This document shows, piece by piece, positions 1 to 64,000 of a DNA stretch of 64,000 bases (positions are counted from its first letter, which is position 1; every line of letters begins with the position of its first letter). The notes under the pieces were generated by a model, which searched no databases, was not told where the DNA came from, and saw nothing but the letters and a program-made list of their open reading frames with translations. A program made the position numbers and the translations under genes. Location: contig CAYLHO010000002.1 in the NCBI GenBank assembly GCA_964383665.1, positions 2,544 to 66,543 of the forward strand. The letters are read 5' to 3'. Source of the stretch: an uncultured Lachnospiraceae bacterium. Its GTDB lineage: Bacteria > Bacillota > Clostridia > Christensenellales > UBA1242.

Positions 1-506
1 GGTTCATATCCAATTTGACCGTCGTAAACCGCAGTGAATGCCCATGGCTGATAGACAACACCATAAATTGTGTTTGGGAAATCTGGGTGCTTAACACGAT
101 TTAAAATCACGGCGGCAACTGCAACTTGCCCAACATATGGCTCGCCGCGTGCTTCAGCATAAACGCATTTGGCAAGCAAATATAGGTCGTTGTTTGTTTG
201 GTCGTTTAGGTTAATTCCAAGCAAACTTGCTGTTTTTGGGCCAACAGTTCCAGTTTGCTCAACGCCATAGTCATATTGAAAAGCCTTAATTGCCTGTGTT
301 GTTTCCCAATTAAGCGTTCCGTCAATCGACCCGTTGTAATATCCCAAGTCCTTAAGTTTTTGTTGAATAAGTTTGTTTTGGGTGTAAGTTGTGTCGGCGG
401 CAACCTGCTCGATTTGGCGAGTTGGAATAATGCTCAAGCTGAAACTTGAAATTAAACAAACAAGAATTAAAATTGATGCAACCCAAACTTTTTTTGAAAT
501 AACCAT
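1..506 (-). CDS. sleB: Spore cortex-lytic enzyme / cell-wall hydrolase, SleB-CwlJ family (N-terminal part; C-terminus runs off the left edge)
   Basis: A minus-strand ATG at 506 opens MVISKKVWVASILILVCLISS (signal/TM). A peptidoglycan-binding-like segment follows (LKDLGYYNGSIDGTLNWETTQAIKAFQYDYGVEQTGTVGPKT), then the hydrolase hallmark YAEARGEPYVGQVAVAAVILNRVKHPDFPNTIYGVVYQPWAF. The frame stays open to position 1. It is absent from the ORF track because no stop lies in the window. Confidence 0.75.
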   Translation of the reverse strand, partial: MVISKKVWVASILILVCLISSFSLSIIPTRQIEQVAADTTYTQNKLIQQKLKDLGYYNGSIDGTLNWETTQAIKAFQYDYGVEQTGTVGPKTASLLGINLNDQTNNDLYLLAKCVYAEARGEPYVGQVAVAAVILNRVKHPDFPNTIYGVVYQPWAFTAVYDGQIGYE

Positions 507-577
507 AAAAATCTCCCTAAAATCTTGCAATTTTAAGTAGTTTGCGCAAAAAAAATTTTTTATTCAAAAAAATCTTC

Positions 578-1108
578 CTAATTAAAGAAAGATTTAATGA
601 TTTCAATCAATTTGGATTTGTAAACCGTTTCTTCGCCTGTTGGATTCGCTTTAAGAAAACAAAGGGGAGGATAGACAACGCACCACCAATTATTTCCCTC
701 CCCGCTTCCAAGGTCTAAAATCAGTGCATCGTAGAAACCTTCTTCAAGAGTTAAATTATCGTAGGTTCTTGTTGGGAACTCTTCGCGCGCAAGCCGTGCT
801 TTTGAAGTATATTGAAAACCGTTTTCTCTTAAAACAGTGTTTGCTGTTTTTTCAATAAGAGAAAAGTTGTTTGTTAAAACTTCTTCTGCTTCCTTTTTGC
901 TTTGGCAAGTTGAAAGAAGGGGAATCATTGCGTTAACAACAGCGTCTCGAACCTTATACTTAACTCCTTGGTCAATTTCACTGTTTGAGTTTGCGCGGAT
1001 ATGTATTCTTAAATATTCGCTGTTTTCTTCTTTTTTATTTAAAAGTCCGAAAACAATAATTCCGCCAAGAGCCAAGATTAAACAAAAGGTTATAACAATT
1101 TTTTTCAT
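578..1108 (-). CDS. spoIIR: Stage II sporulation protein R (SpoIIR)
   Basis: The ATG at 1108 gives MKKIVITFCLILALGGIIVFGLL (N-terminal TM). SpoIIR hallmarks LRIHIRANSNSEIDQ and GSGEGNNWWCVVYPPLCFL follow. The longer track ORF (to 1219) only adds non-homologous residues upstream of the TM segment. Confidence 0.9.
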   Translation of the reverse strand: MKKIVITFCLILALGGIIVFGLLNKKEENSEYLRIHIRANSNSEIDQGVKYKVRDAVVNAMIPLLSTCQSKKEAEEVLTNNFSLIEKTANTVLRENGFQYTSKARLAREEFPTRTYDNLTLEEGFYDALILDLGSGEGNNWWCVVYPPLCFLKANPTGEETVYKSKLIEIIKSFFN

Positions 1109-1177
1109 ATAAGAATTATTGCCGCAAAATAATAATTTAAACAATGTATGCAATAACTTTTGGGATAAGTAAACATA

Positions 1178-1205
1178 TTGACTTTGATATGTTTTGTGGT
1201 ATACT
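1178..1205 (+). promoter_or_regulatory. Sigma-A-type promoter candidate for the 1338-3377 gene
   Basis: TTGACT (1178-1183), 16-nt spacer, TGg-TATACT (extended -10, hexamer 1200-1205). It lies about 130 nt upstream of the ATG at 1338. Confidence 0.45.
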
Positions 1206-1337
1206 AACTTTGAAAACAAATTATAGGGAAAACACTGCTGACGAAAAGTTTAAAAATTTGCTTAAAATTGGTGTTTTTTGTGAAAAATATTGCAATTTTA
1301 TGTGGATTTTGTTAAAATTATTTTAAGGAGAGAGAAA

Positions 1338-3377
1338 ATGATTTCAAAATTCAAAATTGATTTGATTGAAAAATCTCAAAACCAAGCTCGCGTTAAAAAG
1401 GGAAATGCGGTTGTTGTTTCTTTCGAAAAAGAAACCGAAAACGGCGTAAGTTCCTATCGTGCAGGAAAAGGGCTTGGAAATAATAATGGATACCTTTTTG
1501 AGGCACTTGTTTCAAACGAGAACAACAAATCCGTTAAATTGCTTAACGTTAACAATTCTTTATCAGAATTTGTTGATGACGTTAATGTTAAACAAGAAGG
1601 AGATTACGTTGTCTTTAATGCAACAGAAATTAAATGCCTTCCAAACGCACAAATCCTTATAAGTGTTAAAGGAAATGGCGGCAAAATTTCAAATGTTGAA
1701 ATTCATGCAGGAGAAATTGTTGTTAACAAAGGGAAAGCAGAATGTGTTCAAATTCCAACAGAAAAACCAATTAACATTGAACTTTCTGAAAATTTCTTTG
1801 AAGATTTAACTTTGGGTCGAATTAATTGTGGGGTTTTGCCTGCTCAAGCGTTTGAAGCAACAAAAGAACTTAAAGGCGTTAGGACAAAGGTTTTTAATGT
1901 TGCTGGAGAAGAAATTAAATTCTTAACAGTTTTGGGCGAGCCAAACAAACTTTTCATGGCAAGCGGAACTGAAATTAGAGAGCTTGCAAACTTGATTGAT
2001 GGATCGAATGAAAATATCGAAAGAGGAATCCCTTTAAACCACGACTTGGGCTTCCAATTCCGCGGTGGGGATTTTGGACAAGGAAAAGTTGGAGCGGTTG
2101 CATCAATTCTTGAAGGAATTTCTTCGGAAAATGCAAAAGAAGTTTTGAATTATGTTAAAGAACAAAATTCAAGAACATCGGTTGAAAGAGTTTCGTCAGA
2201 AACATATAAAACAAGAATTAAGAATGTTTCAAATCTTAAAATTGGAAGTAAAAGTCAACAAACGGGCGAGTTTGGAGGGAAAGTGATTGATCTTGGAAAC
2301 GAAGCAGAACCAGTAGTTAATTTCAAAGTGATTGCAGAAAGAAAATCTGAAACAGCTGATTCTGTTAAGGAAAATAAAATTAACAACGATTCAGATGAGG
2401 GCGCAGAGGTTGGAATTGAACCAAGCGCAGTTGAATCAAACAAGGTTGTTAGCGAAAAAGAGCCAGAAGAAAACAACGCAGAAGTTGTTGGTGAAGTTGT
2501 TGCAGAGGAAGCAAAAGAGGAAAATGCTTCAACCGCAAACACAGAGAAGAAGCAAGAATCCCAAACTTCTCAAAGCCAAAAAGAGGAAACAGAGGAGAAT
2601 AAAAACAAAATCGAACCGGCTCCTCAATATTCAACAAATAGCGTTAGAGTTCCATTTAATCCATTAAAAGTTGTTAAACATTGTGTTTTGGGTGGAATAA
2701 TTGCTGGGGTTGTTGCCTTAACAATTGCAATGGCAGTTGGGGGATTATTGTTCCCAGCGTTTATTGGTCTTGCTATTGCAATTGGAACATCAACAATTAT
2801 GTCGAAAGAACTTGTTGACGACCTTAGAGAAAGAAACGAGAAAAAACAAAAAGCTATAAATGCAAAAAAGAAAAGTCTCGAAAAAGAAATTGATGCGGAA
2901 GAAAAGAAATTAAGTAAAAATAAAGAAAATCAAGAAAGCAAAGACGGAGAAAATAAACAAAATAAAAGCCAAGAGAGTCAAGAAAAAGAACAAGATGACG
3001 AAGAAAATTTAGATGATTCAGAGGATAAGAAGAAAAAGAAGAAAAAGGCTAAAAAAATTGAATTACCTAAGTTTATAAAACCAAAGAAAGTTTTGAATAA
3101 AGAAAAAGTTGACGAATCGAAAGCTAAAGCGGCCGTTGGCGTTGGTTCAAAGGAAGTTAAGAAAGAGGTTCAAGTTAAAGCCGAGAAAGCGGTTGAGGCA
3201 AAAGAAGAAAAAACAAAAGTTAAAAAATCTTCGCGCCAAGAAAAACGAGAAGCAGAATTGAATGCAATCCGAAGAAGAATTACTGAACAAAAAACTTTGG
3301 CAATAGGTCGCACAGACGCTCCAGCAAAAGTTGAAGAAACCTCTTCAAAAGCTGATGGGCAAGATTTAGGAATGTAA
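1338..3377 (+). CDS. Hypothetical membrane protein: about 340-aa N-terminal domain of unknown family, acidic low-complexity linker, two-TM hairpin, Lys/Glu-rich tail
   Basis: The ATG at 1338 follows AAGGAGAGAG. The track ORF start at 1290 lacks an RBS. The TM pair is HCVLGGIIAGVVALTIAMAVGGLLFPAFIGLAIAIGTSTIM. The tail contains KKKKKKAKK and long E/K runs. I recognised no family motif. Confidence 0.8.
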   Translation: MISKFKIDLIEKSQNQARVKKGNAVVVSFEKETENGVSSYRAGKGLGNNNGYLFEALVSNENNKSVKLLNVNNSLSEFVDDVNVKQEGDYVVFNATEIKCLPNAQILISVKGNGGKISNVEIHAGEIVVNKGKAECVQIPTEKPINIELSENFFEDLTLGRINCGVLPAQAFEATKELKGVRTKVFNVAGEEIKFLTVLGEPNKLFMASGTEIRELANLIDGSNENIERGIPLNHDLGFQFRGGDFGQGKVGAVASILEGISSENAKEVLNYVKEQNSRTSVERVSSETYKTRIKNVSNLKIGSKSQQTGEFGGKVIDLGNEAEPVVNFKVIAERKSETADSVKENKINNDSDEGAEVGIEPSAVESNKVVSEKEPEENNAEVVGEVVAEEAKEENASTANTEKKQESQTSQSQKEETEENKNKIEPAPQYSTNSVRVPFNPLKVVKHCVLGGIIAGVVALTIAMAVGGLLFPAFIGLAIAIGTSTIMSKELVDDLRERNEKKQKAINAKKKSLEKEIDAEEKKLSKNKENQESKDGENKQNKSQESQEKEQDDEENLDDSEDKKKKKKKAKKIELPKFIKPKKVLNKEKVDESKAKAAVGVGSKEVKKEVQVKAEKAVEAKEEKTKVKKSSRQEKREAELNAIRRRITEQKTLAIGRTDAPAKVEETSSKADGQDLGM

Positions 3378-3385
3378 AAAAAATT

Positions 3386-3415
3386 AAAAAGCAGTTGACA
3401 TCAACTGCTTTTTTG
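3386..3415 (+). terminator. Rho-independent terminator
   Basis: GCAGTTG-acat-CAACTGC hairpin (3391-3408) followed by TTTTTT (3409-3414), directly after the stop at 3377. Confidence 0.7.
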
Positions 3416-3455
3416 ATTATAATATTGTTCGAATGTTGAAAAACATTTAGTTTTT

Positions 3456-3532
3456 GCGCTGTTAGCTCAATTGGATAGAGCGTTGGTCTACGGAACCAAA
3501 GGTTGGGGATTCGAGCTCCTCACGGCGCACCA
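3456..3532 (+). tRNA. tRNA-Arg (anticodon ACG), CCA encoded
   Basis: The cloverleaf folds by hand. Acceptor stem is GCGCTGT/ACGGCGC, D stem GCTC/GAGC, anticodon stem TTGGT/ACCAA with loop CT-ACG-GA, and T stem GGGGA/TCCTC with loop TTCGAGC. Discriminator A and CCA follow. Length is 77 nt. Confidence 0.9.
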
Positions 3533-3556
3533 TAACAACCCCAAAAGTTAGGGTTT

Positions 3557-3583
3557 TCAGCGGCTTTGGTCGCTGATTTTTTT
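3557..3583 (+). terminator. Terminator hairpin after the tRNA
   Basis: TCAGCG-gctttggt-CGCTGA followed by TTTTTTT. It abuts the stop of the convergent NUDIX gene. Confidence 0.55.
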
Positions 3584-4238
3584 ACCACATTATATATTTT
3601 GGATTTTCTCCTTTTGAGTATCTATCTGCTGCAATTAGCATTCTTTTATAGAATTCATCAATTATTTGATAACACTCCATAAAGTTTTTTCTAGATATCA
3701 ATTTTTCATTTATAACATATTTATCATTTTCAAGATATTTTTCTCTTGCTTTAATTTCTGTTTTTTCATCATAGAATAATGCGAGTGCTTCATCTAAATC
3801 AACTTCAACAAGTCTTGCTATTTCTTCGCCATTCACTTCGTATTCTTCTAAAGTCTTTTTTGAAGGGAAAAGATAAACATATTGAAATTCGTTTGCTATG
3901 TAATCTTCTGTTACTGTTGCTGCAGTTTGTCTTATGCCTAAATAAATAAGGTCATTAAGAGTTACTTCTTCTAAAAGTTCTTCTTTAACTTCTCTAACAC
4001 TTTCTTCTGCAGTTTCTCCTGCTTGAATGTGCCCACCAACAGTGAAATCTAGAAGTGCATTGTCATTTGTTACAATTCCATCTTTTGGCTTTTTGCGTTG
4101 AAAATAAACTTTTCTTTGTTCTGGGTTTACAGCAAGCACTGTTATAACCTTATGCCAATAACCTTTTTGATGACATTCTTTTTTTTCGCAAGTTCCGATA
4201 TGTTTAAACTTATCAGTGTATATATCTAAATATTCCAT
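3582..4238 (-). CDS. NUDIX family hydrolase
   Basis: Nudix box GGHIQAGETAEESVREVKEELLEEV (GX5EX7REUXEEXGU pattern). RBS AAGAGG lies upstream of the ATG at 4238. Confidence 0.85.
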   Translation of the reverse strand: MEYLDIYTDKFKHIGTCEKKECHQKGYWHKVITVLAVNPEQRKVYFQRKKPKDGIVTNDNALLDFTVGGHIQAGETAEESVREVKEELLEEVTLNDLIYLGIRQTAATVTEDYIANEFQYVYLFPSKKTLEEYEVNGEEIARLVEVDLDEALALFYDEKTEIKAREKYLENDKYVINEKLISRKNFMECYQIIDEFYKRMLIAADRYSKGENPKYIMW

Positions 4239-4299
4239 ATTAACCTCTTTTAAAGTTTTTTAAAAAATTCATCACATTAAACTCTTTATCCATGTCTAA

Positions 4300-4329
4300 A
4301 TTATAACATATTTTAAACTCTTTTGTTAA
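4300..4329 (-). promoter_or_regulatory. Promoter candidate for the NUDIX gene
   Basis: The minus strand reads TTAACA, 18 nt, TGt-TATAAT (extended -10). Confidence 0.35.
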
Positions 4330-4379
4330 TAAAATCAAAATTTGATTTTAAAGTGAGGGAACGAGGCGGGGTTAGTGAA

Positions 4380-4408
4380 TAAAAAATGCGCAAGTTGAGT
4401 TGCGCATT
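4380..4408 (-). terminator. Rho-independent terminator of the gatCAB operon
   Basis: ATGCGCAA-ctcaac-TTGCGCAT on the minus strand followed by a T-run, immediately after the gatB stop at 4413. Confidence 0.7.
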
Positions 4409-4412
4409 AATT

Positions 4413-5813
4413 TTAATTTAATTTTTCTTGGAGAAGTTTTTTTGCCAAAACAACGTTCGCTTTTCCGCGAGTTTGTTTCATAACTTGTCCTGTGAAGAAG
4501 GTCATAATTTTGTCTGGATTGACCTTGTAATCGTCAACGGCTTTTGGGTTTTCCGAAATCAACTTGTCGATTATTGGCTCAAGGTCATCGTCGTTCATTG
4601 TGTTCAAAATGTCCATTTCCTTCGCAAGCGATTGAGGGGCTTTCCCTGTTTCCATAACGCGAGCAATAAGAGGAACAGCATTTGTTCTTGAAATAAGTTT
4701 TTTGTTCGACATATTAATAATTTGAACAAAATTTTCAGCTGAAATGTTAATTTCATCTTTAACATTACGCAAAAGCTCGCCCAAAACCCAGTTCGACAAG
4801 TCTTTTGGTTGGTTGTATATTTTGATGCATTCATTAAAGAAGTCGGAAAGTTTCTTGTCGGAAATTAAAACGCCAATGTCGTAATCTGGGAGATTATATT
4901 CGTTTTTATAAATTTCTTTAAGCTGTTGCTCGGTTAATGGCAAGGACATTTTAATGTCTTCAATAATTTTGTTGTCAATATGGATTTGTGGCAAATCTGG
5001 GTCGGGGAAATAGCGATAGGTGTTGATTGAGTCCTTTTTTCTCATCGCTAAACTTTGGTTCTTTCCGTCGTCCCATTTTCTTGTTTCTTCTTCAAGAACT
5101 CCACCATTTTCCAAAATTTCAATTTGACGATTTGATTCATATTCAATTGCATGCTTAACCGATCGGAAAGAACTCAAGTTTTTCATTTCAACTCTGCACC
5201 CAAGTTTTTCGCTTCCAGAAGGTTTAACAGAAAGGTTAACGTCGAATCTCATTCCGCCCTGTTCAAGTTTGCAGTTCGCAATGTCGCCGTATATAAACAA
5301 GTTTCTTAATTTCATTAAAAATTCAACTGCTTCATCGGCGCTTGAAATGTCTGGCTTTGTTACGGTTTCAATAAGCGCAACGCCGCATCGATTATAATCG
5401 ATGTATGACTTGTCGCCAATGTGAACGAGTTTCCCAGTGTCCTCTTCCAAGTGGATATTGTCAATTCGAATCCTCTTTCCGCTGTCAAGTTGAACATATC
5501 CATCATAGCAGATTGGAGAGTATAACTGGCTTATTTGATAGGATTTTGTGAGGTCTGGATAGAAATAGTTTTTTCTTTCAAACATTGGGTCTTGATTGAT
5601 TTTGCAGTTTGTTATAAGTCCGCTTTTAATTGTTAATTCAACGCATTTTTTGTCCAAGTTGGGCAATGTTCCTGGCATGCCCAAGCAAATTGGGCAAACC
5701 AAAGTGTTTGGCTCGGCGCCAAATTTATTTTCGCAGGAACAGAAAACTTTTGTTTTAGAATTTAGTTCGGCATGAATTTCAAGCCCAACAACAATGTCAT
5801 ATTTGTTATTCAT
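4413..5813 (-). CDS. gatB: Asp/Glu-tRNA(Asn/Gln) amidotransferase subunit B
   Basis: MNNKYDIVVGLEIHAELNSKTKVFCSC...PICLGMPGTLP and full-length GatB-like sequence. Its start overlaps the gatA stop by 8 nt. Confidence 0.95.
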   Translation of the reverse strand: MNNKYDIVVGLEIHAELNSKTKVFCSCENKFGAEPNTLVCPICLGMPGTLPNLDKKCVELTIKSGLITNCKINQDPMFERKNYFYPDLTKSYQISQLYSPICYDGYVQLDSGKRIRIDNIHLEEDTGKLVHIGDKSYIDYNRCGVALIETVTKPDISSADEAVEFLMKLRNLFIYGDIANCKLEQGGMRFDVNLSVKPSGSEKLGCRVEMKNLSSFRSVKHAIEYESNRQIEILENGGVLEEETRKWDDGKNQSLAMRKKDSINTYRYFPDPDLPQIHIDNKIIEDIKMSLPLTEQQLKEIYKNEYNLPDYDIGVLISDKKLSDFFNECIKIYNQPKDLSNWVLGELLRNVKDEINISAENFVQIINMSNKKLISRTNAVPLIARVMETGKAPQSLAKEMDILNTMNDDDLEPIIDKLISENPKAVDDYKVNPDKIMTFFTGQVMKQTRGKANVVLAKKLLQEKLN

Positions 5814-7251
5814 TTATGCCTCCTTTGAAGTTGTTTTCAATAAAGTCAGCAAGTTGATAGATTTTGTCTTCGTTTTTCTTTTGAGAAAGAACTTGGATTC
5901 CAAGAGGAAGTCCGTTTTTGCTTTTTTCATATGGAATTGTTATTGCAGGAAGGCCAACAATGTTTGCAACAACAGTGAACATATCTTCCAAATAAAGAGT
6001 CATTGGGTCGTCAAACTTGTCGCCAATAACAAAGGCATCAGAAATTGTTGTTGGCAAAACAACATAATCGCAACTTTCAAAAACTTCATCGAATGAATGT
6101 TTAATAATTTGTTGAATCCTTCTTGCCTTACGATAATATTCGCCGTCTTTTCCACTTGACAGAACATAATTCCCAATCATGATTCTGCGCTTAACTTCAT
6201 TTCCAAATCCTTCAGTTCGGCTGTTTTTATAAAGTTGGTCGATGTCGGTTGCATCCGAACTTTGAATTGTGTATTTAATTCCATCAAAGCGTGCCAAGTT
6301 GCTGCATGCTTCCGCTGGGGCAATGATATAGTAAACTGGCAAGGCAAGGTCGATGTTTTTAATTTCAATTTCCTTTAAAATTGCGCCGTTTTCTTTTAAG
6401 AAATTTATCATTTTTTCATAATAATGATAGTATTCTCTTTGCTTATATTTTTCAATGAGATTTTTTTCAATCCCAACAACTTTTCCGGCAATATCTGTTC
6501 CAATGTATTTTGAAAAATCGAGATTGGTGTCGTTAAGAGTTGTCATGTCGTTTTTGTCTGGGCCGGAAAGAATTTGCAAAAGATATGCACTGTCTTTAAC
6601 ATTTTTAGTTATAGGGCCAATTTGATCTAAGCTTGACGCAAATGCAATAAGTCCATATCTTGAAATTCGACCGTAAGTTGGTTTTGCTCCAACAACTCCA
6701 TTAAAGGAACTAGGTTGGCGAACAGATCCGCCAGTGTCGCTTCCAAGAGCCGCGTTACACATGTCGAGTGCAACAACAACCGCCGAACCGCCGCTTGACC
6801 CACCAGAAACGCGAGAATCATCATGTGCGTTTTTGCATGGGCCATAGAAACTGTTTTCTGTGCTTCCTCCCATTGCGAACTCGTCCATGTTTGTTCTTCC
6901 TAAAATTATTGCATCTTCATCAAGAACTTTTTGGAGTGAGGTTGCGGTGTAGGTGCTAACAAAATCTTTCATAAATTTTGAACAGCAGGTTGCCTTTTTC
7001 CCGTTGAGCATTATGTTGTCTTTAATGTAAAGAACAACGCCAGCCAATTTTCCAAGAGGTTTTCCGCTTGCTCTTTTTTCGTCCAATTTCTTTGCGAACT
7101 CAATTGCGTCGTCAAAAACTTCCAAAACGGCATTTTTGCTTTGATATTTTTCAGTTTGCTTGATGCATGCAGTGGTCATTTCAACTGCGGAAAATTCGCC
7201 GTTAACATATTTTTTGTTTGCTTCAATAATTCCAAGTTTGTTAAGTTCCAT
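5806..7251 (-). CDS. gatA: Glu-tRNA(Gln) amidotransferase subunit A
   Basis: Amidase signature GGSSGGSAVVVA, plus NMDEFAMGGSTENSFYGP. The gene is translationally coupled to gatC and gatB. Confidence 0.95.
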   Translation of the reverse strand: MELNKLGIIEANKKYVNGEFSAVEMTTACIKQTEKYQSKNAVLEVFDDAIEFAKKLDEKRASGKPLGKLAGVVLYIKDNIMLNGKKATCCSKFMKDFVSTYTATSLQKVLDEDAIILGRTNMDEFAMGGSTENSFYGPCKNAHDDSRVSGGSSGGSAVVVALDMCNAALGSDTGGSVRQPSSFNGVVGAKPTYGRISRYGLIAFASSLDQIGPITKNVKDSAYLLQILSGPDKNDMTTLNDTNLDFSKYIGTDIAGKVVGIEKNLIEKYKQREYYHYYEKMINFLKENGAILKEIEIKNIDLALPVYYIIAPAEACSNLARFDGIKYTIQSSDATDIDQLYKNSRTEGFGNEVKRRIMIGNYVLSSGKDGEYYRKARRIQQIIKHSFDEVFESCDYVVLPTTISDAFVIGDKFDDPMTLYLEDMFTVVANIVGLPAITIPYEKSKNGLPLGIQVLSQKKNEDKIYQLADFIENNFKGGINE

Positions 7252-7529
7252 TATTCAACCACCTTTGGCACAATGAAAGAAATACTATCCTTTTTTGGTG
7301 CATTTTTTAAAATCAATTCGCGTTCTTGCGATGGAGCAATAATGTCCTCTCGCAATTGTTCAAAATTTCTAACAAATTCTTTTTCAACCTCAACGTTGTC
7401 GTCAACATTATCAAGTTGTTTGAAAAAAACACTTATTTCGTCAAAGTCTTTTAAAAACTTTTCAAGTTCAGCATCGCTAAAATTCAGTTTAGAAAGTTCG
7501 GCAAGATGCTTTATTTCATCAATAGTCAT
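7251..7529 (-). CDS. gatC: Glu-tRNA(Gln) amidotransferase subunit C
   Basis: 92 aa, MTIDEIKHLAELSKLNFSDAELEKF..., in the GatC position. There is a one-nt overlap with the gatA start. Confidence 0.9.
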   Translation of the reverse strand: MTIDEIKHLAELSKLNFSDAELEKFLKDFDEISVFFKQLDNVDDNVEVEKEFVRNFEQLREDIIAPSQERELILKNAPKKDSISFIVPKVVE

Positions 7530-7664
7530 AAAAATCTCCTTCGCGTTTAATTATAGAACAAAACAAGCAATTTTGGCAAACGAATAATATCCGATTTCAA
7601 AATAGTTTAAATTAATCCATGGGCTCGTTTTTTCCAAGAAATAGGCAATTAAATCAAAAAAATG

Positions 7665-7693
7665 TTGCAAAAAAAAGGCTCAAGTGATAATCT
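7665..7693 (+). promoter_or_regulatory. Promoter candidate for gltX
   Basis: TTGCAA, 17 nt, TGa-TAATCT, about 30 nt upstream of the ATG at 7724. Confidence 0.35.
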
Positions 7694-7723
7694 TATAAAG
7701 ATATTAGTAATTTTGGAGCACTT

Positions 7724-9403
7724 ATGAACACAAATCAACAAATTGCAGATTTACTTTTCCCAAATGTTAACATAACCGTTGATGAAATAATTAAAAAATA
7801 TCCGCCACGCAATTTGGGCGAAAATTGTTTGGTTACAAGATTTGCGCCAAGCCCAACCGGGTATATACATATTGGTGGCGTTTATCAATGTTTAATTAAC
7901 TCCTATCTTGCTCATCAAAGCAACGGAATTTTCTATTTAAGATGTGAGGACACCGATAAGAAGCGCGAAGTTGAAGGCGCGGGCAACCTTATTTATCCAA
8001 CGCTTAAGAAGTTGGGAATTAAAATTGATGAGGGCTTTGAGGGCTATGAAAAAGAAAGCGGCAACTATGGGCCATATCTTCAAAGCCAAAGAACGTTGTT
8101 CTATCAAGCGTTTGCAAAAGATCTTGTTTCGCGCGGACTTGCATATCCATGTTTTTGCGAAGACGATGACGAGAATGCAGATTATCGAAGCGAGCAAAAA
8201 CGTCTTGGCGTTCCAATTGGATATTATGGACGATGGGCAAAATGCCGCAATCTTTCCTATGAACAAATTAAACAAAACATTGAGGAAGGGAAAAGCTTTA
8301 AGATAAGAATTAAAGCCGACGGGGACGGAACGAAAAAAATAAATTTCCACGATGAACTCAGAGGAGATATTTCGTTTTTTGAAAACCAAATTGATTATGT
8401 AATTCTTAAAAGCGATGGGACGGCTCTCTATCACCTTGCCCATTTGGTTGACGATTCTCTTATGCACACTTCAATTGTAATTCGCGATGAGTCGTGGCTT
8501 TCAAGCGCTCCTTTCCACTTGCAATTGTTCAGATATATGAACTTAACGCCTCCAAAATATTTACACACTGCGCAAATTATGACAATCGACAAAGAAACAG
8601 GGGCAGTTAGGAAAATTAGCAAGCGTTATGATAATTGGGCCGACAGCCGTTGGTTTTTGGAAAATGGTTATCCAACAGAGGCAATCCATGAATATCTTTT
8701 GAATCTTATCAATTCAAATTTTGAGCTCTGGCGCAAGGCAAATCCAAATTCCGAAATTGGGGATTTTAAACTTACTGTTGAAAAAATGAGCAAGAGCGGA
8801 GGAATTTTCGACCTTGAAAAATTGAACAGTGTTTCAAAAGACGTCATATCAAAAATGAACAAAGAAAAACTTTTTGAGTTGTCTTATGAATGGGCAAAAA
8901 CCTACGACGAAAAACTTTTAGGATTAATTGAAATTTCCCATGAATATTACAAAGACGTTTTAAACATTGAGCGTGAGCAGCCAAAACCAAGCAAAGATTA
9001 TGAAACATATAAAGATATCTATCCAAAAATTCTTTTCATGTATGAAAAAGGTTTTGAGGAGATGGCAAAGAACTACGATTTTAAGCTTATCAAGGATAAG
9101 GCGCAAATTTTGGAAATTGCAAAGTTGTATCTTCAAAATTTCTACGATCAAAACGACGACAAGCAAACTTGGTTCGCAAAATTAAAACAAATGTGCGATC
9201 AACTTGGATTTGCAAGCGACATGAAAGCATATAAGCAAAACCCTGAAAACTATAAAGGAAACGTTGCCGATGTTAGCACTGTTATTCGCGTTTTGTTCAC
9301 AACAAAATCTTGCACACCCGATTTGTATCAAATTTTGAAACTTCTTGGGAAAGAGCAACTTGGAAAACGAATTAAGATGTTTGAAGAAAACTATGAAAAT
9401 TAA
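7724..9403 (+). CDS. gltX: Glutamate--tRNA ligase
   Basis: Class I HIGH region RFAPSPTGYIHIGG and a KMSKS-type KISKR. RBS GGAG lies upstream. It is divergent from gatCAB. Confidence 0.9.
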   Translation: MNTNQQIADLLFPNVNITVDEIIKKYPPRNLGENCLVTRFAPSPTGYIHIGGVYQCLINSYLAHQSNGIFYLRCEDTDKKREVEGAGNLIYPTLKKLGIKIDEGFEGYEKESGNYGPYLQSQRTLFYQAFAKDLVSRGLAYPCFCEDDDENADYRSEQKRLGVPIGYYGRWAKCRNLSYEQIKQNIEEGKSFKIRIKADGDGTKKINFHDELRGDISFFENQIDYVILKSDGTALYHLAHLVDDSLMHTSIVIRDESWLSSAPFHLQLFRYMNLTPPKYLHTAQIMTIDKETGAVRKISKRYDNWADSRWFLENGYPTEAIHEYLLNLINSNFELWRKANPNSEIGDFKLTVEKMSKSGGIFDLEKLNSVSKDVISKMNKEKLFELSYEWAKTYDEKLLGLIEISHEYYKDVLNIEREQPKPSKDYETYKDIYPKILFMYEKGFEEMAKNYDFKLIKDKAQILEIAKLYLQNFYDQNDDKQTWFAKLKQMCDQLGFASDMKAYKQNPENYKGNVADVSTVIRVLFTTKSCTPDLYQILKLLGKEQLGKRIKMFEENYEN

Positions 9404-9404
9404 A

Positions 9405-9431
9405 AAGACCAGCAATTATGCTGGTTTTTTG
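9405..9431. terminator. Bidirectional terminator between gltX and the nucleoside hydrolase gene
   Basis: ACCAGCA-atta-TGCTGGT with an A-run before and a T-run after. It sits between two convergent stops (9403 and 9432). Confidence 0.7.
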
Positions 9432-10373
9432 TTATTCAAATTTGAATTTTTCAAGTTTGCGGATTGCATCAAAATAGAATTTATGCATTTCCTCTTTATT
9501 AACTCCAACGGCAAGTTCAATGTTGCTGTTTTCGTCTTTTCTGATTATTGTTTTCCCTGGGGTTTCAACAAGGTCAACTTCAATTGAAATTTTTTCTGTT
9601 TTAAAAAGGTTTGGATTTCTGCAAATTAAAACAGCGCAGGTGTCGTTTGTTGCAATTCGTTTGTCGTCATAGAAACGTTCCCAATAGCCCCAATACATTG
9701 AGGAAAGGAATTTGCCTGTGTCGTTAATTTTTGCCATTTCGTTAATTTGCTCTTCGGTGAAGTTTGCAAGCTCACGCCCCATTTTTGATGGTATAATTGT
9801 TAATGGAATTCCACTGTGTGTTGTTAGGTAGAATGCTTCTGGGTCGCTTGAAACGTTGAACGAAAGATGATTTGCCCAGCGTGCGTCGGAATCCTCATAG
9901 CCATTAAGCGAGCACCCTTCGCAATAGATATGTGAAATCATGTTCTTAACATCTGGGTGTTTAACAAGAAGATTTCCAAGATTCGTGTGTGGGCCAAGGG
10001 CAATAATTTTAATTTCGCCCGCATATTTTTTGATTGCTTCATACATTGCCTCAACGGCGTCTTTTTCAATTGGCTTTGTTGAAACCGTTTCTGGAGGAAC
10101 ATATCCGCCCATTCCAAATTTTTGATGGATATATGTTGCGTCTTTTGGTTCGCGTTTCATTGGTTTTTCTGCGCCACGCGCAACAGGAATGTCGGTTCTG
10201 TTATATTTTTCAAGAAGGTGAATTGCGTTTTTTGTTGTTAAATTAATGTCAACGTTTCCACTTACACTTGTTAGAAGAACGATATCAAAAAAATCGTCAT
10301 AAAGCGAAAGAATTATTGCGGCGCTGTCGTCAACGCCAGGATCTGTGTCGATAATAACTTTTTGTTTTTCCAT
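9432..10373 (-). CDS. Inosine/uridine-preferring nucleoside hydrolase family protein
   Basis: N-terminal DTDPGVDDSAAIILSL (DXDXXXDD aspartate cluster) and full-length IU_nuc_hydro-like sequence. Confidence 0.85.
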   Translation of the reverse strand: MEKQKVIIDTDPGVDDSAAIILSLYDDFFDIVLLTSVSGNVDINLTTKNAIHLLEKYNRTDIPVARGAEKPMKREPKDATYIHQKFGMGGYVPPETVSTKPIEKDAVEAMYEAIKKYAGEIKIIALGPHTNLGNLLVKHPDVKNMISHIYCEGCSLNGYEDSDARWANHLSFNVSSDPEAFYLTTHSGIPLTIIPSKMGRELANFTEEQINEMAKINDTGKFLSSMYWGYWERFYDDKRIATNDTCAVLICRNPNLFKTEKISIEVDLVETPGKTIIRKDENSNIELAVGVNKEEMHKFYFDAIRKLEKFKFE

Positions 10374-10390
10374 GTTGTTTCCTTTTAGAA

Positions 10391-10431
10391 GTGATATAAA
10401 AATAATATATCACATTTAAATTTTTATTCAA
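10391..10431 (-). promoter_or_regulatory. Promoter with an overlapping perfect palindrome (candidate operator) for the nucleoside hydrolase gene
   Basis: The minus strand reads TTGAAT (10426-10431), 16 nt, TGa-TATATT (10404-10409). The 8-bp inverted repeat GTGATATA-N7-TATATCAC (10391-10413) covers the -10 and start region. Confidence 0.4.
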
Positions 10432-10511
10432 ATTTTTTAGCAAGTTAATTTTTTAACAGAAAAAAATTTTTTTCATATATTGGAATTAGAACATAATTCA
10501 GGAGGAAATAT

Positions 10512-11282
10512 ATGGCAAAAATTGAAAACACTTCGTCGCTTACATCAAAATATAGTTTGCCCGATGGAACGCAAAAACAAAACAGCGTTACAAGCAACAC
10601 ATCAACAACAGAAAACATGACAACAGCACTTGAAAAAGTTAGAACATCGTCAAAAAATTTTGGTGTCCCAGAAGACGAAATCGAAATAACTTTAAAACTT
10701 ACAAATAACAGCGAGTATGATGTTGAAAACTTAACTTTAACCGACACAATTTCAAGTGACGCAACGTTTAAGGCTGGTTCGCTTAAAGTTGATGGGGGAG
10801 TTGACGCAAGCGGAAATCCAACAACGGGTTACACATTAACAACCCCAATAACTGCCTCGGGCGGAATGGTTACAATTTCATACACAATTTCAATTGCGGA
10901 AAGCCCAAATGATGATAAAGTTACAACAACTTCGGAAATAACCTATTCAGCCGCCGATGCCGACGACTTAACAGAAACTTTAACAACAATTGAAATTCCT
11001 CTTACAATTGAGGGAATGGAAATAACCCAAAAAGTTTCAAAACAGGTTGTTGTTGCCGGACAAACAATAACATTCAGCAACATCATAACAAACAATGGTA
11101 ATGTTAAAAACACCGAACTTTTCTTCTCGAACAATCTTCCAGCAGGAACAGAATTTATTAGCGAAAGTGTTAAGGTTGATGAAGTTTCAATGCCAACCTA
11201 TAATCCAAATGACGGGTTTAACTTGAAAGATTTGGATACTGGCAACACTGTTAAAGTTTCATTCGATGTTAAGGTTCTTTAA
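10512..11282 (+). CDS. DUF11-like (conserved repeat domain) protein, two repeats, no signal peptide
   Basis: RBS GGAGG. Two copies of the pattern ..TNN(S/G)...V.N..L.D.(I/L)....F..GS.KVD.. are present (ITLKLTNNSEYDVENLTLTDTISSDATFKAGSLKVDG and ITFSNIITNNGNVKNTELFFSNNLPAGTEFISESVKVDE). The N-terminus is Thr/Ser-rich and has no hydrophobic leader. Confidence 0.75.
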   Translation: MAKIENTSSLTSKYSLPDGTQKQNSVTSNTSTTENMTTALEKVRTSSKNFGVPEDEIEITLKLTNNSEYDVENLTLTDTISSDATFKAGSLKVDGGVDASGNPTTGYTLTTPITASGGMVTISYTISIAESPNDDKVTTTSEITYSAADADDLTETLTTIEIPLTIEGMEITQKVSKQVVVAGQTITFSNIITNNGNVKNTELFFSNNLPAGTEFISESVKVDEVSMPTYNPNDGFNLKDLDTGNTVKVSFDVKVL

Positions 11283-11494
11283 TGGCAAAAATTTTACAAT
11301 TCCAATCTGAACTAACTTGCAAACAAAACGATCAAGTTAGAAACTATAAGAGCAACATTGTTGAAGTTCAAGTTTTGCCCGCATCAACAATTGTTCGCCC
11401 TCGACCATATATTTTGCCTCAAGACGGCTGTTTAAAGCCGAAAAGGAAAAACAACTGTGCTTGTCTTTTGCTCCTTTTTCTTATGAAAGGTTAG
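11282..11494 (+). CDS. Small hypothetical protein (70 aa) with a basic, Cys-rich, hydrophobic C-terminus
   Basis: Its start overlaps the upstream stop as TAATG. Like the upstream protein it opens with MAKI. The C-terminus is CLKPKRKNNCACLLLLFLMKG. No family was recognised. Confidence 0.4.
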   Translation: MAKILQFQSELTCKQNDQVRNYKSNIVEVQVLPASTIVRPRPYILPQDGCLKPKRKNNCACLLLLFLMKG

Positions 11495-11511
11495 GAAAAG
11501 TTTAGAAAAAA

Positions 11512-11556
11512 GAAAACTGGAAACAATTTTGTTATGAGAAATTTTCCAGTTTTTTT
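11512..11556 (+). terminator. Hairpin plus T-run overlapping the lipoprotein start codon (terminator-like or translational structure)
   Basis: AAAACTGGAAA (11513-11523) pairs perfectly with TTTCCAGTTTT (11543-11553). The 19-nt loop contains the ATG at 11534. A T-run follows. Confidence 0.35.
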
Positions 11557-12367
11557 CTTTGCTCTTGTTTTAACGCTTGCAAGCGTTGTTGTTGGCTGCT
11601 CAAAGTTAACTGTTATAAAAGATGAAACCGAAACATGCGCTGCGCTTTCAACGAAACTTGTTTCAACTTTTTTTAACAAAACAGAAGGAGAAACTCTTAA
11701 CGAGGCAACCGACCAAAATTTTTATGTTGAAGTTGCAACCGACGAATCGCAAGATCTTTCTGCAATAACAATCAATAACATAATTTATAAAAAAGATAAG
11801 TCGTTCCGCTTTAGCGTTGGAAACAACAACTTTTTGGAAGTGCCGGTTTGGAGGCTTAACGAGCAAAGTTTTCAAATTGCTTTGCCGGTTTTGTATGTTG
11901 AAGCGAAGGGCGGAATAACAAAAATTGAGGCAGGGAAGAAGGTCTATTCAATTCGTGTTTTCAAAGATTCGGGTTCGATGAGCATTGGCGATGTTGGCGT
12001 TTTTGGCGATAAAGAAGGTGCGCAAGCAACAAAACAGGTTGATTCGGCAGGGGAAACAGTTGTTAAACATTCCCGAGAGAGCGGAAAAACGAGCGTAGGG
12101 TTTGTTTTAACAAAAGACAAACAGCCAATTCAAAAAGGATTAGTTCTTTTCACTCGAAAACTTTTTCAAGAAAACAATTCAATTTCCTATGGCGTTGATG
12201 TTTCGTCAAACGCAGAGGAAAAAGGGTTTACGTTAGAATTCTATAACTACTTTAAAGACTGGGAAATTGAAACCCCAAAAAACAGAACAATCAAATATTC
12301 AGTTGCTTCGCCAAGCGTTGGAAGTTTAACTTTTGAACTTCAAGTAACCGAAAAAATTCCAAAATAA
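11534..12367 (+). CDS. Hypothetical lipoprotein
   Basis: MRNFPVFFFALVLTLASVVVGC-SKL: hydrophobic leader with lipobox VVGC. No family was recognised. Confidence 0.75.
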   Translation: MRNFPVFFFALVLTLASVVVGCSKLTVIKDETETCAALSTKLVSTFFNKTEGETLNEATDQNFYVEVATDESQDLSAITINNIIYKKDKSFRFSVGNNNFLEVPVWRLNEQSFQIALPVLYVEAKGGITKIEAGKKVYSIRVFKDSGSMSIGDVGVFGDKEGAQATKQVDSAGETVVKHSRESGKTSVGFVLTKDKQPIQKGLVLFTRKLFQENNSISYGVDVSSNAEEKGFTLEFYNYFKDWEIETPKNRTIKYSVASPSVGSLTFELQVTEKIPK

Positions 12368-12394
12368 AACCCAAGGTTTTTGCCTTGGGTTTTT
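12367..12394. terminator. Bidirectional terminator
   Basis: AAACCCAAGG-tttttg-CCTTGGGTTT flanked by an A-run and a T-run, between convergent stops (12367 and 12393). Confidence 0.75.
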
Positions 12395-13544
12395 ATAAGT
12401 CAGCAATAATTTTTGCAATTTCATCAGCCCCGTTTTTGTTAGGGTTGAATTGTTTTGTGTTTTCAATATATGGGCTTAACTTGTTCGTGTTTGTTGCAAA
12501 ATCTTCAATAATAAGGCGTGCTTTTTTTGCATCGTTGCAAAAAAGTCCAACTTTATAGTGATTAACAAACAAAGCGTTTGTTGCTTTCTCAATTGGTCCG
12601 CTATAGAAATTTGTTAAAATTGGAGTACCCATGAAAATGCTGTCGAGAATTGCATTTGGACCGGCTTTTGTTACGAAAAGATCTGCGCTCTTATATAACT
12701 CTTGAACGTCTTTAACAAAAGGAAAAGGACGAAGAGTTATGTTCGATTTTGTTTTGTCTTTCAAATTGTTATATTTGTTAAAAACCTTTTCGTTTTTTCC
12801 TGCAATTGGAATTATTGTTAAATTAATGTCGGATTTCAAAAGTTCATCGGTGAAACTTTCAAGTTTTGCGCTTGCATATGCGCCGTCGGCAAGGACAATT
12901 GTGAAATTATCCTTTGGAAGGGCATATTTTTCGCGATAAAAATCTTTTGCTTCCGTTGTTTTAACAACCGATTCGCGGGTTACAAAATTAACCTGTTTAA
13001 CAGTTTCTTTTTTAAAATGTTTTTTGGAAACAGCCTCTTCTGTTGCTTTGTCGTTGTTTGTTATGAAAAGGTCTCCTTCGCGCGTCCACCAGCCGTGAAC
13101 ATTTGGGTCGGGGTCGTATGTCACAATTTTTGTGTTTTGGAGCTTCCCTTTCTTTTTTGCGCAGGCAGCAAAGTGGCTTGGGCAAAAGTGGGTTGAAACA
13201 ATAACATCAGGGTTTATTTCTTCAAAATGTTTGATAATTTTGTTTTTAACTTTTCTAAAAACAGTGTTATAAGCTAGGTTCAATGTTCCAACTTCTGTTA
13301 ACAGCTTCATTGCGACGCATTGAAAGCCAAGATGAAGAGGATTTTTGTTTGAGCGTTTAACTTCTTTAACCAAGAATTTTTCATACTTGATTAAATCCTT
13401 GTCGCCGCTGTCGCGGAATATGTAGTCGCGAATAACCTCAATTGAATCACCATAAAGTTTTTCAAGCCCGTTTGCAATTGCCTCGGCGGTTACAATATGT
13501 CCTTGCCCGGCTTCAACAAAAGTTATTAAAACTCTTTTCTTCAT
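12393..13544 (-). CDS. Glycosyltransferase, MGDG-synthase/UgtP-like (GT28-type) diacylglycerol glycosyltransferase
   Basis: N-terminus MKKRVLITFVEAGQGHIVTAEAIANGL (the GxGH motif of the MGDG_synth N-domain) and a C-terminal GT-B half. There is a 4-nt ATGA overlap with the upstream GT4 gene. Confidence 0.75.
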   Translation of the reverse strand: MKKRVLITFVEAGQGHIVTAEAIANGLEKLYGDSIEVIRDYIFRDSGDKDLIKYEKFLVKEVKRSNKNPLHLGFQCVAMKLLTEVGTLNLAYNTVFRKVKNKIIKHFEEINPDVIVSTHFCPSHFAACAKKKGKLQNTKIVTYDPDPNVHGWWTREGDLFITNNDKATEEAVSKKHFKKETVKQVNFVTRESVVKTTEAKDFYREKYALPKDNFTIVLADGAYASAKLESFTDELLKSDINLTIIPIAGKNEKVFNKYNNLKDKTKSNITLRPFPFVKDVQELYKSADLFVTKAGPNAILDSIFMGTPILTNFYSGPIEKATNALFVNHYKVGLFCNDAKKARLIIEDFATNTNKLSPYIENTKQFNPNKNGADEIAKIIADL

Positions 13545-14740
13545 GCGCCTTTCTCCGTTTTGTGTTTTTGTTTATAATCGTCAATTATGTGATAGTAGGT
13601 TTCAAGAATTTCGTCGGTCACGGCTTTGTCGCTGTAAACCCGATAAATTGTTTTATATGCTTCGCCTCCAATTTCAACAAGTTTATCTTTGTTTTCATAA
13701 GCCCAAAGCATTTTCTTTGCATAGCTTTCTGGGACGTTCTTTGCAATTAATCCGTTAACAAGGTCGGTCATCTTTTCTGCTGGAGCCATGTTCTCAATAA
13801 CAAGAGTTGGTTTCGAGAAAGCAGCCGCCTCAACTTGAATAAGCCCAGCGCTATCCATATAGGAAGGGAACAAAACAAGATTTGCTCTTGCATAGAAAGC
13901 CGAAAGGAGTTCTCGGTCCTTAACCATTCCTGTCATAACAATGTAGTTTTCAAGCCCAAGTTTTTTAACTTTTGCTTGTGTTTTTTTGAAGTAATCGCCG
14001 TCGCCAACGAGGAAAATTTTAAGGTTCAAATTTTTGGCTTTCAAAAGATTCATTGCGTCAATAATTAAATCAACATTTTTAACTTTAACCATTCTTGAAA
14101 CAAAAGTCATAACAAAAGTGTTCTCATCAATGCCATACATCTTGTTAATTCTTTCTTCAAGTTCTTTGGTGTTTTCTGGAGCAACAAATTCAATTGCGTT
14201 GTTCATAACCGTAACATCTTTTGTTACGCCATATGGACGAACGTAATCGCGGCAGTAGCCCGTAACTGCCCAAACATAGTCCGCTTTGTTTGTCTTTTTC
14301 ATAAAGTGGGAGGTTATTAAATTCGCAAGATGTTCGCTTCTAACATAGTGTTTAACATCAGGCTTAAAAATGCTGTGGACTGTTGCAACAACCGGTATGT
14401 TAAGTTTTTTCCCAACCTTATAGGCATAGTTCATAAGATTTGCTGGGGAATGACAGTGGATTATGTCATAACCGCCTTCTTCAACTTCTTTTCTGAACTT
14501 TTTGTCAAGCCCTGGATATGCCAAGCCGTCGGTTGTTATTGCGTTGTTGTAGCCTGCGCAACGGATAATTTTGTATGGGCGTTCTGGGTCGGTGTAGTTC
14601 TTTGCCTTAACCGTTCCAACCGTAACATCAGCATATTTGCTTAGCGCAATGCTGCTTTTGTCAACAACAGTGCTAATTCCGCCAACAACTGGGAAATAGG
14701 TGTCGATTAAATTTAAAATTTTAAGTTTTTTTCTTTTCAT
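13541..14740 (-). CDS. Glycosyltransferase family 4 (group 1)
   Basis: LNLIDTYFPVVGGISTVV N-terminus and a GT-B C-terminal half with SYMDSAGLIQVEAAAFSKPTLV (E-x7-E-like region). RBS GGAGG. Confidence 0.8.
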   Translation of the reverse strand: MKRKKLKILNLIDTYFPVVGGISTVVDKSSIALSKYADVTVGTVKAKNYTDPERPYKIIRCAGYNNAITTDGLAYPGLDKKFRKEVEEGGYDIIHCHSPANLMNYAYKVGKKLNIPVVATVHSIFKPDVKHYVRSEHLANLITSHFMKKTNKADYVWAVTGYCRDYVRPYGVTKDVTVMNNAIEFVAPENTKELEERINKMYGIDENTFVMTFVSRMVKVKNVDLIIDAMNLLKAKNLNLKIFLVGDGDYFKKTQAKVKKLGLENYIVMTGMVKDRELLSAFYARANLVLFPSYMDSAGLIQVEAAAFSKPTLVIENMAPAEKMTDLVNGLIAKNVPESYAKKMLWAYENKDKLVEIGGEAYKTIYRVYSDKAVTDEILETYYHIIDDYKQKHKTEKGA

Positions 14741-14770
14741 TAAGTTTTCCTCCGTTTTATTACAAAATTT

Positions 14771-14799
14771 ATTGTATCATAACTTAAATATATTTACAA
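14771..14799 (-). promoter_or_regulatory. Promoter candidate for the GT4-GT28 operon
   Basis: The minus strand reads TTGTAA, 17 nt, TGa-TACAAT. Confidence 0.5.
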
Positions 14800-14818
14800 A
14801 CTTTAACTTAAAAAACAT

Positions 14819-14847
14819 TTGACTAAATTTCATGCTGAAAGTATAAT
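14819..14847 (+). promoter_or_regulatory. Sigma-A promoter for valS-cca
   Basis: TTGACT (14819-14824), 17-nt spacer, TATAAT (14842-14847). Confidence 0.6.
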
Positions 14848-14893
14848 AATTTTGCACTAACTTTTGGGTGCAAATTTTTTACGAGGGCAAAAA

Positions 14894-17287
14894 ATGTTAG
14901 ACAACAGATATAATTTTTTAGAAAGCGAACCTAAATGGCAAAAATTTTGGCAAGATGAGGGAATCTATAAGTTTGATCCTTCTTCAAGCAAAGAAACCTT
15001 TTCAATCGACACTCCGCCTCCAACTGTAAGCGGGAAAATCCATATCGGGCATATTTTTTCATACAGTCAAGCCGAGTTTGTTGCAAGATATAAAAGAATG
15101 ACGGGGTTTAATGTTTTCTATCCGTTTGGATTCGACGATAACGGGCTTCCAACCGAACGTCTTGTTGAAAAGGAATTTGGAATTAAGGCGCACGAAGTTT
15201 CAAGAGAAGAATTCCGCGACAAATGCATGGAAGTTGCAAAGAAATATGAACAAGACTTCCGAAATCTTTTCATTTCCGCAGGAAACAGCGCGGATTTTTC
15301 GCTTTGCTATTCAACCGTTAGTCCAGAAGTTCAAAAGGCTTCTCAAAAGTCTTTCATAGATTTGGTTAAGGCAGGGGAAGCATATTATGGCGAGCGCCCT
15401 GCAATTTGGTGTCCAGAATGCCGAATTTCAATTGCGCAAGCCGAACTTGAAAGCAAAGATATTGAAAGTTCATTTAACCACTTAAAATTCAACATAGCCG
15501 GCGAAAACGACTTTTTGGAAATTGCAACAACACGCCCGGAAATGCTTTGCGCGTGTGTTTGCGTTTTTGTTAACCCAGAAGACGAAAGATATAAAAAGTA
15601 TGTTGGGAAAAAAGTTATTGTTCCACTATATAATTTTGAAGTTGAAATTTTAACCGATGAAAAAGCAGCAATCGACAAAGGAACTGGTGTTGTTATGTGC
15701 TGCACATATGGCGACGAAACCGACCTTTTCTGGCAACAATCCCACAATTTGCCTGTTAAAGTTGCAATTGACGACGGCGGAAGAATGACCGCTCTTGCCG
15801 GCAAATATGAAGGCATGAAAGTTAAAGCAGCAAGAGAGGCGGTTATTAGCGATCTTAAAGAAGCAGAGCTTCTTTTGAAACAAGAGCCTCTTGTTCATGC
15901 GGTTGCAACTCATGAACGCTGCGGAACACCAATGGAAATTAACATCAAAAAACAATGGTTCATTAAACTTGTTGACCATAAAGAAGAGTTCCTTAAACGC
16001 GGGGAAGAAATCAATTGGTTCCCAGAGTTTATGAAAAGCCGTTACACAAATTGGGTTGAAAATGTTGACCGCGATTGGTGCATTTCTCGTCAAAGATATT
16101 TTGGCGTTCCAATTCCAGTTTGGTATTGCGAAAATTGCGGCGAAATAATTTTGCCAAGCGACGAGGACCTTCCGGTTAATCCGCTTGTTTCTTCGCCAAA
16201 GCATGCATGCCCAAAATGCGGAGGAACAACTTTCCGCCCAGAAACCGACATTTTCGACACGTGGCAAACTTCATCAATAACACCTCAAATCAACTGCAAA
16301 TGGCTTTCAGATGAAAAGTTCTATAACAAAATGATGCCAATGAGCCTCCGACCAAACGCTCACGATATCATTAGAACATGGGATTTCTACACAATTGCAA
16401 AATCTCACTATCATTCGAATTCGTTGCCATGGAAAAATGTTATGGTTTCGGGTTTTGTTATGGCAAATAAGGACGAAAAAATTTCAAAAAGCAAATCAAA
16501 TTCAAAAATGTCGCCTGAAATTTTGTTGAAGGAAAAATCTGCCGATGTAACCCGTTATTGGGCAAGCACAGGCAGCCTTGGCCGTGACATTATTTTCACA
16601 GAAGAAGAGTTTAAGAATGGGGCAAAACTTGTTAACAAAATTTGGAATGCATCGCGCTTTGTTCTCTCGCTTCTTGGCGATTATAAGCCAGAAAAAATTG
16701 ACCTCTTGCCAATGGACAGATGGATTGTTGGAAAATTCAATCAAATGCAACGCAAATTTAAAGCATATTTCGAAAAATATGAAATTGGGCTTGCAATTGG
16801 CGAGCTTGAAAAATTCTTCTGGAATTTCTGCGACAACTATATTGAAATTGCCAAGAAAAGACTTTATAACCCAGATGTTTATGGGCAAGATGCAACAAAC
16901 AGTGCAAAGTTTGCTTCCTATAATGTTCTTCTTGGAATGCTTAAGCTTTTCGCAATCTACTTGCCACATATAACCGAAGAAATCTATCAAGCATATTTCC
17001 GCGAAATTGAGGGGGTTAAATCAATCCATTTAACTCAACTTGACGCAATCGATGTTGAAGTTGACAACGAAACGGTTGAAAACGGCGACGAGGTTGCTCA
17101 AATTGTTTCAAAAATTCGCGCGTTTAAATCCGAGAATAACCTTTCTCTTAAAGAGGAACTTTCAAGCGTAACCCTTGTTGGGTTTGGGAACTTCGCCCGT
17201 GAATGTGAAGTTGACATTAAAGCCGTTGGGTCAATTTTGAACCTTAATTTTGAAGATGGCGAAAAAGATGTTTTAATAACTAAATAA
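14894..17287 (+). CDS. valS: Valine--tRNA ligase (short form, no long C-terminal extension)
   Basis: The ATG at 14894 is preferred; the track start at 14864 is a TTG. Motifs seen: IDTPPPTVSGKIHIGH (HIGH), TTRPEMLCACVCVFVNPEDERYKKYVGK, Cys clusters WCPECRIS / WYCENCGEI / CPKCGG, DIFDTWQTSS, and KISKSKSN (KMSKS). Confidence 0.85.
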   Translation: MLDNRYNFLESEPKWQKFWQDEGIYKFDPSSSKETFSIDTPPPTVSGKIHIGHIFSYSQAEFVARYKRMTGFNVFYPFGFDDNGLPTERLVEKEFGIKAHEVSREEFRDKCMEVAKKYEQDFRNLFISAGNSADFSLCYSTVSPEVQKASQKSFIDLVKAGEAYYGERPAIWCPECRISIAQAELESKDIESSFNHLKFNIAGENDFLEIATTRPEMLCACVCVFVNPEDERYKKYVGKKVIVPLYNFEVEILTDEKAAIDKGTGVVMCCTYGDETDLFWQQSHNLPVKVAIDDGGRMTALAGKYEGMKVKAAREAVISDLKEAELLLKQEPLVHAVATHERCGTPMEINIKKQWFIKLVDHKEEFLKRGEEINWFPEFMKSRYTNWVENVDRDWCISRQRYFGVPIPVWYCENCGEIILPSDEDLPVNPLVSSPKHACPKCGGTTFRPETDIFDTWQTSSITPQINCKWLSDEKFYNKMMPMSLRPNAHDIIRTWDFYTIAKSHYHSNSLPWKNVMVSGFVMANKDEKISKSKSNSKMSPEILLKEKSADVTRYWASTGSLGRDIIFTEEEFKNGAKLVNKIWNASRFVLSLLGDYKPEKIDLLPMDRWIVGKFNQMQRKFKAYFEKYEIGLAIGELEKFFWNFCDNYIEIAKKRLYNPDVYGQDATNSAKFASYNVLLGMLKLFAIYLPHITEEIYQAYFREIEGVKSIHLTQLDAIDVEVDNETVENGDEVAQIVSKIRAFKSENNLSLKEELSSVTLVGFGNFARECEVDIKAVGSILNLNFEDGEKDVLITK

Positions 17288-17309
17288 ATTTTAAAAAGGG
17301 GAAAACAAA

Positions 17310-18560
17310 ATGAAAGACCATATAACTCCAAATCTTTTAAAACTTGCACGGCTTTTTAAGAAAAAAGGCGAGCTTTATATCGTTGGGGGATATGTTCGAA
17401 ATGCCCTTTTGGGAATTTATGAAACTGACATCGACCTTGCAAGTAAACTTACCAATGATGAGGTTAAAGAAGTTCTTTTTGGAACGAAATATGAAGTTAA
17501 AGAAACCTCGAAAAAACTTGGAACGCTTGTTATTTCCCTTGGCGAGGAAAAATGGGAGCACACAACATTCAGGAAAGAAGAATATGCCGAAGGAGGCGAC
17601 CATCTTCCTGTTAAAGTTGAATTTATTTCCGACATTCGCGAAGATGCAAAGCGCCGAGATTTCACCGTTAATGCAATTTACTACAACATCTTGAAAGATG
17701 AAATTGTTGATTTCTATGACGGCGTTAAGGACGTTAAGAAAAAACTTATTCGAACTGTTGAAACGCCAAATGTTGTTTTTGAAAACGACGGGTTAAGGAT
17801 TTTAAGAATGGTTCGAATTGCAAGCGAACTTGGGTTCACGATTCAAGGCGAAACAATGGTTGCTGCGTATGAGGCAAGAGAAAATCTTAATGACATTTCG
17901 GGAGCAAGAAAGAACTCGGAACTTAACTTAATTTTAAATTCTCCAAAAAGATATAAAATAAGTAAACCAAATTCATATTTGTATGGACTTCAAGTTTTTA
18001 ACATGCTTCGACTTTGGAAATACTATAACAGCCCAGTTTTGAAAGTTCGTTTTAATCTTATTAAAAAAGTTAAACCAGAAGCAAGGTTTGTTGCGCTTTT
18101 GGTTGATATAATTTCAAGTTCAAAATATAAGAAAGAAGACCATGCCGAACTTGTTAATCAACTTCTTGGAAGATTTGGGCTTTGCTTCCCAGAAGCTAAA
18201 ATCGATTATTATCGCCATATTGTTTGTGGGCTTTACGACGCACTTTCAAAAATGGATAACAAAGAATATTTTATTGAATATTTTGAGAATTTTGATTTAA
18301 TTTCGGAATTATTGGAGAAAAAATCGAAAAAAACATACAAGAAGTATGATTTTTTCTATCATTATCTAAAAAACAATAAAATCCCAATTCGCCTTAAGGA
18401 CTTAAAAATTAATGGGCTCGACATTAAAGCAAAATATCCAAAAATTAAAGATAAGTATTACAAGGTTATTTTAACAGAACTTTTGAGCAAGGTTTTCGAC
18501 GGCGCGGTTCGGAACGAGAAAGAAGCACTTTTAGAAGAGGTTGGAAAAATTAAAGCATAA
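17310..18560 (+). CDS. cca: CCA-adding enzyme / poly(A) polymerase family tRNA nucleotidyltransferase
   Basis: GGYVRNALLG..TDIDLA and RRDFTVNAIYYN motifs. It lies 22 nt downstream of valS with its own RBS. Confidence 0.85.
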   Translation: MKDHITPNLLKLARLFKKKGELYIVGGYVRNALLGIYETDIDLASKLTNDEVKEVLFGTKYEVKETSKKLGTLVISLGEEKWEHTTFRKEEYAEGGDHLPVKVEFISDIREDAKRRDFTVNAIYYNILKDEIVDFYDGVKDVKKKLIRTVETPNVVFENDGLRILRMVRIASELGFTIQGETMVAAYEARENLNDISGARKNSELNLILNSPKRYKISKPNSYLYGLQVFNMLRLWKYYNSPVLKVRFNLIKKVKPEARFVALLVDIISSSKYKKEDHAELVNQLLGRFGLCFPEAKIDYYRHIVCGLYDALSKMDNKEYFIEYFENFDLISELLEKKSKKTYKKYDFFYHYLKNNKIPIRLKDLKINGLDIKAKYPKIKDKYYKVILTELLSKVFDGAVRNEKEALLEEVGKIKA

Positions 18561-18590
18561 AAAAACGCATCAATTTGATGCGCTTTTTTT
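18559..18590. terminator. Bidirectional terminator (cca on +, gyrase operon on -)
   Basis: CGCATCA-att-TGATGCG flanked by AAAAAAA and TTTTTTT. Confidence 0.75.
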
Positions 18591-18846
18591 ATAATTCTCT
18601 AATTTCGTTGGCTGTTCGATTGTGAGAACGAACATTAAAGTTTTTGTTTTTTGGAACTGAGTTAAAAGTTTTGTTTTGAGTTCTTACAACTTCTTTTTTT
18701 GAAAGATTTTGAAAGCCAACTTTTAAACTTGTGAAGTTTGAAAAAATATTAAATAAATATGGTTCTTTTTCGTTATGCCAAAAATTAATTCCAGTAACAC
18801 TTTCAACAACGGCAACTGCCAAAGTGAAAAGATTTCTATTGTTCAT
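18589..18846 (-). CDS. Possible small basic protein (85 aa) at the 3' end of the gyrase operon
   Basis: The ATG at 18846 overlaps the last gyrA codons (GAAAATGAACAATAG). The stop is immediately followed by the terminator at 18590. There is no clear RBS and no family motif. Confidence 0.3.
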   Translation of the reverse strand: MNNRNLFTLAVAVVESVTGINFWHNEKEPYLFNIFSNFTSLKVGFQNLSKKEVVRTQNKTFNSVPKNKNFNVRSHNRTANEIREL

Positions 18847-21400
18847 TTTCGCCTTCAACAGGAGTTTCTTGTTCTGCATATTCAATTTCTTCTTCCGAAA
18901 GTTTTGAAACGTCTTCAATGTTTTCTGTTCCCATTGGAGTTTCTTCATCTTCAATGTGTTCGGTTGTTGCAACGCTAACAATTTTAGCGCCTGGGCGAAG
19001 TCTCATAACCTTAACGCCAAGCGAGCTTCTTCCAACCATTCTAACATCAGCTGCTGCCATTCTTATGATAACTCCGTTGTCGGAAATTAACATTAAGTCC
19101 TCTTCCTCGTTAACAACTTTGAGAGCAACAAGTTTTCCTGTTTTCTCGTTGAAGTTTCCGGCTTTGATCCCTTTTCCTCCGCGGGTTTGAAGGCGATAGT
19201 CGCTTGGGTTTGTTCTCTTTCCAAATCCGTTTTCGGTTATTGTTATAAGTTGGGTTTCTGGGTTTAAAATTGCCATGTCAACGATGAAATCGTCGCTGTC
19301 GAGTTTCATTGAACGAACCCCTTGAGATGTTCTTCCCATTGGGCGAACGTTCTTTTCGTTAAATTTAATACATTTTCCCTTGTTTGAAGCAACCAAAATT
19401 TCGTTTTCGCCGTTTGTTAAGCCAACGTTGATAAGTTTGTCGCCTTCAACAAGTTTAATTGCAATTTTTCCGCTCTTTAAGATGCTTGCAAATTCTTTGA
19501 GGTCGGTTTTCTTAATAAGCCCGTTTCTTGTTGCAATAATAAGGTTTCCTTCTTGTCCTTTTTCGAATGAGAGAAGTGCTTCAACTTTTTCGTCTGGCAT
19601 GAGAGGAAGAAGGTTGATAACTGCGCGTCCTTTTGCTTGACGTTGTGCTTCCGGAACTTCATAGGCACGAATTGAATAAACCTTTCCAAAGTTTGTGAAG
19701 AACAATAAGTCGCTGTGGGTGCTGGTTATTAAAATTCTTTCAACGAAATCTTCTTCTTTTGTTTTATGAGCTGAAACTCCAACGCCTCCGCGTTTTTGCG
19801 CGTGATACTCGCTAACGCTCATTCTCTTAACATATCCGCCGTGGGTTAAGGAAATAACAACATCTTCTTTTTCAATCAAGTCTTCGTTATCGATGTTTCC
19901 AACTTCCATGCTGATTTCGGTTTTTCTTGGAGTTCCAAATTGAGTTTTAACGTTTTCAAGATTATCGTTAATGATTTGAAGGACTCTTTCTGGACGAGCC
20001 AAAATGTCGTTAAGATCGGCAATTAATGCTTCAAGTTCTGCAAGTTCTTCTTTAAGTTTGTTAACCTCCAAACTTGTTAATCTTGCAAGTTTCATTTCCA
20101 AAATTGCGCCGGCTTGTTTATCGGAAAGTTCAAAGTTTTCCATAAGCTTTGCAACGGCATCTTGCTTGTCGGCAGATGTTTTAATGATTTGAACAACTTC
20201 ATCGATGTTTGCAAGAGCAATAACAAGCCCTTTAACAATATGTTCTCTTTCAAGCGCTTTTCCAAGGTCGAATTGAGTTTTTCTTGTTAAAACTTCCTTT
20301 TGGTGCTCAAGATAGTAATATAACATTTCTTTCAAGTTCAAAATTCTTGGAGTTCCGTCAACAAGAGCAAGGAAAATTATTCCGTCGCTAACTTGAAGTT
20401 GGGTGTGCTTATATAACATGTTTAAAACAACTTGTGGGTTTGCATCGCGTTTAAGATCGATAACAATTCTCATTCCATCGCGGTCGGATTCTTCTTTAAT
20501 GTCGGCAATTCCTTCAATTTTCTTGTTTTTAACAAGGTCTGCCATTTGAACAATCAAACGAGCTTTGTTAACTTGATATGGAAGTTCGGTTATGATGATT
20601 CTGTGTCTTCCGGTTTCTGTTTCCTCAATTTCAGCTTTTCCGCGAACAACAATTCCGCCTTTTCCAGTTTTATATGCGTGTTTAATTGCAGCGCGACCCA
20701 TAATTATTCCGCCGGTTGGGAAATCTGGGGCAGGGATAATTCTTATAAGGTCGTCAATTTCAATGTCGGGATTTGTAATTAACGCTTGAACGCCCGAAAT
20801 AACTTCGGAAAGATTGTGTGGAGGAATGTTTGTTGCCATTCCAACAGCAATTCCGTCGGCACCGTTAACCAAAAGGTTAGGGAATTTCGATGGCAAAACC
20901 GAAGGTTGCATAAGAGTGTCGTCGAAGTTTGGATAGAAATCAACAGTGTTTTTGTCGATGTCCTCAAGCATAAGCCCAGCAATTTTTGAAAGGCGGGCTT
21001 CGGTGTATCTCATGGCAGCAGGACTGTCACCGTCAACTGATCCAAAGTTTCCATGTCCGTCAACAAGAGGGCAGCCAATTGAGAAATCTTGTGCTAAACG
21101 TACAAGCGCATCATAAACTGAACTGTCGCCATGTGGGTGATATTTTCCCATAACTTCACCAACAATTCTTGCCGATTTTCTGTATGGCTTGTCGTTGAAC
21201 AAGTTAAGTTCACCCATTGAGTATAAAATTCTTCTGTGAACTGGCTTCAAACCGTCGCGAACGTCAGGAATTGCACGCGAAACGTTAACAGCCATTGCAT
21301 AAGAGATAAAGGACTTCTTAAGTTCATCGTTAACTTCAACTTTAACAACTTTTGTGTCCTTGAAAATCTCTTCAAGACCTTTTTTCTTTTCGTCTTTCAT
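18836..21400 (-). CDS. gyrA: DNA gyrase subunit A
   Basis: [26 protein letters not shown], the [27 protein letters not shown], and C-terminal beta-pinwheel repeats. The acidic tail ends GENEQ. Confidence 0.97.
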
Positions 21401-21969
21401 TCTTCCACCTCTTTATTTTCATTTTCTTCTAAAAATTTAGGATTTATTATTGAATACATTTTTGTATCGCAGGTTTCGCCTGTGTTGTTTTTTGCATAAC
21501 GTTTGAGAGTTCCCTCATATGTCATTCCAATTTTTTCCATGGCGCGTCCGCTTTTTGGATTTCCGGCAAAATGCTTTGCTTGAATTCTGATGGCACCGCT
21601 GTCGAAAACAAGTTGGAGGGTTGCTTTCCCTGCCTCTGGCATAATTCCTTGCCCCCAAAACTTTTCGCCAAGAACCCAGCCAAGTTCATACGTAAACTCG
21701 TTTCTTGGCATATAGTCGATAACGCCAATAACCTCATTTGTTTCTTTCCAAACAATTGCAAATCTAAATTCGGCTTCTCCGTTTTTGTAATCGTTTAGAA
21801 CGGTTTTAAGGTATTCCTTTGTTGCTTCGAGATTTGGGTGGGTTGACCAAATCAAATGTTTCGTCACATTATCGCTTGAACAGTAGTTTTTATACATATC
21901 TTCGGCGTCGTCTTCTTGGAAGTGTCTTAAAATTAGACGTTCTGTTTCAATAACATGTTTGTTTTCCAT
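21397..21969 (-). CDS. GNAT family N-acetyltransferase (RimJ/RimL-like, Acetyltransf_3 type)
   Basis: The ATG at 21969 lies 7 nt after GGAGG; the track start at 21984 is a TTG. Motifs are ETERLILRHFQEDDAEDMY and WGQGIMPEAGKATLQLVF. The stop overlaps the gyrA start (ATGA). Confidence 0.85.
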   Translation of the reverse strand: MENKHVIETERLILRHFQEDDAEDMYKNYCSSDNVTKHLIWSTHPNLEATKEYLKTVLNDYKNGEAEFRFAIVWKETNEVIGVIDYMPRNEFTYELGWVLGEKFWGQGIMPEAGKATLQLVFDSGAIRIQAKHFAGNPKSGRAMEKIGMTYEGTLKRYAKNNTGETCDTKMYSIINPKFLEENENKEVEE

Positions 21970-21984
21970 TTTTAAGCCTCCCAA

Positions 21985-23985
<2,001 letters not shown>

Positions 23986-24092
23986 TTATCATCATTTGAA
24001 AGACGTTAATAAAGCCGTCTAATTTGCGCTGTGTTGCAAAAGACTTGAAAGGGAGGGGAAATGCTTTGTTCGTCATGTTTTAAGATTTGTAA

Positions 24093-24119
24093 CAAAAAAA
24101 CAAGCGAAATTCGCTTGTT
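24093..24119 (-). terminator. Rho-independent terminator after the 173-aa membrane protein gene
   Basis: CAAGCGA-att-TCGCTTG with a T-run on the minus strand, directly after the stop at 24120. Confidence 0.65.
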
Positions 24120-24641
24120 TTAAACCATTTCTTTTTCTGAGGTTGGTTTTGGCGTTTGTTGTGTGTTAATTGGTTTTGCTAAAGTTTCTTGAACTTTTGC
24201 AGAAGCAATTGCTGCGTTTTGCGCTTTCAAGTTATCAAGTTTTTGTTGAAGAACTGGAATTTGCTCATAGGCCGCAACGGCTTCCTCAGCTTCTTTTGCA
24301 TTTTGAGCTTTTGTAATTATCTCGCTCTCATCTTTGAAATCGTCCTTAAATGAGTTTGAAATTATTTTTGAAGCTGTGTAGTTAAAAACAAGGAGCGCAG
24401 GGAAAACAACGCCAAGAACTGGAGAGAAAGCAAATGCAAATGTTAAAAGCATAAGAGGAAAGAATGTGAAACGAAGAAGACACTCTGTTTGCTCAAAAAG
24501 TTTTCCGGTTATTGAATATGTGCTTTTAAGGGTTTCATAACTGCTATATTCCTTAACTCTTTTTGCATTAACTGCTTTTCTTAATTCTTCTTGTTTTCTT
24601 TCTTTTTCTTTTTTAAGTTTTTTTTGTTCTTCCGCGGTCAT
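24120..24641 (-). CDS. Hypothetical membrane protein (charged coiled N- and C-terminal segments flanking a TM hairpin)
   Basis: RBS AAGGAG. TM region is LLRFTFFPLMLLTFAFAFSPVLGVVFPALLVF. K/E-rich segments flank it. No family was recognised. Confidence 0.75.
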   Translation of the reverse strand: MTAEEQKKLKKEKERKQEELRKAVNAKRVKEYSSYETLKSTYSITGKLFEQTECLLRFTFFPLMLLTFAFAFSPVLGVVFPALLVFNYTASKIISNSFKDDFKDESEIITKAQNAKEAEEAVAAYEQIPVLQQKLDNLKAQNAAIASAKVQETLAKPINTQQTPKPTSEKEMV

Positions 24642-24668
24642 TCTTTTCTTCTCCTTTATGTTACACTT

Positions 24669-24697
24669 ATTATAGTTTGTGTTTTTAAAAAAGTCAA
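24669..24697 (-). promoter_or_regulatory. Consensus sigma-A promoter for the 24120-24641 gene
   Basis: The minus strand reads TTGACT (24692-24697), 17 nt, TATAAT (24669-24674). Confidence 0.6.
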
Positions 24698-24758
24698 TAG
24701 CAATTTTAACAAAAAAATCCCCAAAATCTTAATGGAACAACTTCCTAAAAGTGGGGAG

Positions 24759-24840
24759 AAAAATAAATCAAAAAAACAATAAAAAAATAATAAAAAATGC
24801 TAAAAAATTGCAGAAAAAACAATAAAAAATTAATAAAAAA
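24759..24840. repeat. Array of eight helically phased A-tracts (predicted intrinsically curved DNA)
   Basis: A5-A7 runs start at 24759, 24770, 24781, 24792, 24802, 24814, 24824 and 24835. Spacings are 11, 11, 11, 10, 12, 10 and 11 bp. Confidence 0.8.
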
Positions 24841-24846
24841 TGATTT

Positions 24847-25563
24847 TTAATTAATTATTTTGTCAAATAAATTATATCTTTCTGGATTAATTATTGCATT
24901 TAAAATTTGTTTTTTTGAACCTGGAATTTTTCGCTCTAAATCGCTTAAAAAATGCTTAATTTCTTCGCGTTTTGTGCGGTGATTTGCGGGGCAAATGTTT
25001 TTAACAATTGGAAGATTTTTTGCAGCCTCAACAATTGTTTTTTCATCAATAAAAATAAGGGGGCGAATTGAGGTTAAATCGGTGTTTGAAAGGTAGGTTT
25101 TTGGGGCAAAAGTGTTAAGCCTTCCTTCATAGAAAAGTGAAAGGAAAAAGGTTTCAATAAGGTCGTCGCTGTGGTGGGCAAGAGCAACCTTGTTGCAGCC
25201 TAATTTTTTTGCTTCTGAATTTAAATTCCCACGGCGAAGTTTTGCGCATAAACTGCAAGGATTTTTCTCTTTTCTAATGTCAAAAACGATGTTAAAAATT
25301 TCGGTTTTAACAATGTGAAATTCAACCCCAAGCTTTAAGCAAAATTCTGCAAGAGGATCAAAGTTTGTTTCGCCATTTGTTTGGTCGATTGTGATGGCAA
25401 CAAGCTGGAATTTTTTTGGCGAAAATTTTTGAAAACGAGAAAGCGCCTCAAGAAGAACAAGGCTGTCTTTTCCGCCGCTAAGGCCAACTGCAATTTTGTC
25501 ATTTTCCTCAATTAAATTATATGTTTCAATTGCTTTTCGCATTTTGCTTAAAATATGTTGCAT
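24847..25563 (-). CDS. ttcA: PP-loop ATPase, TtcA-like tRNA 2-thiocytidine biosynthesis family
   Basis: PP-loop VGLSGGKDSLVLLEAL. Cys motif NPCSLCAKLRRG plus a later Cys in KNICPANH. Confidence 0.7.
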   Translation of the reverse strand: MQHILSKMRKAIETYNLIEENDKIAVGLSGGKDSLVLLEALSRFQKFSPKKFQLVAITIDQTNGETNFDPLAEFCLKLGVEFHIVKTEIFNIVFDIRKEKNPCSLCAKLRRGNLNSEAKKLGCNKVALAHHSDDLIETFFLSLFYEGRLNTFAPKTYLSNTDLTSIRPLIFIDEKTIVEAAKNLPIVKNICPANHRTKREEIKHFLSDLERKIPGSKKQILNAIINPERYNLFDKIIN

Positions 25564-25686
25564 AAAAACCTCAAAATTATTTTAACAAATTAATTTTTAA
25601 TTGCAAAATAAAACATGCAAATTGTTTTTTAAAATATTTTTTTGTGTATAAAATTATAAAAATTTATAAAAAAGCATAAAATCGTT

Positions 25687-25714
25687 TTGAATTCGACATA
25701 AAATGCACTATTAT
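25687..25714 (+). promoter_or_regulatory. Promoter candidate for the giant-gene operon
   Basis: TTGAAT, 16 nt, TATTAT, about 65 nt upstream of the ATG at 25779. The region is very AT-rich, so alternatives exist. Confidence 0.3.
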
Positions 25715-25778
25715 ATATAAATAAATAAGGGTGAATAAATAAAAAATTAATTTTTAGGAATAGTAACACGGAGGAAAC

Positions 25779-28700
25779 ATGAAAAAATTTTTGGGGATTG
25801 TTTGCAGTTTGGTTTTAGTTATCGTTGCTGGATTAACTTTCACGGCTTGCGGGAAAGGCGTTGCAGAGATAACAATTTCTTCAAGCGAAACAGAAATCGA
25901 CCTTGTTATTGGAACGGACGAACAATCCAAGGACGTTGAATTTTTTGTTGACAACTTTGGAAACGGAAGTGGGCAAGTTAACTTCAGCGTTGAAGAAAAC
26001 GAAAAAGGAGTTGTTTCTTTCGAAACCAGTTATAAGGGAAATGGAAAAACTGTTTTAACAATAACAGCGCTTCGCCGCGGAACAGCAAGAATTGTTGCAA
26101 CAAGTTTGCAGGGTTCAAAGAAAGTTGTTTTAACAGTTAGAGTTACTCAACCAATAACCGGGCTTGACCTTAAAAACGAATACGTTAACAAACTTTATGT
26201 TATACGTGGAGAAGAACTTATACTTTCTCAAGATGAAATTTGGAAATACACTCCTTCCGAAACAAACCAAACAGAATTGGAATTCTCAATTATTGGTAAT
26301 TCCCAAGGTTGCGAAATTGTTGATGGAAAACTTGTTGTTGGCGAAAATTGCCTTCTTTCAAGCGTAACAATTAAAGCAGTGTCGGCGCACAATGCGGAAA
26401 TTTCTGAAGAGTTTGAGGTTAAAATTCTTAAACCAATTGAAGTTATAATGCAAATTGACGGCAAAAGAGTTGTTGACAATGTTACAAGCGAAACAACTCA
26501 AATTCTAAATTTCCTTGAGATTTTTCCAAGGGAACTTGACGGATCGATCTATCCAAACAGCAAAGAGGTTCTCTTAATTGTTAGTGCTGGAACGGAGAAC
26601 GAAACCTTAAACATTAAAAAGATCTTTTCGTCGGAAGAGGAAAAATTCAGCGTTGAACAAACAGCTTATTCGTATTCCTCTGCAACGAAACTTCATATCT
26701 ATAAATTTTTGATTCAAGCAAATTCAACCGAAGCGGGGAAAATTGACTCGGTTGTTTTCGATGTTTCATACGATGGATTCAAAGCGGGGAACAGCGATTA
26801 CAGTGTTAATTCGGTTAAACTTAACATCAATTCATATAACAAACCTCTTTCTGTTGAGGTTAACGGAGAATCGGGAACAACAGAGGTTGACGTTTTTGAA
26901 AATTCTGTTGATTTTTCAAATGGAAAAATGATTGAACTTTCAATCCTCCCAGGAAATGTTAAACTTTCAGAAAACAACATTATTATTTGGGCAGAAGATT
27001 TCGCAAATCTTCCAATTTCTCTTTACAAATTAAATGCAACAAGAACAGGATATGTTTGCGTTTTTGGATTTGACCAAAAGGGAAACCCTGTTGGGGCAAA
27101 TGAACACGGAATTAGATATGCATCAATAACCTCGGGAACAAAACTCTATGCATTTATTAATTCCAACTATAATTCAATTTTGGGCACAAACAAAACAGCA
27201 AAAATTTACGCACAAGCATCGGGTTTCTGCAATTTCACTGCAAATTCAACAGCAAGAGCATTAACAACAATTAATTTCGTTATTAATCCAAATGCGAAAA
27301 ATATTTCGCTTGCAGAAAAGGACGAGGAAGGCGTTTTAACAAAAGTTGACTCAACAACAATTTTTGTTGAAATTGGCAAAGAAGTTGAAAAATATATTGC
27401 AATTGATCCAAATTCTTTCACAATTGGATCAAATTCCATAATTAAAATTGCAAACGGAAGAATTGCAACAATTGGAAATCTTGTTGAATTTGCTGTTGAC
27501 AAGGATTATGTTTATGGAAAATTCACAATACAGGCAAATAAAGTTGGTTCTTCAACAATAACAGTTATTCTTTCCGACGGGAAAACAAAAGATTTCAATC
27601 TTGTTGTTGTAAGTCCGCTTGAAAAGATTGAAATGGACTTGGAAGATGTAACTTTTGGCGGAAATGTTGTTGAAAGCGATGTTGTTCCATATAAAAACAT
27701 AACAGACGTTGAAGTTTCGGTTGGCGAAACATCTCCTTTTATTGCACTTAACAAACTTTCAATTGCAAATTCGGGCGGAAGCGGAATTCAACTTGTTAAA
27801 ACATTAACTCCATCAACTGCTCAATATTATTTAACTTATCAATTTAAAGATTTCACAATTCCAGAGGGTGAAACGCTTAAAACTTTAACACTTGACAAAG
27901 TTAAAGAACTTTATGGCGACGATTTCGACAATATTTGGGGCGAAACAAGCGACATTCTTAACACGTCCCGCCTTAGCAACCTTTCAATTCTTGAAGCAAA
28001 AAACAGCGGAGCGCAAGGAAATGTGCTTATTAAAATTGCAGTTTTTGCAATGAACTCTGACGGAGAGTATGGAACAGAACCTGTTGGATACTTCTATTAT
28101 TTAGTTAATTTCTTCATTCCGGTTAAAGGTTTAACATTAACAAATGGGACTCTTGAACTTTACACGTATAACACAATTGGCGATAAATTTGTTGATAAAA
28201 ACGGAATAAGCAAATCAATTAGTGAGTTTTCCGTTACTGTTAACCCAGTTAACCAAGGATTAACTCCTACTTATTTAAATAGTTTAGAAATATACGTTAA
28301 CGGAGCTTCAAGATTAACAAATGCAATTTTTGAGGAAAGAGATAATGTTGTTTATCTTTCAAAGGGCGGGCAACTTGTTTCTGGGCTTGAAGGAGCAGCG
28401 TTAAAAGTTACAAGAATTAAAGACGGAAACACTTTCACATTCAAGGTTCAAGCCTACAATGGCGCAGGAAACTATATTTTTGCTCTTGTCCTTTCTGAAG
28501 TTAATGAATCAAAACGCTTCACAGCAATTTCAAGAATTGTTGTTTCCGATGCTGTTGAAATAACAGACATCGACATTGTTAATGCAAGCGAAAATGATCC
28601 AATCCACTTTAACAATATAATTCAATCAAGTGGGGAAGAGGAGGCAATTAAAAATCCGTTTGAACTTGAACTTATCTCTAACATTTATGGACCGGCGGGG

Positions 28701-31700
28701 AAAGAGATAACAAATTCATCTCTCGAATTTGAAATATATTGGGATAAATTGAGCGAAAAAGACTATTTTATTAACGAAAATGGCGAAAAAGTTCAATTTG
28801 CAACAATTTCAGAAGGAAAGTTAACAATTAAACGCGGGGCATATGATTTCAGCGAATATTTTGAGAAATCAGAGGAGGAAAGAGAAGAATTAAATAAAGA
28901 GGATTTCAAGAAGTTTGTTCAATTTGGCGGCGAAGGATATTTGAAAATTTACCCAACCTCAAACTACTATCTTTCAACAAACGGCTGGAATGGAGAAAGA
29001 CCAGTTGTTGAAATTCCGGTTTCTGTTTCCGATGGAAAAACAATTTCATTCTATATTTTAAGCAACGAAGATTTTTTGCTTTTAGGACAATTCCCAACAT
29101 CAAGCTTTGAACTTCGCGCCAACGTTAATGTTCCTTCAGATTATGTTCCTGTTGAGGAATTTTCTGGAACATTAACTGGAGGGGAATCAAGAGCCTTTTC
29201 AATTGGCGCTTGGTGTCCGCTTTTCAAGAAAATAACAACAACTGGTGTTGTTGAAAATTTCTACTATATGTTTGAAAGCGAAGAAGAAAATACAAACGAA
29301 ATGCTTGAATGTGTTAGCGTTGAGAATGAAACAACATATTTTGGTGGACTTGCAAACATTAATGAAGGAACAATCCGAAACATTGGCGGAACTTTGGAAG
29401 TTTCAGATGGCTTAAACTTGAATGTTTCTTTAACAACTCTTGTTAACAAAAGAAAGGGAACTTTAAGCAACGACATCTTGTTTTTGCCTGTTTTTAAAAC
29501 TGGCGATCAACTTAACCGAAACACAACATTTGATTCTGTTTCTCAACTTATTGGAGGCGAGCTTGTTAAATATACAGGCGGGCTTGTTGGGCTTAACAGA
29601 GGATTGATTGAAGAGGAGAAAGAAAACGTCCATTATTGCGCTGCGGTTTACGGCGCAAACGTTGGCGGAATTGCAGCAGTTAACGAAGGAACAATTCGAA
29701 ACACAAATTTCTATGGCGTTGCTTATGGAATTGAAACGGCAGGTGGAATTGCGGCTCTTAACAGCGGCATAATTACAAATTGCGATGTTTTAACCATGTC
29801 GCTCTTTAACATTGGCGTTTACATTGCTTCCGAAAAAGCATATTCCTACAGTGAAACTCCAATTGAGTTTGCAGTTGGTGGGGTTGCAGCAAAAAGCAAT
29901 GGCGGGGTTATTTTAAACTGCAAAGTTGAGGCTTCTTCCGACGAGAGATTCAACCCAGACATCTTTGAAAGTTTGATCGATGTATCAAAAATTGATAAGG
30001 AAGTTTATTGCACTGTTAATGGAAAACCTTTTGGAACAGGAAAATATAGCTCGAGTTTTAATATTAACAATAAAACATTCGAAATTGAACGAAAAAAATA
30101 TACAATTGACGATTTAACAAACCCAACAAAGATAACTTACACTCAAAATGGAGAAACAGTTGAGATTGCAGTTGTTGATAACAAATTTATGCTTGGTAAT
30201 GCAGAATTTGTTATAAGCGGGGATAAAGTTGTTGGAAGCGCAAATTTTGTTAGCAGAACGATTTATGCCGGCGGACTTGTTGGAATTTTGGAAGGAACTG
30301 GCAAGATTCAAGAAAGCATCTTCAGCGGTTCTCTTGCAGTAAAACAAGTTGCTTCGGGTGGATTTGTTGGAAAACTTGTTGGCGACGGACATTCTTCAAC
30401 AACGCACGTTGAAAACTGCTATGCAATTGTTGCTTATGATGAAAGCGATTTAAATCTTGGAATTTCGAACGGACAATTTATTGGCGTTGGCGACCTTTCT
30501 GAAATTAAAAATTCCTATATTTCATCAAACGGAACATTTGGAAATGCTGGGCAAGGAACGGGAAATGTTGTTTTCTCATATTTCAAAAGATCAAGCAACG
30601 AAATCTCAAAATTCCTTGAACTTTCAAACATTTACGCTCAAAATTCTTCTTTTAGTGGCGATTACAGTGCTATTGATTTAGATTACGGCTTAACTCTTGA
30701 AGATTACCTCAAGATAAGCTGGGCAGATTTATATCAGAACGGGCAAATTAATTACACTGTTGACACAACTGGCGAAAACGCTGAAATTTTTGGAACAATT
30801 ACGATGAGCGGGCTTGAAAGCGACCCAACATCAACGTTTAACTTCAGTTTCTCACTTGACAAAATGCAAAATAACGAAGTTGAACCCGTTAAATTCACTT
30901 ATAAAAATATAGAATATGATATTACTATAATTGATAATTCAAGTTACCATTGCCTCAGAATTGAAGCAAATGGGGAAAGCAGCGTTGATTTTACAAACGA
31001 CTCTTTCTCAACAACATGGTCAAACATAAATTTCAACAAGAACCTTAACAATGTTGTTTCTGAAAGTTATGATTTTAGAATAAGCGATTTTGTTTCTTCA
31101 ATTGCTCATGCAACAAATTCTGCTTATTTGCCTTTGAATTTCAATGTTGAAATTGCAGGCGAAGGATATGATAGACAAATTCAACCTTCTGTTTTAGATA
31201 TTGTTTATGCTAAAATATACTTTGTTTGGATTTACAACAATTTTGATGAAATCGTTTCAAACGAAGCTCTTTCAAGTTTGCTTGGAGCAGGCGAGGAATC
31301 TCTTACAACCGAACAATATCTTTGCCGAATTTTTGGCATTGATGAATCGCTTGGCAGAGATGAAATTAAGCAACAAATTGGAAATATTATAACAACAGTT
31401 GTTCTTTCTCAACTTAACTCTGGTTTTGCAGACTTAAAAACGGATATTGCTGGGCTTAAACAAAATGTTACAAATCTTCGACCACAAATTGTTAATCTTA
31501 TAAACACAATCAGCCCATCGGCTGCCGCAATTTATGATCAACAACTTGCCGAAATTGAGGTTTTAATTGAAAAGGGTATTGCATTAACTTCGTTAAGCGA
31601 GATAACCCTTGAAAACATTTCAAGTTTCAAATTGCAACTTGATTACATAAGTGGCGCGCTTAATAAATTTGCTAATTTGGTTATGAACACCCCAATTGAC

Positions 31701-34700
31701 GGAAGCGAAGCAATTGATGAAGAAATATATACTCTTTGCGACGGAGCATTTGTTAAAATTTTCTACGCTTCAACAATTAACATGAACATTGGGAACTTTG
31801 CTCATGCGCTTACAATTGTTGATTTAAGTTTTGCAAATTCAGACATGCCAACATTGCTTGAAGGCTTTAAAACAGCAGGTTGGGATATTGAAAACATCAA
31901 CGAAGAATCCAACAGCGTTTGGATTTATGAAGACGGGAAACTTCCAACGTTAAGAAACAAAGAACTTGCAAAGAGAATTTCAAGTTTTGAAGTTGGAGTT
32001 AAAGAAAACAATGATTCTTGGCGTTCATATGTTAACGCAGGAAAAACAAGTCTTGTTTTGTTCAATTACAGTGTTTTGGGAGAACTTACAGGAAATCAAC
32101 AAGCAATTCTTAACAATTTGAACACAATAAGCCTTGAAAGCATTTTTGAATTTACGAACATTAACGGAACAGATGAAACTGCATCAAGCAATCTTTTCGT
32201 AATTCAAAGCAGCAACAAGAGTGTTGTTCAAATTGTTGGCGGAAAAATTCATGTTGTTGGAACAGGAGAAGCAACATTAACGATAACTCCATTACACAAA
32301 GAATTTGGACTTTTAAACAAGGTTGAAAAGGAAATAACGATTTATGTTATTAATCCTCTTGGAAAAACCGAGGTGTTCCAAGGTGTAAGTGCAAAAACAG
32401 ACCCAATTAATGGGCAAGAAATTTCAATTTATAAAAACGAATTGAACTATATAACAATTGCAACAAAAACATCAATTTCTCTTGGAAATCAACAATTCAA
32501 TTTTGTAACAAATGCAATGGGTTATGAAATTAAACTTAAAGATAACGACATAAAAGCTTTGTTTGGGATTAACGGATTGAATGCTGGGGCAGATGCCGAT
32601 AAATTTGCTGAAGGAACATTAACAGTTAAGCCAAACGAAAACGTTGACACAACAAAAAAATATGAATTCATTGTTAAAGCCCTTTTGCAAAAGGAAAATC
32701 AAAAATTCAACAATGTTTTATATTTAAAAACGTTCATAAACGAAGTTAATGAAATCCTTTCACAAGTTGAATCCGACGCAGATTTTGAAGCGGGAATTCT
32801 TATTAAAGCAGAAAAGGTTTTAATTTCGGTTAAAGATGCGGAAATTGATCCTTCAAGCATGGTTTCTGTTGATTTTGAACTTCAAACAACAAACACAGAT
32901 GACAAACTTATTATTGTTATTCGCGATGAAAACAATAACGTTATTTGGGTTTCGGAAGATGTGACAATTGATGGACTTAAATATTATAAAGATAACAACA
33001 GCAACCTTTTTGAAATCAATCCAACAATTGGAGAATATAGCAGCGGAAGAAAGAATGGAACGGTTTTAATCAGCATTGATGAAAGCAAACGTAGCAACGT
33101 TGTTAAAACCAGCACCTACACTGTTACTTTTAGCGACAGCAGTTTGGAAAAATCTTCGCAATTAACATTAAAACTTAAACCACAAGAAATTTTAAATGTA
33201 ACTTATGTTCACAACAACAGAACAGAGGATTCAACAGAAAATGGAATGAAACTTCAAGCAGAACCAAGCTCTGTTTTGATGCCGGGCGATTGCGGGCTTC
33301 TAACAATTGGGCTTTATCCAACATATTCCAATTTCAAAAGAATTGTTTTAACAAGTCAAATTGTTGATGGGCAAAACTACATTTTGCTTGAACAAATGTA
33401 TAATTCGGGCGAATATTACATTCCTGTTTCATTAACGACAGGATATTCAAGCGTTCGCGACGGAAATGTTTTAACAATTAACAAACCGTCAGATCCAAGC
33501 TTGTTATCTTCGGGAAACATCTATGTTAGAACAAAAATGCTCGACACAGTTAGCGAAGGAATTTACTTCCCAATTAACATAACAATAATCTGTGAAGATG
33601 AGAACGGAAATGAATACGTTTCTAAATCGGAAACAATAACCCTTCTTTCCGAAACAATTGATGGCGCGCAAATAACAGTTAATGGCGGGAAAGATGCAAC
33701 TTTAACAAGAGGTAACACATTCCCAATTAAGGTTAGCGTTAACCAAAATCAATCGCTTGCAACCGTAACTCCGGTTAACTTTAAAAATGGGGAATCAAAA
33801 TACGATTTTGTTTCAACCTATTTCAACACTGCGGAATATGAAATTGTTGACGGAAGAAAAGTTTACAGCGGAACAATAACAATTGGGCTTGACGCCGAAA
33901 TTGAAGATGATGGAGTTTTCAAACTTCAAACAGTTGTTAATAAAGTTATTAATGGAAAATATGAAACTGCAATAGATTCAGTTGAAATTCGTGTTGTTGA
34001 TTTCCTTGTTGAAGGAATTAAGATTAAAGGCAATGCCGATGACGACAATGTTTTCAACACCCCAGCGGCAATTGAAAAAGAATTGGAGTTCGAATTCGTT
34101 CTTTCAAAAACTCCAGAAGCAATTGAATCCGATCAAGAAAAATCAATTGCAAGAATTAACAATGCGAAAGAAGAATTTGTTAAATCTGTTTCATTAAAGC
34201 AATATTTCAACGAAAATCAGCAATTTGCTATCAACACCGACAGGAACTTTGTTGTTAACGGCGAACATGAAGGAGATAAAACAGTTCCATCTCATTTGTC
34301 AAACACAAACAGCAGTTTGGCATACGACTTGTTCTTCACAAGCGACATGACGCAATATATTAACAACTTGACTGGTGAAGTTCAAGAAAGTAAATATTTC
34401 AACATTAAATATAATGGCGATAAAAATGGAAACAGCATGTCGTCAACAATGCTTAAGATAACAGGAAAGTCGGTTGGAAGCGTTGGAATGACAATTAAAA
34501 TTGGCTATCGTGTTCCGGGGCTTGACTATGATCAATACGTTTTATACAACTTTGTTATCAATGTTCAAATCTATTCCGACGAGGACAAGCCAACTCCAAT
34601 TGAAAATGGCGAGCAATTTGTTGAATATCTGTCGGCAGGAGAAGCGCAATATTCTTCAACAAACTTCATTTTGATGAATAACATTGTTCTTGAAAATTTT

Positions 34701-37700
34701 GTTCCATTTGAAAGAACAAATTTCTCAAGCCTTGACGGAAACAACAAGGTTATAACAATTAAGAATTTCAGCATTGAAAACGGAACATCTGTTAACCTTG
34801 GGCTTTTCACAAATGTTGGAAGCGATGCAACAATTAAGAATCTTGTTGTTAACTATGGACAACTTTCAAACATTGTTCTTCCTTCGAATGTTCGAAACTT
34901 TAATTTCGGAGGAATTGCAGTAACAAACAACGGAACAATCTATAACTGTGAAGTTGTTTCTCTTGACCTTGAAAACAATTCTCCTTCATCAAATGGAGGA
35001 ATTAAGGTTGTTTTTGGCGAAGAAGGGAAAAGTAAGGCCGATAATGTTTCTTCGAACATTGCAGGGCTTGTTGTAACAAACAATTCAAGCATCACAAACA
35101 GTCGTGTTGGCGCAAAAACTTTCCACAGACAAAAAGATTCGCTAACAAACAAATACGTTTCAAAACTTGACCAATTCAAACAAATATCCTATGAAAATGA
35201 TAATGTTATAACAACTTTATATAATTATGGAGAATTTAACATTGTTGGGCAAGGCAACATGTCGGGCTTTGCAATTAATAACTCCGGAGTTATTTCAGCA
35301 TCTTATTTTGCAAATGGGAAAATTGTTAATGAAACAGCTTCGGGAGCATTAAGCGAAACGGCTGGATTTGTTATTTCTAACTCTCTTGGAGGAACAATTT
35401 TTGGGTCTTTCGTTGAAGGAATTAAACTCGACACAGATGTTAGTGTTAACATAACTGGCGGCGGAATTGTTGCTCAAGGAATTTGCGCTGGATTTGCTTA
35501 TCAAAACTTTGGCTCAATTTCCGATTGTTACACGAATATTCGACTTGCAGGCGAAAGCACTGGAAGAATTGTTTCTGGCTTTGTTTATAACAACGAATCA
35601 AGCGGAATTGTTGAAAGATGTTTAAGTGCTTCAACAATTGTTGGGCAACTTACAACGCAAATGCCTTTCTCGGGTAAAAATGCACGTGATGAAATCATGC
35701 AAAAATCTGACGAAGGGTTAAATAATTGTTACTATCTTGTTAAAAAACAAGACACTGAATCGGTTTTGGAAGAAAAATATAAAACCGGGGCAATTGCACT
35801 TCAAATTTCAACTCTTCAAAGCGGATCGTTCTATGGTTTTGCTTTAACAACTGAAAACAATGGAAACGATGGCGTTTGGAGTTGGGACGGAATCTTGCCT
35901 CAACTTGTTAGCGCAAATCAGAAAGCAATTTCAGTTAGAAGGGTTATTGAAAACTATAGCAGTCTTGTTTCAAGCGGGGTTTCAAGCGAAAACTTGAATG
36001 TATATCCATACATTTCTGGTTATGAATATGGAACGAAAAACAATCCAATCATAATTCGCTCTGCCGATGAATTTAACCGTGTTTTTGGACAGGAAACCGC
36101 TTTAATTAAAAATGCTTATTATGCAATAAGTCAATTTTATAACAAAAACTTGGGAATTGTTTTTGGAAGTTATCGTCTTGTTGCATCAATTGATTTCGAT
36201 AAGTTAACTTATGTTGAAAACGTTAAGATTTCCTCGTCGATTATGGATCTTGCGAAAAACAGTTCAAACAGCGGGTCTTTCGACGGAAACGCATTAACAA
36301 TTTCTAACATCGAAATTTCTCTTGACAATCAAAATTCTGTTGGATTGTTCTCGAAAATAACAAGCGGCGGAGTTTTCAAAAATGTTAATTTAACAGTTAA
36401 AAGCATTGCAACAGGAAACAGCGGAATTTATGCTGGAGCTGTTGCAGGATATGTTTCGAATTCATCGCTTGCAAACATAACTGTTCAACCAGTTAATGAA
36501 ACAGGCGAAACACGTTCAAAAATTTCCGGTCAAAACATTGTTGGTGGTGTTGTTGGGGCTGTTGTTGGAAACAGCACAGTTTCAAACTTGACATCATCAA
36601 TTTCGGTAATTTCTGGAAACGCACAAGCAAAAACAGGAATTGACGATTACATTCTTAATGTTCTCCGAAACAGCGCAACTGTTATTAATGGCGTTGTTAG
36701 CGACAAGAACAAAGATTACAGTTTTGCCGGCGGTGTTGTTGGAATTTTGGATATATATGATGACATAAACGACCAAAGCGTTGTAACCTCAACACCAAAT
36801 GCTAAACAATTAACATTTATTGGAAGTGATGTTTCTGTTCAAGGAAGCGTTGTTGGCGGTGTTGTTGGATATAACGGAGCAAGCACATACCTTGTTGATT
36901 GCGCATTCATTTTGGAAGGCAACGAGGAAACGCTTAATCAAAGACTTATTACCTATGCAAACATTCTTGGCGGAATCGTTGGTGTTAACAAAGGCGATCT
37001 CTATGAACTTCGAATTGAACATTCAAGCGAAGTTCAAAAAGCAATTGAGGACAACCTTCAAAATTACTATAACAACTCTAACGAAGTTTTCCGTGGGAAC
37101 ACAAAACTTTTCAACAGCACTGGAACTTCATCAGCCGATGGCATTTATGCCGGAGGACTTGTTGGGAAAATGCTTGGCGGAGAATTAACCGTTGCATACA
37201 GCCGAGTTGATGTTTCGCTTCAAAATGCAGTGTATGTTGGAGGAGCTATTGGATATGTTGGATCAAAACTTGATTTAATTGAGGTTTATGCTTTTGGCGA
37301 TGTTGATGGCATTAACGCAGGCGGACTTATTGGAAGAGCCGATGCAAATGTTTCATTTGAACGTTGCGTTGCAATGAACTTCATTTCAAAAACAAACTTA
37401 AACTTTGTTGCTGCCCTTAACGCTGCAAATGAGTTTAATGCGCAAGGCGAAGAAGGCGGACAATGGCAATTAAGCGTTGACAAAACAACAATTTCAAATG
37501 GAGACGTAACATATTCTGTAAGAATTTCCGATGGAAAGGTTGTTGAAATCCAAATTAAAAACTTAATGCCTTTAATTGCAGAAAACGGAAGTTATGAAAG
37601 TTCTTTAACCGATGAAGTTTATGCTAACGAAGAAATAACCTATATGAACATGAAACTAACATTCAAGAAAGATAAAGGACTTCTTGGACTTTCTCTCGAC

Positions 37701-40700
37701 GGAGGGTTAAGTTCCTATCGCGGTTATGAGCTTGATTCATCAGTTATTAACAAAATGTTCCTTGGGGCAGGCTGGGACGCAAGCCTTTGGGAACTTAAAG
37801 ATGGACGAATTTTACCATCATTTAGTTATGGTGTTTCGGCAAAAACAATTTATATCGAAAAACCAACTGACCTTCTTAAATTGAAGAAATATTATCGCGG
37901 CGATAACATTATTATCTTTGGCGACGACCCAACAACTTCGTTTAATCCATATGAATTTGTTGATGGAGACAAGTCAACATATGGAACATTCACGCTTAAC
38001 GAACTTCAAGGGCTTACGGTTGATAAAGAAACTCAAACAATAACATTTGATATATCAGTTATTAAGTCGCTTGTTTCTGTTGGGGACAATGGAACATTCT
38101 TCCGTCGATTCCTTGGCGTTATGTATGGCGAGTTTGGAAGAACGCCAGATTCAAACGGACTAACATGGACCTACAAGATTATAAAAATCGAAAATCCTCT
38201 TTTCGACACTGTTAAAGGCGGATCGATTTCAGATTTGACTTTTGACAACAGAGAACTTGGAACAACAATCACAACTCCTGTTCTTGCAAACACAATTGAA
38301 AGCAGAGCAGACCTTAACAACTTATCGTTTGAAAACATCAAAATTTCAACTTCAAACCCTAAACAAATTGGAGAAAATGAATATGCAATTGGAATTGTTG
38401 CTGCAAGAATGAGCGACGTTTTGTCAATTTCCAATGTTAAAATTCAAAAATGCGAAATTCAAATTAAGGATTTGGGAAGCAAGAAATTGTCGGTTGGGGC
38501 AATTGCAGGGAAAAATGTCGTCGAAAACGCAACTTCAAAATTCAATGGGGTTAAAGTTTCTGAATTAATAACAAATTCTAACTTAACTTTGTCGGACGGA
38601 TTGAATGTTGGCGGATTCTTTGGCGAAACAAGCGGCACATTCGAATTTAAGGAATCTCAAGTTACAGATTCAACATTTAATGTTGGATTGACGAGTGCTG
38701 GCTCTTTCGACGGCGCACAAGTGATTTTTGTTGGTGGATTCGTTGGGAATGCTCAAGGAAACAACACAGTCCACAAATTAACCGACGATGCACAACTTAC
38801 AAGCGATTTGACAATTTCTGTTGAAGAAGCTGCAACAACATATGCGGGCCTTTTGTTTGGGCGTGTTGGAGGACTTATCTACACCGACAACAGCAGCGTT
38901 ACATTCAGCGGAACAATTCAAAATGCAGGTCAAAATGAAGAGGACAAGAAGTCAACAACCCTTGTTGTTGGCGGAGCGGCTGGTCTTGCAGGCGGCGCAG
39001 AAATTGCTGGAATGAACGCAAAGTTAACAGCAACTGGACTTAAAACAAAGAGCTTCACAACCAACGGAAGCACAGTTATTTCGTCCTTTGGTTCACTTTT
39101 TGGAATGCTTACTGGTAATACTGGAATTAAAAAAACCAAGTATTTTGAAAACATTTCAATCACAGGGGGAGAAGACAGCAGCGAAAACAACCAAAACGCT
39201 TTTGCAGCAGGTGGACTTATCGGCGTTGTTAACGGCGGTATGGGCAACAATGTTACAATTGAAAATAGCGGGTATTATGGCGAATTAACCGTCGATTACT
39301 CTGCAAAGACCCTTTATGTTGGCGGGCTTGTTGGCTTCAGCAACTCGAACATTGCATTCAGCGGTGTTGAGTTTGCAAAAACTGAAGACAAATGCGGCAA
39401 AATTTCCATTAAAAACATTGGTCAAAATGTTTATGTTGGTGGAATAATTGGTTTTTCTGCAGAAAAAAACACAACAACGACAATCGAAAACAGCATTGCA
39501 ACAGGAGAAATTGTTTTCCCAGAAACAAAGTCGGGCAAAGCAGAAACAACTGGAAGTGCGGAAACTAAAGCTGTTAATGTTGGGCTTCTTGCCGGTTCAA
39601 TCCGCAACGGGAAAATTTCCAATAACAAAGTTGGCGGGAACATCTCCTTTAACGACAAAGCAGACGAATGGAACATTATTGCCGGTGGGCTTGTTGGATC
39701 GTTAAACAACGGAACGGTTTCAGGCAACTATGCCTGGGGCAACATAACTCTTATGAATGCATCAGGCATGCTTTCTAAACCTTTAACTGCTGGCGGGCTT
39801 GTTGGAACAACTGGAGCAAGCGGAGAAAGCGCAAACATGCCTAAATTTAGTTCAAACTATAGCTTAACTTCGCTTTATATAACAAAAACAGCAGAAATGG
39901 CAAACACAAACATAGGCGCATTGGTTGGAACAGGCGCAATTAGTAATGATTCTAAAGATAACTACTATTGCCACCAAATCAATCTTGCAACCGACACCTA
40001 TGGAACAAACTTGTATTATAAGAGAGGCTCTTCAATTTTAAGCAAACTTGGCAGTCTGCTTAACAGCCTTGGTGACGACTTAAAGGGTGAGGGTTCAAAA
40101 CTTAACCCAATTCGTTATCAAAATGGAAACTTGGAAGAAGGAACTTATTACTATTTAGGTTCAAATGTAACACTTTCCTCGCCAACCTCCGATCCTTCAA
40201 CAGGGGTTGTTTCGTCGGTGTCCGACCTTAAAGGGCATCTTGTTGGAGATGGATATAAGATTATAGTGTCTGTAACTCCTTTTGGAACTATTCATAAGTC
40301 TGGCGCGGTTTCTGGTGTTTCGTTTGTAACAACCTCACAAGTTGTAGCAAGGAGTGCTGGAAGAGTTCAACCAAATGACTTTAGAGAGCCAAGCGGCATT
40401 GCAGAAACAAATTATGGAGTCATATTCGCAGTTGTTGTTGAAGCAAGGGGATATGCAACTTCATCTTATTATGGAGATGTCGTCTGCGCGTTCAATTCTG
40501 GAATTGCATGGCACAACTACGGTTTAATTGCGGATTCTGGCGTAATTTACAACGTAAAATCCGTTTATGCTGGAATATCGCAAGAAAACTCTGGTGTTGT
40601 TAGAAATTCTTACACAACAGGCGCAGTTCATCATGGTGCAACCTATGCTCTTGTTAAGGGTTCGAGTGGCATAATAATGAATTGTTACACAGCCCTCGAT

Positions 40701-43460
40701 GCAGCAAACATAGCAACTGCCAATACAATTGAAAATGTTTACTACGACATTGATGCGGGGAATCCAACTGCAACAGCTGGAACCGGCAAATCCACCGATG
40801 ATCTTTCAACTCAAATAGCTTCAACGGTAACAACCATTCTTAAAGAAAAAATTAAAGATAGTGAAAATAATGAAAAAGTTAACACAGAAAAACTTAATGG
40901 TGCAAACTGGACTCAAGACTATCGCGTTAACTTTGGCTATCCATATCTTGGAATTGGGGTATACCAATCCTTCTCATACATGAAAAAGTATACTGGAGGA
41001 AATGAGGCAACAAGCGACGAAATTAACAACATTAAAAATCAAACTGAAAAAATTTATGGAAATGGAGAAGTGAAACTGATAAAGGTTGAAAATTCTCTTT
41101 CCAGAAACCCGATTATGGGAACATACTCTTGGGAGTTAACAAAGTATAGAGTTGAAACAGAAGGCTTTAAATATGACTATAATTATGTTTGGGTAGGAAT
41201 AGCATATAGAAATAATAGCTTTTATGAATATGCGTATGCAGTTGGCAATTCGGCGCCTTTCACTTGGAATTCAGTTTACACAAATAGCTCGGGCACTCTT
41301 CCTATTAATTCAAGCGAAGAATTTGAAGAACTTGGAATTAAAATCACTGTTAAATGGAACACGACATTTAACATATCTGATTTAGTTGATAAGAATACTA
41401 GAAGATACGTAGATAGTGCAACAAACACGGCTGTTCCAACCTTTACTACAAAGGACTCCAATTCTTTAATCGAAATTCCAAATGCTGGAAAACTTGCACA
41501 ACTTCAAACTTCGAATGACGATGGAAATAAATCGTACTTGAACTATGATTATCAACTTCTTTGCAATATTGATTTATCAAAGGTTGATGATTTATCTTCT
41601 TGGACGCCAATTGGGAATAACACAAATAAATTCTCGGGAACTTTTGATGGAAACAATTATGTGATTTACAATATTCCTTCAATATTAGTAACTGAAAAAT
41701 ATGCAGGCTTCTTTGGGGTTTCAGAAGGAACAATTAAAAATTGTAGTTTTATTTACAAAGCTGGAACAACGATAGAGGCAACGGATTCATCAAGTGGCAA
41801 AGAAAACCCTGCTGGGGTTGTTGGTTATAATGGTAAGTCTGGTTCAATTGATAATGTTTCAACAAGTGGAGCTCTAATTTTAGGGATTTATGCTGGTGGA
41901 ATTGTTAGTGATAATTATGGTGGAATATATAATTCCCACAACTATTCGACAATCTCTTCTGAAAAAGGAAGTGCAGGTGGAATTGCCTCTGTTAATTACG
42001 GCACAATATCTGGCTGTAACAACTATGCTAATGTTTATGGTGGCTTAGGAAATGCCGGAGGAATTGCTGGTTATCAAAAGGAAAATGCAAGTAACATTTT
42101 GTCGTGTCTTAACTATGGTGTTGTTTCGGGTCAAAATGCTGGAGGAATTGTTGGCTGCCAAAGCGGCTCGAGCGTGCTAAAGTGTCAAAACTATGGGGCA
42201 ATTGTTGGGAATAGTAGTGCTGGTGAAAGTAATGTTGGTGGAATCGTTGGACTTTATCAAAAAACTTTAGAAGAATTATCTTATCTCAGTTGGCCGGCGA
42301 AACAACCTAATGGTGGACCATATGTGTATAAAATATCACAAGATCTTATCGATGCAGATGGTGTTACGCTTTTTAAATTGGAAATTATGATTCAGGATAA
42401 AGCTATATTAAGCTCAACTGGGAACAAATTTGTTGCTAAAAAATTTGAGTATAAGGGATCATCAGGAAATAAAGAGGGAATGATAATTGACAATGAAGGA
42501 AATAACTATAAGTTCTACTTTACGTGGAAATCTTACAAGACGGCTGAAGGAGATTGGGGATATTTCTATGGTAACTATTCATATAATTTAGCAATATATC
42601 GCATTGGTACGCAAACCAGCGTCAGGGATTCTTTCAACTCAGGAGAAATCACTGGAACTTACGCAGGTGGCATAGTTGGCAGATTGCAAGGACACGCTGC
42701 AATTGAAAATTGCAAAAATCAAGGAAAAATCAGCAGTACTTCTTTTGCCGGAGGAATTGTTGGTGGAACAAACCCAGGAGGGAACGCAAATCTAGGGAAG
42801 ATTTTAAATTGTTCAAGCATAACATCGGAAAGCGAAACGCAAATTTCTGGCGCGTTTAGTGCTAATATTGGAAATGATATTGCATTTATAAGCAACTGTT
42901 ACGGAATAGGCAAGGTCTCTAACGTAGTGGATGACGGCAGAAACGGAGATTCTTCAACAGACCAAAGTGGAGTAACAAACAAATCAAATAATTATAAATG
43001 GACAAGTTCAACGAGCAAGCCAACATTAAATAATGGCAAATATTATGTTTACACTGCTCAAGAACTTGCTTGGATTGCCGCGCAGGGAACGATATGTTAT
43101 GATAGAGTTGAAATTATGAACGATATCAATCTTGCAGGCAAAGTTTGGGACATTACAATGGTAACCAGCAAAACTTATAGATATGATAAAGCGCTTAGTT
43201 ACAACACTTCATGGGTAGTAAACGATTTTGACAAACAGATAAAGATAACAAACATTGATAACAAAACTGGAAAACTTAGAATAACAGTTGGAACAGAGTC
43301 TACTACGACAAGCGACTTTATTGGATATGGAGTTGGGTATACTGTTGGTGGCTACACCATAACGCTTAATGGCACTACTGGATTTACAGTTAGAACTGGA
43401 ACTGTTAACCAAAACAATTACAAAATTTTTAACAGTAATGGAGCTAAAATTTACCAATAA
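25779..43460 (+). CDS. Giant surface lipoprotein (5,893 aa): Ig-like segments alternating with GLUG-like repeat modules
   Basis: A single uninterrupted ORF. RBS is GGAGG at 25770-25774. Leader is MKKFLGIVCSLVLVIVAGLTFTAC with Cys24. N-terminal Big_2-like units are present (TVLTITALRRGTARIVATS...). There are dozens of repeats such as VGGIAAVNEGTIRNTNF, AGGIAALNSGIITNCDV, FGGIAVTNNGTIYNCEV and VSGFVYNNESSGIVERC. There is no LPXTG or other C-terminal anchor. Confidence 0.9.
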   Translation: MKKFLGIVCSLVLVIVAGLTFTACGKGVAEITISSSETEIDLVIGTDEQSKDVEFFVDNFGNGSGQVNFSVEENEKGVVSFETSYKGNGKTVLTITALRRGTARIVATSLQGSKKVVLTVRVTQPITGLDLKNEYVNKLYVIRGEELILSQDEIWKYTPSETNQTELEFSIIGNSQGCEIVDGKLVVGENCLLSSVTIKAVSAHNAEISEEFEVKILKPIEVIMQIDGKRVVDNVTSETTQILNFLEIFPRELDGSIYPNSKEVLLIVSAGTENETLNIKKIFSSEEEKFSVEQTAYSYSSATKLHIYKFLIQANSTEAGKIDSVVFDVSYDGFKAGNSDYSVNSVKLNINSYNKPLSVEVNGESGTTEVDVFENSVDFSNGKMIELSILPGNVKLSENNIIIWAEDFANLPISLYKLNATRTGYVCVFGFDQKGNPVGANEHGIRYASITSGTKLYAFINSNYNSILGTNKTAKIYAQASGFCNFTANSTARALTTINFVINPNAKNISLAEKDEEGVLTKVDSTTIFVEIGKEVEKYIAIDPNSFTIGSNSIIKIANGRIATIGNLVEFAVDKDYVYGKFTIQANKVGSSTITVILSDGKTKDFNLVVVSPLEKIEMDLEDVTFGGNVVESDVVPYKNITDVEVSVGETSPFIALNKLSIANSGGSGIQLVKTLTPSTAQYYLTYQFKDFTIPEGETLKTLTLDKVKELYGDDFDNIWGETSDILNTSRLSNLSILEAKNSGAQGNVLIKIAVFAMNSDGEYGTEPVGYFYYLVNFFIPVKGLTLTNGTLELYTYNTIGDKFVDKNGISKSISEFSVTVNPVNQGLTPTYLNSLEIYVNGASRLTNAIFEERDNVVYLSKGGQLVSGLEGAALKVTRIKDGNTFTFKVQAYNGAGNYIFALVLSEVNESKRFTAISRIVVSDAVEITDIDIVNASENDPIHFNNIIQSSGEEEAIKNPFELELISNIYGPAGKEITNSSLEFEIYWDKLSEKDYFINENGEKVQFATISEGKLTIKRGAYDFSEYFEKSEEEREELNKEDFKKFVQFGGEGYLKIYPTSNYYLSTNGWNGERPVVEIPVSVSDGKTISFYILSNEDFLLLGQFPTSSFELRANVNVPSDYVPVEEFSGTLTGGESRAFSIGAWCPLFKKITTTGVVENFYYMFESEEENTNEMLECVSVENETTYFGGLANINEGTIRNIGGTLEVSDGLNLNVSLTTLVNKRKGTLSNDILFLPVFKTGDQLNRNTTFDSVSQLIGGELVKYTGGLVGLNRGLIEEEKENVHYCAAVYGANVGGIAAVNEGTIRNTNFYGVAYGIETAGGIAALNSGIITNCDVLTMSLFNIGVYIASEKAYSYSETPIEFAVGGVAAKSNGGVILNCKVEASSDERFNPDIFESLIDVSKIDKEVYCTVNGKPFGTGKYSSSFNINNKTFEIERKKYTIDDLTNPTKITYTQNGETVEIAVVDNKFMLGNAEFVISGDKVVGSANFVSRTIYAGGLVGILEGTGKIQESIFSGSLAVKQVASGGFVGKLVGDGHSSTTHVENCYAIVAYDESDLNLGISNGQFIGVGDLSEIKNSYISSNGTFGNAGQGTGNVVFSYFKRSSNEISKFLELSNIYAQNSSFSGDYSAIDLDYGLTLEDYLKISWADLYQNGQINYTVDTTGENAEIFGTITMSGLESDPTSTFNFSFSLDKMQNNEVEPVKFTYKNIEYDITIIDNSSYHCLRIEANGESSVDFTNDSFSTTWSNINFNKNLNNVVSESYDFRISDFVSSIAHATNSAYLPLNFNVEIAGEGYDRQIQPSVLDIVYAKIYFVWIYNNFDEIVSNEALSSLLGAGEESLTTEQYLCRIFGIDESLGRDEIKQQIGNIITTVVLSQLNSGFADLKTDIAGLKQNVTNLRPQIVNLINTISPSAAAIYDQQLAEIEVLIEKGIALTSLSEITLENISSFKLQLDYISGALNKFANLVMNTPIDGSEAIDEEIYTLCDGAFVKIFYASTINMNIGNFAHALTIVDLSFANSDMPTLLEGFKTAGWDIENINEESNSVWIYEDGKLPTLRNKELAKRISSFEVGVKENNDSWRSYVNAGKTSLVLFNYSVLGELTGNQQAILNNLNTISLESIFEFTNINGTDETASSNLFVIQSSNKSVVQIVGGKIHVVGTGEATLTITPLHKEFGLLNKVEKEITIYVINPLGKTEVFQGVSAKTDPINGQEISIYKNELNYITIATKTSISLGNQQFNFVTNAMGYEIKLKDNDIKALFGINGLNAGADADKFAEGTLTVKPNENVDTTKKYEFIVKALLQKENQKFNNVLYLKTFINEVNEILSQVESDADFEAGILIKAEKVLISVKDAEIDPSSMVSVDFELQTTNTDDKLIIVIRDENNNVIWVSEDVTIDGLKYYKDNNSNLFEINPTIGEYSSGRKNGTVLISIDESKRSNVVKTSTYTVTFSDSSLEKSSQLTLKLKPQEILNVTYVHNNRTEDSTENGMKLQAEPSSVLMPGDCGLLTIGLYPTYSNFKRIVLTSQIVDGQNYILLEQMYNSGEYYIPVSLTTGYSSVRDGNVLTINKPSDPSLLSSGNIYVRTKMLDTVSEGIYFPINITIICEDENGNEYVSKSETITLLSETIDGAQITVNGGKDATLTRGNTFPIKVSVNQNQSLATVTPVNFKNGESKYDFVSTYFNTAEYEIVDGRKVYSGTITIGLDAEIEDDGVFKLQTVVNKVINGKYETAIDSVEIRVVDFLVEGIKIKGNADDDNVFNTPAAIEKELEFEFVLSKTPEAIESDQEKSIARINNAKEEFVKSVSLKQYFNENQQFAINTDRNFVVNGEHEGDKTVPSHLSNTNSSLAYDLFFTSDMTQYINNLTGEVQESKYFNIKYNGDKNGNSMSSTMLKITGKSVGSVGMTIKIGYRVPGLDYDQYVLYNFVINVQIYSDEDKPTPIENGEQFVEYLSAGEAQYSSTNFILMNNIVLENFVPFERTNFSSLDGNNKVITIKNFSIENGTSVNLGLFTNVGSDATIKNLVVNYGQLSNIVLPSNVRNFNFGGIAVTNNGTIYNCEVVSLDLENNSPSSNGGIKVVFGEEGKSKADNVSSNIAGLVVTNNSSITNSRVGAKTFHRQKDSLTNKYVSKLDQFKQISYENDNVITTLYNYGEFNIVGQGNMSGFAINNSGVISASYFANGKIVNETASGALSETAGFVISNSLGGTIFGSFVEGIKLDTDVSVNITGGGIVAQGICAGFAYQNFGSISDCYTNIRLAGESTGRIVSGFVYNNESSGIVERCLSASTIVGQLTTQMPFSGKNARDEIMQKSDEGLNNCYYLVKKQDTESVLEEKYKTGAIALQISTLQSGSFYGFALTTENNGNDGVWSWDGILPQLVSANQKAISVRRVIENYSSLVSSGVSSENLNVYPYISGYEYGTKNNPIIIRSADEFNRVFGQETALIKNAYYAISQFYNKNLGIVFGSYRLVASIDFDKLTYVENVKISSSIMDLAKNSSNSGSFDGNALTISNIEISLDNQNSVGLFSKITSGGVFKNVNLTVKSIATGNSGIYAGAVAGYVSNSSLANITVQPVNETGETRSKISGQNIVGGVVGAVVGNSTVSNLTSSISVISGNAQAKTGIDDYILNVLRNSATVINGVVSDKNKDYSFAGGVVGILDIYDDINDQSVVTSTPNAKQLTFIGSDVSVQGSVVGGVVGYNGASTYLVDCAFILEGNEETLNQRLITYANILGGIVGVNKGDLYELRIEHSSEVQKAIEDNLQNYYNNSNEVFRGNTKLFNSTGTSSADGIYAGGLVGKMLGGELTVAYSRVDVSLQNAVYVGGAIGYVGSKLDLIEVYAFGDVDGINAGGLIGRADANVSFERCVAMNFISKTNLNFVAALNAANEFNAQGEEGGQWQLSVDKTTISNGDVTYSVRISDGKVVEIQIKNLMPLIAENGSYESSLTDEVYANEEITYMNMKLTFKKDKGLLGLSLDGGLSSYRGYELDSSVINKMFLGAGWDASLWELKDGRILPSFSYGVSAKTIYIEKPTDLLKLKKYYRGDNIIIFGDDPTTSFNPYEFVDGDKSTYGTFTLNELQGLTVDKETQTITFDISVIKSLVSVGDNGTFFRRFLGVMYGEFGRTPDSNGLTWTYKIIKIENPLFDTVKGGSISDLTFDNRELGTTITTPVLANTIESRADLNNLSFENIKISTSNPKQIGENEYAIGIVAARMSDVLSISNVKIQKCEIQIKDLGSKKLSVGAIAGKNVVENATSKFNGVKVSELITNSNLTLSDGLNVGGFFGETSGTFEFKESQVTDSTFNVGLTSAGSFDGAQVIFVGGFVGNAQGNNTVHKLTDDAQLTSDLTISVEEAATTYAGLLFGRVGGLIYTDNSSVTFSGTIQNAGQNEEDKKSTTLVVGGAAGLAGGAEIAGMNAKLTATGLKTKSFTTNGSTVISSFGSLFGMLTGNTGIKKTKYFENISITGGEDSSENNQNAFAAGGLIGVVNGGMGNNVTIENSGYYGELTVDYSAKTLYVGGLVGFSNSNIAFSGVEFAKTEDKCGKISIKNIGQNVYVGGIIGFSAEKNTTTTIENSIATGEIVFPETKSGKAETTGSAETKAVNVGLLAGSIRNGKISNNKVGGNISFNDKADEWNIIAGGLVGSLNNGTVSGNYAWGNITLMNASGMLSKPLTAGGLVGTTGASGESANMPKFSSNYSLTSLYITKTAEMANTNIGALVGTGAISNDSKDNYYCHQINLATDTYGTNLYYKRGSSILSKLGSLLNSLGDDLKGEGSKLNPIRYQNGNLEEGTYYYLGSNVTLSSPTSDPSTGVVSSVSDLKGHLVGDGYKIIVSVTPFGTIHKSGAVSGVSFVTTSQVVARSAGRVQPNDFREPSGIAETNYGVIFAVVVEARGYATSSYYGDVVCAFNSGIAWHNYGLIADSGVIYNVKSVYAGISQENSGVVRNSYTTGAVHHGATYALVKGSSGIIMNCYTALDAANIATANTIENVYYDIDAGNPTATAGTGKSTDDLSTQIASTVTTILKEKIKDSENNEKVNTEKLNGANWTQDYRVNFGYPYLGIGVYQSFSYMKKYTGGNEATSDEINNIKNQTEKIYGNGEVKLIKVENSLSRNPIMGTYSWELTKYRVETEGFKYDYNYVWVGIAYRNNSFYEYAYAVGNSAPFTWNSVYTNSSGTLPINSSEEFEELGIKITVKWNTTFNISDLVDKNTRRYVDSATNTAVPTFTTKDSNSLIEIPNAGKLAQLQTSNDDGNKSYLNYDYQLLCNIDLSKVDDLSSWTPIGNNTNKFSGTFDGNNYVIYNIPSILVTEKYAGFFGVSEGTIKNCSFIYKAGTTIEATDSSSGKENPAGVVGYNGKSGSIDNVSTSGALILGIYAGGIVSDNYGGIYNSHNYSTISSEKGSAGGIASVNYGTISGCNNYANVYGGLGNAGGIAGYQKENASNILSCLNYGVVSGQNAGGIVGCQSGSSVLKCQNYGAIVGNSSAGESNVGGIVGLYQKTLEELSYLSWPAKQPNGGPYVYKISQDLIDADGVTLFKLEIMIQDKAILSSTGNKFVAKKFEYKGSSGNKEGMIIDNEGNNYKFYFTWKSYKTAEGDWGYFYGNYSYNLAIYRIGTQTSVRDSFNSGEITGTYAGGIVGRLQGHAAIENCKNQGKISSTSFAGGIVGGTNPGGNANLGKILNCSSITSESETQISGAFSANIGNDIAFISNCYGIGKVSNVVDDGRNGDSSTDQSGVTNKSNNYKWTSSTSKPTLNNGKYYVYTAQELAWIAAQGTICYDRVEIMNDINLAGKVWDITMVTSKTYRYDKALSYNTSWVVNDFDKQIKITNIDNKTGKLRITVGTESTTTSDFIGYGVGYTVGGYTITLNGTTGFTVRTGTVNQNNYKIFNSNGAKIYQ

Positions 43461-43500
43461 GAAAATTTAACCACTCACGAAAAATTTAAGGGGAAAAAGA

Positions 43501-46500
43501 ATGAAGAAAAGAATTTTTAGTTTATTAGTTTTAATTCTTGTTGCGGTTTGCGGCGGCGTTTTTGCCGCCTGCACCCAATCTGGAGGCGAAAATGTTTCAA
43601 TTAAGGCTGTCAGCGGGCTTGACAGTCAGATTTCGCAAGAAAAAATTGATTCAATTTCGAATGAAATCTTGCTTTCGGAGGACGAGAAGGGGTTGCTTTC
43701 AAGCGGCTTTGGTTACAACAATTCGGTTAAGGACGGAAACACTGTTTCGCTTGTTGTTGGAAGCGAAACAAACGGTTCGCGCGAATTGATTTTTGAAATT
43801 GAAAATTATGTTGACGGCATGAGCGACAAGATTTTTGTTTCAAGCGATTCAACTTGTGTTCAAATTTCTGAAATTGAAAGTGCAGGGAAGGGCAGACAAA
43901 AGTTTACTATAACTGCTTCCTCTGCGGGCACAGCCGAAATTGTTATTAAAACCGGGCAATATTCGAAAACAACGAAAATTGTTGTTAAGGCAATTGAAAA
44001 GCTTTCTTCATTCGGCGTTAAAACCAACGCAACAATTTTCCTTGAACGCGGAAAGGAACTTGAGATTTCCCCTGAAAAATTCCTCAATTTCTTCCCAAGC
44101 GATTCAAATTTGAAAGAAGTTGAATTTTACGACGGCAAAACACTTTTAACAAAAGACGGAAAAACAATTCTTTCAACAAATCCAAGTGAATCGGCAACCG
44201 GAGTTATTTCGGAAAACAAAGAGTTGACTGTTAAATCTTTAAGATTGACAGGAAGCGGAAGTGTTCAAACAATTTCAGTTGTTATTGTTGATTCTCTTGA
44301 AAACCTATCCATGAAAAAGCTTGTTTATTCAAACAACTTAAAGACGTTCCCAGAATTTGAGAATGGGAAAACAATAACAGTTATTCGAAACGTTTCTCTT
44401 GGCGAAATTAACTATGGAGTTAGAGAACTTTATGTTCTTGTTGACTGCGCAGAGGAAGACCTTGAAATTGTTGCAACTGCAAAAGGAACCGACCTTTTGG
44501 TTACATATTCCGACAAGGAAAGGATAACTTCTCAAAATCTTTTGACATCAAAGTTTGGAAACCTTATTGATTCCCCTCAAGGAGAGTTTTCAACTTGGGT
44601 TTTCAAATTTGAGCTTAAGTATGAAGGAATTTCAAATTACGAACTTGAATTTGGGTTTAAAACTGGTTCATATAACTATTCAAACGTTTTAAACGCAAAT
44701 GTTGAATTCAAAAGTGCGTCGAACCTTGTTAATTTTGCTAAAGCGGGGGAAAGCGAGGACTTTTCGAACACCTACACAATTTATGACAACTACATTGGAA
44801 CATTTGGAACGAGATTTGTTGTTTCAACAAACACAAGCGATGAATTTTCGAAAGCGGAAATATCACTTTTAATTTCGGGCGAAAATGCGCTTGGATTTAA
44901 AGTTTACGATGTTGTTGGAGAGGAAAAGGTTGGAGTTGCTGCGCTTGGCGTAACAAAAATTTCTCTTAAGAGCGGCGAAAACTTTTTCATAAAGGCAAAC
45001 GAGGGGCAAGTTGGAACATTCAAATTGACTGCTCGTGTTGCATATGTTTTTGAGGGAGTTGAATTTGTAACCGAAAAGGAAATAACCCTTAAAGCGGTTA
45101 ATTCCCCATCAAATTTCTTCTTTAACAAGGAAAACGGAGAGGAAATTTCGGATTATGTTTTCGATCTTAACACAAGCGGGAAAATTATTTCTGGGATTAA
45201 GCAAACAGAAACTTATGCTGAAAGGAATTCGTTAACTCTTCAAATTAATGGATATGTTGGAAGCGGGGCGCTTACGGGTGCAATTTCAGATTTCTCAATT
45301 GTTTCCGCTTCTCCAATTTTGCAAGTTACAAAGGACGGTTCAAGAATAACGCTTCTTGCAACGGGAACTGGAACGGGAAGTTTCAAGATTTTAACCGGAA
45401 ACGGAATTTCAAGAACTTTCAATTTCACGATTATTCAAAGCATAAGCGATGCAAAAGTTTTTGTTCCAACTCCAGAGCAAAACACAAATGTTATTTCAAT
45501 CCTTTCGAACTATAACTTTGACTCAACAATTTACGACCAATATGCAATTGTTAAGAAAAACACATTAATTCCTCTTGTTGTTTCGGCAACTGGCGAAGTT
45601 GTTACTGTAACTGCTGAAGGAGATGGAATTTCTTATTCAAACGGAAGAATAACCTGCGAAACAGAATTTAATAAAAATGAACTTGTTGTTTCGTTAACAT
45701 ACAAATATGTTGAAGATGATGTTATTGTGACTCAAGCGGTTGTTGTTCAAAAAATATTGATTTCCTCAATTGTTGAAATTGAAAACTTTAACATTTCAAC
45801 AAGTTATGGCTCGTCAATTTTCAGTTTGTATGATTACTCAACCGTTGGCTACTATTCGCGAAATCTTGCAATGGCAACTTTGCAAATTAACATTCTTCCA
45901 AACGAAATTCGAGAAGAAATTTTCAAAACAATCAAATTTTCATCGAATATAGATGCGAAATCTGAAATTGACACCGAAGACCAATATACGTTGGTAACAG
46001 ATGTTTTCACGTTTACATTCTACAGAACAGGTGCAAGCGCGGGAACAGGAACATTGATTTGCGAAGTTAAGGATTCAAGCTTGCTTAACGAAAACGGCGG
46101 CTTGAAAGCCGGGAAAGTCACACTTCTTGCAAGCATCGATCGTTCGTTTGACATGTCGGAAGGCGGGAATTTTGTTAAATTTATTCAATTTGACGTTAAA
46201 AGCGCGAAAAAGGTTGAAGTTATAAGCAGTCAAACAAAATCTATTGAACTCGATTCTTTCATAACTGAACGTAAAATTGAAGTTTCAACCTATCCTCTTG
46301 GGGCAACAAACAGCATGCTTTCATATGTGTTTATTCCAAAAACTTCCGGACTTAAAGAAGGCGATGTTGAAATTGTTAAACTCTCTGACGGAATTCATGT
46401 TAGATTGACCGATAAAAACGTTTCGGGAGAGGGGGCTATTCGAATTATTGCTTTCGATAGTTTCACTTCTGCAAGCGATTACACAAATTATCTTGACATT

Positions 46501-49500
46501 CCAGTTGTTATTTCAAACGGAAGTCAGCAATTCCCATATTACATTAACTTTGAAAGTGATGTTAGGAAAATGGTTGAAACCGGATTTGAAAAATATTACA
46601 TCATTTCGGGAGAAATTGACCTTAAAGATGTTCAATGGGAAAGTTCAAAATATGTTCTTTCCGGAGGAATAACTGGAATTAACAATGCAAAATTAAAAAA
46701 TATTAACGTAACAAACATTCTTTGGGAAGACTCAAGCAAACAATATTTTGGCGGATTGTTCACCGAAATTGGCGGAGAGGCATTCATAAGGAACTTGGCA
46801 TTTGAATTTGAAAGCGTTAACTTCGAAATTTCAAGCGCCAACGATTTGGATCGTGCTCCATCATATAATGGTTTCCTTGGAACAATTGCAGGGAAAAACA
46901 ATGGAACTCTTGAAAATGTTTCGGTTGTTGGGAACATCAATGTTTTAATAAGCGGCGGCTACACTCTTAGCGTTGGTGGGCTATTTGGAGAAAACTTGAG
47001 ATCAATTTTAACTTCGGTAACAAGTTCTTCAAGAAACACAACACTTTTCACAGGGAAAATAACAGTTGTTGATGCATCAATCAGCGCGGGTGTTTCTCAC
47101 ACGCTTTATGTTGGAGGAGTTGCCGGGCGTAACTCGGGCGGAAGAATTGAACGAATTGTTGAAAGCGGACTTGTTGAATTTAACAATGCTTTTGCAACAA
47201 CAAATGTTTCAATTGTTTCAAAATATGAACTTGAAAGTTTTGTTCCAGACACTGAAAACGTTGAAGGCTTTGGAGCAATTGCAGGGTTTAACAGATATCA
47301 AAGTTCGGCTATTGTTGAAGAACAACAGGGAATTTTCAACGTTTCTGTGATTGGCGAAATTTTTGCCGAAAAGTTTAACAATGTTGGCGGAATTGTTGGA
47401 AGAAATGATTGCCAAGTTGTTGGAGCTCGCTCTCAAGTTTATGTCCGCGGAATGAATAACGTTGGCGGCGGCGCAGGGTATAACAATGGAACGCTCACTT
47501 CAATTATTGTTGAAAGCACATATAAAACTAGCCGCAACAACGAGGCGCAAGCGGCGCTTGTTGTTGGAGCTAACAATGTTGGCGGAATTGTTGGACTTAT
47601 GGACGGAGGAAAACTTGAAAGTTCATCGTTCATATCATACATAAGCACAACTCAACCTCTTGTCGACTTGATTTCAAGCGGAAATTATGGACGAGTTGTT
47701 GCCGCGCAAGTTAGAGACGAGGAAGGAAACCTTAAAGGAATTGTTAACTTTGTTGTTGCAATTGCAAATGTTAAAATTCAATCAATGGCAACTGTTGTTG
47801 AAACAGAACTTGAATCGGCAAACTACGCAATCTTTAACCGCGGAAATGCATCTGAAAAAGCAGAGTTGTTTAAAGGGGCGGGTTCAAAACTTGAAGATGA
47901 GAACGTTGTTGGAAAAACAAAAACTGAACTTAAAGGAACTGAAGGTTTTGAATTCATTTTCATTCCAACAGATGAAATTGGGCTTAAATTAACAGAAAGC
48001 ACTGAAAAATTTGAAATGGGAACAACTTCTGGCGGAAATGTTGCATTTTACTTATATTATTACGGGAACTTGAACAGCGAAGTTGCTTCTAAAAACACTT
48101 TAAACCTTTCAGCACTTTTAACAAGTGAGATTGGAAGCAGATTCCAAGTTTCTTCAAGTGACCCATCAATTATTGAAGTTTCAACATTGGGGCAACTTGT
48201 TGTTAAGAAAACGGGTTATGTCGTTTTAACCGCAACAAGCGAATATGTTGACGAGGGGAAGGATCAACAAATTTATATAAAGGTTATTAATTATACTAAC
48301 AATTTATCTATATATCTTGATTCAAACAAGGCAAATGAAATTAAAAACGATGAAAACGGAAAAATTGTTTTTGACGCAACGGAAAGTAAACTTATTTATG
48401 TAAGTTTCTTGGATAAATTTAACATTTATAATTTAACAAATCCTTCCGACATCAAAATTTTCTTAAAAGTTAAAAACCTTGAAACAGGAAATGAAGAAAT
48501 TGTTAAGCCAGATGACGACCGAAAAGATGGAATTGTTTTCCGTGTTATTAAAATAAGTTCCGATTCATATCAAATTGCAGTTTATGGTGAAATTGGGAAC
48601 TATGGAATTGAGGTTGTTCCATATGTTGAATTTGTTGGCAACGATGGAAAAACTTATGTAAGTTCAACAATTGCGCACGAACTTATTAACGAATTGGACG
48701 CTGAATTTGGACTTAACGAAACTGTTAAAACAAACTTTGAATTTAAGAACACAACAAAATCAATTAACGTTTCAAAAGATATTATTATAACCGAGCCATA
48801 CTATGAAAAATCAATTGATGTTATTGTTAATTCAATCAACGAAAATGAAACAATAACAATTTCGGCAATTCAAGTTGATAAAAACGGAAATGAAATCAAC
48901 AAAAACCTTTTGGCTCTTGATTTAAAAGTTGTTTATGGAGGGGTTGAAACAACCGGCTTCCCACAAATTCAACTTGAAATGAATTGTAAAACAAATAATA
49001 AATTTGGAATTTCTGTTAAAGTTAATGAAGAAAAGATGATTTTTGAGGGGACTCAATATTTCATAATTAAAATCGTAAGCTCGAATGGAAAAGAAGCAAA
49101 CATGAAACTTGAAATTCAACCTCAAAGTTTGATTTCAATTTCAACAACACTTTACCCAATAATTTCACAAGACGAGTTGAAATATAACTTCAAAGGAAAT
49201 TTCTCATATATTCCAAGTGGAGTTATCATACCTGGACAAAATTCACTTATTGAACTTTCGTTAACTCCAGAGTTTACCTATTTTAAAACAATTGAAATTG
49301 TTAACAAATCCTCAAATGAATATAATCTTGTTTTTGATTTGTTCAACAGATCAAGTGGGGTTGTTTCGGGCGCTAAATCAATTGAGAACGGAATATCAAT
49401 TGATCGAGAGCTTATTAATGGCGGGAGTTTTGCTTTAAGGACCTTTGCCGATCAACGACTTTCCGACAATTCAAATGTTTCAATTTATATTATTCTTAAA

Positions 49501-52500
49501 GATGAAAATGGAAACCAAATTGGCGACATTGTTGAAAAGACATTCTATGTTGAGCATCTTCCAGGAGTTATGGTTTCAATTGATGGCGTTTCAAGCGGAA
49601 ACGAGGGAAGCTTGCTTCTTGCTCAAGGCGTTTCGTATGATATGAACGTTTGGGTTAAGGGATATAATTCTGGGGCATACTCCAACGCAGGGTCGGTTAT
49701 AACCGACGGACAAATTGTTTTGGAGGTTCAGGGTTCAGAACTTGTTTCAATAACACGCGATTCAAACGGAAACTATAAGTTGAAAGTTTCTACGAACGAA
49801 CTTGGAACAGACAGAACAGTTAAAATTAAGAGTTATGGAGTTAACTCGAAAGGCGAAAGAAGCAAAGAAGTTGTTTTAACAATTGAAATTGTTGAATTTG
49901 TTGTCAAAACCGACAATGTTGGCGACATTCTTAAGGAAACGGTTAATAATGTTTATGCTTCTGCAACTGGGAACACATATATGCTTGAGGTTGCCCTTAA
50001 TTCCGACATTTTGATTTTTGATAACACAAACTCAAGAATTAAGGAAAGTGTTTTAAAATTCCTAGACAATCTTTCAACGCAAAACGATGAAACAAAAAGT
50101 ACTGTTTGGCAAATTAAAGATAATGGCAAACAAGCTCCAAACTTTGTTTCAATTGGCGGCGACTCATTTGCAGGCGCAGGAAGCAAGAAAACATATAAAA
50201 CAACAAACAATGCTTTTGAAGTTACATATAACTCGCAAACAGGGAAGGCATATGTTAAATTCTTAAAAACTGAAAGTTCTGCAGCGCCAACCTTTCAAGT
50301 TAGATACGAAGGAAAATTCTATTACGACCAAAACGGAAAACCGACGGCTGGCGTTGAATCGGGCAAGAATATTTACACATTAACTCAAATTATCTCGTTT
50401 GATATTTCCGAAAAAACGAGTTTAACAAATCCATATCCAATTTACACTTATGAACAATTTATGGATATGAGAGAAAACAACCATTATATATTGATGGAAG
50501 ATATCTATCTTGATGAGAATTTCTCTCCAATCTCAACGAAAATTGCAATGCTTGATGGAAACGGACACAGAATTTTTGTTCCATCAATAAGTTTGAGCTC
50601 AAGCGAAACAACGTCATTAAGTTTTGGACTTTTTACAAAACTTTCTGAAAATGCACTTTTGAAAAATATAACCTTATATATAAACGGCACAGTTGAAATT
50701 AACATGTATAACTTCACATCTGTTAACTATGGGCTTCTTGTTGCCGAAAATGAAGGGAAAATTACTAACTGCTCAATTGAGGGTTCAACTTATGCAATTG
50801 TTAATCTAAATTTGTTTGGAACAAATCCTTCTTCAAACATCAACTGTGAAGTTGGAGGTCTTGTTGCAATCAACAATGGCGACATAACAAACAGCCGAGT
50901 TGAAGTTGGAATTTCAATTAACTCGGTTAAGAGTGCGTTGGTTGGTTATCTTCCAGCAAACCTTGGAGGACTTGTTTCAATTAACAATGGTTCTGGAACA
51001 ATTTCGTCTTGCTATGTTAAAGCGAGAATTGAAAACAACACTGCTGGTTCGGTTTCGGCAATAACCGGTGGGCTTGTTTCTCAAAACAATGTTGGAGGAA
51101 AAATTTTCGCATGTTACACAAGCGGCGAATCAACTTTCCCATCCAGCATTGAAGAAGTTAGAAATGCAACCGAAATTGTCTATTCAACGGCAAGCGCAAG
51201 CGGATTTGTTTACACTAACTCTGGAGCAATTTCAAACTGCTATTCCAACATTCCAGTTCGAACAAATGAAGGCGCAAGCGGTTTCGTTTATCAAAATCAA
51301 TCGGGCGGAGAAATTTTCAACTGCTATTCAACATCTGCCTTTGAAAGTTCTGCTAAAAATGGTGCGTTCGTTGGGGTTCTAACTGGGGTTGTTGAAGAAG
51401 AAAATCCAATCCTTAATTCTGGAACAATAACGGAATGCTTTGCATGGGAAGAAGTTGCAGAAATTGGAGTTTCAAAGGTTAACTCTGGTCTTGCAAGCAA
51501 CAAAGGCGCTGTTGTTTCATTAACAGCTAATCAATTTAAACCAAGCAGCGAAGAAAGTGGGAATGGATATTTTGGAAAATTCGCATTCTCAAGCACTGCA
51601 AATAAAACCGACGGTGTTTGGTTCTGGGCGGCAAATGGAACAGAGGCAGAATTTTTAAGAAATGGAATTCAAATGAATTTCTCAAACAAAGCGCCTCAAC
51701 TTGTTTCACCAAACTTAATTGCAAACGCAGTTAGAACTTTAACAAGTACGATTTATGATCCATTAACCGAAACAACAATTTACAACTATGCCTGGGAAGC
51801 AGGGCAAGATGAGGGAACAAAATATAATCCATACATCATCGCAAATCAAGAGGACTTGGAATATATTGTTTCGAAGCAATCAGGCTTTACAAACGGAAAC
51901 ATTATTAAAGACATTTATTGTCGACTTGTTGGGGATATAATTTATGAAACTTCAACGGTTTCAAGCGGACTTTATCAATTTGCGTTCCTTGGAAATCTTG
52001 AAGGAAACTCCTACACAATTGGAAATTATGTTCTCGACAGCTCTGCAAAAATGGATAATGGAGGATTCTTTGCTTCAATTGGAACGGCATCAAATCAAGG
52101 CGGAAGCATTAAAAACTTAACATTTGCTCCAAGATATATGAGTTTAACAAATTGCAATGCAGTTGGAGCAGTTGCCGGTTCGCTTTTTGGAGGAACACTT
52201 GTTAACATAACAATTGATGGAACAACCTACGCCTCCGAACTTGATGGCTTAACTATAATTGGGAAAAACGCAGTTGGCGGAGTTGTTGGGCTTGCCGAAG
52301 GGGCGTTCAATCTTAACAATATTAAATCTAACATTTCGGTTAACGCAACCTATCGCGCAACTCTTAATGGGCATTCAACAAGCGAATATCTTAAATCCGA
52401 TTTAACAAAAATTTCTTATTCTGGGCTTGTTGCTGGAATTGCTGGCGGCTATGGGAACATTGTTTTTGTTGATGTTTATGGAAACAATGTTTCAGTTGCG

Positions 52501-53319
52501 GAAAATGCATCGTTAATGTTTGGATATGTTGGAAAAGATGTTTCCGCAACGCACTTAACAGCAACTGGGTCAATTAACCAGCTTATTAAAGCAGATGTTA
52601 GCGGAGGAGTTGTTGCAGCGCATAACTATGGAAGTTTAAGCGACATAACGGTAATGGGGCTTGATGACCCTTCATATAATGGTTTCTTTGACTCAAGCAA
52701 TTACGTTCCAGAATCTCTTGGAAACATCGTTGGAAAAATGTCGAATGGTTCAATTAAAGATGCAACTGTCTATTCAAAAATTAAAGCGCAAGCAGGAGTT
52801 GATGCTCTTGGAGGTGCGGTTGGAACTCTTGGTGCAGGAAAGTTGGAAAATATTTTGATTGTCGGAAACATTGTTGGAGGAAGTCGAATTGGCGGAGTTG
52901 TTGGGCAAATTCGCGATGCTCAAACAATTGAGCTTGCAAACTGCGCCCATAGCGGAACAATAACTTCTAACTCGTCTTCCGAAATTGTTACTGTTGGAAC
53001 GTTGGTTGGCTTTATCAACAAATTCAATGCTGACACACTTGGCGAAGGAAGAAAAATTAAAGTTTCTTTCGATAACTCAAAATTTTGGACAGACTATAAT
53101 TCAAAATTGGAAAGTGGCATCTACTCAAGAAAGTTGAACATAACAACATACTCAACATCAAACACCGAGGTTTGGTATGGAACAATAGTTTGTGAAGATG
53201 GCAACTTTGAGCGAGGCGTTGTTGATTACGATCAGTATAATCTTGTTGATGACAATGTTTCGTGGTATGTTCCTCTTGCAACGTCAAAACTTATCAATGG
53301 GAAAAATCCAAATGTATAA
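43501..53319 (+). CDS. Giant surface lipoprotein (3,272 aa), paralogous in architecture to the upstream gene
   Basis: It starts 40 nt after the upstream stop with no terminator between. Leader is MKKRIFSLLVLILVAVCGGVFAAC with Cys24. Ig-like units are present (KFTITASSAGTAEIVIKT...). GLUG-like repeats include VGGVAGRNSGGRIERI, VGGIVGRNDCQVVGA, LGGLVSINNGSGTISSC and ASGFVYQNQSGGEIFNC. Confidence 0.9.
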   Translation: MKKRIFSLLVLILVAVCGGVFAACTQSGGENVSIKAVSGLDSQISQEKIDSISNEILLSEDEKGLLSSGFGYNNSVKDGNTVSLVVGSETNGSRELIFEIENYVDGMSDKIFVSSDSTCVQISEIESAGKGRQKFTITASSAGTAEIVIKTGQYSKTTKIVVKAIEKLSSFGVKTNATIFLERGKELEISPEKFLNFFPSDSNLKEVEFYDGKTLLTKDGKTILSTNPSESATGVISENKELTVKSLRLTGSGSVQTISVVIVDSLENLSMKKLVYSNNLKTFPEFENGKTITVIRNVSLGEINYGVRELYVLVDCAEEDLEIVATAKGTDLLVTYSDKERITSQNLLTSKFGNLIDSPQGEFSTWVFKFELKYEGISNYELEFGFKTGSYNYSNVLNANVEFKSASNLVNFAKAGESEDFSNTYTIYDNYIGTFGTRFVVSTNTSDEFSKAEISLLISGENALGFKVYDVVGEEKVGVAALGVTKISLKSGENFFIKANEGQVGTFKLTARVAYVFEGVEFVTEKEITLKAVNSPSNFFFNKENGEEISDYVFDLNTSGKIISGIKQTETYAERNSLTLQINGYVGSGALTGAISDFSIVSASPILQVTKDGSRITLLATGTGTGSFKILTGNGISRTFNFTIIQSISDAKVFVPTPEQNTNVISILSNYNFDSTIYDQYAIVKKNTLIPLVVSATGEVVTVTAEGDGISYSNGRITCETEFNKNELVVSLTYKYVEDDVIVTQAVVVQKILISSIVEIENFNISTSYGSSIFSLYDYSTVGYYSRNLAMATLQINILPNEIREEIFKTIKFSSNIDAKSEIDTEDQYTLVTDVFTFTFYRTGASAGTGTLICEVKDSSLLNENGGLKAGKVTLLASIDRSFDMSEGGNFVKFIQFDVKSAKKVEVISSQTKSIELDSFITERKIEVSTYPLGATNSMLSYVFIPKTSGLKEGDVEIVKLSDGIHVRLTDKNVSGEGAIRIIAFDSFTSASDYTNYLDIPVVISNGSQQFPYYINFESDVRKMVETGFEKYYIISGEIDLKDVQWESSKYVLSGGITGINNAKLKNINVTNILWEDSSKQYFGGLFTEIGGEAFIRNLAFEFESVNFEISSANDLDRAPSYNGFLGTIAGKNNGTLENVSVVGNINVLISGGYTLSVGGLFGENLRSILTSVTSSSRNTTLFTGKITVVDASISAGVSHTLYVGGVAGRNSGGRIERIVESGLVEFNNAFATTNVSIVSKYELESFVPDTENVEGFGAIAGFNRYQSSAIVEEQQGIFNVSVIGEIFAEKFNNVGGIVGRNDCQVVGARSQVYVRGMNNVGGGAGYNNGTLTSIIVESTYKTSRNNEAQAALVVGANNVGGIVGLMDGGKLESSSFISYISTTQPLVDLISSGNYGRVVAAQVRDEEGNLKGIVNFVVAIANVKIQSMATVVETELESANYAIFNRGNASEKAELFKGAGSKLEDENVVGKTKTELKGTEGFEFIFIPTDEIGLKLTESTEKFEMGTTSGGNVAFYLYYYGNLNSEVASKNTLNLSALLTSEIGSRFQVSSSDPSIIEVSTLGQLVVKKTGYVVLTATSEYVDEGKDQQIYIKVINYTNNLSIYLDSNKANEIKNDENGKIVFDATESKLIYVSFLDKFNIYNLTNPSDIKIFLKVKNLETGNEEIVKPDDDRKDGIVFRVIKISSDSYQIAVYGEIGNYGIEVVPYVEFVGNDGKTYVSSTIAHELINELDAEFGLNETVKTNFEFKNTTKSINVSKDIIITEPYYEKSIDVIVNSINENETITISAIQVDKNGNEINKNLLALDLKVVYGGVETTGFPQIQLEMNCKTNNKFGISVKVNEEKMIFEGTQYFIIKIVSSNGKEANMKLEIQPQSLISISTTLYPIISQDELKYNFKGNFSYIPSGVIIPGQNSLIELSLTPEFTYFKTIEIVNKSSNEYNLVFDLFNRSSGVVSGAKSIENGISIDRELINGGSFALRTFADQRLSDNSNVSIYIILKDENGNQIGDIVEKTFYVEHLPGVMVSIDGVSSGNEGSLLLAQGVSYDMNVWVKGYNSGAYSNAGSVITDGQIVLEVQGSELVSITRDSNGNYKLKVSTNELGTDRTVKIKSYGVNSKGERSKEVVLTIEIVEFVVKTDNVGDILKETVNNVYASATGNTYMLEVALNSDILIFDNTNSRIKESVLKFLDNLSTQNDETKSTVWQIKDNGKQAPNFVSIGGDSFAGAGSKKTYKTTNNAFEVTYNSQTGKAYVKFLKTESSAAPTFQVRYEGKFYYDQNGKPTAGVESGKNIYTLTQIISFDISEKTSLTNPYPIYTYEQFMDMRENNHYILMEDIYLDENFSPISTKIAMLDGNGHRIFVPSISLSSSETTSLSFGLFTKLSENALLKNITLYINGTVEINMYNFTSVNYGLLVAENEGKITNCSIEGSTYAIVNLNLFGTNPSSNINCEVGGLVAINNGDITNSRVEVGISINSVKSALVGYLPANLGGLVSINNGSGTISSCYVKARIENNTAGSVSAITGGLVSQNNVGGKIFACYTSGESTFPSSIEEVRNATEIVYSTASASGFVYTNSGAISNCYSNIPVRTNEGASGFVYQNQSGGEIFNCYSTSAFESSAKNGAFVGVLTGVVEEENPILNSGTITECFAWEEVAEIGVSKVNSGLASNKGAVVSLTANQFKPSSEESGNGYFGKFAFSSTANKTDGVWFWAANGTEAEFLRNGIQMNFSNKAPQLVSPNLIANAVRTLTSTIYDPLTETTIYNYAWEAGQDEGTKYNPYIIANQEDLEYIVSKQSGFTNGNIIKDIYCRLVGDIIYETSTVSSGLYQFAFLGNLEGNSYTIGNYVLDSSAKMDNGGFFASIGTASNQGGSIKNLTFAPRYMSLTNCNAVGAVAGSLFGGTLVNITIDGTTYASELDGLTIIGKNAVGGVVGLAEGAFNLNNIKSNISVNATYRATLNGHSTSEYLKSDLTKISYSGLVAGIAGGYGNIVFVDVYGNNVSVAENASLMFGYVGKDVSATHLTATGSINQLIKADVSGGVVAAHNYGSLSDITVMGLDDPSYNGFFDSSNYVPESLGNIVGKMSNGSIKDATVYSKIKAQAGVDALGGAVGTLGAGKLENILIVGNIVGGSRIGGVVGQIRDAQTIELANCAHSGTITSNSSSEIVTVGTLVGFINKFNADTLGEGRKIKVSFDNSKFWTDYNSKLESGIYSRKLNITTYSTSNTEVWYGTIVCEDGNFERGVVDYDQYNLVDDNVSWYVPLATSKLINGKNPNV

Positions 53320-53325
53320 AATAAA

Positions 53326-53355
53326 AAACAAGCGTAAGTTGCGCTTGTTTTTTTG
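53326..53355 (+). terminator. Rho-independent terminator of the giant-gene operon
   Basis: AACAAGCG-taagttg-CGCTTGTT followed by a T-run. Confidence 0.8.
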
Positions 53356-53439
53356 TTGTTCGAAAAGTTTAAATTTTATTTTATGATAAGTTGCGATTGG
53401 TGAAAAGAGAAGAGGATTTGTTAAATTTGCAAAAAGTAG

Positions 53440-53468
53440 TTGACAGAAATGCTTTTTGGTGGTAAAAT
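53440..53468 (+). promoter_or_regulatory. Sigma-A promoter for rpoB-rpoC
   Basis: TTGACA (53440-53445), 17 nt, TGg-TAAAAT (hexamer 53463-53468). The leader to the ATG at 53584 is about 110 nt. Confidence 0.6.
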
Positions 53469-53583
53469 TCGTTTCTGTATAGGCTAAAGTGGACAAAATT
53501 TGGGCATTTTTTAGTTGATCTATATTTTATTTAGGCGAAAATGAGTTTTTTTGCCACTCTTTTTTTTGCTATAAGGAGAACAT

Positions 53584-56500
53584 ATGATAGAAACAATGGT
53601 TAAAAAAATTAAAAGCGGAAGAGGAGAAAGATATTCTTTTGGAAAAGTTGAAGAATATTGCGAAACTCCAAATCTCCTTGAAATTCAAAGAGATGCTTAC
53701 AAAAAATTCCTTGAAACAGGAATCGACGAAGTTCTTCAAGAATTTTCGCCAGTTGTTGACTACAGCGGAAAAGGCAAATTATATTTCCTTTCTTCTTCTG
53801 TTGACAAAACTCCAAAAGTTTCTCGCGCGGAATGCAAACGCCGCGGGATTTCTTACACAACTCCTTTAAGAGTTAAAGCAAAATTCGTTACCGAAGAAAA
53901 CGAAGCAGGCGTTGAACAAGAAGTTTTCATGGGGGACATTCCTCTTATGACCGACGAGGCTTCTTTCATCTTTAACGGAATTGAAAGAGTTGTCGTTTCA
54001 CAAATCGTTCGTTCTCCAAGTGCTTATTTCACTCAAGACGAGCCTGAAAACCTTCAAACTCTCAAAGGACAAATGATTCCAACTCGTGGAATGTGGCTTG
54101 AGTTTGAACAAGGCGCAAACGACATTATTAAAGTTGTTATCGATCGCGGAAGCAAAGTTACTCTTGGTGTTTTCCTTAAGTGCTTTGGATACACAAACGA
54201 TGAGATTTTAAATCTTTTTGGAAACAACAAATATGTTAAAAATGTTTTGGAAAAAGAACCACAAGCAACTCAAGAAGAAGCTTTAATTGAATTTAGCAGA
54301 AAAACAAGACCAACCGAAGTTCCTTCGGCAGAATCAACAAGAAGCTATCTTAACTTGTTCTTCTTCTCTGATCAATATTATAACTTAAGCAGAGTTGGAA
54401 GATATAAATTCAACAAAAAACTTTCAATTGCAACAAGAATTCAAAATCAAGTGTCTGCCGACAACATTGTTATTGATGATGAAGTTGTTGTTAAAGCTGG
54501 CGAAAAAATTGGCGAAGAAGTTGCAAGAAGAATTCAAGATGCAGGAATCAACGAGGTTTGGCTTTTGATTCGCGGAAATCGTCATCTTGTTCGCGGAAAC
54601 AATCGCGTTCGTCTTTCATCGGTTTTCCCATGTAATGAAGAAGAACTTGGAATTAACGAGGAAGTTTACTATCCAACCTTAATGCAAATTCTTAAAGACA
54701 ACAAAACAAAAGAAAAACGTCTTAAAGCAATCAAGGAAAATGCAAAACAACTTCTCATAACAACATTAACAATTGATGATATCCTTGCAAGCATAAGCTA
54801 TTATTTGGATCTTTTGGAAGGAATTGGGCAACTCGACAACATCGACCACCTTTCAAACAGAAGAATTCAATCAGTTGGCGAACTTGTTAGAAATGCATTC
54901 CGTTCGGGCGTTAACAAACTTTGCGTAAGCATGAAAGAAAGCCTTCAAGGAAAAGATTTGAGCGAAGTTTCTCCTTCCCAAATCATTAACCCTCGTCCAA
55001 TTAACAAGGCTCTTAAAGATTTTATTGCTTCCTCACAACTTTCACAACTTATGGATCAAGCAAACCCTCTTTCTTCTTTAACTCAAAAGAGAAGAGTTTC
55101 GGCTGTTGGTCCTGGAGGAATTAAGAAGGAAAGAGCAAGCGACGAGGTCCGTGATATCCATTACACCCACTTTGGAAGAATCTGCGTTATTGAAACTCCA
55201 GAAGGTCAAAGCATTGGTCTTATCAGCACACTCGCTTCTTACGTTAAAATTAATGAATATGGATTCCTTGAAACTCCATATAGAAAAGTTGACAAAGAAA
55301 CAGGAATTGTTTCAAAGGTTAGCGAATATAAAATGGCAGATGTTGAGGACACAGCGTATATTGCTCAATCAATTGAACCATTAACAGAGGACGGACGATT
55401 CCTTAAAGACAGAATTGTTTGCCGCCATAAAAACACAATTGTTGAAGTTCCAAGAAAAATGGTTGACTATGTTGACGTTTCGCCAAGACAATTCATCTCG
55501 GCAGCAACAGCATTAATTCCATTCCTTAACAGCGACGATAGTATGCGTGCTCTTATGGGGGCGAACATGCAACGTCAAGCAGTTCCAGTTTTGCGTCCTG
55601 AATCTCCAATTGTTGGAACGGGAATGGAAGCAAAAATCGCTTATGATTGCGGAGCAATGGTAATTGCGAAAAACGATGGAATCGTAACATACGTAAGTTC
55701 TTCACAAATCAAACTTATGACAAAAGAAGGCGAAGAAGTTTACGACCTTATTAAATTTAGTAAAACCAACCAAGACACTTGCATTAACCAAAAACCACTT
55801 GTTAAACACGGCGAAAAGGTTAAAGCAGGCGACATTTTGGCAGATGGCTATTCAACTCAAAACGGAGAACTTGCTCTTGGAAAGAACGTTCTTGCCGGCT
55901 ACATGAACTGGGAAGGATATAACTATGAAGATGCTATCTTGGTTAGCGAAAGAATGGTTAAAGAAGATGTTTATACTTCAATAACTTTGAAAGCAGAAGA
56001 AATTAAGTGCAGAACAACAAAACTTGGCGACGAGGAAATAACTCGCGACATTCCAAATCTTGGCGAAGAAGCACTTAGAAACCTTGATGAAAACGGAATT
56101 GTTAGAGTTGGGGCAGAAGTTGTTCCAGGCGACATTCTTGTTGGAAAAGTAACACCAAAAGGTGAAACAGAATTAACTCCTGAAGAAAGATTGCTCCGTG
56201 CAATTTTCGGAGAAAAAGCACGTGAAGTTCGCGACACATCTCTTCGTGTTCAACATGGACGCGGTGGTGTTGTTGTTGACGTTCAAGTTTTCTCAAGAAA
56301 GAACAAAGACGAGCTTGAACCAGGCGTTAACATGATGGTTAAAGTTTATGTTGCTCAAAGACGTAAGCTTTCGGTTGGGGATAAGATGGCCGGCCGTCAC
56401 GGAAACAAAGGTGTTGTTTCAAGAATCCTTCCAGTTTCCGACATGCCATACATGGCAAACGGGCAACCTCTCGACATCGTTCTTAACCCTCTTGGAATTC

Positions 56501-57267
56501 CATCTCGTATGAACGTTGGACAACTTTTGGAAGTTCACCTTGGACTTGTTGCTCAAAGTTTAGGCTGGAAAGTTGCAACTCCTGTTTTCGATGGGGCAAC
56601 AGCAAAAGATATTCAAGAACTTTTGGTTGCAAACAATTTCCCTGCAAACGGAAAAATCCAACTTTACGATGGAAGAACTGGCGAACCATTCGCTGCTCCT
56701 GCAACTGTTGGATATAAATATATGTTAAAACTTGACCACATGGTCGACAGCAAAATGCACGCTCGTTCAATTGGTCCATATTCTCTTGTCACTCAACAAC
56801 CTCTTGGAGGAAAAGCAATGTTTGGTGGACAAAGATTTGGTGAAATGGAAGTTTGGGCTCTTGAAGCATATGGAGCATCAAATGTTCTTCAAGAAATCTT
56901 AACTGTTAAATCTGACGACGTTGTTGGAAGAGTTAAAACATATGAGGCAATTGTTAAAGGACAACCAATTGCTGAACCTGGAATCCCAGAATCCTTCAAG
57001 GTTCTTGTTAAAGAACTTCAAGCTCTTGGACTTGACATTAAGATTTTAACTGAAAATAATCAAGAAATTTCAATTGGGGAAATGACCCAAGACGACATTT
57101 CGCCTTTAACAAGAGAAGTTGAAGATGAACTTAAGGAAATTAACCTTGATTTCGACACACCAACCGATGATGCAACTTCCGACTTGTTTGGAGAAATTGA
57201 AAAAGAAACAACTCCAACGTCTTCGGAATTTGATGCAAGCGGTCTTTTGGAAGATTTGGACGATTAA
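53584..57267 (+). CDS. rpoB: DNA-directed RNA polymerase subunit beta
   Basis: RBS AAGGAGAA. Motifs are [30 protein letters not shown] (rifampicin cluster I region), [19 protein letters not shown] and [14 protein letters not shown]. The tail is acidic. Confidence 0.98.
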
Positions 57268-57314
57268 TAAAGAAAAAATATAGATTAAAACATTTTAGTT
57301 TAGGAGAAAGAACT

Positions 57315-60300
57315 ATGTTTGAGTTATCAAATTTTGATTCCATTAAAATTGGAATCGCATCGCCGGAAAAAATTAGAGAATGGTCTCACGGGGAAGTAAC
57401 AAAACCAGAAACCATTAACTATCGCACGCAAAAACCCGAAAAAGACGGGCTTTTCTGCGAAAGAATTTTCGGACCAAAAAAAGACTGGGAATGCCATTGC
57501 GGAAAGTATAAACGCATTCGCTATAAAGGCGTTGTTTGCGACAAATGTGGCGTTGAGGTTACAAGCTCAAAAGTTAGAAGAGAAAGAATGGGGCATATTG
57601 AACTTGCTGCCCCTGTAACCCATATTTGGTTTTTCCGTTCTGTTCCATCAAGAATTGGAACAATTTTGGACATAACTCCAAAACTTTTGGAACAAGTTGT
57701 TTACTATGTTAGTTACATCGTTCTTGATCCTAAAGCTTCCCATTTTGCATATAAGCAAGTTATTTCCGACAAAGAATATCGTGAAGCACTTGAAACATAT
57801 GGCGAAAACGGATTCACTGTTGGAATGGGTGCGGAAGCTGTTAAAAAACTTTTAAGCGAAGTTGATCTTGAAAAAGAAGATAAGGAACTTAAACAAATTT
57901 TGCAAACAGCAAAAGGGCAAAAAAGATTAAAAGCGATTAAAAAACTTGAAATTGTTGATGCATTCTTAAAGAGTGGGAACAAACCTGAATGGATGGTTCT
58001 TGATGTTATTCCTGTTCTCCCTCCAGAACTTCGCCCAATGGTTCAACTTGATGGCGGAAGATTTGCAACAACCGACCTTAACGATTTATATCGTCGTGTT
58101 ATTAACAGAAATAACCGTCTTAAAAAACTTTTGGAACTTGGCGCTCCAGACGTTATCGTTAGAAACGAAAAACGTATGCTTCAAGAAGCAGTTGATGCTT
58201 TAATTGAAAACGGAAAACGCGGAAAAGCAATTCAAGGCGCTAAAGCAAGAGATTTGAAATCATTAACAGCAATGTTAACGGGAAAACAAGGACGTTTCCG
58301 TCAAAACTTGCTTGGAAAACGTGTTGACTACTCTGGACGTTCAGTTATTGTTGTTGGTCCAGAACTTAAAATGTATCAATGCGGCTTGCCAAAAGAAATG
58401 GCTCTTGAACTTTTCAAACCATTCATCATTAAACGTCTTGTTGAACTTAATCAATCAAATAACATTAAGAGCGCAAAACGCCTTATTGAACGCGAAAAAC
58501 CAATTGTTTGGGACGTTCTTGACGAAGTTATTAAAGACCACCCAGTTCTTTTGAACCGTGCTCCAACACTTCACCGTCTTGGAATTCAAGCGTTCGAACC
58601 TGTTTTGGTTGAAGGTAGAGCAATTAAACTCCACCCATCTGTTTGTTCGGGATTCAACGCGGACTTCGACGGTGACCAAATGCCAGTTCACGTTCCTCTT
58701 TCAATTGATGCAAGAACAGAAGCAAGAACTCTTATGCTTGCATCAAACAATATTTTGAAACTTTCCGATGGAAAACCAATTTGTAGCCCTGCTCAAGACA
58801 TCGTTCTTGGCTGCTACTACTTAACAATGATTCGCCCAGGAGCACTTGGAGAGAACAATATCTACTCATCATGCAACGAAGCAATCATGGCTCATCAAAC
58901 CGGGAACCTCGACATTCAAGCTCAAATTCAAGTTAGAAGAACAACCGAGGTTGATGGTGTTAAATATACCGACAGAATAACAACTTCTGTTGGAAGAATC
59001 ATATTTAACTGGGCAATCCCACAAAACTTGGGTTGGATTGACAGAACAAAACGCGAAAACTATAACGCACTTGAAGTTAACCAAGTTGTTAAGAAAGGCG
59101 ATCTTAGCAAAATTGTTAACATGGCTTTCAATAACCTTGGAACAACCGAAACTTCAAAAATGCTTGATAAAATTAAAGCAACAGGATTTAAATATTCAAC
59201 TCTGGGCTGCTTAACAATTAACGTTTACGACATGATTGTCCCTTCCGAAAAAGACGAAATCATTGCCGAAGCAGATAAAAAGGTTTTGGAAAACGATAAG
59301 TTCCTTGCAAGAGGACTTATAACCGAAGACGAAAAACTTACTGCAAACATCTCAATTTGGGCTGACACAACAAAGAAAGTTCAAGATGCCTTAATTTCTG
59401 ACTTAAGCGATTTCAACCCTCTTAAAATGATGGTTGTTTCTGGGGCTCGTGGTTCCAACGTTCAAGTTAACTCCCTTTGCGGAATGCGTGGAATTATGGC
59501 TGGTGCTTCAGGACAAAAAGTTGACGTTCCAATTCGTTCAAACCTTCGCGACGGCTTAACGCCAATTGAATATTTCCTTTCATCTCGTGGGGGACGTAAA
59601 GGGTTAACCGACACGGCGTTGAAAACTGCCGATTCTGGTTACTTAACAAGACGTCTTGTTGACATTTCACACAACGTTGTTATAAGCGAAGACGACTGTT
59701 TTGAAAGCCTTGGCGAAAAAGTTAAGGGAATGAAAGTAAGCCCAATTGTTCTTGACGGCGTTGTTATTGAACCAATTGAGGACAGAATTGCCGGAAGATT
59801 CACTGTTGATGCTGTTATCAATCCAGCAACAAAAGAAGTTATTGTTCCTGCAAACACAATGATAACCGAAGAAAAAGCAAAAGAAATTGCCGAAGCAGGA
59901 ATAACAGAAGTTACAATCAGAACTCTCTTAACATGTAAGAGCAAGCACGGTGTTTGTGCTAAATGTTATGGACGTAACATGGCAGGAAAAGACAAGGTTA
60001 ACATTGGCGAAGCAGTTGGAATTATTGCTGCTCAATCAATTGGTGAACCTGGAACACAGCTTACCATGAACAACAAGCACTTCTCGGGTGCTGTTGTTGC
60101 ATCGGACATCACTAAAGGTCTTCCTCGTGTTGAAGAAATTTTTGAAGCTAGAAAACCAAAAGGTGAGGCACAAATAACAGAAATTTCTGGAACAGTAACA
60201 GTTAAAGAAGAACCAAAGCGTTACTTAATAACAGTTCGCGGAGCAGATAATGAAGCGGAATATGAAATTAAGAAACCTGCATATCTTAAAGTTAAATCTG

Positions 60301-60833
60301 GCGATAAGATTGAAGCGGGAACAGCGCTTATGGAAGGATCGATCAATCCAACTGACCTTCTCAGAACAAAAGGACTTAAAGGCGTTCAAGACTATCTTCT
60401 TTCCGAAGTTATTTCAGTTTATCGTTCACAAGAAGTTAAGATTAATGATAAACACATTGAAGTTATCATAAGACAAATGCTTAAGAAAGTTAAGATTGAA
60501 GATGCTGGAACAACCGAACTTCTTCCAGGCGAAGTTGTTGATGTCTATCGCTATGAAGAAGAGAATATGAAGGCTTTAAGCGAAGGCGGAGTTCCTGCAA
60601 CAGCAAAGAGAATGCTTCTTGGAATAACAAAAGCTGCTCTTTCAACAGAATCCTTCCTTTCGGCTGCATCATTCCAAGAAACCTCAAGAGTTTTAACAGA
60701 TGCTGCGCTTAAGAGCAAGGTTGACACATTGCAAGGACTTAAAGAAAACGTTATCATTGGAAAACTTATCCCAGCTGGAACTGGTCTTAAGAGATATCGA
60801 AACCTTATGCCTGTTGAAACAAGCGAAGAATAA
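57315..60833 (+). CDS. rpoC: DNA-directed RNA polymerase subunit beta'
   Basis: RBS AGGAGAAAG. Motifs are the Zn ribbon [53 protein letters not shown] and [14 protein letters not shown]. Confidence 0.98.
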
Positions 60834-60845
60834 TAATAAAAATAA

Positions 60846-60879
60846 TAAAGAGAATTGAAAAATTCTCTTTATTTTTTTT
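60846..60879 (+). terminator. Rho-independent terminator after rpoC
   Basis: An 11-bp stem TAAAGAGAATT-gaaa-AATTCTCTTTA followed by T8. Confidence 0.8.
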
Positions 60880-60888
60880 GTCAAAAAA

Positions 60889-60896
60889 TGTATAAT
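60889..60896 (+). promoter_or_regulatory. -10 element (TG-TATAAT) positioned for a leaderless miaB-like transcript
   Basis: TATAAT at 60891-60896 is preceded by TG. The ATG at 60903 begins exactly 7 nt after the hexamer. There is no SD sequence and no good -35. Confidence 0.35.
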
Positions 60897-60902
60897 TAAA
60901 GT

Positions 60903-62048
60903 ATGTTTTACCATATCACAACTTTTGGATGTCAAATGAACGTCCACGAATCAGAAAAACTTGCCGGGATTTTGGAAAATCTTGGCTATTTGCCATGTGA
61001 AAAACTTGAAGATGCCGATGTTATTGTTTTTAACACTTGTGCAATTCGAGAAGGAGCAGAGGACAGGGCAATTGGAAACGTTGGGGCGCTTAAAAAACTT
61101 AAAAGAGAAAACCCAAACAAAATCATTGCAATTTGCGGCTGCATGACTCAACAAAAACAAGTTAGCGAAAGGGTTAAAAAAGTTTTCCCTTTTGTTGACA
61201 TAATTTTTGGAACAAAAAACATGGACCGATTTGAGGAATTTGTTAAAAGAGTTTTAAAAGCAAAAAGAGAGAACAAAAAAGAACGAATTGTTGAAATTGA
61301 CGATGTTGACAGGGTCTTTGAGAACCTTCCAATTTCACGAACAAGCGGAGACAACTTTTGGGTTAACATAATTTATGGCTGCAACAATTTCTGTTCATAT
61401 TGCATCGTTCCTTATGTTCGTGGAAGAGAAAGAAGCCGCGATAAAGAGGAAATACTTAAGGAAATCCAACAAATCATTAAGGAAAACTCAAACAGGCATA
61501 TAACAATAACTTTGCTTGGGCAAAACGTTAATTCCTATGGCAAAGATAAATATTCGGATTATGGATTTGCTTCGCTTCTTAAAGATATTTGCAAATTGGA
61601 AGGGGATTTTGAACTTACTTTTATGACGTCCCACCCCAAAGACATAACCGACGAAGTTATTGAAACAATTGCCAAAGAAAAGAAAATAAAGAAAGAACTT
61701 CATTTGCCGGTTCAATCGGGTTCGAACAAAATTCTTAAGGCAATGAACAGAAAATATACAATTGAAACTTATCTTGAAAAAGTTAACAAACTTAAATCCC
61801 TTCTCCCATCAATTCGCCTTACAACCGACATAATTGTTGGTTTTCCAGGAGAGGAAGAGGAGGATTTTGTTCAAACGTGCAACCTTGTTCGCGAGGTTGG
61901 ATATGACGGGATTTTTGCTTTTATGTTTTCGCCACGCCCAGGAACAGTTGCGGAGAAAATGGAAAATCAAGTTCCTTTTGAAATAAAAAACAGACGTGTT
62001 AACGAACTTTTAAATCTTGAAAAGGAAATTAAAGCGAAAAAAGCGTAA
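60903..62048 (+). CDS. miaB: MiaB-like radical SAM methylthiotransferase, apparently lacking the C-terminal TRAM domain
   Basis: The UPF0004 N-domain carries three Cys (TFGCQMN, FNTCAIRE, AICGCMTQ). The radical SAM motif is CNNFCSYC. The protein ends ...SPRPGTVAEKMENQVPFEIKNRRVNELLNLEKEIKAKKA at 381 aa. An in-frame TAA at 60897 prevents any upstream extension. Confidence 0.85.
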   Translation: MFYHITTFGCQMNVHESEKLAGILENLGYLPCEKLEDADVIVFNTCAIREGAEDRAIGNVGALKKLKRENPNKIIAICGCMTQQKQVSERVKKVFPFVDIIFGTKNMDRFEEFVKRVLKAKRENKKERIVEIDDVDRVFENLPISRTSGDNFWVNIIYGCNNFCSYCIVPYVRGRERSRDKEEILKEIQQIIKENSNRHITITLLGQNVNSYGKDKYSDYGFASLLKDICKLEGDFELTFMTSHPKDITDEVIETIAKEKKIKKELHLPVQSGSNKILKAMNRKYTIETYLEKVNKLKSLLPSIRLTTDIIVGFPGEEEEDFVQTCNLVREVGYDGIFAFMFSPRPGTVAEKMENQVPFEIKNRRVNELLNLEKEIKAKKA

Positions 62049-62088
62049 AAAATTTAATTTTTAAACAAAAAAATTAAAAGGAGCAAAT

Positions 62089-64000
62089 ATGGCAGGGTTA
62101 AGCAACATGATGAAGCACTACTTAAGCGTTAAGGAAAAATATCCAGATTGCATAATTTTCTATCGCCTTGGCGATTTTTATGAGATGTTTTTTGAGGACG
62201 CTGTTGAGGCTTCAAAGGTTTTAGATTTAACATTAACCGGACGCGATTGTGGGCTTGAAGAGCGCGCACCAATGTGTGGCGTTCCTTTCCATGCTTCCGA
62301 AACATACATTGCAAAACTTGTTGAAAACGGATACAAAGTTGCAATTTGCGAACAACTTTCCGACCCTAAAAAGGGCGAACTTGTTATTCGTGACGTTGTT
62401 CGGGTTGTAACTCCGGGAACAGTTATGGACGAAACCATGCTTGAGAAGTATCGAAACAACTATATTGCATCAATAAACATTAAACGCAACGAAAATCAAC
62501 TTACAATTGGGGTTGTATATTGCGATCTTTCAACAGGGGAGTTTGTTGCAGAGGAAATTGAAAACGAGGCTGCAAGAGCGCTTGACGAACTTGACGGAAC
62601 ATTAATTCGAATTTCGCCTTCCGAAATGTTTTGCAACAGCGAAAATATTGAGTTTTTGAAGGCGCTTATTGCGGTTAAATCGAAAAGTGTTGGGCAAATT
62701 GGGCAATATCTTTCGGAATCATATCCAAGCGAAAAAGTCCAAAGCATTTTAGAAATGCAGTTTGGGAAAAGCTACGATGTTAAAGCGAAAAGTCCTTTGG
62801 GAATTGCCGCTGCGTCTCTAATTTCATATTTAAAAGAAACCCAAAAACGCGGGCTCGACCATGTTAATGAAATTGTTAGGGCAAGTGAAAAAGATGTTAT
62901 GCACATCGACAGTGCAACAAGAAGAAATCTTGAATTAACCGAAACAATACGTGAGCATAAGAAACGCGGTTCTCTTCTTGCCGTTCTAGATAACACTTCA
63001 ACATGCATGGGAGGTCGTTTGTTTAGGAGTTGGCTTTCAAGCCCTCTTCAAAGCGACAGCGAAATTAATAAAAGACTTGATGCAACAGAAGAAATTATTT
63101 CAAACATTATTATCCGCGAGGATATGAAACGACTTTTAGCAAAAGTTTCCGATATCGAAAGAATTGCAGGTAGAATTGCATATGGGAATTTCAATCCTAA
63201 AGATGCGCTTGCCCTTAAACAAACAACAATTCAACTTCCAGAACTTAAAGAACTTCTTGCAAATTTTAAATCGAAAAAGTTAAAATGTTTTTTTGAGGAT
63301 TTCGACACTCTTGAAGACGTTTCTGAACTTTTGGAAAAAACAATTTCAGAAAATGCACCTGCGCTTCTTCGCGAGGGGAATGTTATTAAAGAAGGATATA
63401 ACAAGGAACTTGATGAATGTAAAAACGCAAAGGCTCTTGCTGCGGGGTGGCTTTCCGAACTTGAAGCAAAGGAGCGCGAACTTACAGGAATTAAAAATTT
63501 AAGAATTTCCTTTAACAAGGTTTTTGGCTATTTCATTGAGGTTAACAAAAGCCAAATTGGGAACGTTCCTTTCCGATATCAACGCAAACAAACAGTTGCA
63601 AACAACGAAAGATATATAACCGAGGACTTAAAAATTATTGAGGAAAAAGTTGAAACGGCAAACGAAAAAGCTTCGAAACTTGAAGTGGAAATTTTCACGC
63701 AAGTAAGAAATTTCCTTTTGGAAAATTTAAAAAGAATTCAAAGAGCGTCGAAAATGCTTGCCGAACTCGATTGTCTTTTAAGCGCGGCAATTTCTGCAAT
63801 TAAGAATAACTATTGCAAGCCAAAGGTTTCAAACAGAATTCATCATATCAAAATTCAAGCAGGCCGTCACCCAGTTGTTGAAGCGATTAACAAAGATGAG
63901 GTTTTTGTCCCAAACGACACGTTCCTTAACGAGGATTCAGATAAAACAATGATCATAACCGGGCCAAACATGGCAGGGAAAAGCACATATATGCGTCAGG
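62089..64000 (+). CDS. mutS: DNA mismatch repair protein MutS (N-terminal about 637 aa; continues past the right edge)
   Basis: RBS AAAGGAG. The sequence is MAGLSNMMKHYLSVKEKYPDCIIFYRLGDFYEMFFEDA...CGVPFH...KVAICEQ. It reaches the Walker A motif ITGPNMAGKSTYMRQ at the window end. It is absent from the track because no stop lies in the window. Confidence 0.95.
   Translation, partial: MAGLSNMMKHYLSVKEKYPDCIIFYRLGDFYEMFFEDAVEASKVLDLTLTGRDCGLEERAPMCGVPFHASETYIAKLVENGYKVAICEQLSDPKKGELVIRDVVRVVTPGTVMDETMLEKYRNNYIASINIKRNENQLTIGVVYCDLSTGEFVAEEIENEAARALDELDGTLIRISPSEMFCNSENIEFLKALIAVKSKSVGQIGQYLSESYPSEKVQSILEMQFGKSYDVKAKSPLGIAAASLISYLKETQKRGLDHVNEIVRASEKDVMHIDSATRRNLELTETIREHKKRGSLLAVLDNTSTCMGGRLFRSWLSSPLQSDSEINKRLDATEEIISNIIIREDMKRLLAKVSDIERIAGRIAYGNFNPKDALALKQTTIQLPELKELLANFKSKKLKCFFEDFDTLEDVSELLEKTISENAPALLREGNVIKEGYNKELDECKNAKALAAGWLSELEAKERELTGIKNLRISFNKVFGYFIEVNKSQIGNVPFRYQRKQTVANNERYITEDLKIIEEKVETANEKASKLEVEIFTQVRNFLLENLKRIQRASKMLAELDCLLSAAISAIKNNYCKPKVSNRIHHIKIQAGRHPVVEAINKDEVFVPNDTFLNEDSDKTMIITGPNMAGKSTYMRQ

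Follow-up and report, generated by a model that had tools for sequence, protein, structure and literature searches.

Beta-helix rungs of the GLUG type are present in the M26 IgA1 proteases of S. pneumoniae (6XJA/6XJB) and G. haemolysans (7UVK), and the beta-helix of the IgA1 protease N-terminal domain is non-catalytic and gates the active site (PMC7695701). As summarized in the abstract of the report on Apilactobacillus kunkeei, Giant1-5 of that species are surface proteins of 3,000–8,000 aa that are encoded by consecutive genes and take up several percent of a 1.5 Mb Firmicute genome (PMC12863079). Omnitrophota, which are small-celled, partner-dependent bacteria, possess giant proteins that are huge, largely unannotatable and contain beta-helices, and a role in cell-cell interaction has been proposed for them (West-Roberts et al. 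2023, 10.1101/2023.11.21.568195).

UBA1242 genomes are mostly smaller than 1 Mbp and lack biosynthesis and standard transporters, and these bacteria are predicted to be partner-dependent and, according to genome analysis, must obtain most metabolites from outside (PMC12306168). Uncultured bacteria of this type populate the guts of humans and animals widely, and no structure mediating their dependence has been named (PMC12306168). The window, by which we mean the whole 64,000-nt stretch of DNA that was analysed, carries two giant genes, A and B, from a lineage of tiny-genome, probably partner-dependent gut bacteria; a relation of its organism to UBA1242 is suggested by common possession of the gene family of A and B and by the small genome of the nearest genus. 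This genus is UMGS687, a MAG of which comprises 0.63 Mb at 74% completeness with a GC content of 36.2%, and at this scale the 27.5-kb pair would amount to approximately 3% of the genome. We propose, with a probability of about one half, that A and B, members of a lineage-wide family of reduced-genome gut Clostridia, are lipid-anchored surface fibres for contact or adhesion.

Organization and anchoring of the gene pair

The two genes and the signals that accompany them are located as follows.

25687–25714, forward strand: sigma-70-type promoter, TTGAAT-16-TATTAT (consensus scan)
25770–25774, forward strand: Shine-Dalgarno sequence GGAGG of gene A (read from the sequence)
25779–43460, forward strand: gene A, predicted giant lipoprotein of 5,893 aa, 638 kDa, pI 4.7 (ORF list, ATG start; translation)
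25779–25850, forward strand: signal peptide of A, lipobox FTAC (Cys24; ...AGLTFTAC24) (sequence)
43461–43500, forward strand: A-B spacer of 40 nt with Shine-Dalgarno-like AAGGGG (sequence)
43501–53319, forward strand: gene B, predicted giant lipoprotein of 3,272 aa, 354 kDa, pI 4.8 (ORF, ATG start; collinear matches to A)
43501–43572, forward strand: signal peptide of B, lipobox FAAC (Cys24; ...GGVFAAC24) (sequence)
53323–53353, forward strand: intrinsic terminator closing the pair, with a 14-pair stem, 3-nt loop and T-run (terminator scan)

Each open reading frame has one stop codon, at its end, and together they fill 27,541 of the 64,000 nt (43%). The original prediction had described two intact frames separated by 40 nt with this share of the window, and the coordinates agree exactly. 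It had also placed a promoter region before the pair, where the sigma-70-type site is now found, and a strong terminator after it, which the scan recovers at 53323–53353 rather than at 53326–53355; the claim that no terminator separates the genes likewise holds, as the scan of the 40-nt spacer found none. The upstream block TTTGA(A/T)TTCGACA...ATTATATAT is common to the orthologues in seven related loci (L003, L004, L005, L008, L009, L056 and L064), and its -35 and -10 elements look like the site of a housekeeping sigma factor. GGAGG or GGGAGG is kept before gene A in every aligned orthologue, and in locus L075 a comparable spacer with an identical AAGGGGAAAAAGAATG precedes the B orthologue. 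The earlier reading of a two-gene operon is supported: both giant lipoprotein genes point the same way, look like an operon and would be co-transcribed. Elsewhere in the window, SpoIIR is encoded at 578–1219.

The proteins start with MKKFLGIVCSLVLVIVAGLTFTAC followed by G (A) and MKKRIFSLLVLILVAVCGGVFAAC followed by T (B), with Cys24 as the lipobox cysteine in both, and carry the signal of an Lgt/LspA substrate, consisting of a positive n-region, a hydrophobic h-region and a lipobox of the form [LVI..][ASTG][GAS]C. This signal peptide is the sole hydrophobic segment of either protein. An equivalent lipobox is found across about 60 orthologous loci, in nearly all orthologues, and in 114 of 135 long family representatives, and MKKRIFSL...VFAAC is shared by the B orthologues of L004–L009 and L056. 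There is no LP.[TSA]G motif anywhere in A or B and no C-terminal hydrophobic segment, and no tile of either protein matches SLH domains in Pfam at E<=1. Both proteins had originally been described as lipoproteins anchored neither by LPXTG nor by SLH, a description that these results bear out. Judging from their sequences, A and B are membrane-tethered lipoproteins; the lipobox identifies the type of anchor, and Cys24 itself is presumably lipidated. A lipobox in place of LPXTG or SLH is an unusual anchoring for a giant Gram-positive surface protein.

In BLASTP, A aligns collinearly with B at 26% identity, both in A2938-3903/B2311-3193 and at the N-termini, and HMMs from other species only detect B2304-2738 at 2.2e-70 and B2774-3177 at 7.6e-31. 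By these alignments B is distantly paralogous to A and runs collinear with its first two-thirds, and the earlier term "paralogous" is true at a distance of approximately 26% identity. An origin of the pair by fission of a single ancestral 6.5-kaa gene was considered and rejected, because B has a separate lipobox and a separate core copy and matches the N-terminal two-thirds of A in collinear order.

Domain architecture and predicted fold

Sequence searches of Pfam, NCBIfam and PDB are nearly blind to A and B. The module-HMM evidence described here comes from HMMs built on orthologues of other species only, those iterated on A and B alone being circular after the first round. The regions recognized are listed below.

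25851–28595, forward strand: N-terminal array of about 8–10 Ig-like beta-sandwich domains, A aa 25-939 (AlphaFold model m230ad0a03865)
29076–30638, forward strand: first GLUG-type beta-helix region of A, about aa 1100-1620 (Pfam Glug, GG[ILV][VA]G motifs)
30576–32078, forward strand: hypervariable, indel-rich region of A, about aa 1600-2100 (identity, alignment occupancy)
34569–35918, forward strand: conserved core, beta-helix module II, A aa 2931-3380 (alignments, AlphaFold, Foldseek)
36036–37388, forward strand: conserved core, beta-helix module III, A aa 3420-3870 (alignments, module HMM at 4e-132, model)
38496–40928, forward strand: further putative beta-helix region(s) of A, rich in GLUG motifs, about aa 4240-5050 (motifs, weak module-HMM matches)
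41445–43148, forward strand: C-terminal beta-helix module of A, about aa 5223-5790 (motif search, Pfam Glug at 21.3 bits, module HMM at 8e-7)
50410–53031, forward strand: B copy of the double beta-helix core, B aa 2304-2738 and 2774-3177 (other-species HMMs, BLASTP to A 2938-3903)

In the AlphaFold model of the N-terminal part of A (m230ad0a03865), residues 1–915 are all-beta with pLDDT mostly 70–90, and Foldseek matches of this array include the S-layer protein SbsC and cadherin, invasin and ICAM arrays at E 1e-19 to 1e-7; in Pfam, Big_2 (PF02368) reaches 18.5 bits at aa 57-120, below its cut-off of 22.8. The first GLUG region contains a Pfam Glug match of 24.4 bits at aa 1525-1549 and weak matches of the orthologue-built module HMMs. 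Against a cut-off of 20.5 bits, Glug (PF07581) scores 22.1 in the first 3,000-aa segment of A and 24.4 and 21.3 in 1,000-aa tiles, and at best 14.2 in B.

Module II, which is the most conserved part of the family, has a helical head, a DGNN motif and a tail of the form FYGF...W...LP.L, with pLDDT mostly 80–96, and the head of module III reads NPIIIRSADEFNR...YRLV..IDF...FDGN. The core is modelled (pLDDT 80.4, pTM 0.84) as a double right-handed parallel beta-helix like that of the IgA1 protease N-terminal domain, and its sole confident Foldseek matches are 6xjb (E 6e-4, probability 1.00) and 7uvk and 6xja (probability 0.99–1.00). Between about aa 4240 and 5050, A has 12 motifs of the GG[ILV][VA]G type, mostly 36–41 aa apart, to which a fold is assigned from sequence alone, and a Peptidase_M26_N fragment at aa 4131-4183 (53 residues) scores 22.5 bits, under its cut-off of 27.7. 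The C-terminal module, with the head ...YQLLCNIDL...FSGTFDGNNYVI, is little conserved across the family.

The Ig-like and GLUG-like content originally read from the letters is scarcely visible in Pfam, where Glug lies just over its cut-off in A and Big_2 under it, but is supported by the predicted structures. These agree with it in the N-terminal array and in the core, the models covering about 2,100 of the 9,165 residues of A and B; a functional domain could lie within the remaining 77%.

Distribution and evolution of the family

A profile search with a threshold of E<=1e-30 yields 924 cluster representatives, the best 150 of which are mostly 5,000–7,700 aa long; compared with this, homologue searches with pieces of 1,051 and 1,100 aa, which gave 8 and 2 matches, badly understate the family. 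A genome scan places loci in 71 GTDB species, all of them uncultured gut Clostridia MAGs, with intact giant ORFs of 5,255 to >6,970 aa. Two named genera, Ca. Caccovivens and Onthoplasma, both of UBA1242, are among the carriers. Every close homologue either lacks a name or is labelled "hypothetical", and the family searches gave no match to any ordinary, conventionally anchored adhesin family; of the findings that were originally named as refuting the observation, none turned up, neither characterised homologues nor such an adhesin. A and B are members of a large, undescribed, lineage-wide family of giant predicted lipoproteins, one that comprises hundreds of 50%-identity clusters of 5–7.7 kaa and is essentially invisible to current domain libraries.

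Gene A has a full-length orthologue, P0012, with 65% identity over 5,959 aa, and gene B has two, P0021 (77%, 3,270 aa) and P0134 (47%, 3,252 aa). The A+B tandem itself is restricted to the close clade of the window, where it lies between the PP-loop gene and rpoB, and the complete pair recurs in 5 Logan assemblies. Because relatives keep the PP-loop gene, gyrB and rpoB in synteny with the giant genes, the earlier view that these genes are resident, rather than recently acquired, is supported; their GC content of 0.33–0.41 compares with 0.32–0.40 in the flanks.

Interrupted relatives do exist, such as L003 with one in-frame TGA, L001 with two frameshifts and an N gap, and L007, L061 and L071, which are split, and this might suggest that the window ORFs are chimeric, misassembled or decaying pseudogenes. 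However, they are unbroken across 17.7 and 9.8 kb, and the reappearance of the complete pair in the Logan assemblies also argues against an artefact. Repeat-driven misassembly is very unlikely, because the 28 kb contain no DNA repeats >=40 nt at high identity and intact orthologues are found in more than 60 independent assemblies; internal protein repeats are almost absent as well. An artefact is effectively refuted.

In comparison with L003, the giant protein shows 37–77% identity, versus 91–96% for GyrA, GyrB, LeuS and Cca, and within it aa 1501-2000 of A fall to 37%, versus 73–77% elsewhere; in the hypervariable region of A, alignment occupancy among 22 orthologues is 0.29–0.40. In comparison with L075, identity is 65% for A and 77% for B, and 97% for RpoB. 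The giant proteins evolve several times faster than the adjoining core genes. Family conservation peaks mid-protein and not at the distal C-terminal end, an unusual pattern for an adhesin that binds with its tip, and this counts against the adhesion reading.

A single gene or the pair would cost approximately 2–3% of a genome smaller than 1 Mb. Because the genes are costly, are intact in at least 71 species, keep a fixed place beside core genes and evolve several times faster than these, they are an obvious candidate for the interface with a partner or host. The family therefore offers a concrete target for cultivation, FISH, cryo-ET and metaproteomics.

Possible functions and relation to known systems

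In the reading that we prefer, the pair would be transcribed as a single unit from the conserved housekeeping-type promoter, and A and B would each be exported via Sec. Cys24 would then be diacylglyceryl-modified and the protein cleaved, placing the N-terminus in the outer leaflet of the cell membrane, and the approximately 8–10 N-terminal Ig-like domains would form a stalk able to span the wall. Past the stalk would follow several right-handed GLUG-type beta-helix modules, including the strongly conserved double module mid-protein, with the fast-evolving, indel-rich segments between modules facing the environment. The task of such a fibre would be physical contact, namely the binding of partner bacteria, host mucus or glycans, or particles. 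A bolder extension, which we regard as tentative and rather unlikely, would make the family an attachment or bridging apparatus of bacteria that are convergently episymbiotic or parasitic like Patescibacteria: in UBA1242 and its relatives, the tiny cell would be docked to another bacterium, its partner, by a lipid-anchored fibre of approximately 0.6 MDa. The double beta-helix core might then be the docking or conduit-organising piece, the variable segments might set partner specificity, and the second, shorter paralogue in the clade of the window might widen or alter that specificity.

The same features could instead describe a surface coat or envelope scaffold, in which the lipid-anchored proteins lie along the cell as a protective layer, a substitute for an S-layer with no outside target, and the variable parts serve to evade phages and immunity. 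That the proteins are acidic (pI 4.7 for A), conserved and single-copy, with a housekeeping-type promoter and a large share of the genome, would be compatible with this, and a conserved centre between variable flanks suits a self-associating lattice better than a tip adhesin. SbsC is moreover among the best solved matches of the Ig-like array (4uic, 4uj6, 5ftx), although such matches are generic for Ig arrays and stand beside cadherins and ICAMs. S-layer proteins are usually 40–200 kDa, whereas A and B are 350–640 kDa, and Pfam detects no SLH or other wall-binding module in them, so that we consider a coat unlikely, if worth keeping in mind. Beta-helices are also found in polysaccharide lyases and hydrolases, and GLUG modules classically go with M26 and other Zmp proteases, which would lead one to think of a giant surface enzyme whose beta-helix module(s) act as a polysaccharide lyase, hydrolase or novel protease, for nutrients or for breaching partner walls. 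Foldseek does list a beta-1,3-glucanase (5m5z), PL6 alginate lyases (7o84 and 5z9t) and a fucoidan lyase (7xze), and giant genes of predatory Omnitrophota have been tied to cell-wall degradation (10.1101/2023.11.21.568195). However, the enzyme-fold matches have probabilities of 0.03–0.47 at E>0.09, compared with 0.99–1.00 for the non-catalytic IgA1 protease beta-helix. A translation search shows no HExxH zinc motif in A or B, neither protein matches Peptidase_M26_C, and sequence searches of Pfam, NCBIfam and PDB reveal no enzyme domain in A, B or five other family members (the five shorter members give only a spurious sub-threshold IL22 match in Pfam), in keeping with the original statement that no protease motif is present. 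The invariant core residues listed are nearly all Gly, Asn or hydrophobic, with no His or Glu, and with Asp only in the DGN head motif. An enzymatic role thus appears improbable.

More improbable still is a spore-associated structure, that is, exosporium or coat-tether components made in sporulation. UBA1242 unexpectedly retains sporulation genes (PMC12306168), and the window itself encodes SpoIIR. Against this, the promoter TTGAAT-16-TATTAT is housekeeping-like and probably unlike the consensus of sporulation sigma factors, and the neighbouring genes are gyrB and rpoB, with no sporulation cluster. Lipoproteins can be anchored to the membrane of the mother cell or forespore, but this is not known for proteins of this size.

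Lipid-anchored contact fibres, our preferred reading, would find counterparts in architecture in Giant1-5 of A. kunkeei, which likewise are giant surface proteins from consecutive genes with a considerable share of a small Firmicute genome, although the host differs in belonging to the bee-associated Lactobacillales (PMC12863079). Compared by architecture alone, the abstract describes their beta-solenoid as N-terminal, like that of serine-rich repeat proteins, and that abstract makes no mention of a lipobox anchor or a conserved central double module (PMC12863079). The Omnitrophota giants share great size, poor annotatability, beta-helix content and the setting of small, partner-dependent cells, but exceed 30,000 aa and combine a SecA DEAD-like domain with numerous transmembrane regions, whereas in A and B the signal peptide is the only hydrophobic segment and Pfam gives no SecA DEAD helicase match. 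The Clostridia giants of the same study are RCC1, Listeria-Bacteroides-repeat, YG-repeat or dockerin proteins, unlike the family of A and B (10.1101/2023.11.21.568195). With Ig-array proteins, such as SbsC, invasin/intimin and Big_2 adhesins, A and B share a tandem Ig-like stalk, a generic fold likeness at 8–12% identity, but they are anchored differently and have no SLH, LysM or outer-membrane beta-barrel. Finally, the M26 IgA1 proteases share the GLUG-type right-handed rungs of the core at 13–14% identity; A and B have no middle or C-terminal catalytic domain, HExxH, G5 or LPXTG and nothing equivalent to active-site gating, and they repeat the beta-helix module, approximately five times in A and three in B, every copy being capped by a separate head and tail.

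Layout and neighbourhood of the gene pair

The genes for two giant lipoproteins, A and B, take up 27,541 nt, or 43% of the window, and their coordinates and translations agree with the original prediction of two uninterrupted, head-to-tail ORFs, each with a single stop at its end.

Features of the window
25687-25714: promoter of the pair, TTGAAT-16-TATTAT
25779..43460 (+): A, 5,893 aa
40-nt spacer: AAGGGG eight bases before the ATG of B
43501..53319 (+): B, 3,272 aa
53323-53353: terminator after B, 14-pair hairpin and T-run
upstream of A (-): genes for a PP-loop ATPase, a 173-aa unknown, gyrB, a GNAT gene and gyrA
further upstream (+): CCA-adding enzyme gene and probable leuS (its orthologue in the related locus L003 is called leuS)
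downstream of B: rpoB, rpoC and a MiaB-like radical SAM gene

A terminator scan of the spacer found none, as had been anticipated, and the strong terminator expected after the pair is present, at 53323-53353 rather than 53326-53355. The proposed promoter region upstream of A was likewise borne out; the promoter block is kept before the orthologues in seven related loci (L003, L004, L005, L008, L009, L056 and L064); downstream of it, GGAGG lies five bases 5' of the ATG. Classical lipoprotein signals start both products (A ...LTFTAC24, B ...VFAAC24) and form their sole hydrophobic segment. Neither sequence contains HExxH or LPXTG, and the GC content of the pair equals that of its flanks, both as first read.

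The gene order leuS-cca-gyrA-GNAT-gyrB-x-PP-loop-A recurs in L003, and the PP-loop neighbour is retained in many related loci. The 173-aa unknown (24120-24641, minus strand), between gyrB and the PP-loop gene, has a counterpart of 57% identity at the same position in L003. Other uncharacterised ORFs lie at 1290-3377, 10512-11282 and 11534-12367 (all plus strand), and the uncharacterised set includes 695-aa and 277-aa proteins without a Pfam match and a 256-aa DUF11 (surface repeat) protein. The window also holds gatA/gatB and gltX. The rpoB leader (53440-53583) has a near-consensus promoter, TTGACA-17-TAAAAT with extended TG, and a terminator-like hairpin (53534-53555) within the 5' UTR. It is nearly identical in L075, a locus from Logan assemblies whose genome differs elsewhere. 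A role as attenuator or regulatory leader of rpoBC is possible.

Modular architecture of A and B

Domain libraries barely register these proteins. Pfam gave marginal Glug matches only, plus a sub-threshold Peptidase_M26_N fragment and sub-threshold Big_2; NCBIfam gave nothing, and PDB sequence and profile searches no match. No enzyme domain emerged from any of these, consistent with the predicted lack of an enzymatic motif. For five other family members, the sole Pfam match was a spurious, sub-threshold IL22. Family alignments nevertheless reveal a recurring module, which was placed in A and B with HMMs built solely from other species.

Module elements and their placement
head, helical: NPIxI.SA.EF...Y.L..DIDF...F.G.FDGNG.TI.N
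rungs: GG[LIV][VA]G and Asn ladders
tail: FYGF...GVW.W...LP.LVSAN
A, strong (HMM): aa 2931-3380, 3420-3868
A, weaker (HMM/motif): aa ~1100-1620, ~4240-5050, 5223-5790
B, strong (HMM): aa 2304-2738, 2774-3177
B, weaker (HMM/motif): aa ~1005-1396

AlphaFold was applied to two segments of A, together about 2,100 residues. The model of the core (A 2880-3920; mean pLDDT 80.4, pTM 0.84) consists of two beta-helices separated by a short low-confidence linker, and its only confident Foldseek matches are the IgA1 metalloprotease entries 6xjb, 7uvk, 6xja and 7uvl (probability 0.99-1.00), which upholds the GLUG-like content first proposed; lyases, a glucanase, SRRP and tailspikes matched with low probability. 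In IgA1P, the beta-helix of the N-terminal domain serves as a gate and is not catalytic (PMC7695701). In the N-terminal model (A 25-1100), residues 1-915 are all-beta, with pLDDT mostly 70-90, and Foldseek matches them to tandem Ig-like arrays (SbsC S-layer protein, cadherin, invasin, ICAMs), which likewise backs the predicted Ig-like content.

Relatives, hosts and rate of evolution

A word-indexed search returned 8 and 2 matches, every one an unnamed or "hypothetical" MAG protein. A scan of GTDB species genomes, addressing taxonomic range, located the family in 71 species, at one locus each. Every one is an uncultured gut MAG, under labels such as Clostridia, Christensenella, Ca. Caccovivens and Ca. 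Onthoplasma, and the nearest is UMGS687 (74% core identity). In nearly all 71 loci the homologue is a single uninterrupted ORF of 5,255 to more than 6,970 aa, many of these lengths being lower bounds because the ORFs extend past the fetched stretch, and almost all share an MKK...L[ST][AG]C lipobox. An exhaustive profile search of 1.84 billion representatives gave 14,746 matches at E<=1e-3, of which 924 reach E<=1e-30. Nearly all of the best 150 measure 5,000-7,700 aa, and their core sits near residues 2,000-3,200; of the 135 long ones, 114 start with a lipobox.

The closest full-length orthologue of A is P0012 (5,959 aa, 65% identity), and those of B are P0021 (3,270 aa, 77%) and P0134 (3,252 aa, 47%). 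P0012 and P0021 are separated by 37 nt and followed by an rpoB 97% identical to that of the window, in five independent Logan assemblies. A B-type gene also follows A in L004-L009 and L056, whereas the distant members L054 and L073 have one giant gene alone. The tandem pair is thus specific to the window's clade, within an old family passed on by vertical descent.

A evolves fast. Between the window and L003, identity is 91-96% for LeuS, Cca, GyrA and GyrB and 37-77% for A, lowest at aa 1501-2000. In an alignment of 22 full-length orthologues, aa 2900-3900 are best conserved; aa 1600-2100 and 5100-5200 are poorly conserved and indel-rich, and the C-terminus is poorly conserved.

Several observations concern individual relatives. 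A single in-frame TGA in L003 (12974-12976, codon 992 of an otherwise continuous 3,926-codon A orthologue) aligns with Tyr in the window's A and may reflect a sequencing error, a true nonsense mutation or recoding. The UMGS808 contig URAC01000002.1 (L037) opens, at 1-41, with the Nextera adapter TCGTCGGCAGCGTCAGATGTGTATAAGAGACAG directly before the giant gene's ribosome-binding site, an untrimmed adapter in a public MAG. L006 (CALURS010000002.1), labelled Candidatus Gastranaerophilales (Cyanobacteriota), carries the PP-loop / giant A / giant B locus (core identity 55%, GC 0.29) and is probably mislabelled or mis-binned. Longer, distant members (P0153, P0105, P0130, P0116, P0022, P0043, P0011) have a C-terminal stretch rich in glycine in common, SGNG.NG.NG.DG...GA.G.AG.GGNGA.G...GSGG.GGLG; none was noticed in A or B.

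In GTDB, Ca. Caccovivens corresponds to genus UBA11517, in family UBA1242 of order Christensenellales (PMC8035907); Onthoplasma falls in the same family (PMC12306168). UBA1242 genomes are reduced, mostly under 1 Mbp, and are without amino-acid, nucleotide and lipid biosynthesis, complete glycolysis, ATP synthase and standard transporters, and the organisms are predicted to live as obligate symbionts or parasites (PMC12306168). These bacteria unexpectedly keep sporulation genes (PMC12306168), which the sporulation signalling protein SpoIIR encoded at 578-1219 (minus strand; Pfam 2e-43) fits. One UMGS687 MAG has 633,718 bp at 73.8% completeness, which extrapolates to about 0.86 Mb for the full genome; on that scale 27.5 kb would make up about 3%. 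The GC of this MAG, 36.19%, matches the window.

Proposed role and known systems

Beyond the established features (anchor signal, modular architecture, conservation, synteny, fast evolution and no detectable catalytic domains), A and B would be co-transcribed, exported via Sec and lipidated at Cys24. The Ig-like domains may form a stalk that projects through the cell wall and displays the beta-helix modules and variable segments on the surface, in a contact or adhesion role suiting a partner-dependent lifestyle.

Among the rivals to such a contact role, a lipid-anchored coat or scaffold is the most likely. A giant enzyme comes next; the invariant core residues listed from the family alignment are almost all Gly, Asn or hydrophobic, with neither His nor Glu among them. 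A spore structure, in a lineage retaining sporulation genes, ranks third. Artefact comes last and is effectively excluded: the A+B DNA has no high-identity repeat of 40 nt or more and the proteins almost no internal sequence repeats, so repeat-driven misassembly is not plausible.

Tests of identity with known classes gave negative results for M26 proteases (HExxH absent), LPXTG adhesins (LPXTG absent), SLH proteins and Omnitrophota-type giants. Giant proteins go unmentioned in the full text of the UBA1242 genome study (PMC12306168), and the A/B family is not described in the passages on UBA1242 of a chicken metatranscriptome study or in the searched sections of the West-Roberts et al. survey of giant genes. 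Its building blocks are known, namely the GLUG-type beta-helix of M26 N-domains and Ig-like arrays, and A. kunkeei Giant1-5 (PMC12863079) and the Omnitrophota giants are precedents for giant surface proteins in small genomes. What is new is the family itself, which is large, has no name and almost entirely escapes domain libraries, together with its predicted lipobox anchoring and the fixed, conserved position it occupies in a gut Clostridia lineage with reduced genomes.
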